A DNA stretch of 64,000 nt from Heterodontus francisci (Eukaryota), in contig NC_090399.1 in assembly GCF_036365525.1 (NCBI RefSeq), positions 46,780,430-46,844,429 of the forward strand, written 5' to 3'. A program made the translations under genes and the position numbers. The notes below the pieces were generated by a model that was not told the origin of the DNA, ran no database searches, and saw nothing but the letters and a program-made list of their open reading frames with translations. Positions 1-64,000 of the stretch are shown here, in pieces; the stretch's first letter is position 1, and every line of letters begins with the position of its first letter.

Positions 1-1169
1 TTTCCCCGTCTATAGCTGATTCATTTTTTTTCTCATTTATGCTGAAATGAAATCAACATAAGATTGTTTAGAAGTTAATTCATCAGGATAATAATTTCAA
101 CTTACTTTATGAACTGAGAAAATATTCGTCCCCATTTCTATTAGTTTAGGTCCTGTATTGTTTGTATTCAATTGATTAATTTTACATGATGAATGTGTAT
201 GCTGTTGTTTATTTTTAAGAATCTTTAATTTCCCTTTGATTCTAATGCTACATCCAAATATTCACAACACATCATTACAATTCATGATTTTTAATGAAGC
301 TTTCAATTGAATTTTGAAATTAAATGATACATCCAGCAGTTCTATATTTATTCAATATTCGCCTGGTAAAATATTAATTTGTTGCAATAGTTTGAAAAAC
401 CTCATTTCGCTTCAAAGTACTAATGGTAAATCTGTGTCTTTGATATCTGCAGAGAAATATCCGACAGGGTGAATGCCAAATGTGAAGTTCTGTCAGGTCC
501 TGGTATGCTTGCACTCCCGCCATTGGTCTGGTGCACTTCTTCCACCGCACTCACCAGAAAACACATTCGGCTGCCGAGTTCTTCAAGATTCTGAGTTCGG
601 CCTCTGAGGCGTTGCCAAAGGTAAATACCAGTTCTTGCAATACTCCATTCCCAGTGCGGACGAAATGCAAGGCCCCCGTCCGTGGTAATTAACCTCAGAA
701 ACAAGATTACAGCGCTGTAAAATCGGGCCATCAGTTTGTGATGTTATCCTCAGCACACTTACTGCAAAACTGCTGTTAATTTAATACTAGATCTTAAATC
801 CGATTCAATTAAATCTAAATACCAAGCCCCAGCTTTACTTATTGTCTGAAGTAGCCCTTAATAGGGCAAAGCTTATGGCCAGCCAATGCCCGACAGTTAG
901 CCTGCTGGATTCCCATACCAGCGCTGTGAAATTATAGATCAGAAGCAATGTTAGCAAAATCTATCTCACGCTGCAATTCCTCCTAAACTCACAAATACGC
1001 TCCTCCCACAACATTATCACTCAGTTGCAGACACAGTCCTTTCACATTTGATTTCTCCTTTTACCAAATGTATTGCATGCTGGAGGCCCTAAATAGGGTG
1101 GGGATTATTTGGGATCGTGGACAAACACATTTCTAATAAAAGGTAACGACACTGATTTCATGTGCACCG

Positions 1170-1790
1170 AAGTTGGACAGAATCAGTGAAAAACTTGCCT
1201 GGGTTTATTTTTTGAGGGGTAGAATGCAAATGGATAGAAGTTATAATCTGCTTATACAAAGCCCTGGTTGAACCATAGCTGGAGTACCCTCTGGAATTCT
1301 GCACAGGACGCAACCAAAGGATATATTGGCCTTCAAAGAAGTGCCACACAGATTTAATGCATAGATACATGGATTTCAAAGTTTAACTTACGATGAGAGA
1401 TTAGGTAAACTACAGTTGTATTGCTTTGAACATTTCAAACTGTTAATGGGAACTGATATGGTAGGTAGAAATAAACTACTTCTGATGCTTTGGAAGTCCA
1501 CGACTCAGAAACACACTCTAAAATGGAGCAAAGCCTTTCAGGAAAGATATTGGAACGAATTTGTATAAGCCAGCATCGTAGAAGTTTGGAATTCATGTCC
1601 GAAAATGAGAATTGATCCCAGATCAATTATTAATTAATTTCACAACTGAGGGTGATTGATTTTTGCAACAAAGTGCATTAATGCATAGCGGGTGAAGACT
1701 GATAAATGGAGTCAGGTCACAGATCAGCCATTGTCTCAATGAATAGTAGAACAGACCTGAGCAGCTAATTGGCTCACTCTAAGTTGCTCT
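1170..1790 (+). mobile_element. Old CR1 3' remnant downstream of the GPCR (paralogs ~24820-25750 and ~53300-54170)
   Basis: Degenerate LGFI..LYKALV.P.LEY..KDILAL and a CR1-like 3' end. Confidence 0.6.
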
Positions 1791-2352
1791 GTCGCTATAT
1801 TCCAATAAATTACTGTAGAAGGCCAAAATAAATGTAATTGAAAAATCTTTTTCCATCAATTTAAATCGGTAGTCCAGGCAGCATTGGCTTACGATTTGCT
1901 GAAAATATCCCATATTGGAATCCAAGAACGACAGTCATTTCTTTTCAATTTGAGTGCTCCCGACATCCCTTTCCCATCTATTGATTCGAATTGACAAGCG
2001 AAAACAAACAAAAAAAAACTGTCTGGCAAGTACAGGAATAGGAAACTATGTACCATATTGTTCCGAGTTCCAGTAATTCGACTAGAGATTTAAGGGTGGA
2101 CTGTAGTTGTCTTCATGTGAGAGATGGAAGTTAGCAAGTTTCACTTATTTTAATTTTGGCTGTAGTGTGCAATAGATGATTTTGAAAGAGCCATGCAACA
2201 TACGCATCGTCTGATGTTCTACTCCATTTAAGTCACTGGAATGTAAAATTGGGTTGGGAACGAAATGAATGCTAATGCGACACTGGCGCCTTTACACGAA
2301 TTCCCAAAAAATAAAATTCTCATTTTTATTTAATTTTCTGAAGCCTTTTAAC

Positions 2353-3257
2353 TTATTTAGATGAGTATATTATTACAGTCAGGGGATGTTTAATCATATT
2401 CTTCAATTCATTTCTGAATTTTCTCTGGGAAACTGCATAAATAAACGTGTTTGTGCAGCAACTCAAAGTCTGAAGGATATATCCAGATTGTTCAGCAATG
2501 GCAAATGGAGCGTTATAATTTGCTTCTAAAAATTGAACATCTGTTAATTGTACATATACATTACATATGAGTGCTACCATCCACAAAAGTATAAAACTAC
2601 CCGATATGGCGAGTAATAAAATAACTGATTTTCTTCGGTTCTCCATCTCTGGATCATTGTGATTCTCACCAGTTTTGTGTCCTAGGAGTTTCTTCCTCAC
2701 TCTGTTGGCCAGTAAAATGTGCCTGACCGTCAGCACATTGAACAGTAAAATCAGAAGAAATGGTACAAATGGGGTTATAATAGTTTCCAACCACAAAAAT
2801 GCTACCCATGCGGGTAACATATAGAAGCTTGATTTCACATAGCAGGACCATGGTATACTGTCAATTATTTCCCTAGGTTCATATACAAAGTAGATTGGAA
2901 CACTTTCTAAAACGCTCAAAGTACACACCACTACTATCGCCACAGTTGCGGTTTTCGCAGTGCAGTAGTTTCTTCGTAGCTTCTGACAACAAATGGCCAC
3001 AAATCGATCATAGGTGAATGCGACAGTTAGCCAGACAGAACAATCAGTGGACGCAAAAAACAGAGCAAGGTTAAGACAGCAAATGGGAGTGTAGTTTAGG
3101 AATGAGTATGGAAAATAAGCATCTTTAATCTCATAGAGTACTACATCAAATATCAGGATCATTAGATCTGCCACTGCCATGGCTAACAGGTATCGGCTGA
3201 TGCATTTGGAGAGCTCGCAACGTCCATGGGCGAGAATCACAATTGTCATTAGATTAG
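2353..3257 (-). CDS. GPR139/GPR142-like class A GPCR copy 1, coding exon 2 (TM1 end to stop)
   Basis: 7TM ORF with LAMAVADL (TM2), YDRFVAIC (TM3), TPFVPF (TM5), SCCTNTFIY (TM7). Polypyrimidine tract + cag acceptor (tttttgcag|CT AAT CTA ATG) just beyond 3257; phase 1 joins exon 1 to read ...GIPANLMTIV. Confidence 0.93.
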
Positions 3258-3367
3258 CTGCAAAAAGGGAAAAATCAAAATAATCACTCTCCTTATATGA
3301 AAAGACTGAACAGTTGGCAATTCTTTCATGCGAACATTCGTGCACTCATTATATTTGAGCTCAAATG

Positions 3368-3560
3368 AGACTGACTGAGACCAGCGGTGTTTAAAGAGAG
3401 CCGCAATAGCGGGAAAAAAGGAGACTGAGTGAGACCAGCGGTGTTTAAAAAGTGCAGCGACAGCGAAAAAGGAGACTGAGTGAGACCAGGTGGTTAAAAA
3501 GAGCAGAGGCAGCGGGAAAGAACGAGACTGAGTGAGACCAGCGGTGTTTAAAAAGAGCTT
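3368..3560 (+). repeat. ~52-bp tandem monomers in CR1 5' UTR (~3.6 units)
   Basis: agactgagtgagaccagcggtgtttaaaaagagc... repeated; ~2.6 units in the paralogous copy at 27748-27890. Confidence 0.85.
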
Positions 3561-6500
3561 CTTTAAAAAGGGCAAACAGTGACGTCAGAGGAGAGCTGCA
3601 AGGTGATTGGTTGGTGAGTTGCAGCCGTTAGAATACCTTCAAAAATAAGAGGATCGTTGTTCTTTTTTTGGAAAACAATTTCTGGTGATTAGGTGAGTAC
3701 TACTAAAGTGTTTTTACTTTTTAAGGACTTTGGATTGAAGTGGGTAGAACAAGGCCCCTAGTATAATTAGTATTTTTTAATTAAGGCGTAACTTATTAAT
3801 CTAAGGGTGAGTCATGGCAGGAGAGCTCAGCCCCGTGATCTGCTCCTCCTGCGCTATGTGGGAAATCAGGGATGCTTCCAGTGTCCCTGGTGACCATGTC
3901 TGCAGGAAGTGTATCCAGGTGCAGCTACTGGGTACCCGCATTATGGAGCTGGAGCTGCGGGTGGATTTACAGTGGAGCATTCACGTTTAGCGAGGTGGTC
4001 ATACCACAGGTAATGGCTGCACAGGCAGAAAAGAGATGGGTGACCACCAGATGGATTAGTAGGTGCAGGCAGGTAGTGGAGGAGTCCCCTGAGGCCACCC
4101 CCTCTCAAACAGATATACGACATCGGATACTGTTGCGGGGATGACCTCCCAGGAGAAAACAGCAGGAGCCAAGTTCATGGCACCACGGAGGGCTCTGCTA
4201 CACAGCAGGTGAGAAAAAGGGTTGGAAGTGCTGTAGTGATAGGGGATTCTAACATAAGGGGTGCAGATAGTCCTTTCTGTGGCTGCAAACGAGACTCAAG
4301 CATGTTATGTTGCTTCCCTGGTGTTAGGGTCAAGGCTGTTTCGAAGTTGCTGCAGGACATTCTGAAAGGGGTGGGTGAGCATCCAGAGGTCATGGTCCAT
4401 ATTGGTACTAACGACATAGGCAGGAAGAGAGATGAGGTCCCGCAAAGTGAAATTAAGGGAGTTTGGCAGAAGGTTAAAAAACAGGGCCTCAAGGGTTGTA
4501 ATCTCAGGATTACTCCCTGTGCCACGTGCTAGTGAGGGTAGGAATAGGAGGAAAAGGCAAATGAATACGTGGCTGAAGAGCTGGTGTAGGCGGGAGGACT
4601 TCAGCTACTTGGATCATTGGGATCTCTTCTGGTGCAGAAGTGACCTGTACAAGAAGGACGGGTTGCATCTGAACTGGAGGGGGACCAATATCGTTGCAGG
4701 AGGTTGGCTAGTACCACATGGAAGTGTTTAAACTAGTCTTGCAGGTGGGGTGGGACCGAAAATAGTAGTCTGTCAGATGATATAGATGAGGCAAATGTAG
4801 AGGTTAAAGCAAGCAGGTCCAGTAGGCAGGCCAGGCAGGGGCAGGACTGGGAGCGTGGAAGGTCTGGTCAGCTAAACTGCACTTACTTTAATTCAAGAAG
4901 ACTTACAGTTAAGGCAGATGAACTCAGAGCATGCATCAGTATATGGGATTGTGATATTATAGCTCTTACGGAAACGTGGTTGAAGCATGGGCAGGACTGG
5001 CATCTCAATGTTCCAGGGTACTGACGCTTCCGGCCTGACAGAGCTGGAGCTAAGAGAGGAGGGGGAGTTGCACTATTGATTAGGGAGGACATCATGGCAG
5101 TAATTAGGGAGGATATCCCCGGGGAATGTCCAGCGAGGCTTTATAGGAAGAACTTAGAAATAGGAAAGGGGTGATCACTTTGATGGGAATATACTATAGC
5201 CCCCCCAATAGTCAGAGGGAAGTGGAGGAGCATATATGTAGGGAAATCACAAATAGGTGCAGAAATCAGAGGGTTGTAATAGTAGGTGATTTTAACTTCT
5301 CTAATATTGACTGGGACTGTCTTAGTGCTAAGGGATCAGATGGGGAAGAATTTGTTAAGTGTGTCCAGCATAGTTTTCTGAAGCAGTATGTGGATGGCCC
5401 TACTAGAGAAGGGGCTGCACTTCAACTCCTCTTTGGAAATGAGGATGGGCAGGTGGTTGATGTGTCAGTGGGGGAGCACTATGGGACCAGTGACCATAAC
5501 TCTATTAGCTTCAAGATAGTTATGGAAATGGATAGGACTGGTCTCAGGTTGAAGTCCTAAATTGGGGGAAGGCTAATTTCGATGGCACCAGACAGGAACT
5601 CTCAAAAGTTAAATGGGAGAGGCTGTTTACAGATTAAGGGACGTCTGGCAAGTGGGAGGTTTTAAAAGTGAGATAGGAAGTGTTCAGGGCCGGCATGTTC
5701 CTGTTAGATGGAAGGGCAGGTCTGGCAAGTTTAGGGAACCTTGGTTGATGAGGGATATTGAGGGTCTGGGCAGGACGAGGAAGGAGGCATATGTCAGGTA
5801 TAGGCAGCTGGGATCGAGCGAGTCCCTCGAGGGGTATAGGGGATGTAGGAGTGCACTTAAAAAGGAAATTAGGAGGGCAAAAAGGGGACATGAGATTTAC
5901 CTGGTAGATAAGATAAAGGAGAATCCTAAAAGATTCCATTAGGATATTAAGAGTAAAAGGGTAGCGATGGAGAGAGTAGGTCCCCTTAAGGATCAATGTG
6001 ACAATCTATGTGTGGAGCCACAGGAAATGGGCGAGGTCTTAAATGAATATTTCTCGTCTGTATTTACCGTGGAGAAGGTCATGGAATCTAATGAGTTCAA
6101 GGGATGGAACACCAATATCCTGGAGCATATCAACATTATGAAGGAGGAGAAGTTGGAGATTTTGAAGCGCATTAAGGTGGATAAATCCCCAGAGCCTGAG
6201 CAGGTGTATCCTAGGATGCTATGGGAAGCAAGAGAGGAGATTGCTGGGGCCCTGGCAGAGAATTTTTTTTAACATCGTTAGTCATGGGTGAGGTACGGGA
6301 AGACTGGAGGATAGCTAATGTTGCGCCTTTATTTAAGAAGGCCAGCAGGGATAATCCAGGGTACTACAGGCCGGTGAGCCTTACATCAGTGGTTAGAAAG
6401 TTATTGGAAGGCATTCTGAGAGACAGGATTTATATGCATCTGGAAAGGCATGGTCTTATTAGGGATAGTTACCATGGTTTTGTGCGTGGGAAATCATGTC

Positions 6501-7890
6501 TCACGAATTTGATTGAGTTTTTCGAGGAGATGGCCAAGAGGATTGATGAGGACAGGGCGATGGACGTTGTCTACATGAACTTTAGCAAGGCCTTTGACAA
6601 GGTCCCGCATGGTAGGCTGGTCCAGAAGGTTCGAACACATGGGATTAGGGTGAGCTAGCAAATTGGATACAAAATTGACTTGGTGATAGGAGGCAGAGGC
6701 TGGTAGTGGAGGGTAGTTTTTCAGATTGGCGGCTGGTGACCAGTGGTGTGCCGCAGGGATCGGTGCTGGGCCCTCTGTTGTTTGTCATATATATTAATGA
6801 CTTGGATGTGAATATAAGGGGCATAATTAGTAAGTTTGCAGATGACAACAAAATTGGTGGTATAGTGGACAGTGAAGAAGGTTGTCTAATGTTACAACAG
6901 GATATAGATCAACCGGAAAAGTGGGCAAGGGAGTGGCAAATGGAATTTAACGTAGACAAGTGTGAAGTGATGCATTTTGGGAAGTTAAACCAGGGCAGGA
7001 CATATACAGTGAATGGCAGGGCCCTGGGGAGTGTTCTTGAGCAGAGAGGCCTTGGGGTACAAGTACATAGTTCCCTGAAAGTGGCAACACAAGTTGACAG
7101 GGTGATGAAGAAGGCATATGGCATGCTTGCCTTCATCAGCCGAGGCATTGAGTACAAGAATTGGGACGCCATGTTACAGTTGTACATAACATTTGTTTGG
7201 CCGTATTTGGACTACTGTGTGCAGTTCCAGTCACCGCACAACAGGAAAGATGTGGTTAAGCTAGAGAGGGTGCAGAAAAGATTCAGAACAATGTTGCCTG
7301 GTTTGGAGGGCTTGAGTTATAAAGAGAGATTAGATAGGCTGGATCTTTTTTCCCTGGAGAGATAGAGGCTGAGAGTGGGCATGATAGAGGTATATAAAAT
7401 CTTGAGAGGCATAGATAGGGTAGATAACCAGAGTCTGTTTCCCATGGTAGGGATGACTAAAACTGGAGGGCATTGATTTAAGGTGAGAAGGAGGAGGTTT
7501 AAAGAGGATAAAAGGGGTACATTTTTCACAAAAAAAATGGTGGGTGTCTGGAATGAGCTGCCTGAGGAGGTGGTGGACGCAGGAACAGTTGCGACATTTA
7601 AGAGGCATATGGACAAGTACTTGAATGAGCAAGGCATAGAGGGATATGGAATTAATGCAGGCAGGTGGGATTAGTACAGATAGGCATTATGGTCGGCATG
7701 GATGCGGTGGGCCGAAGTGCCTGTTCCTGTGCTGTACGACTCTATGACTCTCCATGACTCTATGACATAGAGGGATATGGAATTAATGCAGGCAGGTGGG
7801 ATCAGTATCGCTGGGCATTATGGTCGGCATGGGCGTGGTGGGCCGAAGGGCCTGTTTCTAAGCTGTACGACTCTATGACTCTATGACTCT
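3368..7890 (+). mobile_element. Full-length degraded CR1 (HER1-type) LINE in the GPCR copy 1 intron
   Basis: 5' monomer repeats; ORF1 from ATG 3814 with CxxC..CxxC finger and SGNH esterase motifs (GDS..GTND..DGLH); ORF2 APE (GDFN, SDH) + RT (QGSVLGP, FADD) with frameshifts; (ctatgact)n tail; aaatg/aagtg flanks. Confidence 0.95.
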
Positions 7891-8149
7891 AAGTGTTTCA
7901 TACGGATGAGAAACCATTGGAATCGGGTGAAACGCTGGTTTCACTCGTCGGCCCATATTACAGTCCATTGTCTTCTCGTCAGGAAAATTGGCAAGGTGTA
8001 AAACCAGAGATTCACCCGATCGTTTCAGTTTCCCGAAGGCAGCATGAGGTCAAATTTGCTCCAACCAGGTAGATTGTTTGGCTGGTGCAGAGAAAGGAAA
8101 TTCACTACATTCCAACTTTTGCTTCTATGCACATTAATTGGAATGGAAA

Positions 8150-8660
8150 CAAAGCAGTTATTGCACAAGGATCAATCCAGGGACCACTGCTGTTCACATT
8201 TATATACACAACATGTACCCTGAAACCAGACATATAATTTCAAAATGTGCGAATGACACAAAGTTGGGTTTTCAGTTACTAAACATTATCTGAATAGTAC
8301 AGTGGGCATACAGATACATAGCTCAACAAGGTAATCAGGCCATAAAAATAAACAAAGCACTGAGTTACATTTCTGCGGGGAAGGATTAGAAACATTGAGA
8401 TGTTATGTTAAATTATATGGAAAGTTAGTTAGGTCCCATTTGGAGCACAGTGAACCTTTCTGTTTTTAATATACAAATGATACAAATGCACTGGAGAAGG
8501 AGCAAACATGTCTTATTCGAATGATATCAGAACTGAGAAGTTATACCTATCAGAAAGCACATCACAGGCTGCGTTCCTTTCTCGAGAAAAAAAAAAACTA
8601 GTCTGATGTACAATCTGATAGAGGTCACAAAGATTATGCAAGGTTTTGGTAGGGTAAACT
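8150..8660 (+). mobile_element. Old CR1 RT remnant (paralogs ~32320-32825 and ~56010-56530)
   Basis: QGSIQGPLLFTF-like and VRSHLEH-like degenerate motifs. Confidence 0.55.
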
Positions 8661-8749
8661 GCTATCTCAAAGATGTCGTGGTCCACAGTTTCATTTAATC
8701 CTTTGTCTCATCCAATGCCTTAACACATACTTTTTATCTTCATTTCAGA

Positions 8750-11450
8750 TGTTGAAGATTGCAATTTCCATCATACCATGGGTACCAAGGTCCCTTCAGA
8801 TCTGTCTTCCCCTTCACTACTTTCTGACCCCATCCCTTCTTCTAATATCACTGCTTGCTGTGTATTCACAATATGTGCGGACCTTCCCCTCTCTGACCTT
8901 GCACGGTCTGTCCTAAGGGAATGACACAGCTTTATATCCTTATCAACTCCCGCTCCCCCCCTCTCCCCCCACACACACACCTCAATTAATTTTGAACTTA
9001 GCACAACGTTGAGCTCGTCTTCCTTTGCCTTCATCTCTTCGCTCACTCTTTTGGCCAAGAGTCATCCCTCTACACAGCAAGCACTTTTAAAAATCTGCAA
9101 TCTTCTCCCTCCAACTGGACACCTGCATCTGGCCTCTTACCCTGTCTTGATCTTTTTTTATTGAGAATTGCAAGCGTGAAATCTACCATGTCAATTTCTT
9201 TACTCTCCGTTCTCTCATTCTAACCTGTCTCCCTCTTTACTTGCAATAGTCTATTCCCTCAGGCACAAGCCTAATATTGTTATCAAACCTGCCGACAGGA
9301 TGGTGCTATTGTTGACTGGCAAACTGACCTCTACCTAGCAGAGCTGGATGACAACTAATCGACACTTCCTCCCACATTCCCCTGGGTCATGATCCCAGCA
9401 CCAAAATTCAAGCCATTGTTTTGAGGACTGTCACTGACATCAAATACTCTTGCGATCTTCCCTCCACAGCTTCTGACCTCATAGTTCTCCAATCCAAAAC
9501 AGCCGTCTTTAACTTTCTTACCAAGATTCACATACTGGACAGCCCAAGAAACCTTTTGTTTCAGCCTGTTCCCACCCCACTGAACAGATTTCTTCCTGTA
9601 TTGAATCTATTTTTCTCAGCTTGTCCAGTCTCTTGACATCCAGATGCGTGACTCTTCTGATGCTTTCCGTTACTTCCACGGTTTCCACTTTCCTGGCCCT
9701 TACCGACTTTTCTGCATGACCGTCCATTCTCTCTGCACCTACATTCCCCACCAGGAGTATCTGAGGGTTATTCAATTCTTTCTTGAATTGATGCTCAACT
9801 AGTTTCCAACAACCACCATATTCCTCCACCTGACTGAATCTGTTTTCAAATTGAACAGCTGCACCTTTAAATTATCTCACTTCCTCCAAATTAAAGGTTT
9901 TGCTATGTGTACCAGCATGGGTTCTGGCTATACCTGCAAAGTTGTGCAATATGTGGAACATTCCTTGTTCCAGTTTTACTCGGTCTCCCTCCCTTAACTC
10001 TTTTTCAAGTATACTATTGACTGAATCAGTGTCTTTTCCAGCTGTTCCCCTGAAATGGAAAACATCATTAAATATAGCTCCAAGTTCCACCCGACTCTCA
10101 CATTCAAAGTGTCGATCTTCGACTCTTCCCTTCCTTTCCTGAACTCCCCTGTCTTAATTTCTGGGGTAGGCTACCAGTAGCTACCCATTAGAAGCCCACT
10201 GCTTCCACAGATATCTCGACTATCGTTCCTCAATGTCTGCTTTCTGTAACGACTTCATTCCATTCTCCCTGTTTCTCTGTCTCGGTCCCACTTGTTCTGA
10301 AGTTTGTTTTGAAGATGCCATATTCCAAACCAGTGCGTTTAAAGTTTCCTCCTTCATCCCGAACAGAGGTTTTCCCCCCACCCCACCCTTGGTTGATAGG
10401 GCCCTGGAACGTTTCCGACCAGTTTCACATACTTCTGTTCTCACCCCTTCCCCTCCCTCCCAGAATCATGATAGGGTGCCCCTTGTCTCACGTTCCTCCC
10501 ATCAATATACGTATTCAATGGATCATCCTCCTCCATTTTAGCCACCTAAAGCGTGATGCTCCCACCAAACAAAGCTTCCCCTCCTTTCCCTTTTAGCATC
10601 GCAAAGGAACCATTTTCTCAGCGAAACCCTTGTAGACTCCTTTATCACCTCAACACCCATCCCCTTCCCACAGCACCTTCTCCTCAATCGCCAAGGTCCC
10701 AAACACTCCTTCCAGGTGGAAGAGCGGGTTATGTGGACTTCTTTCTGTTTAGTATACTCTGTTCACTGCTCGCAATGGGATCTGGTCGATATTAGGGAGA
10801 CCAAACGAGGATTGGCTGATCGCTTTGCAGATACCGCTGCTCCACCTGCAAGCATGATCCTGAGGTCCTGGTTGCCTGCCATTTTACTTCTGCATCTTGT
10901 TATCACGCTGACATCTCTGTCCTTGGCTTTCTGCAGTGTTCCAATGAAGCTCAATGCAAGCTCGAGGAACAACACCTCATCTTCCCATGAGGCACTTTAC
11001 AGCTTCTGTGGATGCAACACTGAGTTCGACAAGTTCAGACTGTAAGCTCTGCCCCAATTTTTATTACTTTTATCTGCATATTTTTGTCTTAATCTGGTTT
11101 TGCTCTTGTTTTTGCTGTTCATTGATTTGCAATTGACAGAGCCATATCATTTATTCATTTATTTCTTTCTTCCATTACTCCTCCCTTTGCCTCTGCATCA
11201 CCAACTCGTTTTGTCAGTTAATGTCTGCCATCCTTTGTCCTGTCAGAGACCTTACTTTTTCTTCTTGCTCCACCCTCTCCATGTGATCTTCCTAAAAATA
11301 AACTATGACAATTCCGAGTTCTGACGAAAGAGGTTTTCAAACTGAAACCATAACTTGCTTTCTCGCCAGAGGTGCTGCCAGATCTGTTGAGTATTTGCAG
11401 AATTTTCTGTTTTTATTCCAGATTTCTGACAGCTGCAGTATTTTGGTTTA
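8750..11450 (+). mobile_element. Degraded Penelope-like element (RT + GIY-YIG) in the copy 1 intron
   Basis: IKPAD(K)G-like RT motif ~9280; LVYSVHCSQ..IRETKRGLADRF GIY-YIG remnant ~10750-10830; terminal repeat 11310-11450; boundaries approximate. Confidence 0.8.
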
Positions 11451-12074
11451 GTAAATCTATAAAAAGGTGTTTATAATTGTAGGTGAGAGCAGATCTACGT
11501 TCCATAACTGTCACGCAATCTCTGATGAATCTCAAAGGGAATTCAGGGCGAACGTTGTTCACCAGAATATTGTTCGAATGTGAAATGATCTACATCTATG
11601 CTGCAAGTACTTTGTCCTAATTTGTGAACCACTGGTATCACTCAGCAGGTCAGGCAGCGTCTGTGCAGAAGCATAATTATCGTTTCCCATCCCTGATCTT
11701 GTATCAGAACTGATAAGTAAGATGAAAGGTTAAATGCTTCTCCCTGCTTTCCGAACTACTAAGTGATTACAGTATTTGTTATATTTGTTCAGATTTTCGG
11801 TATTCCCTCCATTTTGTTTCTTAAAATGTTAAGACTCTGTACAAAGGAAAGCGAATTAAGTTATTTAATTTAAAACTTCAGAACTATGTTGCCTGTTAAA
11901 TTATTCCCTTGAAATCCTGACGTATTCTTTCTATTATTTGATTGATGCTGTTAATTATTGCCTGTATGTCAAGAATAACAAACCAAAGAGGATTTATTAT
12001 CCACCGAAAAGCAGTAGCAGTGACACTGTTAAAGACAATTAATGATGAATATTAACCATTGATTAACGGCTTAC

Positions 12075-12144
12075 CTGGAATTCCAACTATCGCAAGAATA
12101 GGGTAGTAAATATTTTCTATCTGGATGATTACCGGCTGTTCCAT
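12075..12144 (-). CDS. GPCR copy 1, coding exon 1 (MEQPVIIQIENIYYPILAIVGIP + 1 nt)
   Basis: ATG at 12144, 70 nt open, G|gtaag donor at 12074. Phase matches exon 2, giving 975 nt / 324 aa. Same 70-nt exon in all three repeats. Confidence 0.9.
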
Positions 12145-12212
12145 GTTTGGAGAGAAGTGGTTTCGTCTGTTTGCATTGTGGGCATGCAGATCTGCTTTCA
12201 AAATAAGGTCTC

Positions 12213-12269
12213 ATTTATACCCGAGAGAAACCTCAAGTGACAAAAAGAGCATTGCACAATAATTTGCAT
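12213..12269 (-). promoter_or_regulatory. Putative GPCR copy 1 core promoter: TATA, C/EBP-like site, octamer
   Basis: TATAAAT (12213-12219, minus) ~70 bp upstream of the ATG; ATTGCACAAT 12251-12260; ATGCAAAT octamer 12262-12269 (minus). Confidence 0.6.
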
Positions 12270-15200
12270 TAGTTACAGTCTTTTGAACAAACAGGTTTAC
12301 CTAATCCGTATTTACTCCTACTGATCACTTGCAGACATACCCATATTGACATTAGAAAAGTCTGGAGAATTCAGTCGATCACATTTTAGAAATAAAACAT
12401 GTTGATCTCTGCAGTTCAACAAAAATGATATATATTCTTTAATCAGAAGACATAAAATTGCAGTTTAGTGGAAGGCAACTAATGAAGTAAACGTGCTCAT
12501 TTGTGGTGGAGTAACTCTATCTACAATGTATTCGTTCATTGTTGTGTTTTTGATGTTCTTCAGGCCCGTAATACCGACATATATACACAGAAAGTGATAT
12601 TCTTAGTGGAATACTGCAATATGGATAGTCTGAAATGTTTGCATCTGGTATTCATAGGTGATAACCATAGGGATTGTTCTGATGTGTATGAGAAAAAAAA
12701 ACAATGATGTGGATAAGGAACTCTGCAGCCATTTGTCAGGTTCATGGAAGTTCATGGACGCAAATTACTAAGGAATTGGAGGGGGCCAAGAAGATTTCAT
12801 GCCGGTGTAAAGCGGGAACCGGGAGCAGGACCCGCTTCCACCCATTGCACTAAGAACAAGGAGTTCCGCTTGAAGCTGACTTATTTTGGAAATTGACTCC
12901 GAGTACTGAGGTCAGAATGTACCCATTTCGTGGATTAAAGATAGATTGGGCATTTTGCACTGCGTTAATGCTATTTCCATTATCTTTCAAAAGTTCGTTT
13001 TATACTTGATCCCGAAAGTTACATCCACAATTGGAATAATCCCAAACAGAACATCGAAGCAAGCATTGCAACTTGTGACATATCCAACCCATGATCTCTC
13101 CACCTCCCTCTCAGAATTGTTACTATTGGCCCCACTTCAAGACTGCATGTTGGAGACGGTTCATTGGATTTGTTTGCAGTAACTCTGGAATAAAATAATA
13201 TTGTTTTGTGTTTTATATTGCATGATTTCAAATAGGATGAAAAAACGCTACTTTGAATTAGATTTACCGTACTGTATAATTACGAGAATTCCACTGTTGG
13301 CATGCTAGTGATCATGTTAACTGTGTAGACCTGTCAGTCTATTCAAGAAGAAACATCAAATCTGCACACGGTTTATTTGCTTTGTTTCTACCTTTGGTTG
13401 GAAATCAATGAATGGTGAAAATTATATTTAGTTAAAGACACATCAGTTCTAAAGTGCATGCGTATGGACTGACACTGAAAGGAGTTGGATGAATTCTCTT
13501 TGATTGTGGACTTGAAGGCAATCTTGAGTGGAAGGAAAATATACATAAATGTATTTTGTTAGTTCTCAAGATTGTGGAAAGTTTGTTATTTTTTATTCAT
13601 CCAATATCAAAGTGCTTTATCAAACTCCCTTATCAATGCTCACTCGTGGGGTAGATTACCCCTACTGGGGAAGGAACTGACTTTGTTCCAATGCCTTGGA
13701 TAGCACCTTCTTGTGTTTTCCTGCCACGATGTAGCAATTACACTGCAAATAAATTCTGAACGTTGGACTAAGTAATAGAATTCAACTGACGACATGATAT
13801 TTTCTCTTATAATGAGAACAGATACAACAAGCTAAATTTAATTGGCACCCCACGTGAATCATGATGCTCGATCACAAAATTGGTCTGTCTGGGAATGTTT
13901 TGCTCCATCCCTGGCAGACGAGTAGAGAAGTTAACCCTTTCCGTTGACAGTTTTACGTTTGAATTAATTCACCACACTTTAACATCTCTATTATTGATTT
14001 GGCATTATTAAATGGCAAAGTTGTAAATAGACAGAGGAAGATTCTGATTAGACAGATTTGTCCATTGTGCTCTTGGGCAGAGCCACAATGGCTTTTTCAT
14101 TTTTTTTGCTTTAAACAAGTGCCGATGGTTTGCAGGTCCACATAAATACTCATACCGCAGCAGGAGATCTAATAACATTAGGAATTTAAGAACTTACAAT
14201 GGTTATACTTTGAATTAATTATTTTCCTTGCAAAGACGTGTCCTTAACTTATTTAAGGTCATCTGTTATCTTCTAAGACCAAGTGCTTGATAAGGGGTGA
14301 TATGGATGTTATTTCCGAATTAAATGCAAGAACTTATATTTCCGATGCAAAACACCATGTAAAATCACCAAACCTGAGCCACATTTTTCTGTTATTGGAA
14401 TTTATAAGATAAATTAATAAGTTGCTATTTTAAGCACTCAAAGGGAACATTTACGGTATGTTTCAGGGATCATGTTGTTTTTATTGGAAGAAACGGATGC
14501 AACGCAGTCTCAGCAGTTCTTAAGTATCAAGGAAGAAAATGTTGGGAGAAATCAAACTGAATATTGACAAAAAGATGTCTGTTCAGCAATACTGTTTGAA
14601 CATTTTGGGGGATTTTGAAATGATAACATGTCAGGCCTAATATCTCATCCCTCAGAAATAGTATTGTCTAAAATAAAGAACAGACAAACAAATTATGCTT
14701 AATTTATGGCAGACCTTGAGGAATCCATGACATCAGCCGAGAGCTCCAACTCAATCGGCTGCCCTTGGTGCCAAACAAGCAGCAGGTATGGGAAGTGGGG
14801 AGCCAAGCGGTGGTACGAAATTATGTGAAGGTGTTGTGTTTGCAGTAATGCAGTAGCGTGGTATTTGCATTTCCAACAGACCTTTGATAAAGCACCATAT
14901 AGTGTCCTGTACAAGAAAGGATTGTTTATAAGGCCTCACATTAACAAAATGTGTAAATTAATTAGATCAAGTGGAAATGTTTGATTTTTGTTTTAAAATA
15001 TAATAAGAATATTGTGTTGGATAGTAAAGTACCTCTACATCTCAGGCATGAGATAGAATTGTAATTAATGGGATGTATAAAATTGAATACAAGGAAGTGA
15101 TTGAGGATAGGAGATAGAGACCCAGAAATTATATCACCAGAGGGGAATAGGAAAATCACCTTGGTCCAATATATAAAATGGTATCAATATGACATTAATG

Positions 15201-15899
15201 TACATTTTAGTCCAAGTCAGGAGACATCAGTTAAAAAGTTCAAAAAAATAGGTTTCTCTTGGGGTTGTTTATCTATATGTTTATGCATTTTTAATAAAGC
15301 TGCATTTGATAGCCCGACCACGACCAAGGCATCATGACTAAGCAGGGAGAGGTAAGCAAAGATCTTCAGACAGCCACACCACATGATCTTTTGGTAAGGT
15401 TATCTGAAACCCCAAGTATGGCTTGCATCTGTTGGAACACATGTGGCATGATATTTGGATACCAGTGAGAGAGTTCAGATGTCATTTGTTGCAAATGAAG
15501 AAACTAACATGCGGAGATACAAGGGGAACTTGCACTGAAGAATTCGGCTCAGGCATATTGAGGTAACTAGCAACAGCATAACACGAAATAGATATCATGG
15601 CCAGTATAATGACACAACATCTTAAATCACCAAGGCATTGACACATACTCCATAGAAAAACTGAATTTAAAACAAACAGGATAGAAGTAACACACGGAAT
15701 GAAAGGTCAAAGACCGGAAACATTAACTCTGCTTCTCTTTCGACAGAAGCTTCCTGATCTGCTGAGTATTTCCAGTACTTTCTGCTTTTAGTTCAGATTT
15801 CCAGCATTTGAAGTATTTTGTTTTTTATTACAGAAATAACACTCCGTTTTCCCTGTCAAATGTATATGCCATGTTTTGGAAAAAGTGAAAGGAACCATA

Positions 15900-17000
15900 G
15901 ACAAATGCACTTAATATCGGTGGTGTTATGAATGGTAATGGAATGCTTACCCGAAGATGTAACGAAAAATCTAGGAAATCGAACTATAATAAAGAGCAGT
16001 ATACGACGTATTTCAAAAGGAAAAGCCTGATCAATCTTATTCAATTATTTGAATATGCAACAGAAAGATAGACATGGGTAATGCAGTAGCTGTAATATTT
16101 GCATTTCCAACAGAACTTTGATAAAGTATCACATAGTAGGCTCATGGCCAAGACCAGAACATGTGATTCAGGAGAAAAGCAGCAGAATAATTAACAAGCT
16201 GACAACAAAAATGTATAGCCAAATTATGGGTTAAAGGTAGTTGCACAGATTGTAAATGAGGAGCAGCGTACCACATGGAATGGTACTGGGACCACTAGAT
16301 TTACCATTTACATAAGCTGATTGCCCTTGGGAATAAGAAGAATAATTTCAAAATTAGCGGGTGACAACAGATTTGGAGTGTAGTTTGCAAAGAGAAGGAC
16401 TACAACAACATACAGGTAGACAGCAATAAACATTCAGAATGGACTTAAAACAGGACAATTAACTGCAGGCAAATGTGAGGTCATACGGTTTTTGCAGAAA
16501 GTAAAAAACACGTAATCCTTGGAAAATAAGTGCCTATATTGGTTTAATGTAACAGGTATCTCGTATACTGACATGCAAATCATTAAAGATAGTGGCATTT
16601 TTTAAATATGGCATATGAAAACAAACAAATACTTGCGCTCATTTCTTGAGGGATATAATTGAACAACATAGCGATTATGTTGAATTTGTATAGAACCTTT
16701 GTGCGACCACACCTGGAGTGCTGTGAACTGTTCTGGTCTCCATATTATGAAGAAGATATTGAGGCACTGGAAAAGGGACAACGAAAATGTGCCACAATGT
16801 TGCCAGAGGTAAACGTTTATATCTATTAGGAAGTAGTGGCCTTTCCCTGATAATAAAGAGGCCTTTACGATATGATAGAGTTTGGTGTAGCCAAGCTGTT
16901 TCCGCTGGTGGTTGTGTCCCTAATTAGTGTGTCTAAACATGAGATGATGGCGAATAAAACTAATGGAGAATTCAGGAGACGTTTCTTTTTCCAGATTGCT
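15900..17000 (+). mobile_element. Old CR1 RT remnant (paralogs ~40500-41610 and ~63400-64000)
   Basis: Degenerate FQKEK..NL..FE..MGNAV...FDKVSHSRL and VRPHLECC motifs. Confidence 0.65.
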
Positions 17001-17021
17001 TTTAGAATATCTCTGATGCTA

Positions 17022-17508
17022 GGGGAGGCGGTGGTGTAGTGCTTTTGTCACTGGACCAAAGACGCAAGGTATTGCACTGGGGACATGAGTTCAAATCCCA
17101 CCACAGCAGAAGGTGGAATTTGAATTCAATTAGTAAATCTGGAATTAAAAAGCCATGAAACCATTGTCGATTGTTGTAAAAACCCCGCTGGTTCACTAAT
17201 ATCCTTCAGGGAAAGAAATCTGCTGTCCTTACCTGGTCTGGCCTACATGTGACCCACAGTAATGTGATTGAATCTTAGATGCCCTCTGAAATGGCCTAGC
17301 AAACCATTCAGTTGTATCTAACCGCTACGAAGTCAATACAAAGGAATGAAAAACTCCCTTCCGAACAACACTGTTGGTGTACCTACCCCACATGGACTGC
17401 ACCGGTTCAAGAAGGCAGCTCACCACCACTTTCTCAAGGGCAATAAGGGATGGGCAATAAATGCTGGCCTAGCCAGCGACGTCCACATCCCATGAATGAA
17501 TAAAAAAA
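17022..17508 (+). mobile_element. tRNA-headed SINE / internally deleted LINE derivative (long form)
   Basis: gtggtgtagtg A-box, gagttcaaatccc B-box; 3' part encodes NSLPNNTVGVPTPHGLHRFKKAAHHHFLKGN (LINE ORF2-like C-terminus); atgaatgaataaaa tail. Confidence 0.8.
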
Positions 17509-17958
17509 TATAGTTGAGGTGAACAGCCTATGGAAAGTGACTCGTGAGGGATAATGGCATAGAATTATGTGTTTATTGAGGCTGGATAAACAAGGTGGGA
17601 GGAGGATATGTGGAGCATAAAAGAACAAATACATTATGGCTTCCTGACGTTTCAGGATGCGCTAAAATGATTAGAGAAATTCTTGTAACTCAATGTGCCT
17701 GCTGCTTCTGCTCTCAGACTGACTGATCATGAAATTGTTTATTCCTGTTTCTTATAACTCAAACAAGCTATCGCATTTGCATCAACCCTTATGGAGAATT
17801 TCACTGTTTATTTCTCCACTAACCCATTCGAGCAGGCAGATAATGCTCTTAGCCTGATAGACAACTCACTCTTTATTTTTCTCTCATAACTCAATCCAGC
17901 TGCTGCTTCCGCCCCCTTTCTGATAGGTAATTCCACAAGATATTTCTCTTTTTGCAGC

Positions 17959-19090
17959 GAAATTTGTGCCAACTATATTCCTGTCCCGGGCAAAGTGCAA
18001 TGTTTCTAAATGTCTAACTTGCTACCTGGTGGATATAGTAGCAGTGGATCTACTGGTCGCGATCATGGCTCTGATACTGAAGCAAATTCCTATTGTGTGT
18101 TACCTCCATTTTATGATCCTGTGGTATCTTTCATTGTGCAATATTCAAGCCGTCATTCTTTGTGTAGCTACAGATCTTTCTGCTTGTTTCACCGTGACTT
18201 TCACTGTAATCGATGTGTGGCCATTTATCCCTGTTTATTTCCAGTAACACATTATTCCCTACTTTCACAGTTACGGGTCATAACTAAAACCTTTCATCAT
18301 ATCTGGAGTATTGTATGCAGTTTTGGTCTGCTTATCGGAGGAAGCATGTTCTTGCTATGGAGCAGGTGCAGCGAAGGTTCACCAGACTTTTTCCTGGGAT
18401 AGCAGGACTGCTGTATGAAGAGAGATTGGGTCGATCAGGCTTGTATTCGCCAGAATAATGCGAGGGGATCTCATAGAAAACTAAAGAATTCTAACAGGAC
18501 TTGACACACTAGATGCAGGAAGGATGTTCCCGATGGCGGGGGAGTCCAGGACCAGGGCTCACAGTCTAAGGATAAGGGATAAGCCATTTAGGAATGAGAT
18601 GAGGAGAGATTTCTTCACCCAGAGAGAGGTGAACCTGTGGAATTGTCTCCCACGGAAAGTAGTTGAGGCTAAATTAATAAATATATTGAAGAAAGAGTTA
18701 GATATAGTTCTTAGGACTAATGGGATGAAGGCATACGGGGAGAAAATGGGAACAGGTTACTGAGTTTGATCATCTGCCGTGATCGTTTTGAATGGTGGAG
18801 CAGGCTCGAAGGACCGAATGGCTTACTCCTGCTCCATTTTTCTCTTTGATTTGTTCTGGTTCTACTTCTCCATGTTCTAAACGTTGTAAAGATTTTAGTG
18901 GCGAGCAGACTCGTGGGAGACTCCTGTATTACAGCAATGCGAAGAGCCCCAGGACAGAGAGATGGAGAGCTGAAGGAAATCATTCACTTCATTTCTTGTT
19001 CTATTGGAGAATTGTATTTTGCAAAGGGTAGTGTTTCTCATTTTTTTCAGTGCAGAATCGATGTGGTATATGTAGTGTCAGTCCATCATA
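17959..19090 (+). pseudogene. Degraded GPR139-like GPCR pseudogene (exon 2 remnant) of a different subfamily, interrupted by a CR1 fragment
   Basis: ttttgcag acceptor, then IFLSRAKCNVSKCLTCYLV..AVDLLV..ATDLSACFTVTFT (TM1-TM3, alignable to ILAHGRCELSKCISRYLL..ADL..STDCSVWLTVAFT). Resumes ~18850 with FVLVLLL..ILVASR..SNAKSPR..EMES*RKS (TM5-ICL3). Frameshifts and a stop. Confidence 0.8.
18290..18850 (+). mobile_element. CR1 3' fragment inside the GPCR pseudogene
   Basis: LEYCMQFWS.., FFTQREVNLWNCLP, gaaggaccgaatggc stem-loop. Confidence 0.82.
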
Positions 19091-19095
19091 CCGAT

Positions 19096-21015
19096 TGAAT
19101 CGAATTGGCTGAAGTCTGGCATCTGTGCTGCTGGGAACTTCAGGAGGAGGTTGAGAAGGATCATCAACTCGGCACTTCCGGCTGAAGATTGTTGTAAATG
19201 CTTCAGCCTTATCTTTCACACTAATGTGCTGGGCTCCCCCATCATTGAGGATGTGTGATATTTGTTGAGCCATCTCCTCAAATTAGTTATCCACCACCAT
19301 TCATGGCTGGATGTAGCAGGGCAGCAGAGCTTAGACCTGATCTGTTGGTTGTGGGATCACTTAAATGTGTCGATCGCATGTTGCATACACAGTTTTTTGC
19401 TCAAGTAGTCCAGTGTTGTAGCTTCACCAGGTTCAAACTTCATTTTGAGGTACACCCAGTGCTGCTCCTGGCATACCCTCCTGAACTCTTCATTGAACCA
19501 GGATTGTTTTCCTGGCTTGATAGTAATCGTAGAGGTGGGAGGGGGGATTTTTAAATTCATTCGTGGGATGTGGGCATCGCTGGCTCGGCCAGCATTTATT
19601 GTCCGTCCCTAATTGCCCTTGAACTGAATGGCTTGCTATGCCATTTCAGAGGGCATTTAAGAGTTAACCACATTGCTGTGGGTCTGGAGTCACATATAGG
19701 CCAGATGAGGTAAGGGCAGTCGATTTCCATCCCTAAAGGGTATTAGTGAACCAGATGGATTTTTACAGCAATTGACAATGATTTCATGGTCACCATTAGA
19801 CTTGCTTTTAAATCCAGATTTTTTTATTATTTGAATTCAAATTTTACCAACTGCCATGGTGGGATTCGAAACCATGTCCCCAGAGCATTAGCCTCTGGAT
19901 TATTAGTCCAGTGACATTACCACTACGCCACCATCTACCCGGGCCATGAGGTTACAGATTGTGCTTGAGTATAATTCAGCAGCTGCTGATGAACCACAGC
20001 CCCTCATGGATGCCTGTGTTGCATTGCTATATCTGTTCTAATTCTATCCCATTTGGCACGGTGGTAGTGCCACACAACACGATGGAGTGTATGCTCAATG
20101 TGAAGTCGGGGCAACAGCTCCACAAGGACTGTGCGGTGGTCACTTCTACCAATACTGTCATGGATAGATACATCTGCGGTAGGCAGATTAGTGAGGATGA
20201 GATCAAGTATGTTTTTCCCTCCTGTTGATTCCCTTACCACTTGTTGCAAACCCAGTAGCAGCGATGCCCTTTAGGACTCGCCCAGCACGGTGAGCATTGG
20301 TGTTACCGAGCCACTCTTGGTGATGGGCATTGAAGTTTCCCATCCAGAGTACATTCTACGCCCTTGCCACCCTCAGTGCTTCCTCTAACTGGTGCTCAAC
20401 ATGGAGGAGTACTGATTTATTTGCTGAGGGAGGGTGTTCGGTGGCAATCAGCAGGAGGTTTCCATTTCCATCTTTGACCTTATGCCATGTGACTTCATGG
20501 GGTCCGGAGTTGATGTTGAAGAATCCCAGGACAACTCCCTCTGGAGTGTATACTATTGTGCCGCCACCTCAACTGGGTCTGCCCTGCCGGTGGGACAGGA
20601 CATAACCATTGATGTGATGGCTGTGTCTGTGACATTGCCCGTAAGGTATGATTCCGTGACTATGACTATGTCAAGCTGTTGCTTGACCAGTCTGTGGGAC
20701 AGATCTCCCAACTTTGGCACAAGCCTCCAGATGTTAGTAGGGAGGATTTTTCACGGTTGAAAGCTGAGTTTGCCGTTGTCGTTCCCAGTGCCCAAGTCAA
20801 TGATGGGTGATCTATACGGTCTCATACATTCCTATTGACCTCGTAGTAGTTAGATACGACGGAATGGCTTGCTAGGCCATTTCAGAGGGCATCTTAGAGT
20901 CAAGCACATTGTTGTGGGTCTGGAGTCACATGTAGGCCCGACGAGGTAAAGACAGCAGATTTCCTTCCCTAAAGGACATTAATGAACCAGATGGGTTTTT
21001 TAATTCATCGACAAT
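19096..21015 (-). mobile_element. Degraded APE-type LINE (CR1/L2 group, family uncertain), 5' half only
   Basis: Minus-strand APE remnants (NILDLILTN, SDH, KPGKQSWFNEE); no RT in window; interrupted by SINE 19548-19940. Confidence 0.8.
19548..19940 (-). mobile_element. tRNA-headed SINE (short form) nested in its related LINE
   Basis: Minus strand gtggcgtagtgg A-box, ggtttcgaatccc B-box; same body and tail as 17022-17508 but lacking the middle segment. Confidence 0.83.
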
Positions 21016-21271
21016 ATCCACCACTAGTATTCAGTCACTTCCCATATATACCCAATTGATCTCTATCTGTTCTCCTCACACAATGAAGTAGAATTCCATC
21101 TTTGTAGATTGGCTTTTCCTGACTGTAAAAAAGGAGATTAAAATGGACTAATGTTTCCAGCAGGTACTGTTCTGCACCTCAGTGTCATGAAGGGGGCAAA
21201 TCTATTGAAAGTAGACTCCAATATTTTCTCCTTATCGCCATACCCTTGATCAGTTAATCAGTTGATTGTTT

Positions 21272-21568
21272 TTTAGTTTTTTAGTTTTAGAGATACAGCA
21301 CTGAAACAGGCCCTTAGGCCCACCGAGTCTGTGCCGACCATTAACCACCCATTTATACTAATCCAACACTAATTTCATATTCCTACCACATCCCCACCTG
21401 TCCCTATATTTCCCTACCATCTACCTATACTAGGGGCAATTTATAATGGCCAATTAACCTATCAACCAGCAAATCTTTGGCGTGTGGGAGGAAGCCGGAG
21501 TACCGGAGGAAACCCACGTGGATACAGGGAGAACTTGCAAACTCCACACAGGCAATACCCAGAATTGA
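21272..21568 (-). mobile_element. HE1-like V-SINE, 5'-truncated
   Basis: V-domain core (gtgtggagtttgcaagttctccctgt...ctccgg.ttcctcccac on minus), CR1-like 3' stem-loop, (ttttag)n tail. Confidence 0.85.
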
Positions 21569-21569
21569 T

Positions 21570-23300
21570 CATACTATCGATCTTCCTTCTGATATGTGCT
21601 CCTGTCCTGTCCACTATTTGCTATAGTGTTAACATACGTATCATTGGCAAACTTCGAAATTGTAAACCCTATGCACAAGACAAGGTCCTTTATATTTAAC
21701 AAGAAATGCAATGTTTCTACTATTGAACCTTGTGGTCACGCATTGCATGCCTTCCTTCAAAGGAATATATGTTCTCACCACTTCTCTCTCCCTTCTCTCC
21801 TTTAGCTAACTTCGATTACATGTTATCATCGTTCATCTACTGCCATGTGCTTCTATTCCCCTAATGAGTCTGCATGCTGGTACTTTATCAAAAACCTTTG
21901 GAAAGACCATGTACAGAACTTCAACGACGCTGCTTTCATTTACTCTTTCTGTTACTTCATCAATGAACTCCATCAGGGTAGTCATGCATTATTTCACTTT
22001 AACATGACCAGACATGCTGTCCCTTATTTTCCCTTGCTTCTTCAAGTGAGAATTAGTTTATCGTTGACAATGGTGTTTTGTAGATTTAGCATCATCAATG
22101 TTAGACCCATCAGCATGTAGTTTACAGTTTTATCTATCTCCTCTTTTTTGAGCATGGGTTTAGCATTCGTAATCCTGCACGGCTCTGGGGCCACTCCCAA
22201 AACCAACGAAGACTGGAGCATGTGGGCAGTGCTACTGCTACTGAACAATAGCTTCCCTCAGCAACCTGGGATACATTTAATCTGGAGCTGCTGGCTTGTT
22301 CAGTTTGAGTGATGCCAAAATATTGAGCACATCTTTCCGATTTAATGTTATTGCATTCAATGTCTAAAGTCACCCTCCTCTACTGTGCCATAACTTAATC
22401 CTTGTCTTTTGTGAAGACCGGGACAAATGATTTATTAAGCACCCCAGTGATGCCGTCTTCATTCATAGTAAAATAATTTTGTCCCAATTGTACCCACCAT
22501 TCCTTTGACTTCCCATTTAGTTTTGCCTGATGATAAAATATATATTCGTTTACGTTTATGTTACCCACTAATCTTTTCTCACCATCTCTCTTTACCATTC
22601 TTAGATAAGTGTCAAATTGTTCTCTGAACACTGTATTCTGTCCGTTTCTGAACTATACACAGTACCTAACATTTATCATAAACTTTCGTTTTCTGTTTCA
22701 TTTCACTCTATTTCCTTTATCATCCAGGAAGCTGCAACTTGGTATGCCCATCTTTTCACTTTATGGGAATATGTTTGGTTTGTAATAGAACTATCTCTGC
22801 GTTGAAGTAGTGCCATTGCTTAATTTCTGCCTGTCTGGTAGATGCTTTTGCTAGTTTCTGTCACTGAAATTCTCTCCTTTCCACTTGGATATTCTGACTG
22901 TATATTTTCCTTGATCACTTTCCAGAACCACATTTAAATGCAAGTATATCATGCTCTCCAGCACTTACAAATGCCATACCCTCCATTGGCCCTATATTAT
23001 TCTTGGAAAATAGTTCACTTACTGCATGTTCCCCATTGGACTAGATACATCCTGACTAGCGAATCTCTCACGTGCAGAATTCAACAATTCGTCACCTTTT
23101 ATTCTGCTCTGACCCACCCTCCCAGCCTATAGTAAAATAATTGATAACACTCTACCATGACAGATAGATTGATTTTACACTTCTCTGACACATCCCTGCC
23201 AGTCTTCCCAACTGTTTTCTTTGCACTATTAGGGGAACTACAGTAAACTCACAATAATGCACAAGCTCATGTTTTGTTCCCCGTGTCTGATTCAGAATTT
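21570..23300 (-). mobile_element. Old CR1 ORF2 remnant (paralog ~49400-51750)
   Basis: PEPCRITNAKPMLKKEEIDKTVNY resembles PEDWRIANVxPLFKKG..NY; LNKSFVPVFTKD resembles LNEYFASVFT. Confidence 0.65.
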
Positions 23301-24859
23301 GAATCCTCTAATACTTCATTCTTCTGTGGAACTGTAATAATATCCTTGATGAATAATTTCAATCCTTCTGCTTTTAGTGTCATAGAGTCATCGAATTATC
23401 CAGCACAGAAACAGGCCCTTCGAACCATCGTGTCTGAACCGGTCATCAAGCAACTATATGTTATCATCCCATTTTCCAACACATGGCCCGAAGCCTTGTA
23501 TGCTATGGCGTTTCAAATGCACAGATAAATACTTCTTAATTGATTTTTACCTCATCCGTCCTGATTACATTGTAGCCAGGACCTTTAAGTTCTGATTTTT
23601 TTTTTCTTTCCGGGGTTTTGAATTTCGTTGGCAAAGCCAGCAGTTGTTGCCCATCAACAATTGCCGTTAACCAGGTGGTGGTGAGGCAGCTTCTTGAATT
23701 CAACATAAAATAGCTTTGAAGTTAATTTATCAGGATAATAATTTTAACTGACTTCATGATATAAGAAAATATTCCGACCCCATCCCTAATAATTTAGATC
23801 CCAGTTTTGCTTGCATTAAACTGATTAATTTTACATGATGCATGTGCATGCTGTTGTTCATTTTTAAGAATCTTTATTTTACCTTTGATTCCAATTCTGC
23901 ATCCAAATATTCGGACCACATCATTACTATTCATGATTTTTAATGAAGCTTTCATTAAATGCATCCAGCAGTTCTGCATTTATTCAACATTTGTCTTTTA
24001 GAATATTAATTTGTTGTAATAGTTTGAAAAACCTCATTTACTTTCAAAGTACTAATGAGAAATCTGTGTCCTTGATATCTGCAGAGAAAGATCCAACGAG
24101 GTTAATGCACATTCATGGCCAAATATTGAACTTATGTCAGGCCCTGGTGTGCTTGCACTCCCAACATTGATCTGCTACACTTCTTCCAGCGCACCCACCA
24201 GGAAACACATTCGGCTCCCGAGTTCTTCAAGATTCCATGTTCTGCCTCTGTGGCGTTGCCAAATGTAAGGGATCCAATCTTGCAGTACTCCATTTCCATT
24301 GCAGCCGAAATGCAAGGCCCTCGTCCGTGCTAATTAACCTCAGAAACACTATTACAGCACTGCAAAATCGGGCCATCACTTGGTGATGTGATCCACAGCA
24401 CGCACACTGCAATACCGCTGCTATTTAATACTAGATCTTAAATCTGATTCAATTAAATCTGAATACCAAGCCCCAGCTTTACTAATTGTCTGAATTACCC
24501 CTTAATAGGGCAAAACTTATGGCCAGCCAATGCCCTACAGTTGACCTGCTGGATTCCCATACGAGCGCTGTCAAATTATAGATCAGAAGCAATGTTACCA
24601 AAATCTATCTCACGCCGCAATTCCTCCTCAACTCACAATTATGATCCCCGCACCACTTACTCCCTCAGTAGCAGAAGCAGTCCTTTCAGATTTGATTTCT
24701 CCTTTTACCAAATGTATTGTATGCTGGAGGCCCTAAATAAGGTGGGGATTATTTGGGATCGTGGACAAATGCATTTCTCGTAAAAGGTAACAACACTGAA
24801 TTGACTTGCACCGAGGTTGGACAGAATCAGTGAAAAACTTGACTGGGTTTATTTTTAGA

Positions 24860-25172
24860 GAACAAACAACAAAGAACAAAGAACAGTACAGCACAGGAAC
24901 AGGCCATTCGGCCCTCCAAGCCTGTGCCGATCTTGATGCCTGCCTAAACTAAAACGTTCTGTACTTCTGGGGACTGCATCCCTCTATTCCCATCCTATTC
25001 ATGTATCTGTCAAGATGTCTCTTAAACGTCGCTATCGTACCTGCTGGCATCACCCCCCCCCCCACCCCCCACCCCCCCACCGCAGCAAGTTCCAGGCACT
25101 CACCACCATCTGTGTAAAGAACTTGCCTCGCACATCCCCTCTAAACTTTGCCCCTCTCAACTTAAACCTATG
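24860..25172 (-). mobile_element. CR1 3' fragment with (aaagaac)n tail
   Basis: Shared with 53330-53616; absent at the paralogous site ~1216. Confidence 0.85.
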
Positions 25173-25782
25173 GTAGAATACAAATGGATAGAACTTATAC
25201 TCTGCTTATACAAAGCCCTGGTTAAACCATAGCTGGAGGCACCTCTGGAATTCTGAGCAGCACGCCGCGGAAGGATATATTGGCCTTGGAAGAGGTGCCG
25301 CACAGATTTACTACATTGGTACCTGGATTTCAAAGTTTAAGTTACGATGTGAGATTACGTAAACTAGGGTTGTATTTCTTCGAACATTTCAAACTGTTAA
25401 TGGAAACTGATTTGGTGGGTAGAAATAAACTATTTCTGCTGCTTTGGAAGTCCACGACTCAGAAACACACTCTAAAATAGAGCAAAGCCTTTTAGGAGAG
25501 ATAGTGGAACGTACTTGTACAAGCCAGCTTAGTAGAAGTTTGGAACTCATGTCCGAAAATGACAATTGATCCCAGATCAATTATTAATTAATTTCAAAAC
25601 TGAGGGTGATTGATTTTTGCAACAAAGTGTATTAATGTACAGCGGGCGAAGACGGATAAATGGAGTCAGGTCACAGATCAGCCATTGTCTCAATGAATAG
25701 TAGAACAGACCTGAGGGGCTAAATGGCTCACTCTTTTTCCATGCTTCTTCCGTTGCTATATTCCAATAAATAACCGTAGAAG

Positions 25783-26205
25783 AAAGATTGAGGGAGCTAG
25801 GGCTTTTTTCATTGGAGTGAAGAAGGATGAGAGGTGACTTGATAGAGGGGTACAAGATGATGAGAGGCATAGATAGAGTTGATAGCCAGAGACTTTTTCC
25901 CAGGGTGGAAAGGGCTATCACCAAGGGGCATAATTTGAAGGTGATTGGAGGAAGGTTTCGGGGAGATGTCAGAGGTAGGTTCTTTACACAGAGAGTGGTG
26001 GGTGCGTGGAATGCGCTGCCAGCGGTGGTAGTAGAAGCAGATACATTAGGGGCATTAAGCGACTCTTGGATAGGTACATGGATGATAGTAGAATGAAGGG
26101 TAGGTAGTTAGTTTGATCTTAGAGTAGGTTAAAGTTTCGGCATAACATCGTGGGCTGAAGGGCCTGTACTGTGCTGCACTGTTCTGTGTTCTATGTTCTA
26201 TGTTC
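25783..26205 (+). mobile_element. CR1 3' fragment unique to the copy 2 downstream region
   Basis: [23 protein letters not shown]; (ctatgtt)n tail; gaag on both flanks; empty sites tagaaggcc at ~1816 and ~54197. Confidence 0.88.
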
Positions 26206-26732
26206 GAAGGCCAAATTAAATGTAATTAAAAATATTTTACCGTCAACTTAAATCAGTAGTCCAGGCATTATTGGCTTACGATTTGCTAAAAATATTCCAT
26301 CTTGGACTCCAAGAAGGACGGTCATTTTTTTTCACTTTGAGTGCTCCCGACTTCCCTTCCCCATCTATTCATTCGAATAGACAAGCGAAAACAAAAACAG
26401 GGTGGCAAGAAATAGGAATCTATGTACCAAATTGTTCCGAGGTCGAGTAATTCGACAAGAGATTTATGTGTGTACATGTGACTGTAATTGCCCTTCTGTG
26501 AGAGATGGAGGTTAGTAAGTTGCGTTTATTTTAATTCTGTCTGTAGTGTGCAATAGATGATTTTGAAAGAGCCACACGACATGCGCATCGTGTGATGTTC
26601 TACTCCATTTAAGTCACTGGAATGTAAAATTTGGTTGGGAACGAAATGAATTTTAATGCGACACTGGCTCCTTTACACTAATTCCCAACAACTAAATTCT
26701 CATTTTTGTTTAATTTTCCGAAGCCTTTTAAC

Positions 26733-27637
26733 TTATTTCGATGAGCATGTTATTACAGTCAGGGGATGTTTAATCATATTCTTCAATTCATTTCTGAATT
26801 TACTCTGGGAAACTGCATAAATAAACGTGTTTGTGCAGCAACTCAAAGTCTGAAGGATATATCCAGATTGTTCAGCAATGGCAAATGGAGCGTTATAATT
26901 TGCTTCTAAAAATTGAACATCTGTAAATTGTACATATACATTACATATGAGTGCTAACATCCATAAAAGTATAAAACTACCCGATATGGTGAGTAATAAA
27001 ATAACTGATTTTCTTCGGTTCTCCATCTCTGGATCATTGTGATTCTCACCAGTTTTGTGTCCTCGGAGTTTCTTCCTCACTCTGTTGGCCAGTAAAATGT
27101 ACCTGATCGTCAGCACATTGAACAGTAAAATCAGAAGAAATGGAACAAATGGGGTTATAATAGTTTCCAACCACAAAAATGCTACCCATGTGGGTAACAT
27201 ATAGAAGCTTGATTTCACATAGCAGGACCATGGTATACTGTCAATTATTTCCCTAGGTTCATATACAAAGTAGATTGGAACACTTTCTAAAACGCTCAAA
27301 GTACACACCACGACTATCGCCACAGTTGCGGTTTTCGCAGTGCAGTAGTTTCTTCGTAGCTTCTGACAACAAATGGCCACAAATCGATCATAGGTGAATG
27401 CGACAGTTAGCCAGACAGAACAATCAGTGGACGCAAAAAGCAGAGCAAGGTTAAGACAGCAAATGGGAGTGTAGTTTAGGAATGAGTATGGAAAATAAGC
27501 ATCTTTAATCTGATAGAGTACTACATCAAATATCAGAATCATTAGATCTGCCACTGCCATGGCTAACAGGTATCGGCTGATGCATTTGGAGAGCTCGCAA
27601 CGTCCGTGGGCGAGAATCACAATTGTCATTAGATTAG
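26733..27637 (-). CDS. GPR139/GPR142-like GPCR copy 2, coding exon 2
   Basis: 298-aa ORF plus 8 nt to the cag acceptor; 12 aa differences from copy 1 in this exon; no stops or frameshifts. Confidence 0.93.
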
Positions 27638-27747
27638 CTGCAAAAAGGGAAAAATCAAATTAATCACTCTCCTTATATGAAAAGACTGAACAGTCGGCAA
27701 TACTTTCTTGTGAACATTAGTGCACTCATTATATTTGAGCTCAAGTG

Positions 27748-30700
27748 AGACTGACTGAGACCAGCGGTGTTTAAAGAGAGCCACAATAGCGGGAAAGGAG
27801 AATGAGTGAGACCCGCGGTGTTTAAAAAGAGCAGCAGCAGCGGGAAGGAAGGAGAATGAGTGAGACCAGGTGTTTAAAAAGAGTTCTTTAAAAATGCAAA
27901 CAGTGACGTCAGATGAGAGCTGCAAGGTGATTGGTTGGTGAGTTGCAGCTGTTAGAATACCTTAGAAAATAAGAGGAAAGTTGTTTGTTTTGGGAAAAAA
28001 AATATCTGGTGATAAAGTGAGTACTACTAAAGTGTTTTTCTTTTTTAAGGACGTTGGCTTGAAGTGGGTAGACCAAGGCCCCTAGTATAATTAGTATTTT
28101 TTAATTAAGGGAGTAAATAATTAACCTGAGGGTAAGTCATGGCAGGAGAGCACAGCCCTGAGATCTGCTCCTCCTGTGCTATGTGGGAAATCGGGGAAGC
28201 TTCCAGTGTCCCTGGTGACCATGTCTGCAGAAAGTGTATCCATCTGCAGCTACTGGGTACCCGCATTATGGAGGTGGAGCTGCGGGTGGATTCACTGTGG
28301 AGCATCCGCGTTTAGCGAGGTGGTCACACTGCAGGTAATGGCTGCACAGGCAGAAAAGAGATGGGTGACCACCAGATGGAGTAGTAGGCACAGGCAGATA
28401 GTGTAGAAGTCCCCTGTGGCCACCCCCTCTCAAGCAGATATACGACATCGGATACTGTTGGGGGGATGACCTCCCAGGAGAAAGCAGCAGGAGCCAAGTT
28501 CATGGCACCACGGAGGGCTCTGCTGCACAGCAGGTGAGGAAAAGGGGTGGAAGAGCTATAGTGATAGGGGATTCTAACATAAGGGGTGCTGGTAGGCCTT
28601 TCTGTGGCCGCAAACGAGACTCCAGGATGGTATGTTGCCTCCCTGGTGCTAGGGTCAAGGATGTCTCGAAGTGGCTGCAAGACATTCTGAAAGAGGAGGG
28701 TGAGCATCCAGAGGTCGTGGTCCATATTGGTACTAACGACATAGGCAGGAAGAGAGATGAGGTCCCGCAAAGTGAATATAGGGAGTTCGGCAGAAGGTTA
28801 AAAAACAGGACCTCAAGGGTTGTAATCTCAGGATTACTCCCTGTGCCACGTGCTAGTGACGGTAGGAATAGTAGGATAAGGCAAATGGATACGTGGCTGA
28901 AAATCTGGTGTAGGCAGGAGGGCGTCAGCTACTTGGATCATTGGGATTTCTTCTGGTGCAGACGTGACCTGTACAATAAGGACGGGTTGCATCTGAACTG
29001 GAGGGGGACCAATATCGTTGCAGGAAGTTGGCTAGTACCACATGGAAGTGTTTAAACTAGTCTTGCAGGTGGGGTGGGACCGAAAGTAGAAGTCTCTCAG
29101 ATGATATAGATGAGGCAAATGTAGAGGTTAAAGCAAGCAAGTCCAATAGGCAGGCCGGGCAGGGGCAGGACTGGGAGCGTGGAAGTCTGGTAGGCTAAAC
29201 TGCATTTACTTTAATGCAGGAAGACTTACAGGTAAGGCAGATGAACTCAGAGCACGGATCAGTACTTGGGATTTTGATATTATAGCTGTTACGGAAACGT
29301 GGTTTAAGGATGTGCAGGACTGGCAGCTCAATGTTCTGGGGTACCGATGCTTCCGGCCTGACAGAGCAGGAGCTAAGAGAGGAGGGGGAGTTGCACTATT
29401 GATTTGGAAGGACATCACAGCAGAACTTGGAGAGGATATCCCTGGGGTAATGTCCAGCGAGGCTTTAAAGAAAGAACTTAGAAATAGGAAAGGGGTGATC
29501 TCTTTGATGGGATTATACTATAGGCCCCGCAGTAGTCAGAGGGAAGTGGAGGAGCATATATGTAGGGAAATCACAAATAGATGCAGAAATTATAGGGTTG
29601 TAATAGTAGGTGATTTTAACTTCTCTAATATTGACTGGGACTGTCTTAGTGCTAAGGGATCAGATGGGGAAGAATTTGTTAAGTGTGTCCAGGATGGTTT
29701 TCTGAAGCAGTATGTGGATGGCCCTACTAGAGAAGGGGCTACACTCGAACTCCTCTTTGGAAATGAGGATGGGCAGGTGGCTGATGTGTCAATGGGGGAG
29801 CTCTATGTGACCAGTGACCATAACTCTATTAGCTTCAAGATAGTTATGAAAAAGGATAGGACTGGTCTCAGGTTGAAGTCCTAAATTGGGGGAAGGCTAA
29901 TTTCGATGGTATCAGACAGGAAGTCTCAAAAGTTGAATGGGAGAGGCTGTTTACAGGTTAAGGGACGTCTGGCAAGTGGGATGTTTTAAAAGTGAGATAG
30001 GAAGTGTTCAGGGCCGGCATGTTCCTGTTAGATGGAAGGGCAAGGCTGGCAAGTTTTGGGAACCTTGGTTGACGAGGAATATTGAGGGTCTGGTCAGGAC
30101 AAAGAAGGAGGCATATGTCAGGTATAGGCAGCCGGGATCGAGCGAGGCCCTCGAGGAGTATAAGGGATGTAGGAATGCACTTAAAAAGGAAATTAGGAGG
30201 GCGAAAAGGGGCCATGAGATTTACCTGGTAGATAAGATAAAGGAGAATCCTAAGAGATTCTATTAGTATATTAAGAGTAAAAGGGTAGCTAGGGAGAGAG
30301 TATGTCCCCTGAATGATCAATGTGGCAATCTATGTGTGGAGCCACAGGAAATGGGACGAGGTCTTAAATGAATATTTCTAGCCCGTATTTACCGTGGAGA
30401 AGGTCATGGAAACTAATGAGTTCAAGGGACGGAACGCCGATATCCTGGAGCATATCAGCATTATGAAGGAGGAGAAGTTGGAGATTTTGAAGGGTATTAA
30501 GGTGGATAAATCCCCAGGGCCCGAGCAGGTGTATCCTAGGAAGCTATGGGAAGCAAGAGAGATTGCTGGGGCCCTGGCAGAGAATTTTGTATCATCATTA
30601 GTCATGAGTGAGGTCCGGAAGACTGGAGGATAGCTAATGTTATGCCTTTATTTAAGAAGGCCAGCAGGGATAAGCCATGGAACTACAGGCCGGTGAGCCT

Positions 30701-32059
30701 TACATCAGTGGTGAGAAAGTTATTGGAAGGATTTATATGCATCTGGAAAGGCATGGTCTGATTAGGGATAGTCAGCATGGCTTTGTGCGTGGGAAATCAT
30801 GTCTCACAAATTTGACTGAGTTTTTTGAGGAGATGGCCAAGAGGATTGACGAGGACAGGGCGATGGACGTTGTCTACATGGACTTTAGCAAGGCCTTTGA
30901 CAAGGTCCCGCATGGTAGGCTGGTCCAGAAGGTTCGAACAAATGGGATCTAGGGTGAGCTAGCAAATTGGATACAAAATTGGCTTGGTGACAGGAGGCAG
31001 AGGGTGGTAGTGGGGGGTAGTTTTTCAGATTGGAGGCCGGTGACCAGTGGTGTGCCGCAGGGATTGGTGCTGGGCCCTCTGTTGTTTGTCATATATATTA
31101 ATGACTTGGATGTGAATGTAAGGGGCATGATTTTTTTTGCAGATGACAACAAAATTGGTGGTATATTGGACAGTGAAGAAGGTTGTCTAATGTTACAACA
31201 GGATATAGATCAAGCGGAAAAGTGGACAAGGGAGTGGCAAATGGAATTTAACGTAGACAAGTGTGAAGTGATGCATTTTGGGAAGTTAAACCAGGGCAGG
31301 ACTACTACAGTGAATGGCAGGGCCCTGGGAGTGTTTATGATCAGAGAGGCCTTGGGGTGCAAGTACATAGTTCCCTGAAAGTCGCAACACAAGTTCAAAG
31401 AGTGGTGAAGAAGGCATATGGCATGCTTGCCTTCATCGGCCGAGGCACTGAGTACAAGAATTGGGACGTCATGTTACAGTAGTACAAAACATTGGTTAGG
31501 CCACATTTGGAGTACTGTGTGCAGTTCTGGTCGCCGCACAATAGGAAAGATGTGGTTAAGCTAGAGAGGGTGCAGAAAAGATTCACAAGGATATTGTCTG
31601 GTTTGGAGGGCTTGAGTTATAAAGAGAGATTAGAAAGGCTGGATCTGTTTTCCCTGGAGAGACGGAGGCAGGGATTGGACATGATAGAGGTATATAAAAT
31701 TTTGAGAGGCATAGATAGGGTAGATAACCAGACTCTCTTTCCCATGGTAGGGGTGACTAAAACTAGAGGGCATAGATTCAAGGTGAGAGGGAAGACGTTC
31801 AAAGAGGATCAAATGGGTACCTTTTTCACAAATAGAATAGTGGGTGTCTGGAATGAGCTGCCAGAGGAGGTGGTGGAGGCAGGGACAGTAGCGACATTTA
31901 AGAGGCATCTGGACAAGTACTTGAATGAGCAAGGCATAGAGGGATATGGAATTAATGCAGGCAGGTGGGATTAGTACAGATAGGCATTATGGTCGGCATG
32001 GATGTGGTGGGCCGAAGGGCCTGTTTCTAAGCTGTACGACTCTATGACTCTATGACTCT
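27748..32059 (+). mobile_element. Full-length degraded CR1 LINE in the GPCR copy 2 intron (same insertion, duplicated)
   Basis: Same site and structure; AAGTG target-site duplication at 27743-27747 and 32060-32064; empty site AAGTG at 55732-55736 in copy 3. Confidence 0.95.
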
Positions 32060-33380
32060 AAGTGCTTCATACGGATGAGAAACCATTGGAATTGGGTGAA
32101 ACGCTGGTTTCACTCGTCGCCCCATATTACAGTCCTTTGTCTTCTCGTCAGAAAAATTGGCAAGGTGTAAAACCAGAGATTCACCCGATCGTTTCAGTTT
32201 CCCAAAGGCAGCATGAGGTCAAATTTGCTCCAACCAGGTAGATTGTTTGGCTGGTGCAGAGAAAGGAAATTCACAACATTCCAACTTTTGCTTCTATTCA
32301 CATTAATTGGAATGGAAACAAAGTAGTTATTGCACAAGGATCAATCCAGAGACCACTGCTGTTCACATTTATATACACAACATGTGCCCTGAAACCAGAC
32401 ATATAATTTCAAAATGTGCGAATGACACAAAGTTGGGTTTTCAGTTTCTAAACATTATCTGAATAGTACAGTGGGCATACAGATACATAGCTCAACAAGG
32501 TGATCAGGCCATAAAAATAAACAAAGCACTGAGTTACATTTCTGCGGGGAAGGATTAGAAAATATGAGACGTTATGTTAAATTATATGGAAAGTTGGTTA
32601 GGTCCCATTTGGAGCACAGTGTACCTTTCTGTTTTTAATATACAAATGATACAAATGCACTGGAGAAGGAGCAACCATGTCTTATTCAAATGATATCAGA
32701 ACTGAGAAGTTATAACAATCAGAAACCACATCACAGGCTGCTTTCCTTTCTGGAGAAAAAAAACTAGTCTGATCTACGATCTGATAGAGGTCATAAAGAT
32801 TATGCAAGGTTTTGGTAGGGTAAACCGCTATCTCAAAGATGTTGTGGTCCACAGTTTCATTTCATCCTTTGTCTCATCCAATGCCTTAACACATACTTTT
32901 TATCTTCATTTCAGATGTTGAAGATCGCAATTTCCATCATACCATGGGTACCAAGTTCCCTTCAGATCTGTCTTTCCCTTCAGTACCTTCTGACCCCATC
33001 CGTTCTTCTAATATCACTGCTTGCTGTGTATTCACAATATGTGCGGACCTTCCCCTCTCTGACCTTGCACGGTCTGTCCTTAGGGAATGACACAGCTTTT
33101 TATCCTTAGCAACCCCCGCCCCCACACACACACCTCAATTAATTTTGAACTTAGCACAACGTTGAGCTCGTCTTCCATTGCCTTCATCTCTTCGCTCACT
33201 CCTTTGGCCAAGAGTCATCCCTCTGCACAGCAAGCAATTTTTCCCATCTGCAATCTTCTCCCTCCAACCGGACACCTGCATCTGGCCTCTTACCCTGACT
33301 TGATCTTTTTTTATTGAGAATTGCAAGCGTGAAATCTGCCATGTCAATTTCATTACTCTCTGTACTATCATTCTAACCTG

Positions 33381-33661
33381 TTTATTTAGATTTAGATTTA
33401 GAGATACAGCACTGAAACAGGCTCTTGTGCCCACCGAGTCTGTGCCGACCATTAACCACCCATTTATACTAATCCTACACTAATCCCATATTCCTACCAC
33501 ATCCTCAGCTGTCCCTACATTTCCCTAACACCTTCCTATACTAGGGGCAATTTATAATGGCCAATTTATCTATCAACCTGCAAGTCTTTTGGCTGTGGGA
33601 GGAAACCAGAGCACCCGGAGGAAACCCACGCAGACACAGGGAGAACTTGCAAACTCCACAG
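33381..33661 (-). mobile_element. HE1-like V-SINE inserted in the Penelope of unit 2 only
   Basis: Same family as 21272-21568; empty site ctaacctgt|ctccctctttac at ~9228. Confidence 0.87.
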
Positions 33662-35781
33662 TCCCTCTTTACTTGTTATACTCTATTCCCTCAGGCACAA
33701 CCCTAATATCATTATCAAACCTGCTGAAAGGATGGTGCTATTGTTGTCTGGCAAACTGACCTCTATCGAGGAGAGCTGAATAACAACTAGCCGACACTTC
33801 CTCCCACATTCCCCTGGGTCATGATCCCAGCACCGAAATTCAAGCCATTGTTTTGAGGACTGTCACTGACCTCAAATACTCTTGCGATCTTCCCTCCACA
33901 GCTTCTGACCTCATAGTTCTCCAATCCAAAACAGCCGTCTTTAACTTTCTTCCCAAGATCCACATACTGGACAGCCCAAGAAACCTTTTGTTTCAGCCTG
34001 TTCCCACCCCACTGAACAGATTTCTTTCTATATTGAATCTATTTTTCTCACCTTATCCAGTCTCTTGACACCCAGATGCGTGACTCTTCTGATGCTTTCC
34101 GTTACTTCCACGGTTTCCACTTTCCTGGCCCTTACCGACTTTTCTGCATGACCGTCCATTCTCTCTGCACCTACATTCCCCACCAGGAGTATCTGAGGGT
34201 TATTCAATTCTTTCTTGAATTGATGCTCAACTAGTTTCCAACAACCACCATATTCCTCCACCTGACTGAATCGGTTCTCAAATTGAGCAGCTGCACCTTT
34301 AAATTATCTCACTTACTCCAAATTAAAGGTTTGGCTATGTGTACCAGCATGGGTTCTGGCTATACCTGCAAAGTTGTGCAATATGTGGAATATTCCTTGT
34401 TCCAGTTTTACTCGGTCTCCCTCCCTTAACTCTTTTTCAAGTATACTATTGACTGAATCAGTGTCTTTTCCAGCTGTTCCCCTGAAATGGAAAACGTCAT
34501 TAACTATAGCTCCAATTTCCACCCGACTCTCACATTCAAATTGTCCATCTTCGACTCTTCCCTTCATTTCCTGAACTCCCCTGTCTCAATTTCTGGGGTA
34601 GGCTACCAGTAGGTACCCATTAGAAGCCCACTGCTTCCACAGATATCTCGACTATAGTTCCTCAATGTCTGCTTTCTGTAACAACTTCATTCAATTCTCC
34701 CAATTTCTCTGTCTCAGTCCCATTTGTTTTGAAGATGCCATATTCCAAACCAGCGCATTTAAAGTGTCCTCCTTCTTCCCAAACAGAGGTTTTCTCCCCA
34801 CCCCACCCTTGGTTGAAAGGGCCCTGGACCGTTTCCGACCAGTTTCTCATACTTCTGTTCTCACCCCTTCCCCTCCCTCCCAGAATCATGATAGGGTGCC
34901 CCTTGTCTCACGTTCCTCCCATCAATATACGTATTCAATGGATCATCCTCCTCCATTTTAGCCACCTAAGGTCTGATGCTCCCATCAAACGAAGCTTCCG
35001 CTCCTTTCCTTTTCAGCATTGCAAAGGAACCATTCTCTCAGCGAAACCCTTGTAGACTCCTTTATCACGTCAACACACATCCCCTTCCAACAGCACCTTT
35101 TCCTGCAAACCAAGGAGATGCAACACCTGTTTCTTAACCTCCTCTCTCCTCAATCGCCAAGGCCCCAAACACTCCTTCCAGGTGGAAGAGCGGGTTATGT
35201 GGACTTCTTTCTGTTTAGTATACTCTATTCACTGCTCGCAATGGGGTCTGATCGATATTAGGGAGACCAAACGAGGATTGGCTGATCGCTTTGCTGATAC
35301 CGCTGCTCCACCTGCAAGCATGATCCTGAGGTCCTGGTTGCCTGCCATTTTACTTCTGCATCTTGTTATCACGCTGACATCTCTGTCCTCGTCTTTCTGC
35401 AGTGTTCCAAGGAAGCTCAATGCAAGCTGGAGGAACAACACTTCATCTTTCCATTAGGCACTTTACAGCTTCTGTGGATGCAACACTGAGTTCAACAAGT
35501 TCAGACCGTAATCTCTGCCCCAATTTTTATTACTTTTATCTGCATGTTTTTGCCTTAATCTGGTTTTGCTCTTGTTTTTGTTGTTCATTGATTTGCAATT
35601 GACAGAGCCATATCATTTATTCATTTATTTATTTCTTCCATTACTCCTCCCTTTGCCTCTGCATCACCAACTCGTTTTGTCAGTTAATGTCTCCCATCCT
35701 TTGTCCTGACAGAGACCTTACTTTTTCTTCTTGCTCCACCCTCTCCATGTGATCTTCCTAAAAAAAAGCTATGACATTTCC

Positions 35782-35822
35782 GAGTTCTGATGAAAGAGGT
35801 TTTCAAACTGAAACCATAACTT
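35782..35822 (+). ncRNA. Degenerate minimal hammerhead ribozyme motif in the Penelope terminus (paralogs 11316-11356 and 59551-59589)
   Basis: gagtt-CTGATGA-(stem II region)-GAAA-c..-aactt layout; stem II and the cleavage triplet are mutated. Confidence 0.45.
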
Positions 35823-36537
35823 GCTTTCTCGCCAGAGGGGCTGCCAGATCTGTTGAGTATTTGCAGAATTTTCTGTTTTTATTCCATATTCCATATTTCT
35901 GACAGCTGCAGTATTTTGGTTTAGTAAATCTATAAAAAGGTGTAGGTGAGAGCAGATCTACGTTCCATAACTGTCACGCGATCTCTGATGAATCTCAAAG
36001 GGAATTCAGGGCAAACGTTGTTCACCAGAATATTGTTCGAATGTGAAATGATCTACATCTATGCTGCAAGTACTTTGTCCTAATTTGTAAACCACTGGTA
36101 TCACTCAACAGGTCAGGCAGCGTCTGTGCAGAAGCATAATTATCGTTTCCCATCCCTGATCTTGTATCAGAACTGATAAGTAAGATGAAAGGTTAAATGC
36201 TTCTCCCTGCTTTCCGAACTACTAAGTGATTACAGTATTTGTTATATTTGTTCAGATTTTCGGTATTCCCTCCATTTTTCTTCTTAAAATGATAGGACTC
36301 TGTACAAAGGAAAGCGAATTAAGTTATTTAATTTAAAGCTTCAGAACTATGTTGCCAGTTAAATTATTCCCTTAAAATCCTGATGTATTCTTTCTATTAT
36401 TTGATTGATGCTGTTAATTATTGCCTGTATATCAACAATAACAAAACAAAGAGGATTTATTATTCACCAGAAAGCAGTAGCAGTGACACTGTTAAAGACA
36501 ATTAATGATGAATATTAACCATTGATTAGCAGCTTAC

Positions 36538-36607
36538 CTGGAATTCCAACTATCGCAAGAATAGGGTAGTAAATATTTTCTATCTGTATGATTTCCGGCT
36601 GTCCCAT
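36538..36607 (-). CDS. GPCR copy 2, coding exon 1 (MGQPEIIQIENIYYPILAIVGIP + 1 nt)
   Basis: ATG at 36607, 70 nt, G|gtaag donor. Confidence 0.9.
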
Positions 36608-36675
36608 GTTTGGAGAGAAGTGGTTTCGTCTGTTCGCATTGTGGGCATGTAGATCTGCTTTCAAAATAAGGTCTC

Positions 36676-36732
36676 ATTTATACCCGAGAGAAACCTCAAG
36701 TGACAAAAAGAACATTACGCAATAATTTGCAT
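36676..36732 (-). promoter_or_regulatory. Putative GPCR copy 2 core promoter
   Basis: TATAAAT 36676-36682; ATTACGCAAT 36714-36723; octamer 36725-36732. Confidence 0.6.
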
Positions 36733-37934
36733 TATTCACAGTCTTTTGAACAAACAGGTTTACCTGATCAGTATTCACTCCTATTGATCACCTGCAGACA
36801 TACCCATATTGACATTAGAAAAGTCTGGAGAATTCAGTCGATCACATTTTAGAAATAAAACATGTTGATCTCTGCAGTTAAAAAAAAAATGCTACTTATT
36901 CTTTAATCAGAAGACATAACATTGCAGTTTAGTGGAAGGCAACTAATGAAGTAAACGTGCTCATTTGTGGTGGAGTAACTCTATCTACAATGTATTCGTT
37001 CATTGTTGTGTTTTTTGATGTTCTTGAGGCCCGTAATACCGACATATATACACAGAAAGTGATATTCTTAGTGGAATACTGCAATATGGATAGTCTGAAA
37101 TGTTTGCATCTGGTATTCATAGGTGATAACCATAGGGATTGTTCTGATGTGTATGAGAAAAAAAAACAATGATGTGGATAAGGAACTCTACAGCCATTTG
37201 TCAGGTTCATGGAAGTTCATGGACGCAAATTACTAAGGAATTGGAGGGGGCCAAGAAGATTTCATGCCGGTGTAAAGCAGGAAATGGGAACAGGACCCTC
37301 ATCCACCCATTGCACTAAGAACAAGGAGTTCCGCTTGAAGCTGAGTTATTTTGGAAATATGACTCCGAGTACTGAGGTCGGAACGTACCCATTTCGTGGA
37401 ACAAAGAAAGATTGGGTATTTTGCACTGCGTTAATGCTATTTCCATTATCTTTCAAAAGTTCATTTTATACTTGATCCCGAAAGTTACATTCACAATTGG
37501 AAGAATCCCAAACAGAACATCGAAGCAAGCATTGCAACTTGTGACATATCCCATGGCTGATGTTGGGAGAAATGCTCTCCACCTCCCTCTCAGAATTGTT
37601 ACTATTGGCCCCTCTTCGAGAGTGCATGTTGGAGATGCTTGATTGGATTTGTTTGCCGTAACTCTGGAATAAAAGAATATTGTTTTGGGTTTTATATTGC
37701 ATGAATTCAAATAGGAAGAAAAAAAATGCTTTGAATTAGATTTACCGTACTGTATAATTACGAGAATTCCACTGTTGGCATGCTAGTGATGATGTTAACT
37801 GTGTAGACCTGTCATTCTATTCAAGAAGAAACATCAAATCTGTACATGGTTTATTTGCTTTTTTTCTGCCTTTGGTTGGAAATCAATGAATGGGGAAAAC
37901 TATATTTAGTGAAAGACACATCAGTTCTAAAGTG

Positions 37935-38028
37935 CTTCTCTTTCCACAGATGCTGCCAGACCTGCTGAGTGGTTCCAGCATTTCTTGTTTTTATTTCAGA
38001 TTTCCAGCATCCGCAGTATTTTGCTTTT
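37935..38028 (+). mobile_element. 94-bp Penelope terminal fragment with ~12-bp TSD, unit 2 only
   Basis: ccacagatgctgccagacctgctgag... flanked by agttctaaagtg (37923-37934) and agttctcaagtg (38029-38040); single copy of the flank at ~13445. Confidence 0.8.
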
Positions 38029-41000
38029 AGTTCTCAAGTGAATGCGTATAGACTGAAAATCAACGGAGTTGGATGAATTCTCTTTGATTGTGGACTTTAA
38101 GGCAATCTTGAGTGGAAGGAAAATATACATGAATGTATTTTGTTAGTTCTCAAGATTGTGGAAAGTTTTTTTTTATTCATCCAATATCAAAGTGCTTTAT
38201 AAAACTCCCTTATCAATTCTCACTCGTGGGGTAGATTACCCCTACATGGGAAGGAACTGACTTTGTTCCAATGCCTTGGATAGCACCTTCTTGTGTTTTC
38301 CTGCCACGATGTAGCAGTTACACTGCAAATAAATTCTGAACATTGGAGTAAGTAATAGAATTCAACTGACAACATGATAGCTTTTATTTTAATGAAACCA
38401 GATGCAACAAGCTAAATCTAGTAGGCACCTCACGTGAATCATGATGCTCGATAACAAAATTGGTCTGCCTGGGAATGTTGTGTTCCAAACCCTTGCAGAC
38501 GAGTAGAGACGTTAACCCTTTCTGTTGACAGTTTTACGTTTAAATTAATTCACCACACTTTAACATCGCTATTATTGATATGGCATTATTAAATGTAAAA
38601 GTTGTAAATAGACAGAGGAAGATTCAGATTAGACAGATTTATCCATTATGCTCTTGGGCAGAGCCGCAATGGATTTTTCATCTTTGTTGTTTTGTTTTGA
38701 CCAGGTGCCGATGGTTTGCAGGTCCACATGAGTACTCATACCGCAACAGGAGATCTCATAACATTCGGAAGGTAAGAACTTACGATGGCTATGCTTTGAA
38801 TTAATTATTTTCCTTGCAAAGACTTGTCCTTAACTTATTTAAGGTCATGTGTTATCTTCTCAGACCAAGTGCTTGATAAGGGGTGATGTGGATGTTATTT
38901 CCAAATTAAATGCAAGAACTTATGTTTCCGATGCAAAACACCATGTAAAATCACCAAACTTGAGCCACATTTTCCTGTTATTGCAATTGATAAGATAAAT
39001 TAATAAGTTGCTATTTCAAGGACTCAAAGGGAACATTTACGGTAAGTTTCATGGATAATGCTGTTTTTATTTGAAGATACGGATGTAACGCAGTCTCAGC
39101 AGTTCTTAAGTATCAAGGAAGTAAACGTCAGGGGCAATGAAACTGAATATTGACAAAAGCTGTCAGTTCAGCAATACTGTTTGAACATTGGGGTGATTTC
39201 GAAATTATAACATGTCAGGCCTAATATAACGGGTCATCCCTCAGAAATAGTATTGTCTAAAATAAAGAACAGACAAACAAAATATGCTTAAGTTATGGCT
39301 GACCTTCAGGAACACACGACGTCAGCCGAGAGCTCCAACTCAATCGGCTGCCCTTGGAGCCAAACAAGCAGCAGGTATGGAAAGTGGGGAGCCAAGCAAC
39401 GGTACAAAATTATATGAAGGTGTTGTGTTTGCAGTAATACAGTAAGCGGTGACATTTGCATTTCCAACAGACCTTTGATGAAGTACCACGCAGTGTCCTT
39501 TACAAGAAAGGATTATGTATCAGACCTCACATTAACAACATTTGTAAATGAATTAGATCAAGTGGAAATGTTTGATTTTTGTTTTAAAATATAATAACAA
39601 TATTTTATTGGATAGTAAAGTTCCTCTAGGTCTCATAAAACATAGAACAGGCATGAGATAGAATTTTAATTAATGGGATGTGTAAAATTGAATAAGAGGA
39701 AGTGATTGAGGATAGGAGATAGAAACCCAGAAATTATATCACCAGATGGGAATGGGAAAACCACGTGGTCCGATCCAAAAAATGGTATCAATATGACATA
39801 AATGTGCACTTTAGTCCAAGTCAGGAGAGCACAGTTAAAAAGTTGAAAATGATAGGTTTCTCTTGGGGTTGTTTATCTATATGCCTATGCATTTTTAATA
39901 AAGCTACATTTGATAGCCCGACCACTACCCGAGGCATCATGACTATACAGGAAGAGGTAAGCAAAGATCTTCAGACCGACACACCACTTGATCTTTTGGT
40001 AAGTTTATCTGAAACTCCAAGTATGGTTTTCATCTGTTGGAACACTGGTGACATAATATTTGGATACCAGTGAGAGAGTTCAGATGTCAATTGTTGCAAG
40101 TGAAGAAACTAACATGCGGAAATGCACAGGGAACTTGCACTGAAGAATTCGGCTCAGGCATACTGAGGTAACTGGCAACAACATAACATGAAATAGTTAT
40201 CATGGCCAGCATAATGACACAACATCTTAAATCACCAAGGCATTGACACAGACTCCATAGAAAAACTTAATTTAAAACAAACAGGATAGAAGTAACTCAC
40301 GTAATGAAAGGTCAAAAACCAGAAACGCTAACTCTGCTTCTCTCTCCACAGATGCTTCCTGATCTGCTGAGTATTTCCAGCACTTTCTGCTTTTAGTTCA
40401 GATTTCCAGCATTTGAAGTATTTTGTTTTTTATCATAGAAATAACGCACAGTTTTAACTGTAAATGTATATACCATGTTTTGGAAAAAGTGAAAGGAACC
40501 AGAGACAAATGTACTTAATATCGGTGGTGTTATGAATGGTAATGGAATCCTTACTCAAAGATGTAATGAAAAATCTAGGAAATCGAACTATAATAAAGAG
40601 CAGTATGCAACGTATATCAAAAGGAAAGGCCTGATCAATCTTATTAAATTATTTGAATATGCAACAGAAAGATAGACATGGGTAATGCAGCAGCTGTGAC
40701 ATTTGCATTTCCAATAGACCTTTGATAAAGTACCACATAGTCGGCTCATGGCCAAGACCAGAACATGTGATTCAGGAAAAAAGCAGCAGAATAATTAGCA
40801 AGCTGAGAACAAAAACGTATAGCCAAAGTATGAGTTAAAGGTAGTTGCACAGATTGTAAATGATGGGGAGCAACGTTCCACATGGAATGGTGCTGGGACC
40901 ACTAGATTTACCATTTACATAAGCTTATTGCCCTTGGGAATACGAAGAATAATTTCAGAATTTGCGGGTGACAACAGATTTGGAGTATAGTTTGCAAAGA

Positions 41001-41628
41001 GAAGGACTGAAACAACATACAGGTAGACAGTAATAAACGTTGAGAATGGAGTTAAAACTGGAAAATTAACTGCAGACAAATGTGAGGTCATACGGTTTTT
41101 GCAGAAAGAAAATACACGTAATCCTTGGAAAATAAGTGCCTATATTGGTTTAATGGAACAGAGGGATCTCGTATACAGACATGCAAATCATTAAAGATAG
41201 TGGCATTTTTTTTATATGGCATAAAAAACAAACAAACACTGGCGCTCATTTCATGAGGGATATAACTGAATAACATAGCGATTATGATGAACTTGTATAG
41301 ATCCTTTGTGCGGCCACACCTAGAGTGCTGTGAACAGTTCCGGTCTCCATATTATGAAGAAGATATGGAGGCACAGGAAAAGGTACAACAAAAATGTGCC
41401 ACAATGATGCCAGAGGTAAAAGTTTATATCTGTTAGGAAGTAGTGGTCTTTCCCTGATAATAAAGAGGCCTTTAAGATATGTTAGAGTTTGGTGTAGCCA
41501 AGGTGTTTCCGCTGGTGGTTGTGTCCCTAATTAAGGTTTATAAACATGAGTTGATGGCGAATCAAACTAATGGAGAATTCAGGAGACGTTTGTTTATCCA
41601 AATTTCTTTTAGAATATCTCTGACGCTA

Positions 41629-42115
41629 GGGGAGACGGTGGCGTAGTGGTATTGTCATTGGCCTAGTAACCCAGAGACATGCGTTTAAATCCCACCACAG
41701 CAGAAGGTGAAATTTGAATTCAATTAATAAATCTGTAATTAAAAAGCTCGTCTAATGATGGCCATGAAACTATTGTCGATTGTTGTAAAAACACATCTGG
41801 TTCACTAATATCCTTTAGGGGAGGAAATCTGCTGTCCTTACCTGGTCTGGACTACATGTGACCCACAGAAATATAATTGACTCTTTCATGCCCTCTGAAA
41901 TGGCATAGCAAACCACTCAGTTGTATCTAACCGCTACGAAGACAGTAAAAAGGAATGGAAAACTCCCTTCTTAGCAACACTGTGGGTGTACCTACCCCAC
42001 ATGGACTGCAGCGGTTCAAGAAGGCAGCTCAGCACCACCTTCTCAAGGGCAATGAGGATGGGCAGTAAATGCTGGCCTAGCCAGCGACTCCCACATCCCA
42101 TGAATGAATAAAAAA
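41629..42115 (+). mobile_element. tRNA-headed SINE long form, paralogous copy
   Basis: Collinear with 17022-17508. Confidence 0.8.
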
Positions 42116-42846
42116 TAATTGTTGAGATGAACAGCCAATTGAAAATGACTATTGAGGGATAATGGCATAGAATTATGTGTTTATTGAGGCTGGATAAACA
42201 AGGTGGGAGGAGGCTATTGTGGAGCACAAAACCACAAATAAATTATGGCTTCCTGACGTATTTAGAATGCGCTAAAATGATTAGAGAAATTCTTGTAACT
42301 CAATGTGCCTGCTGCTTCTGCTCTCAGACTGACTGATCATGCAACTGTTTGTTCCTCTTTCTTATAACTCAAACAAGCTTTTGCTTTTGCACCAACCCTT
42401 ATGGGTAATTTCACTGTTTATTTCTCCACTAACCCATTCGAGCAGGCAGATAATGCTCTCAGCCTGATAGACAATTCACTTTTTATTTTTCTCTCGTAAC
42501 TCAATCCAGCTGCTGCTTCCACCCCTTTCTGATAGATAATTCCACAAGCTATTTCTCTTTTTGGCAGCGAAATTTGTGCCAATTATATTCCTGTGCCGGG
42601 CAAAGTGCAATGTTTCTAAATGTCTAACTTGCTACCTGGTGGACATAGTAGCATTGGATCTACTGGTCGCGATCACGGCTCTGATACTGAAGCAAATTCC
42701 TATTGTGTATTACCTCCAGGTTATGATCCTGTGGTATCTTTCATTGTGCAATATTCAAGCTGTCCTTCTTTGTGTAGCTACAGACCTTTCCGGTCATTTC
42801 ACCGTGACTTTCACTTGAATCGATGTGTGGGCCATTTATCCCTGTT

Positions 42847-45509
42847 CACAGCTGTGCTGAAGGAGGGCACTATGGAGGACTCGAGCAGTGAGGCAATATG
42901 GACAGAACTCAGAAATAGGAAGGGTGCGGTAGCAATGTTGGGGCTGTACTACAGGCCTCCCAACAGCGAGCGTGAGACAGAGGTACAAATATGTAAACAG
43001 ATTATGGAAAGATGTAGGAGCAACAGGGTGGTGGTGATAGGAGATTTTAATTTTCCCAACATTGACTGGGATTCGCTTAGTGTTAGAGGTCCAGATGGAG
43101 CAGAATTTGTAAGGAGCATCCAGGAGGGTTTTCTAGAGCAGTATGTAAATAGTCCAACTCGGGAAGGGGCCATACTGGACCTGGTGTTGGGGAATGAGCC
43201 CGGCCAGGTTGTTGAAGTTTCAGTAGGGGACTACTTTGGGAATAGTGATCACAATTCCGTAAGCTTTAAAATATTCATGGACAAAGACGAGAGTGGTCCA
43301 AAAGGGAGAGTGCTAAATTGGGGGAAGGCCAACTACACCAAAATTCGGCAGGAGCTGGGAAATGTAGATTGGGAGCAGCTGTTTGAAGGTAAATCCACAT
43401 GTGATATGTGGGAGGCTTTTAAAGAGAGGTTGATTAGCGTGCAGGAGAGACATGTTCCTGTGAAAATGAGGGATAGAAATGGCAAGATTAGGGAACCATG
43501 GATGACAGGTGAAATTGTGAGACTAGCTAAGAGGAAAAAGGAAGCATACATAAGGTCTAGGCGGCTGATGAAAGACGAAGCTTTGAAAGAATATCGGGAA
43601 TGTAGGACCAATCTGAAACGAGGAATTAAGAGGGCTAAAAGGGGTCATGAAATATCTTTAGCAAACAGGGTTAAGGAAAATCCCAAAGCCTTTTATTCAT
43701 ATATAAGGAGAAAGAGGGTAACTAGAGAAAGGATTGGCCCACTAAAGGACAAAGGAGGAATGTTATGCTTGGACTCAGAGAAAATGGGTGAGATTCTAAA
43801 CGAGTACTTTGCATCGGTATTCACCGAGGAGAGGGACATGACGGATGTTGAGGTTAGGAACAGATGTTTGATTACTCTAGGTCAAGTCGGCATAAGGAGG
43901 GAGGAAGTGTTGGGTATTCTAAAGGGCATTAAGGTGGACAAGTCCCCAGGTCCGGATGGGATCTATCCCAGGTTACTGAGGGAAGCGAGAGAGGAAATAG
44001 CTGGGGCCTTAACAGATATCTTTGCAGCATCCTTAAACACGGGTGAGGTCCCGGAGGACTGGAGAATTGCTAATGTTGTCCCCTTGTTTAAGAAGGGTAG
44101 TAGGGATAATCCAGGTAATTATAGACCGGTGAGCCTGACGTCAGTGGTAGGGAAGCTGCTGGAGAAGATACTGAGGGATAGGATCTATTCCCATTTGGAA
44201 GAAAATGGGCTCATCAGTGATAGGCAACATGGTTTTGTGCAGGGAAGGTCATGTCTTACCAACTTAATAGAATTCTTTGAGGAAGTGACAAAGTTGATTG
44301 ATGAGGGAAGAGCTGTCGATGTCATATACATGGACTTCAGTAAGGCGTTTGATAAGGTTCCCCATGGCAGGCTGATGGAGAAAGTGAAGGCGCTTGGGGT
44401 CCAAGGTGTACTAGCTAGATGGATAAAGAACTGGCTGGGCAACAGGAGACAGAGAGTAGCAGTAGAAGGGAGTTTCTCAAAATGGAGAAGTGTGACCAGT
44501 GGTGTTCCACAGGGATCCGTGCTGGGACCACTGTTGTTTGTGATATACATTAATGATTTGGAGGAAAGTATAGGTGGACTGATTAGCAAATTTGCAGACG
44601 ACACTAAGATTGGTGGAGTAGCAGATAGTGAAGGGGACTGTCAGAGAATACAGCAGAATATAGATAGATTGGAGAGTTGGGCAGAGAAATGGCAGATGGA
44701 GTTCAATCAGGGCAAATGCGAGGTGATGCATTTTGGAAGATCCAATTCAAGAGTGAACTATACAGTAAATGGAAAAGTCCTGGGGAAAATTGATGTCCAG
44801 AGAGATTTGGGTGTTCAGGTCCACTGTTCCCTGAAGGTGGCAACGCAGGTAAATAGAGTGGTCAAGAAGGCATACGGCATGCTTTCCTTCATCGGACGGG
44901 GCATTGAGTACAAGAGTTGGCAGGTCATGTTACAGTTGTATAGGACTTTGGTTCGGCCACATTTGGAATACTGCGTACAGTTCTGGTCGCCACATTATCA
45001 AAAGGATGTGGATGCTTTGGAGAGGGTGCAGAGGAGGTTCACCAGGATGTTGCCTGGTATGGAGGGCGCTAGCTATGAAGAGAGGTTGAGTAGATTAGGA
45101 TTATTTTCATTAGAAAGACGGAGGTTGAGGGGGGACCTGATTGAGGTGTACAAAATCATGAGAGGTATAGACAGGGTGGATAGCAAGAGGCTTTTTCCCA
45201 GAGTGGGGGTTTCAATTACTAGAGGACACGAGTTCAAAGTGAAAGGGGAAAAGTTTAGGGGGGATATGCGTGGAAAGTTCTTTACGCAGAGGGTGGTGGG
45301 CACCTGGAATGCATTGCCAGCGGAGGTGGTAGATGCGGGCACGATGGAGTCTTTTAAGATGTATCTAGACAGATACATGAATGGGCAGGAAGAAAAGAGA
45401 TACAGAACCTTAGAAAATAGGCGACATGTTTAGAGAGAGGATCTGGATCGGCGCAGGCTTGGAGGGCCGAAGGGCCTGTTCCTGTGCTGTAATTATCTTT
45501 GTTCTTTGT
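42847..45509 (+). mobile_element. Young 5'-truncated CR1 LINE with uninterrupted ORF2 (partial APE + complete RT)
   Basis: Open frame from 42847 to stop at 45433 (~860 codons) with GDFN, SDH, YMDFSKAFDKV, QGSVLGP, FADD; 3' stem-loop gggccgaagggcctg and (gttcttt)n tail; absent at the paralogous site ~18235. Confidence 0.96.
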
Positions 45510-45559
45510 ATTACCGGAAGCACGTAATTCCCTACTTTCACAGCTATGGGTCGTAACTA

Positions 45560-46125
45560 AAACCCTTCATCATATCTGGAGTATTGTGTGTAGTTTTGGT
45601 CTGCTTATCGGAGGAAGCATGTTCTTGCTATGCAGCGAGAGCAGCGAAGGTTCACCAGACTGTTTCCTGGGATAGCAGGCCTGGCGGATGAAGAAGGATT
45701 GGGTCGATTAGGCTTGTATTCGCTACAGTTTAGAAGAATGAGAGGGAATTGAAAAAAACCTAAAAAATTCTAACAGGACTTGACAGACTAGATGCAGGAA
45801 GGATGTTCCCAATGGCAGGAGAGTCCAGGACCAGGGCTCGCAGTCTAAGGATAAGGGGTAAGCCATTTAAGAATGAGATTAGGACAGATTCCGTCACCCA
45901 GAGAGAGGTGAACCTGTGGAATTGTCTCCCACGGAAAGTAGTTGAGGCCAAATCATTAAATATATTGAAGAAAGAGTTAGATATAGTTCTTAGGACTAAT
46001 GGGATGAAGGCATACGGGGAGAAAACGGGAACAGGTTACTGAGTTTGATCATCTGCCGTGATCGTTTAGAATGGCGGAGCAGGCTCGAAGGGCCGAATGG
46101 ACTACTCCTACTCTATTTTTCTCTG
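45560..46125 (+). mobile_element. CR1 3' fragment, paralog of 18290-18850
   Basis: ORF 45803-46042 nearly the same as ORF 18524-18763. Confidence 0.8.
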
Positions 46126-46409
46126 TTTCTTTCCATGTTTATATATTCTATTTCCGGGATTCGATTTGTTCTGGTTCTGCTTCTCCATGGTCTAAACGTT
46201 TTCAAGATTTCAGTGACTAGCAGACTCTTCAGAGGCTCCAGTGTTACAGCAATGGGAAGAGTCCCAGGACGGAGAGATGGAGTGCTGAAGGAAATCCTTC
46301 ACTTCACTTCTTGCTCTATTGGAGAATTGTATTATGTCAAGGGTAGTTTTCCTCATTTAGTTCAGTGCAGAATCAAATGTGGTATATGTAGTGTCAGTCT
46401 ATCATACCG

Positions 46410-48328
46410 ATTGAATCGAGTTGGCTGAAGTCTGGCATCTGTGATGCTAGGAACTTCAGGAGGAGGCCGAGATGGATCATCACCTCGGCACTTCTGGCTG
46501 AAGATTGTTGTAAATGCTTCAGCCTTATCTTTCGCACTGATGTGCTGGATTCCCCCATCATTGAGGATGGGTGATATTTGTTGAGCCATCTCATCCACAG
46601 TTATTTAGTTGTCCATCACCATTCATGGCTGGATGTAGCAGGACAGTAGAGCTTAGACCTGATCTGTTGGTTGTGGGATCACTTAAATGTGTCTATCGCA
46701 TGTTGCATACACAGTTTGGCGCTCAAGTAGTCCAGTGTTATAGCTTCACCAGGTTCAAACCTCATTTTGAGGTATACCTGGTGCTGCTCCTGGCATGTCC
46801 TCCTGAACTCTTCATTGAACCAGGGTTGCTTTCCTGGCTTGATGGTAATGGTAGAGGGGGGGGATTTTTTAAATTCATTCGTGGGATGTGGGCGTCGCTG
46901 ACTAGGCCAGCATTTATTACCCATCCCTAATTGCCCTTGAACTGAGTAGCTTGCTACGCCATTTCAGAGTTAACCACATTGCTGTGGGTCTGGAGTCACA
47001 TAAGGCCCAGACCAGGTAAGGACAGCAGATTTGCTTCGCTAAAGGGCATTAGTGAACCAGATGTGTTTTACAATAATTGACAATGGTTTCATGGTCACCA
47101 TTAGACTAGCTTTGAATTCCAGATTTTTTGTTAATCGAATTCAAATTTCACCATCTGACATGGTGGGATTCAAAACCATGTCCCCAGAGCATTAGCCTGA
47201 GCCTCTGGATTATTGGTCCAGTGGCATTACCACTACGCCACCACCTCCCCGGGCCATGAGGTTACAGATTGTGCTTGAGTATAATTCTGCAGCTGCTGAT
47301 GACCCACAGCACCTTATGGATGCCCAGTGTTGCATGACTATATCTGTTCGAATTCAATCCCATTTAGCACGGTGGTAGTGCCACACAACACGATGCAGTG
47401 TATGCTCAATGTGAAGTCGGGACTACATCTCCACAAGGACTGTGTGGTGGTCACTCGTACCAATACTGTCATGGACAGATACATCTGTGGTAGGCAGATT
47501 AGTGAGGACGAAGTCAAGTATGTTTTTCCCTCTTGTTTGTTCCCTTACCACTTGTTGCAAACCCAGTATAGCAGCGATGTCCTTTAGGACTCGCCCAGCA
47601 CGGTCAGCATTGGTGCAACCGAGCCACTCTTGGTGATGGGCATTGAAGTCCCCCATCCAGAGTACATTCTATGCCCTTGCCACCCTCAGCGCTTCCTCTA
47701 ACTGGTGCTCAACATGGAGGAGTACTGATTCAACTGCTGAGGGAGGGTGATCGGAGGTAATCAGCAGGAGGTTTCCTTTCCCATCTTTGACCTTATGCCA
47801 TGAGACTTCATGTGGTCCGGAGTAGATGTTGAGAAATCCCAGGAATACTCCCTCCGGACTGTATACCACTGTGCCGCCACCTCTTCTGGGTCTGCCCTGC
47901 TGGTGGGACAGGACATACCCGGAGATGGTGACGGCAGTATCTGTGACATTGCCTGTAAGGTCTGATTCCGTGAGTCTGACTATGTCAAGTTGTTGCTTGA
48001 CCAGTCTGTGGGACAAATCTCCCAACTTTTGCACAAGCCTACATATGTTAGTAGGGAGGATTTTGCAGGGTTGAAAGCTGGGTTTGCCGTTGTCGTTTCC
48101 GGTGCCTAAGTCAGTGCTGGGTGATCTATTCGATATCATACATTTTTATTGACTTCGTAGTGGTTAGGTACGATGGAATGGCTTGCTAAGCCATTTCAGA
48201 GGGCATCTCAGAGTCAAGCACATTGTTGTGGGTCTGGAGTCACATGTAGGCCCGACGAGGTAAAGACAGCAGATTTCCTTTCCAAAGGGCATAAATGAAC
48301 CAGATGGGTTTTTAAATTAATCGACAAT
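46410..48328 (-). mobile_element. Paralogous copy of the APE-type LINE 5' half
   Basis: ORFs 47669-48139 (endonuclease N-terminus, DIVRLTES) and 47423-47656 (GDFNAHH..SDH). Confidence 0.82.
46865..47250 (-). mobile_element. tRNA-headed SINE short form, paralogous copy
   Basis: Collinear with 19548-19940. Confidence 0.83.
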
Positions 48329-48621
48329 ATCCACCACTAGCATTCAGTCACTTCGCATATATTCCTAATTGATCTCTATCTTTGCTCCTCACACAATGAA
48401 GTAGAATTCCATCTTTGTGGATTGGCTTTTCCTGACTGTAAAAACGGAGATTAAAATGGACTAATGTTTCCAGCAAGTACTGTTCGACACCTCAGTGTCA
48501 TGAAGGGGGCAAATCTATTGAAAATAGACTCCAATATTTTCTCCTTATCGCCATACCCTTGATCAGTTGATCAGTTGATAGTATTGAAAAGGAAACATGT
48601 CAATATCGGACTAAGCCTGCA

Positions 48622-49228
48622 GGGGGGTATAGAGTATAAAAGTTGGCAAGTCATGTTGCAGCTGTACAGAACCTTAGTTAGGCCACACTTAGAATATTGT
48701 GTGCAATTCTGGTCGCCACACTACCAGAAGGACGTGGAGGCTTTGGAGAGGGTACAGAGGAGGTTTACCAGGATGTTGCCTGGTCTGGAGGGCATTAGCT
48801 ATGAGGAGAGGTTGGAAAAACTCGGATTGTTTTCAATCGAACGACGGAGGTGGAGGGGCGACATGATGGAGGTTTACAAAGTTATGAGCGGCATGGACAG
48901 AGTGTATAGTCAGAAGCTTTTTCCCAGGGTGGAAGAGTCAGTTACTAGGGGACATAGGTTTAAGGTGAGAGGGGCAAAGTTTAGAGGGGATGTGTGAGGC
49001 AAGTTTTTTACACAGAGGGTGGTGAGTGCCTGGAACTTGCTGCCAGGGGAGGTGGTGGAAGCAGATATGATAGCGACGTTTGAGACATCTTGACAAATAT
49101 ATGAATAGGAAGGGAATAGAGGGATATGGGCCCGGGAAGTTTCGGCAGGCATCAAGAAAGGCGCAGGCTTGGAGGGCCGAATGGCCTGTTCCTATGCTGT
49201 ACTGTTCTTTGTTCTTTGTTCTTTGTTC
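48622..49228 (+). mobile_element. CR1 3' fragment with (gttcttt)n tail
   Basis: GIEYKSWQVMLQLYRTLVRPHLEYCVQFWSP...; 3' stem-loop and tail. Confidence 0.88.
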
Positions 49229-52200
49229 ATGCAAGTAAAGTACCATAAGACTGACAATTGTGAATTGCACAGAATACTAATTTAAACAAAATAAATTTTG
49301 CAACAACAAAAACTTGTACCAAGGCGCTTCCAAGATGCATGATCAGGCACAAAGCTCGACAGAGTCAAAAGGGGCGTAAGGGTGGCTGTCCTCAGGATTG
49401 GAGAACGTGATTGATTTAGGTAGAATTGTGAAGAAGGAGCGAGAGATGGAGAAAGTTCGGGAGAGAATTAGAATGTACGACATAGAAGAGGTCCATTCGG
49501 CCCACCCGTGAGCTCTTTGATGGAGCTTTCCATTTCAATTCTACACCCCAGCTCCTTTCCCATAACCCAGAAATAATAATACGATCAACGTACACGTGAA
49601 AATTCCTTTGAAAACTTCCAATGGAATCATCTTCCATCACTCTTTCAAGTATCGCTTTCCTGATCTTACAACAAAACCACTCTGTGTGAGAAAAAATCTC
49701 CTAATTTCCCCTCTAGTTTTTGTTTTTTTTGCCAGTTATGTTACACTGGTTTCCGACTCACATAACAAAGGAAATAATTTCTCACTACTTGCTCTACAAC
49801 AATCTTCGTAGTGTTGATTATCTCTGTTCTGTACCCCCTTAATCTTATCTGATCTGAGGAGAACAGTCCAAGCATCTGCAATACCACAACATAACTGAAG
49901 TCCCTCATCGCAGGTTACATCCTGGAAACGCCATCTGTATATTGCCAAAGTCCATCATTTCCAACTTATCAGCATTATATTGTTTCTGCAATACGCCTCA
50001 TAGTTAATCATACTATCTATCTTCCTTCTGATATTTGCTCCTGTCCTGTCTACTATTTGCTACAGTCTTAAGATACGTATCATCGGCAAACTTCGAAATT
50101 GTAAACCCTATGCACAAGTCAAGGTCATTTATATTTAACAAGAAATGCAATGTTTCTACCATTGAACCTTGTGGTCACGCATTGCATGCCTTCCTTCAAA
50201 GGAATATTTATTCTCACCACTTCTCTCTCCCTTCTCTCCTTTAGCTAACTTCGATTACATGTTATCATCGTTCATCTACTGCCATGTGCTTCTATTCCCC
50301 TAATGAGTCTGCATGCTGGTACTTTATCAAAAACCTTTGGAAAGACCATGTACAGAACTTCAACGACGCTGCTTTCATTTACTCTTTCTGTTACTTCATC
50401 AAAGAACTCCATCAGGGTAGTCATGCATTATTTCACTTTAACATGACCAGACATGCTGTCCCTTATTTTCCCTTGCTTCTTCAAGTGAGAATTAGTTTAT
50501 CGTTGACAATGGTGTTTTGTAGATTTAGCATCATCAATGTTAGACCCATCAGCATGTAGTTTACAGTTTTATCTATCTCCTCTTTTTTGAGCATGGGTTT
50601 AACATTCGTAATCCTGCACGGCTCTGGGGCCACTCCCAAAACCAATGAAGACTGGAGCATGTGGGCAGTGCGACTGCTACTGAACAATACCTTCCCTCAG
50701 CAACCTGGGATACATTTAAACTGGAGCTGCTGGCATGTTCAGTTTGAGTGATGCCAAAATATTGAGCACATCTTTCCGATCTAATGTTATTTAATTCAAT
50801 GTCTAAAGTCACCCTCCTCTACTGTGCCATAACTTAATCTTTGTCTTTTGTGAAGACCAGTACAAACGATTCATTAAGCACCCCAGTGATGCCATCTTCA
50901 TTCATAGTAAGATTTTTTTGCCCCAATTGTACCCACCATTCCTTTAACTTCTTGTTTAGTTTTGCCTGATGATAAAATATATATTCGTTTATGTTTATGT
51001 TACCCACTAATCTGTTCTCACCATCTCTCTTTGCCATTCTTAGATTCTTTTCAAATTGTCCTCTGAACACTGTATTCTGTCCGTTTCTGAATAATACACT
51101 GTACCTAACATTTATCATAAACCTTCGTTTTCTGTTTCATTTCACTCTATTTCCTTTATCATCCAAGAAGCTGTAACTTGGTATGCCCCATCTTTCCTCT
51201 TAATGGGAATATGTTCGGTTTGTAATAGAACTATCTCTGCTTTGAAGTAGTGCCATTGCTTATTTTCTGCCAGGTTGGTAGATTCTTCTGCTAGTTTCTG
51301 TCATTGAAATTCTTTCCCTTCCACTTGGATATTCTGACCGTTTATTTTCCTTGATCACTTTCCAGAATCACTTTTAAATGCTAGTATACCATGCTCTCTA
51401 GTACTTACAATGTCTCCACTGCCATACCCTCCATTGGCCTAGATTATTCCTGGAAACTAGTTCACTCACTACATGTTTCCCCATTGGACTATAAACATAC
51501 TGACTAGCGAATCTCTCACGTGCAGAATTCAGTAATTCGTCACCTTTTATTGTGCTCCGGTCGACCCTCCCAGCCTCTAGTAAAATAATTGATAACACTC
51601 TACCATGACAGATAGATTGATTTTACACTTCTCTGACACATCCCTGCCAGTCTTCTCATCTGTTTTCTTTGCACTATTAGGGGAACTACAGTAAACTCCC
51701 AATAATGCACAAGCTCATGTTTTGTTCCCCGTGTCTGATCAAAACGATTCAGAATTTGAATCCTCTAATACTTCATTCTTCTGTGGAACTGTAATAATAT
51801 TCTTGATGAATACTTTCAATCCTTCTGCTTTTAGAGTCATAGAGTCATCGAGTTATCCAGCACAGAAACAGGCCCTTCGAACCATCGTGTCTGTAGCAGT
51901 CATCAAGCAACTATCTATTCTCATCCCATTTTCCAGCACTTGGACCGAAGCCTTGCATGCTATGGCGTTTCAAGTGCTCAGATAAATACTTCTTAATTGA
52001 GTTTTCCCTCATCCATCCTGATGACATTGTAGCCAGGACCTTTAAGTTCTGATTTTTGTTTTCTTTCGGGGGATTTGAGTTTTGTTGGCAAAGCCAGCAG
52101 TTGTTGCCCATCAACAATTGCCGTTAACAAGGTGGTGGTGAGGCAGCTTCTTGAATTCAACATAAAATAGTTTTGAATATAATTCATCAGGATAATAATT

Positions 52201-53329
52201 TTAACTGACTTAATGATATAAGAAAATATTCCGACCCCATCCCTAATACTTTATCTCCCTGTTTTGTTTGTATTAAACTGATTAATTTTACATGATGCAT
52301 GTGCATGCTGTTGTTCATTTTTAAGAATCCTTATTTTACCTTTGATTCCAATTCTACATCCAAATATTCACAACACATCATTACAATTCATGATTTTTAA
52401 TGAAGCATTCAATTGAATTTTGAAATTAAATGATGCATCCAGCAGTTCTATAATTATTCCATATTCGTCTGTTAGAATATTAAATTGTTGTAATAGTTTG
52501 AAAAACCTCATTTACTTTCAAAGTACTAATGAGAAATCTGTGTCCTTGATATCTGCAGAGAAATATCCGACAAGGTTAATGCACATTCATGGCCAAATAT
52601 TGAAGTTGTTAGGTCCTGGTGTGCTTGCACTCCCAACATTGATCTGGTACACTACTTCCACCGCACCCACCAGAAAACACATTCGGCTGTCGAGTTCTTC
52701 AAGATTCCATGTTGTGCCTCTGAGGCGTTGCCAAATGTGAGGTACCCAATCTTGCAGTACTCCATTTCCATTGCATGCGAAATGCAAGGCCCCCGTCCGT
52801 GCTAATTAACCTCAGAAACACTATTACAGCACTGCAAAACCGGGCCATCACTTGGTGATGTGATCCAAGGCACGCACACTGCAATACCGCTGCTATTTAA
52901 TACTAGATCTTAAATCCGATTCAATTAAATCTGAATACCAAGCCCCAGCTTTACTAATTGTCTGAATTACCCCTTAATAGGGCAAAACTTATGGCCAGCC
53001 AATGCCCTAGAGTTGACCTGTTGGATTACCATACCAGCGCTGTGAAATTATAGATCAGAAGCAATGTTACCAAAATCTATCTCACGCCGCAATTCCTCCT
53101 AAACTCACAAATACGTTCCTCGCACCACATTATCCCTCAGTAGCAGAAGCAGTCCTTTCAGATTTGATTTCCCCTTTTACCAAATGTGTTGCATGCTGGA
53201 GGCCCTAAATAAGATGGGGATTATTTGGGATCGTGGACAAGCGCATTTCTCGTAAAAGGTAACAACACTGATTTGATTTGCACCGAGGTTCGACAGAATC
53301 AATGAAGAACTTGACTGGGTTTATTTTTA

Positions 53330-53616
53330 GAGAACAACGAACAAAGAACAGTACAACACAGGAACAGGCCATTCGGCCCTCCAAGCCTGCGCCGATCTTG
53401 ATGCCTGCCTAAACTCAAACCTTCTGCACTTCCGGGGACCGTATCCCTCTATTCCCATCCTATTCATGTGTTTGTCAAGATGTCTCTTAAACGTCGCTAT
53501 CGTATCTGCCTCCACCACCTCGCCCGGCAGAAAGTTCCAGGCACTCACCACCCTCTGTGTAAAGAACTTGCCTCGCACATCCCCTCTAAACTTTGCCCCT
53601 CTCACCTTAAACCTAT
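53330..53616 (-). mobile_element. CR1 3' fragment, same insertion as 24860-25172
   Basis: [22 protein letters not shown]; identical junctions. Confidence 0.85.
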
Positions 53617-54724
53617 GGTAGAATACATATGGATAGAACTTATACTCTGCTTATACATAGCTGGAGGACCCTCTGGAATTCTGAGCAGCACGCCACCGAA
53701 GGATATATTGGCCTTGGAAGAAGTGCCGCACAGATTTACTACATAGGTACCTGGATTTTAAAGTTTAAGTTACGATGAGAGATTACGTAAACTAGGGTTG
53801 TATTTCTTCGAACATTTCAAACTGTTAATGGGAACTGATATGGTCGGTAGAAATAAACTATTTCTGCTGCTTTGGAAGTCCACGACTCAGAAACACACTC
53901 TAAAATAGAGCAAAGCCTTTTAGGAGAGATATTGGAATGTACTTGTACAAGCCAGCTTAGTATAAGTTTGGAACTCATATCCGAAAATGACAATTAATCC
54001 CAGATCAATTATTAATTAATTTCAAAACTGAGGGTGATTGATTTTTTCAACAAAGTGTATTAATGTATAGCGGGTGAAGATGGATAAATTGAGTCAGGTC
54101 ACAGATCAGCCATTGTCTCAATGAATAGTAGAACAGACCTGAGCAACTAATTGACTCACTCTTTTTCCAAGGTTCCTATATTCCAATAAATAACCTTAGA
54201 AGGCCAAAATAAATGTAATTAAAAATATTTCACCATCAACTTAAATCAGTAGTCCAGGCATTATTGGCTTATGATTTGCTGAAAATATCCCAACTTAGAC
54301 TCCAAGAAGGACGGCCGTTTTTTTCACTTTGAGTGCTCCCGACTTCCCTTCCCCATCTATTCATTCGAATTGACAAGCGAAAACAGAAACAGGCCGGCAT
54401 GAAATAGGAAACTATGTACCATATTGTTCCGAGTTCGAGTAATTCGACAAGAGATTTATGTGTGTACGTGTGACTGTAATTGCCCTTCTGTGACAGATGG
54501 AGGTTAGCAAGTTTCGCTTATTTTAATTCTGTCTGTAGTGTGCAATAGATGATTTTGAAAGGGCCACGCGACATACGCATCGTCTGATGTTCCACTCCAT
54601 TTAAGTCACTAGAATGTAAACTTGGGTTGGGATTGAAATGAATGTTAATGCGACACTGGCTCCTTTACACTAATTCCCAACAACTAAATTCTCATTTTTG
54701 TTTAATTTTCAGAAACCTTCCAAC

Positions 54725-55629
54725 TTATTTCGATGAGCATATTATTACAGTCAGGGGATGTTTAATCATATTCTTCAATTCATCTCTGAATTTACTCTGG
54801 GAAACTGCATAAATAAACGTGTTTGTGCAGCAACTCAAAGTCCGAAGGATATATCCAGATTGTTCAGCAATGGCAAATGGAGCGTTATAATTTGCTTCTA
54901 AAAACTGAATATCTGTAAATTGTACATATACATTACATATGAGTGCTAACATCCATAAAATTATAAAACTACCCGATATGGCGAGCAGTAAAATAACTGA
55001 TTTTCTTCGGTTCTCCATCTCTGGATCATTGTGATTCTCACCATTTTTGTGTCCTAGGAGTTCCTTCCTCACTCTGTTGGCCAGTAAAATATGCCTGATC
55101 GTCAGCACATTGAACAGCAAAATCAGAAGAAATGGAACAAATGGGGTTATAATAGTTTCCAACCACAAAAATGCTACCCATGCGGGTAACATATAGAAGC
55201 TTGATTTCACATAGCAGGACCATGGTATACTGTCAATTATTTCCCTCGGTTCATATACAAAGTAGATTGGAACACTTTCTAAAACGCTCAAAGTACACAC
55301 CACTACGATCACTGCAGTTGCAGTTTTCGCAGTGCAGTAGTTTCTTCGCAGTTTCTGACAACAAATGGCCACAAATCGATCATAGGTGAATGCGACAGTT
55401 AGCCAGACAGAACAATCAGTGGATGCAAAAAGCAGGGCGAGGTTAAGACAGCAAATGGGAGTGTAGTTTAGGAATGAGTATGGAAAATAAGCATCTTTAA
55501 TCTCATAGAGTACTACATCAAATATCAGGATCATTAGATCTGCCACTGCCATGGCTAACAGATATCGATTTATGCATTTGGAGAGCTCACAACGTCCATG
55601 GGCGAGAATCACAATTGTCATTAGATTAG
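54725..55629 (-). CDS. GPR139/GPR142-like GPCR copy 3, coding exon 2
   Basis: Intact 298-aa ORF plus 8 nt to the cag acceptor; ~95% aa identity to copies 1 and 2. Confidence 0.93.
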
Positions 55630-56624
55630 CTGCAAAAAGAGAAAAATCAAATTAATCACTCTCATATGAAAAGACTGAACAGTCAGCAATTCTTTCTTGT
55701 GAACATTTATGCATTCATTGTATTTGAGCTCAAGTGCTTCGTGAGAGTGAAAAACCAATGGCATTGGGTGAAACGCTGGTTTTATGCATGGCCCCATATT
55801 ACACTCCATTGTCTTCCAGTCAGGAAAAGTGGCAAGGTGTAAGACCAGAGATTCGCCCGATCGTGTCAGCTTCCCGAAGGCAGCATTGTGTTAAATTTGT
55901 TCCAATTCGGTAGATTGTTTGGCTGGTGCAGAGAAACGAAATTCTGGGTTCGGATCATGCTGTCACAACACTCCAACCTTTTCTTCAGTTGACATTAATT
56001 GGAAGGGAAATGAATCAGTTATTGCACAAAGATCAATTCAGGAACCACAGCTGTTCAAAATTTACATGAACAATATGCACCCTGAAACCAGTAATAACAT
56101 TTCAAAATGTGTGAATGACATAAATTTGGGTTTTCAGCTACTAAATAGTGTCTGAAAAGCACAGTGGACATAAAGAGACACATCTGACTAAGGTAGCAGT
56201 GCAAGGTAATCAGGGCATAAAAGTAAACAAAGCACTAAGTTTCATTTCTCTGGGGAAGGATTAGAAAGTCATGTTATGTTATGTTAAATTATATGGAAGG
56301 TTGGTTAGGCCCCAATTGAAGCACAATTAACTTTTCTGTTTTTAATATTAGACAAAGGATAGAAATACACTGGAGAAGAAGCAAACATGTTTTATTCAAA
56401 TGATTCCAGAACTGAGAAGTTATACCTATCAGAAAGCACATCGCAGGCTGGCTTCCTTTCTGGAGAAAAACGAAGTCTGATGTGCGCTCTGATAGAGATC
56501 ATTAAGATTATGCAAGGTTTCGGTAAGTTAAATCGCTCTCTCAAAGATGTCGTGATCCACAGTTTCATTTCATCCTTTGTCTCATCCAATGCCTTAACAA
56601 ATACTTTGTATCTTCATTTTGGGT

Positions 56625-59600
56625 GTTGAGGATCACAAGGTCCAGCATCTCATGGGTTGCAACGTCCCTTCAGATTTTTCTTGCCCTTCACTTCCTTCTG
56701 ACCCCATCCCTTCTTGTAATAACACTTCTTGCTGTGTCTCGGACCTAACCCCTCTCTGATCTTGGACGGTCTGTCCTTAGCAAAGGACTCAGCTTTATAC
56801 CCTTACCCCCCTCACCCCCACCTCAATCAATTTTGAACTTAGCACAAGGTTGAACTCGTCTTCCATCACCTTCACATCTGCGCGCATTCCTTTGGCCAAC
56901 AATCCTCAATCTACACAGCATACTCTCAAACCCTTTTAACCATCTTCAGTCGTCTCCCTTCAACTGGCCTTTTATCCTGCCTCGATCTTTGCTTGTAATT
57001 GAAAACTTCCTGCTTGACATGTGGCGCAGTGGTTAGCACCACAGCCTCACAACTCCAGCGACCCGGGTTTAATTCTGGGTACTGCCTGTGTGGAGTTTGC
57101 AAGTTCTCCCTGTGTCTGTGTGGGTTTTCACCGGGTGCTCCGGTTTCCTCCCACAGCCAAAGACTTGCAGGTTGAAAGGTAAATTGGCCATTATAAATTG
57201 CCCCTAGTATCGGTAGGCTGTAGGGGATTACAGGGACAGGTTGAGATGTGATAGGGCTATAGGGTTGGTATCGGATTAGTATAAATGGGTGGTTGATGGT
57301 CGGCACAGACTCGGTGGGCTGAAGGGTCTGTTTCAGTGCTGTATCTCTAAATAAATATATCTGCTATGTCAATTTATTTGCTCCCTGCACTCTCATTCTA
57401 ACTTGTCTCCCTTTTAACTTGCTACACGCTACTCTCTCAGGCACAACCCTAACATCGATATCAAATCTGCCGACAGGATGATGCTATTGTTATCTGGCAA
57501 ACTGACCTCTACCTAGCAGAGCTCAATGCCAACTGACACTTCCTCCCACATTCCCCTGGCTAATGACCCCAGCACCGAAATTCAAGCCATTGTTTTGAGG
57601 ACTGTCACTGACCTCATATATTCTTGCGATCTTCCCTCCACTGCATCTGACCTCATAGTTCTCCAATCCAAATCAGCCCTCCTTAACTTTCTTACCAAGA
57701 CCCACATACAGGATAGCCCAAGTAAACTATTATTTCAGCTTGTTCCTACCCCATGGAACTGATTTCTGCCTATATTGAATCTATTTTTCTCAGCTTGTCC
57801 GGTCTCTTCACATCTAGATATGTGACTCTTCTGATGCTTTCTGTTACTTTCACAGTTTCCAGTTTCCTGGCCCTTACCGACTTTTCCCCATGAAAGTCCA
57901 TTCTCTCTACATCTCCATACCCCACCAGGAAAATCTGAGGGTTCTTCACTTATTTCTTGAATTGATGTTCAACCAGTTTCCAACGACCACCACACTCCTT
58001 CACCTGGCTGAATCTGTTCTAAAATTGAGAATCACTCCTTTAATTATCTCACTTCTTCCAAATTAAAGGTGTTGCTATGCGTACCCACATGGGTCCTGGT
58101 TATAACTGGAATGTTGTACAATATGTGGAACATTCCTTATTCCAGTTTTAAACGGTCACCACCTCACCCCCCCAACCCCCCACCCCCCGTGCCCAACTCC
58201 TTTTCAAGTATATTGTTGACTGAATCAATGCCTTTTCCAGCTCTTCCCCCGAAATGGAAAACATCATCAACTATAGTTTTCATTTCCACCCGAATCTCAC
58301 TTTCAAATTGTAGGTCTGTGAATCTTCCCTTGCTTTCCTGAACTACCCTCTCTCAATTTCAGGTGACAGGCTATCAGTAAGCATTCATTCAAAGCTCACT
58401 GCTCCCACAGATATCTCGACAACAGTTCCTCAATATCATCTTTCTGTAATGACTCCATTCCATTCTCCCAGTTTCTCTGTCTCTGTCCCACTTGTTCTGA
58501 AGATGTTACATTCCTAACCAGCGCGACTAATGTGTCCTCCTTCTTCCTCAACTGAAGTTTCCTCCCACCCCCACCCCAAGCCACCTTGGGTTGATAGGGC
58601 CCTGGACCGTTTCCGACCAATTTCTTATACTTCTGTTCTCACCCCTTCCCCTCCCTCCCAGAATCATGATTTGGTACCCATTGTCTCACGTGACACCTCC
58701 CCCACCCATCGGCCTCCGTATTCAATGTTTCATCCTCCCCCATTTTAGCCACCTAAAACGTGATGCTCTCACCAAACAAGGCTTTCCCTCCTTTCACTTT
58801 CAACATTACAAAAGGACCATTCCCTCAGGGAGACCCTGGTCGACTCCTTTATCACCTCAACACCCATCCCCTTCCCACAGCACTTTTACTGTAAGCCCAG
58901 GAGATGCAATACCTCTCCCTTAGCCTCCTCTCTCCTCAATCACCAAGGCCCCAAACATTCCTTCCAGGTGGAAGAGCGAGTTATGTGGACTTCTTTCAAT
59001 TTATTCACTGCTCTATATTAGGGAAACCAAACGAGGACTGTGTGATCGATTGGCAGATACCTCTGCTCCGTCTGCAAGCATGACCCTGAGCTCTTGGTTG
59101 CCTGCCATTTTAATTCTGCACCTTGTTATCACACTGACATCTCTGTCCTCGTCTTTCTGCAGTGTTCCAATGAAGCTCATCTCAAGCTTGAGGAACAACA
59201 CCTCATCTTCCGATTAGGCACTTCTCAGCTTCTCTAGATGCAACACTGAGTTCAACAAGTTCAGACCATAATCTCTGCCCCATTTTTATTCTGTTCTCTT
59301 CATGTTTCTGCCTTAATCTGATTTTTCTCTTGTTTTTGCTTTCGGATGGAAACGGTTCATTATTTTGCCATTGACAGCGCCTCTGGACATACCTTTAATT
59401 CATTTGTTTCTCCCATTACTCCTCCCTTTGGCTCTGCCCCACCAACACTTTTGTCAGTTAATGTCTCCCATCTTTTGTCCTGTCAGAGACCTTTCTTTTT
59501 GTTCTTTCTCCACCTCTCTATGTGATCTTCGTTAGAACTATGACATTTCCGAGTTCTGATGAAAGGATTTCAAACTGAAAACTTAGCTCTGTTTCTCTCC

Positions 59601-59685
59601 ATAGGTTCTGCCAGATCTGTTGACTATTTCCAGAATTTTCCATTTTTATTCCAAATTTCTGATAGCTGCTGTATTTTGGTTTAGT
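56625..59685 (+). mobile_element. Degraded Penelope-like element in the copy 3 intron
   Basis: Collinear, more divergent; contains a different SINE insertion. Confidence 0.78.
57016..57356 (+). mobile_element. Near full-length HE1-like V-SINE (tRNA head) in the Penelope of unit 3 only
   Basis: A-box tggcgcagtgg 57022-57032, B-box-like gggtttaattc, V domain, gggctgaagggtctg stem-loop, taaa tail. Confidence 0.88.
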
Positions 59686-60448
59686 AAATCTACGTTCCAT
59701 AAATGTCACAAAATCTCTGATTTCCCAACGGGAATTCAGAGCAAACGTTGTTAACCAGAGAATGGTCCGAATGTGAAATTCGCTACCAAAAGGAATATTG
59801 TCGTATATGCCATAGATGGATTCAGGAGGAAGCTACTTCAACACATGAAGAATAAAGGAATAGAAGGCCATATTCATAGCTTAGAAAATGAACGTGGGAG
59901 GAGGTTCCTGTGAAGCTTTAAAAATGGTGTAGACATTTTAGGCTCAATAATCTGCATCTATGCTGCAAGTACTTTGTCCTAATTAGTAAACCACTGGTAT
60001 CACTCAGCAGGTCAGGCAGCGTCTCTGCAGAATCATAATTATCATTTCCCATCCCTGATCTTGTACCAGAACTGATAAGTAAGATGCAACGTTAAATGTT
60101 TCGCTCTGCTTTCTGAACTACCGAGTGATTACAGTATTTGTTATATCTGTTTCAGATTTCCGGTATCCCCTCCATTTACTTCTTACAATGATAAGACTCT
60201 ATGCAATGGAAAGAGAATTAACTGATTTAATTTAATGCTTCAGAACAACCTATATTGCCAGTTAAATTATTCCATAAAAATATGTCGGAAACTTGAAGTA
60301 TTCTTTCTGTTATTTGATTGATGCTGTTAATTATTGCCTGTGTATCAACAATAACAAAACAGAGGATTTATTATTAACCGGAAAGCAGGAGCAGTGATAC
60401 TGTTAAAAACAATTAACGATTAATATTAACCATTGATCAGCGACTTAC

Positions 60449-60518
60449 CTGGAATTCCAACTATCGCAAGAATAGGGTAGTAAATATTTTCTATCTGTAT
60501 GATTACCGGCTGTTCCAT
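60449..60518 (-). CDS. GPCR copy 3, coding exon 1 (MEQPVIIQIENIYYPILAIVGIP + 1 nt)
   Basis: ATG at 60518, 70 nt, G|gtaag donor. Confidence 0.9.
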
Positions 60519-60589
60519 GTTTGGAGAGAAGTGGTTTTGTCTGTTCGTATTATGGGCATGCAGATCTTCTGCTTTCACAATATGGTCTC

Positions 60590-60646
60590 ATTTATACCTG
60601 ATAGAAACCTCAAGTGACAACAAGAGCATTGCACAATAATTTGCAT
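60590..60646 (-). promoter_or_regulatory. Putative GPCR copy 3 core promoter
   Basis: TATAAAT 60590-60596; ATTGCACAAT 60628-60637; octamer 60639-60646. Confidence 0.6.
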
Positions 60647-63600
60647 TAGTTACAGTCTTTTGAACAAACAGGTTAACCTGCTCCGTATTTACTCCGATTG
60701 ATCACTTGCAGACATATCCATATTGACATAAGAAAAGTCTGGAGAATTAAGTCGATCACATTTTAGAAATAAAGCATTTTGATCTCTGCAGTTGAAAAAG
60801 CACTGATACATATTCTTTAATCTGAAGACATAGCATTTCAATTTAACGGAAGGCAACAAATGAAGTAAACGTGCTCACTTGTGTGGATGAAGACTATCTA
60901 CATTATATTCATTCATTGTTGTGTTTTGATATTCTTGAGGCCCGTAATATCGACAAATACACACAGAAAGTGATATTCTTAGTGGAATACTGCAATATGG
61001 ATAGTCTGAAATGTTTGCACTTGGCATCCACAGGTGCTAACGATAGGGATTGTTCTGATGCGTATGAGAAAAAAATGATGTGGATAAGGAACTCTACAGC
61101 TGTTTGTCAGGTCCACGGAATTTCATGGACGCATATTAAGGGATTGGAGGGGGCCATGGAGATTTCATGCTAGCTGTTAAGCGGGAATCCGGAGCAAGAC
61201 CCGGTTCCACCCCTTGCAGTAAGAACAATGAGTTCCGCTTGAAGCTGAGTTATTTTGGAAATACGACTCCGAGCACTGAGTTGGGGACGCGCCCATTTCG
61301 TGGATAAAAGTTAGATGGGGATTTTGCAATGCGTTAATCCTATTTTCATTAACTTTCCAAAGTCATTTTTATACTTGGTCCCGAAAGTTACATCCACAAT
61401 TGGGAGAATTCCAATCAGAGCATGGAAGCAAGCTTTGGAACTTGTGACATGTCCCATGGTTTATGTTGGGAGAAATGCACCCCACTTCCCTCTCAGAATT
61501 GTTACTATTGGCCACTCTTCAAGACTGCATGCTAGAGAACTTTGATTGGATTTGTTTGCCCTAACTCTGGAACAAAATAATATTAGTTTGTGTTTTATAT
61601 TGCATAATTTCAATTAGAATTAAACAAAAAAACACAGTACTTTGTTTTGATTTACCGCACTGTATAATTACGAGAATTCTACTGTTGGCATGCCAGTGAT
61701 GACGTTAACTGTGTAGACTTGTCAGTCTATTCAAGAAGAGACGTCAAATCTGCACAGCGTTTATTTGCTTTGCTGGTGCCTTTGGTTGGAAATCAATCCA
61801 TTGGGAAAGTTATGTTTAGTGAAAGCAAATGCGTATGGACTGACAATCAACGGAGTTGGATGAATTCTCGTTGATTGTGGACTTTAAGGTAATCATGTGT
61901 GGAAGGGAAATATACATAAATGCGTTTTGTAAGTTCTCAAGATTGTGGAACTTTTTTTTTATTCATCCAACATCAAAATGCTTTATCAACCTGCCTTAAA
62001 TATTCTCACTCGTGGGGTTGATTACACCTACTAGGCAAGGAACTGACTTTATTCCAATGCCACGATGTCGCATTTACACTGCAAATAAAATCTGAACATT
62101 GGAGTAAGTAATACAATTCATCTGACGGCATGATATTTTATCTTTTAATGAAACCAGATACAATAAGCTAAATCTAAGTGGCATTGTACGCGAATCATGA
62201 TGATCGATCACAGATTTGGTCTGCCTGGGAATGTTTTTCTCCAAACTCTTGCAAACTAGTAGAGACGTTAACTCTTTCCTTTGACAGTTTTACGTTTAAA
62301 GTAATTCACCACACGTTAACATCTTTATTATTGATATGGCATTATTAAATGCAAAGTTGTAAATAGACAGGGGGGATTCTGACTGGATTCTGTTTGAAGT
62401 CCTGTACGAGAAAGGATTGTTTATAATGCCTCACATTAACAAAATGTGTTAACGAATTGTATCAAGTGGAAATGTTTGATTTTTGTTTTAAAACATTATA
62501 CGAATATTGTATTGAATAGTAAATTTCCGCTAGGTCTCATGCATTCGATAGAATGGTAACTAATGGGACGTGTAAAATTGAATTCATGGAAGTGATTGAG
62601 GATAGGAGAAAGAGACCCAGAAATTATATCACCAAATGGGAATGGGAAGATCACCTTGGGTATAATGCAACAAAAATGATCAAGATGACATTATAGTAAA
62701 TTTTGACCAAGTCAAGAGAGCACAGTTAAAAATTACAAAATGATAGGTTTCTCTTGGGGCTGTCCATACGTCTATGCATTTTTAAGAAAGCTACATTTTA
62801 TATCCTGACCATTACCCAAGGCATCATGACTATGCAGGGAGAAGTAAGCGAAGATCTTCAGACAGACACATCACTTGATCTTTTGCTAAGGTTATCTGAA
62901 ACTCCAAGGATGGCTTGCATCTGGTGGAGCATTTGTGGCATGATGTTTGATACCAGTGAGAGTATTTAGATTTAATTGTTGCAAGTGAAGAAACTAACAT
63001 GTGGAAATGCACGGGGAACTTGCACTGAAGAATTCGTCTCAGGCATATTGAGCTAACTGGCAACAATATAACACGGAATAGTTATCATGGCCAGTATAAT
63101 GAGACAAAATTATAGGTCACCAAAGCATTGACACATACTCCATAGAAAGACTGAATTTGAAACAAACAGGATAGAAGTAACACCCACGATGAAAGGTCAA
63201 AGACCGGGAACGTTAACGCAACTTCTCTCTCTACAGAAGCTGCCTGATTTGCTGCATCTATCCATCACTTTCTTCTTTAATTTCAGATTTCCACCATCTG
63301 CAGTATTTTGTTTTTATAATATAAATAACACATTTTTATCTGTCAAATGCGTGTGCCATGTTTTGGAAAATGTGAATAGTCTAATGTACTTAATATCGGT
63401 GGTGGTATGAATAGTAATGATATCCTTACTCTAAGATGTAATATAAAATCTGGGAAATCGAACTATGTTAAAGAACAGTACACCACGCATTTCAAAAGGA
63501 AGGCCCTGCTTGATCAATCTCATTAAATTATTTGAATATGCAACAGAAAGCGTAGACATCGGTAATGCAGTAGCTATGACATTTGCATTTCCAACAGACC

Positions 63601-64000
63601 TTTGATAAAGTACCACAGAGTAGGTTCATTGCCAAGACCAGAACGTGATTCAGGACAAAAGTAGTGGAATAGATAGCAAGCTGACGAAAAAATTGTATCG
63701 CGGGAGTATGGGTTAAAGGTAATTGCACGGATTGTAAATTATATGGAGTAGCGTCCCACATGGAATGGTACTGGGACCACTCCATTTACCATTTACATAA
63801 GCTTCTTGCACTTGAGAAACAAAAATATAATTTCAAAATTTTCGGTTGTCAACAGATTTGGAGTATAGTTTGCAAAGAGAAGGACTGCAACAATTTACAG
63901 GTAGACATTAATAAATGTGCAGAATGGACGCAAAACTGGAAAATAAACTGTAGATACGTGTGAGGTAATACATAGTTGCAAAACAAAACAAAAACGTAAT

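Follow-up and report, generated by a model that had tools for sequence, protein, structure and literature searches.

A tandem array of orphan receptor genes in the horn shark Heterodontus francisci raises the question of whether sharks possess a chemosensory or immune receptor repertoire beyond the families already catalogued. Among vertebrate groups, cartilaginous fish are reported to have the fewest olfactory receptor genes, with a mean of 43.8, and sharks a mean of 4.1 taste receptor genes (PMC10869828). A 'relative paucity' of GPCRs has also been reported in cartilaginous fish (PMC8455134). The 64,000 nucleotides of horn shark DNA that carry the array, called the window below, were examined together with relatives of the encoded proteins. 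No description of the elasmobranch expansion reported here was found in the literature searched.

Three intact two-exon receptor genes

The window contains three intact class A GPCR genes, C1, C2 and C3, all on the reverse strand (Table 1). The span from 2353 to 60518 is bounded by the stop codon of C1 and the ATG of C3. In each gene a coding exon 1 of 70 bp and an exon 2 of 905 bp flank a phase-1 GT-AG intron and together encode 324 amino acids; no reading frame contains a stop or a frameshift. Splicing and pairwise counts (14, 15 and 17 amino acid differences) confirm the three 324-residue paralogs, 14–17 residues apart, of the preliminary description. Spliced C3 matches a database protein of H. 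francisci named 'probable GPR139' (P0004) at 324/324 residues. The copies differ by 4–16% and carry private LINE insertions, which rules out an assembly artefact.

Pfam assigned 7tm_1 with scores of 70.7–76.5 bits against a cut-off of 30.5, placing the proteins in class A. The predicted model has a normal 7TM fold with seven helices and H8 (pLDDT 76), a TM-score of about 0.7 to class A receptors and an ECL2 hairpin of the peptide-receptor type. A fold search with this model was non-discriminating: it returned generic class A matches only, and GPR139 was absent among the 50 matches listed. The short N-terminus (24 residues before N1.50), DRF, the absence of P6.50 and NTFIY are as previously described; the TM6 motif given as FILLWM is FIILWM in C3.

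Table 1. Features of the window, in forward-strand positions
Feature	Position	Strand	Remarks
Recent tandem segmental duplication	2200..54600	.	~2.2–26.7 kb repeated as ~26.7–54.6 kb
C1 exon 2	2353..3257	-	TM1 inner half to stop; Pfam 7tm_1
C1 coding exon 1	12075..12144	-	70 bp; N-terminus and outer TM1
C1 candidate promoter	12214..12269	-	Octamer ATGCAAAT and TATAAA, 125 and 75 nt 5' of ATG; motif match only
Pseudogene copy 1	17958..19087	+	Exon-2 remnant of a different subfamily (TM1–TM3, LINE fragment, TM5–TM6)
C2 exon 2	26733..27637	-	Junction of the unequal crossover lies at its 3' end or close to it
C2 coding exon 1	36538..36607	-	
C2 candidate promoter	36677..36732	-	Octamer and TATA, same spacing; motif match
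Pseudogene copy 2	42568..46363	+	Lesions of copy 1, with a younger 2.7-kb LINE added (about 42846–45509)
C3 exon 2	54725..55629	-	Spliced protein identical to P0004
C3 coding exon 1	60449..60518	-	
C3 candidate promoter	60591..60646	-	Octamer and TATA, same 50-nt spacing; motif match

Changes among C1, C2 and C3 comprise 26 non-synonymous and 22 synonymous substitutions (p = 0.0003), indicating purifying selection. Between C1 and C2 dN/dS is 0.57, on 21 changes, a value that would fit relaxed constraint in the most recent copies.

History of the array

The two units of the recent tandem duplication differ by 4–9% substitutions. The C1/C3 split is older, with 11–16% divergence in non-coding DNA. 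The pseudogene remnants are about 55% identical to their best match and belong to a subfamily other than that of C1, C2 and C3. Because both copies have the same LINE fragment and have lost the same TM4/ECL2 region, they represent one pseudogene copied passively, and two independent deaths are ruled out. The newest copy arose by unequal crossover, with the already-dead pseudogene carried along. Tandem copies, unequal crossover and a dead passenger bear out the birth-and-death cluster of the preliminary description; its two pseudogene copies are present, as duplicates of a single dead gene. Exon 1 of the pseudogene was sought and not found (best alignment scores 60 and 56.5, shuffled mean 55.5). 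Rfam gave no matches in the window.

In 3/3 genes a TATA box is preceded by an octamer at a distance of 50 nt. The 8-mer occurs 12 times in the window against 5.4 expected, and none of the remaining nine has a TATA box at equal spacing. The octamers of C1, C2 and C3 are shared by descent and constitute a single observation. A pseudogene promoter, sought as an independent check on the octamer, was not found, and the N-terminal extensions of database models contained no readable promoter signal.

A large receptor family in sharks and rays

Among 3,808 candidates in a family search, 2,362 clusters (formed at 90% identity) passed E ≤ 1e-5. Among the best 120 of these 2,362 clusters 114 are named, and all of them are from sharks or rays, representing 16 species. 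H. francisci contributes 25 of the 120 clusters listed, 24/25 on one 74.5-Mb sequence, and a separate search found two further horn shark clusters on other sequences. The horn shark members therefore number at least 27 clusters. Near-complete family proteins (180) fall into 17 groups at 50% core identity and 43 at 60%. Sharks and rays are mixed within subfamilies, indicating that the expansion is older than the shark–ray split. The cluster counts and the restriction of all named matches among those listed to sharks and rays uphold the elasmobranch part of the proposed lineage expansion.

The true exon 1 is missing from 89/180 database models, which would fit scarce transcript support. Three short-contig matches considered as expression evidence were rejected since the models begin in apparent intron sequence and appear to be genomic. 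No expression of the family was found in the shark papers and supplements searched: 'GPR' as a word is absent from the main text of PMC8455134, PMC10620051, PMC10468316 and PMC10116579, and the 12 of 24 whale-shark supplement files searched gave no matches.

In a tree built without GPR139 and GPR142, the family and a gene of amphibians and sturgeon form one clade (support 100/99). This sister gene (the P0213 clade) is represented by Acipenser and by 20 amphibian clusters, one for each of 20 species, and is apparently single-copy. A second single-copy, non-mammalian clade (P0224) includes coelacanth, teleosts, amphibians and reptiles as well as shark orthologs of its own. The unusual motifs and the short N-terminus were considered as a sensory specialisation; they are mostly common to the single-copy relatives and so are uninformative on a sensory role.

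Profile scores stand in for tree placement of GPR139, GPR142 being outside both the trees and the comparison. The family profile scored newt at 220 bits, coelacanth at 203, Srw-like proteins at 108–113 and human GPR139 at 65. GPR139 is the best solved-structure match to this profile (next 51 bits) and also to both single-copy clades. Human GPR139 barely aligns to C1 exon 2 (33 bits). Human and zebrafish GPR139 are 70% identical (PMC7318219), a benchmark of orthology that neither the C1 nor the profile score approaches. Judged by these scores, the shark family is a lineage separate from GPR139, a distant relative and not an ortholog. The alternative of a few ordinary orthologs of a characterised receptor is at odds with the many clusters and the separate lineage.

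Pocket variability and a fixed signalling core

Mean identity at 34 sites taken to line the pocket was compared with that at 57 other outer-TM sites. The pocket is the more conserved part in amphibian orthologs (0.98 vs 0.83) and in the second single-copy clade (0.74 vs 0.61). The order is reversed in 122 shark-family matches (0.53 vs 0.60) and in 58 representatives of 50% clusters (0.28 vs 0.39), so that among the shark paralogs no portion of the helices varies more than the pocket. With overall TM identity matched (0.65 vs 0.66), p for the interaction is 0.0016, and it lies between 0.0001 and 0.0016 in 4/4 contrasts, indicating that the pocket is more variable than in single-copy relatives. 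Taken one shark set at a time, the contrast misses significance in the 27 horn-shark paralogs (p = 0.073) and in the 122 matches (p = 0.075) and reaches it in the 58 unnamed representatives (p = 0.0095), the taxon of which is assumed. A 14-site pocket string, its sites chosen after inspection of the motif and pocket table, occurs in 25 forms among the 27 horn-shark paralogs and in 2 among 20 amphibian orthologs.

Signalling positions N1.50, D2.50, C3.25, R3.50, C45.50, P5.50, W6.48, N7.49 and Y7.53 are 96–100% fixed across the horn-shark paralogs, and 23/27 of these paralogs have a net pocket charge of −3 or lower; the sister-gene pocket is basic, with a net charge of +3 in 20/20. A variable pocket with fixed signalling motifs is the pattern of a many-ligand repertoire. 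In this respect the identity contrasts support the sensory or innate-recognition behaviour proposed at the outset. Variability of the pocket among paralogs cannot stand in for a positive-selection test, and it does not tell sensory use from immune use.

Proposed function of the repertoire

Gene structure, constraint, phylogeny, lower bounds on size and pocket divergence are, taken jointly, established with high confidence. Our best guess, to which we give an even chance as a whole statement, is that the family is a large elasmobranch class A GPCR repertoire with a chemosensory role. C1, C2 and C3 would be working members of this repertoire, which probably descends, through many rounds of tandem duplication, from a single gene of ancestral jawed vertebrates; that gene would survive as the apparent single copy of amphibians and sturgeon. 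The G-protein-facing half would have stayed fixed while the pocket diversified, suggesting that members most likely bind different ligands and share a pathway. The ligands may be varied external chemicals detected in chemosensory cells, candidates being olfactory microvillous neurons, taste buds and solitary chemosensory or tuft-type cells. The acidic pocket of the window's subfamily (D3.37, E5.42, E7.35) would prefer cationic ligands, either amines or basic peptides, and not free Trp/Phe. Many tandem paralogs with birth and death are found here, as in chemoreceptor families. A catshark top-50 list for 'brain & olfactory epithelium' contains no GPCR, which speaks against this role, though it likewise misses the known V2Rs (PMC11979771).

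The database label, like the premise of the preliminary description, implies amplified GPR139/GPR142-type receptors for aromatic amino acids. GPR139 is indeed the closest solved-structure match, F3.33 and W6.48 are kept and TM7 lacks P7.50 as in GPR139, but the family profile scores GPR139 below newt, coelacanth and even Srw-like proteins, and the C1 alignment contrasts with the human–zebrafish conservation of GPR139. Alignments retain only 2/6 residues of the Trp/Phe pocket (E3x32, F3x33, H5x43, W6x48, R6x51, N7x38), F and W, the others being replaced (E3.32 by L/F, H5x43 by E, R6.51 by A, N7x38 by Y). Aromatic amino acid sensing is thus very improbable, and the argument from GPR139 and GPR142 is supported neither by orthology nor by the pocket. 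The main rival, unlikely though deserving more weight, is a surveillance repertoire of nociceptors, mast cells or leukocytes resembling mammalian MRGPRs or FPRs, with basic peptides, irritants or microbial products as ligands. The same expansion and pocket data speak for it, and MRGPRX2 has an acidic pocket for cationic ligands, which the charge of the horn-shark pockets recalls. MAS1 and its relatives are reported missing in cartilaginous fish (PMC8455134), which would leave their role open, and octamer factors, whose motif precedes all three TATA boxes, drive immunoglobulin promoters (PMC9576728). Against this, the motif is one inherited observation in a window rich in the 8-mer, and POU2F3 of tuft-type chemosensory cells belongs to the same factor family, so the octamer cannot separate the chemosensory from the immune reading. 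Nor is there kinship to MRGPRs or FPRs, which are absent among the 35 (C1 exon 2) and 20 (family profile) solved-structure matches, the best being GPR139 and neuropeptide receptors. As weak tests, the family name is absent from the one small file of a nurse-shark spleen supplement and from the searchable supplements of a heart transcriptome paper.

It is also conceivable, though rather improbable, that the receptors serve one or a few endogenous peptide or metabolite ligands and that unequal crossover in a LINE-rich genome lets their number creep up by drift, leaving most extra copies redundant or decaying. The array was built by unequal crossover with a dead passenger aboard, the C1–C2 dN/dS fits such drift, the invariant basic pocket of the sister gene implies one fixed ancestral ligand, and the modelled ECL2 hairpin is of the peptide-receptor type. 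However, purifying selection is significant on deeper branches, subfamilies are retained in both sharks and rays, and the pocket of the representatives is less conserved than nearby non-pocket TM, the opposite of the single-copy clades.

If the repertoire is chemosensory, it could be a seventh vertebrate chemoreceptor family, recruited independently in sharks and rays from the GPR139/FMRFamide/Srw branch of peptide-type GPCRs, with a number of genes per genome of the order of 100; we put this tentatively, at somewhat less than even. Such a number would exceed the known olfactory and taste receptors of sharks combined (means 43.8 and 4.1), and a seventh family would go some way to account for acute chemical senses in animals with so few canonical receptors. 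The published surveys counted six named families (PMC10869828, PMC8455134), and the shark family is hidden under an automatic 'GPR139' label. A family with no fewer than 27 distinct members in a single shark, and with a true number that is probably far higher, would alter the picture of paucity whichever tissue expresses it.

Comparison with known receptor systems

The chemosensory reading draws on likeness to OR, TAAR, V1R, V2R and T2R families, which also have tandem clusters, birth and death, a variable pocket and a fixed signalling core. By sequence, the shark family belongs to none of them: Pfam gives 7tm_1 only and no chemoreceptor domain. Amine receptors carry Asp at 3.32, where the shark family has L/F. 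The family is not among the six chemoreceptor families that PMC10869828 describes as mined in 1,527 genomes.

A further comparison is with the Srw/FMRFamide/MIP-sex peptide receptor group of protostomes. The look-alikes in the ESM Atlas are clusters that resemble FMRFamide receptors or bear Srw. A common origin of GPR139/142 with MIP-R, FMRFaR and MyoR has been reported (PMC8514136), and 29/90 candidate chemoreceptors of Aplysia are Srw-like (PMC3963977). The Srw domain (PF10324) matches 3/6 non-shark relatives and 0/3 shark proteins. If the shark family does serve chemosensation, it would have been recruited to it independently.

GPR139 is the closest characterised relative among solved structures and, like the shark family, has two exons. 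Its intron probably likewise lies just before N1.50. The shark family differs in four of six pocket residues and in the loss of P6.50 and R6.51, and its dozens of fast-diverging copies contrast with the high conservation of GPR139. The P0224 clade belongs to the same wider group: P6.50 is also mostly absent, and its predicted models are interrupted at the same place ahead of N1.50. Sharks, however, have a separate ortholog of P0224 (P0272, P0275, P0279). At a guess, this clade may correspond to the row 'NMOGPR' or 'Orphan 139-like' in Furlong & Seong 2017 (PMC5207463); both are graded 'unclear' in that table, which makes no mention of a shark expansion.

The P0213 clade resembles the shark family in its short N-terminus (24–26 residues before N1.50 in 18/20) and a similar TM6-entry motif, at about 29% identity to C3. 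Unlike the shark family it has one cluster per species, keeps P6.50 and DRY, has S1.50 and N2.50, and shows an invariant basic pocket (K6.51, K6.55, R7.35). This amphibian single-copy gene with its fixed pocket offers a route to the ancestral ligand in Xenopus.

Three intact receptor genes in a segmental repeat

The window, a tandem segmental repeat, carries three receptor genes, C1, C2 and C3, which share a phase-1 GT-AG intron and a 324-aa product. The pairs differ at 14, 15 and 17 residues, in line with the preliminary description of three intact paralogs. The motif readings of that description (DRF for DRY, no proline at the TM6 position, NTFIY for NPxxY) also hold, except that FILLWM is FIILWM in C3. 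Spliced C3 is identical to P0004, an H. francisci database protein named 'probable G-protein coupled receptor 139' at NCBI, so the C3 splice model agrees with public annotation. The 7tm_1 domain scored above cut-off in all three, and the structure model (mean pLDDT 76) shows the seven helices of a class A fold and a hairpin in ECL2. The sole N-glycosylation sequon lies in ECL1 (NYT, residue 78); the N-terminus has none.

Receptor genes, candidate promoter octamers and LINE-related features of the window
Feature	Position	Strand	Remark
C1	exon 1 12144-12075, exon 2 3257-2353	-	intact, two exons
C2	exon 1 36607-36538, exon 2 27637-26733	-	intact, two exons
C3	exon 1 60518-60449, exon 2 55629-54725	-	intact, two exons
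Candidate octamer ATGCAAAT	12262-12269, 36725-36732, 60639-60646	-	exactly 50 nt upstream of TATA box, all three genes
LINE, ~4.3 kb	3421-7762, 27747-32060	+	antisense inside C1 and C2 introns
Open frame, 937 codons	42620-45433	+	~75 pseudogene codons (another frame) run into LINE

Left of ~26.7 kb, repeat unit 2 is nearer unit 3 (17–30 differences per 400 columns vs 29–57 to unit 1). To the right it is nearer unit 1 (6–41 vs mostly 35–71 to unit 3 beyond exon 2). C1/C3 non-coding divergence is 11–16%. Since unit 2 switches its resemblance at this point, C1 and C3 therefore come from an older duplication, and C2 was made by a later unequal crossover close to the 3' end of exon 2 that duplicated a ~24.5-kb block. 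The plus-strand pseudogene was carried along as a passenger of this block, because both copies have one LINE fragment in common and the TM4/ECL2 region is missing from both.

The LINE in the 937-codon frame is 5'-truncated, has endonuclease and reverse transcriptase domains and is not present in pseudogene copy 1; its ~860 codons free of stops suggest a young insertion. The intronic LINEs of C1 and C2 are 92% identical, with a 51–54-bp tandem repeat at the low-coordinate end, ~100 bp from the splice acceptor. The C3 intron is without this LINE, which explains its size (4.8 kb vs 8.8–8.9 kb in C1 and C2).

Coding changes among the three genes comprise 26 non-synonymous and 22 synonymous. Non-synonymous changes are below the neutral expectation (p=0.0003), and 0/2,000 neutral simulations kept all three frames open. 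Purifying constraint acts mainly on the C3 split, where dN/dS is 0.19 and 0.22. The value of 0.57 for C1 vs C2 suggests that constraint on this youngest pair may have relaxed.

Size and range of the family

A search with C1 exon 2 against clusters at 90% identity (E<=1e-5) gave 2,362 clusters out of 3,808 candidates. Among the best 120 listed, 6 are unnamed and 114 are named; the latter come from 16 species, exclusively sharks and rays, with no chimaera protein among them. Heptranchias contributes 30, H. francisci 25 (24 on a single 74.5-Mb sequence), Pristiophorus 17 and Rhinoraja 14, besides other species. Two further H. francisci clusters, on other sequences, were recovered with a newt query, so this shark has at least 27 distinct members. 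The tandem expansion proposed beforehand thus extends beyond what the window alone could show.

Only 4/25 newt-query matches in the word-based search were from sharks. Because this search captures little across clades, most of the 2,362 clusters are probably family members. This suggests about 100 genes per genome, an order of magnitude obtained by spreading the clusters over a few dozen genomes rather than by counting. When 50% representatives were searched exhaustively with a profile, 137 clusters scored at E<1e-30. Grouped by core identity, the 180 near-complete proteins (122/122 hits and 58/88 representatives; others were too short, and one 1,244-aa model was excluded) gave 17 groups at a level of 50% and 43 at 60%. 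Automatic annotation has given members a scatter of names (sex peptide receptor-like, FMRFamide receptor-like, galanin receptor 2a-like, vasopressin V2 receptor-like, GPER1-like), and this conceals the family from counts made by name.

Relatives and origin

GPR139 was the top match of the family profile among solved structures, yet it scored just 65 bits. The same profile gave 220 bits with a newt protein, 203 with a coelacanth protein and 108–113 with Srw-like proteins. The newt gene is conserved, one per species in 20 amphibians, and present in sturgeon. A 50-protein tree (LG+G4 without mixture, midpoint root, rows hand-picked per clade, GPR139/142 absent) makes this gene the sister of the shark family, with 100/99 support. 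It was not found in amniotes or teleosts by searches of limited sensitivity. In a quick tree, shark and ray proteins are intermixed within subfamilies, so the expansion evidently began before the shark/ray split.

A second clade, teleosts to reptiles, contains the coelacanth protein and a separate shark ortholog. The window genes and both single-copy clades have in common the short N-terminus and the absence of P7.50; the second clade also has DRF-like forms and forms lacking P6.50. These features therefore do not point to a sensory role.

The amphibian/sturgeon clade (P0213, P0390-P0409) is apparently single-copy; its basic pocket is invariant, its S1.50/N2.50 are unusual, and it is a good Xenopus deorphanisation target. 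The second gene (P0224, P0231, P0272-P0389), mislabelled GPR139, ranges from sharks to reptiles, with neither mammal nor bird among the 120 matches listed. Two models in that search bear the name of TMEM183A isoforms, which suggests that the two genes are linked. The 50-protein tree places two more clades in the wider group (P0254 and P0265; P0252, P0258 and P0260). Trp at 4.50 is absent in the family and related clades.

The ligand pocket

Mean identity was compared between 34 pocket-facing positions of a class A list and 57 other outer-helix positions. The pocket is the more conserved in amphibian orthologs (0.98 vs 0.83) and the second single-copy clade (0.74 vs 0.61). The order is reversed in 27 horn-shark paralogs (0.54 vs 0.61, p=0.073), the 122 hits (0.53 vs 0.60, p=0.075) and 58 unnamed representatives, whose taxon is assumed (0.28 vs 0.39, p=0.0095). 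This single-copy/expanded reversal was significant in 4/4 contrasts (p=0.0001–0.0016), one at matched overall identity. The inner G-protein-facing half is the best-conserved part in sharks (0.59–0.75). Pocket charge is +3 in 20/20 amphibians and mostly acidic in horn-shark paralogs near the query (-3 or lower in 23/27). The 95%-identical window copies vary at 3.32 and 7.42; 2/23 variable sites is no excess. The pattern shows putative ligand diversification over a fixed signalling core; neither positive selection nor user cells follow from it.

Possible roles

Most likely, the outer pocket of each paralog would bind ligands of its own, all would signal via a common G protein, and together the set would work as an array of detectors. 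Among large GPCR families of vertebrates, those that behave in this way are mostly chemosensory (OR, TAAR, V1R, V2R, T2R). We give a chemosensory role an even chance. MRGPRs and FPRs are nociceptor or immune cases, and a role of that kind is a distinctly less probable possibility. Copy number drifting around an endogenous ligand is unlikely. Amino-acid sensing like that of GPR139, the premise of the preliminary description, is very improbable. Of six GPR139 residues reported as Trp/Phe-binding (PMC7318219), two (F3.33 and W6.48) are retained by the window genes, in which E3.32, H5x43, R6.51 and N7x38 are replaced. With these 4/6 replacements and the 65-bit score, identity with GPR139 was rejected. 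The label is a nearest-human-hit name, and the GPR139 ligand should not be transferred with it.

The promoters offer a weak lead on the cells. Octamer ATGCAAAT is presumably a POU2-factor site; it occurs 12 times in the window, and its place before the TATA box counts as a single inherited occurrence, which makes the lead weak. POU2 factors are active in B cells and tuft cells alike (PMC9576728). Exon 1 is missing in 89/180 database models, which indirectly fits low or restricted expression.

Searches of open-access literature yielded neither a description of a GPR139-like expansion in sharks nor expression data for the family, and a term search found no 'GPR' names in the main text of shark genome and olfaction papers. 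In a 2017 review table (PMC5207463) the 'NMOGPR' and 'Orphan 139-like' families are marked unclear, and the source paper of that table could already name the single-copy relatives. The six families outlined for a 1,527-genome survey do not include this one (PMC10869828). The family challenges the published view of sharks as poor in chemoreceptors and GPCRs. Lineage-expanded GPCR repertoires are a known type of system; this shark family and its origin appear not to have been described.
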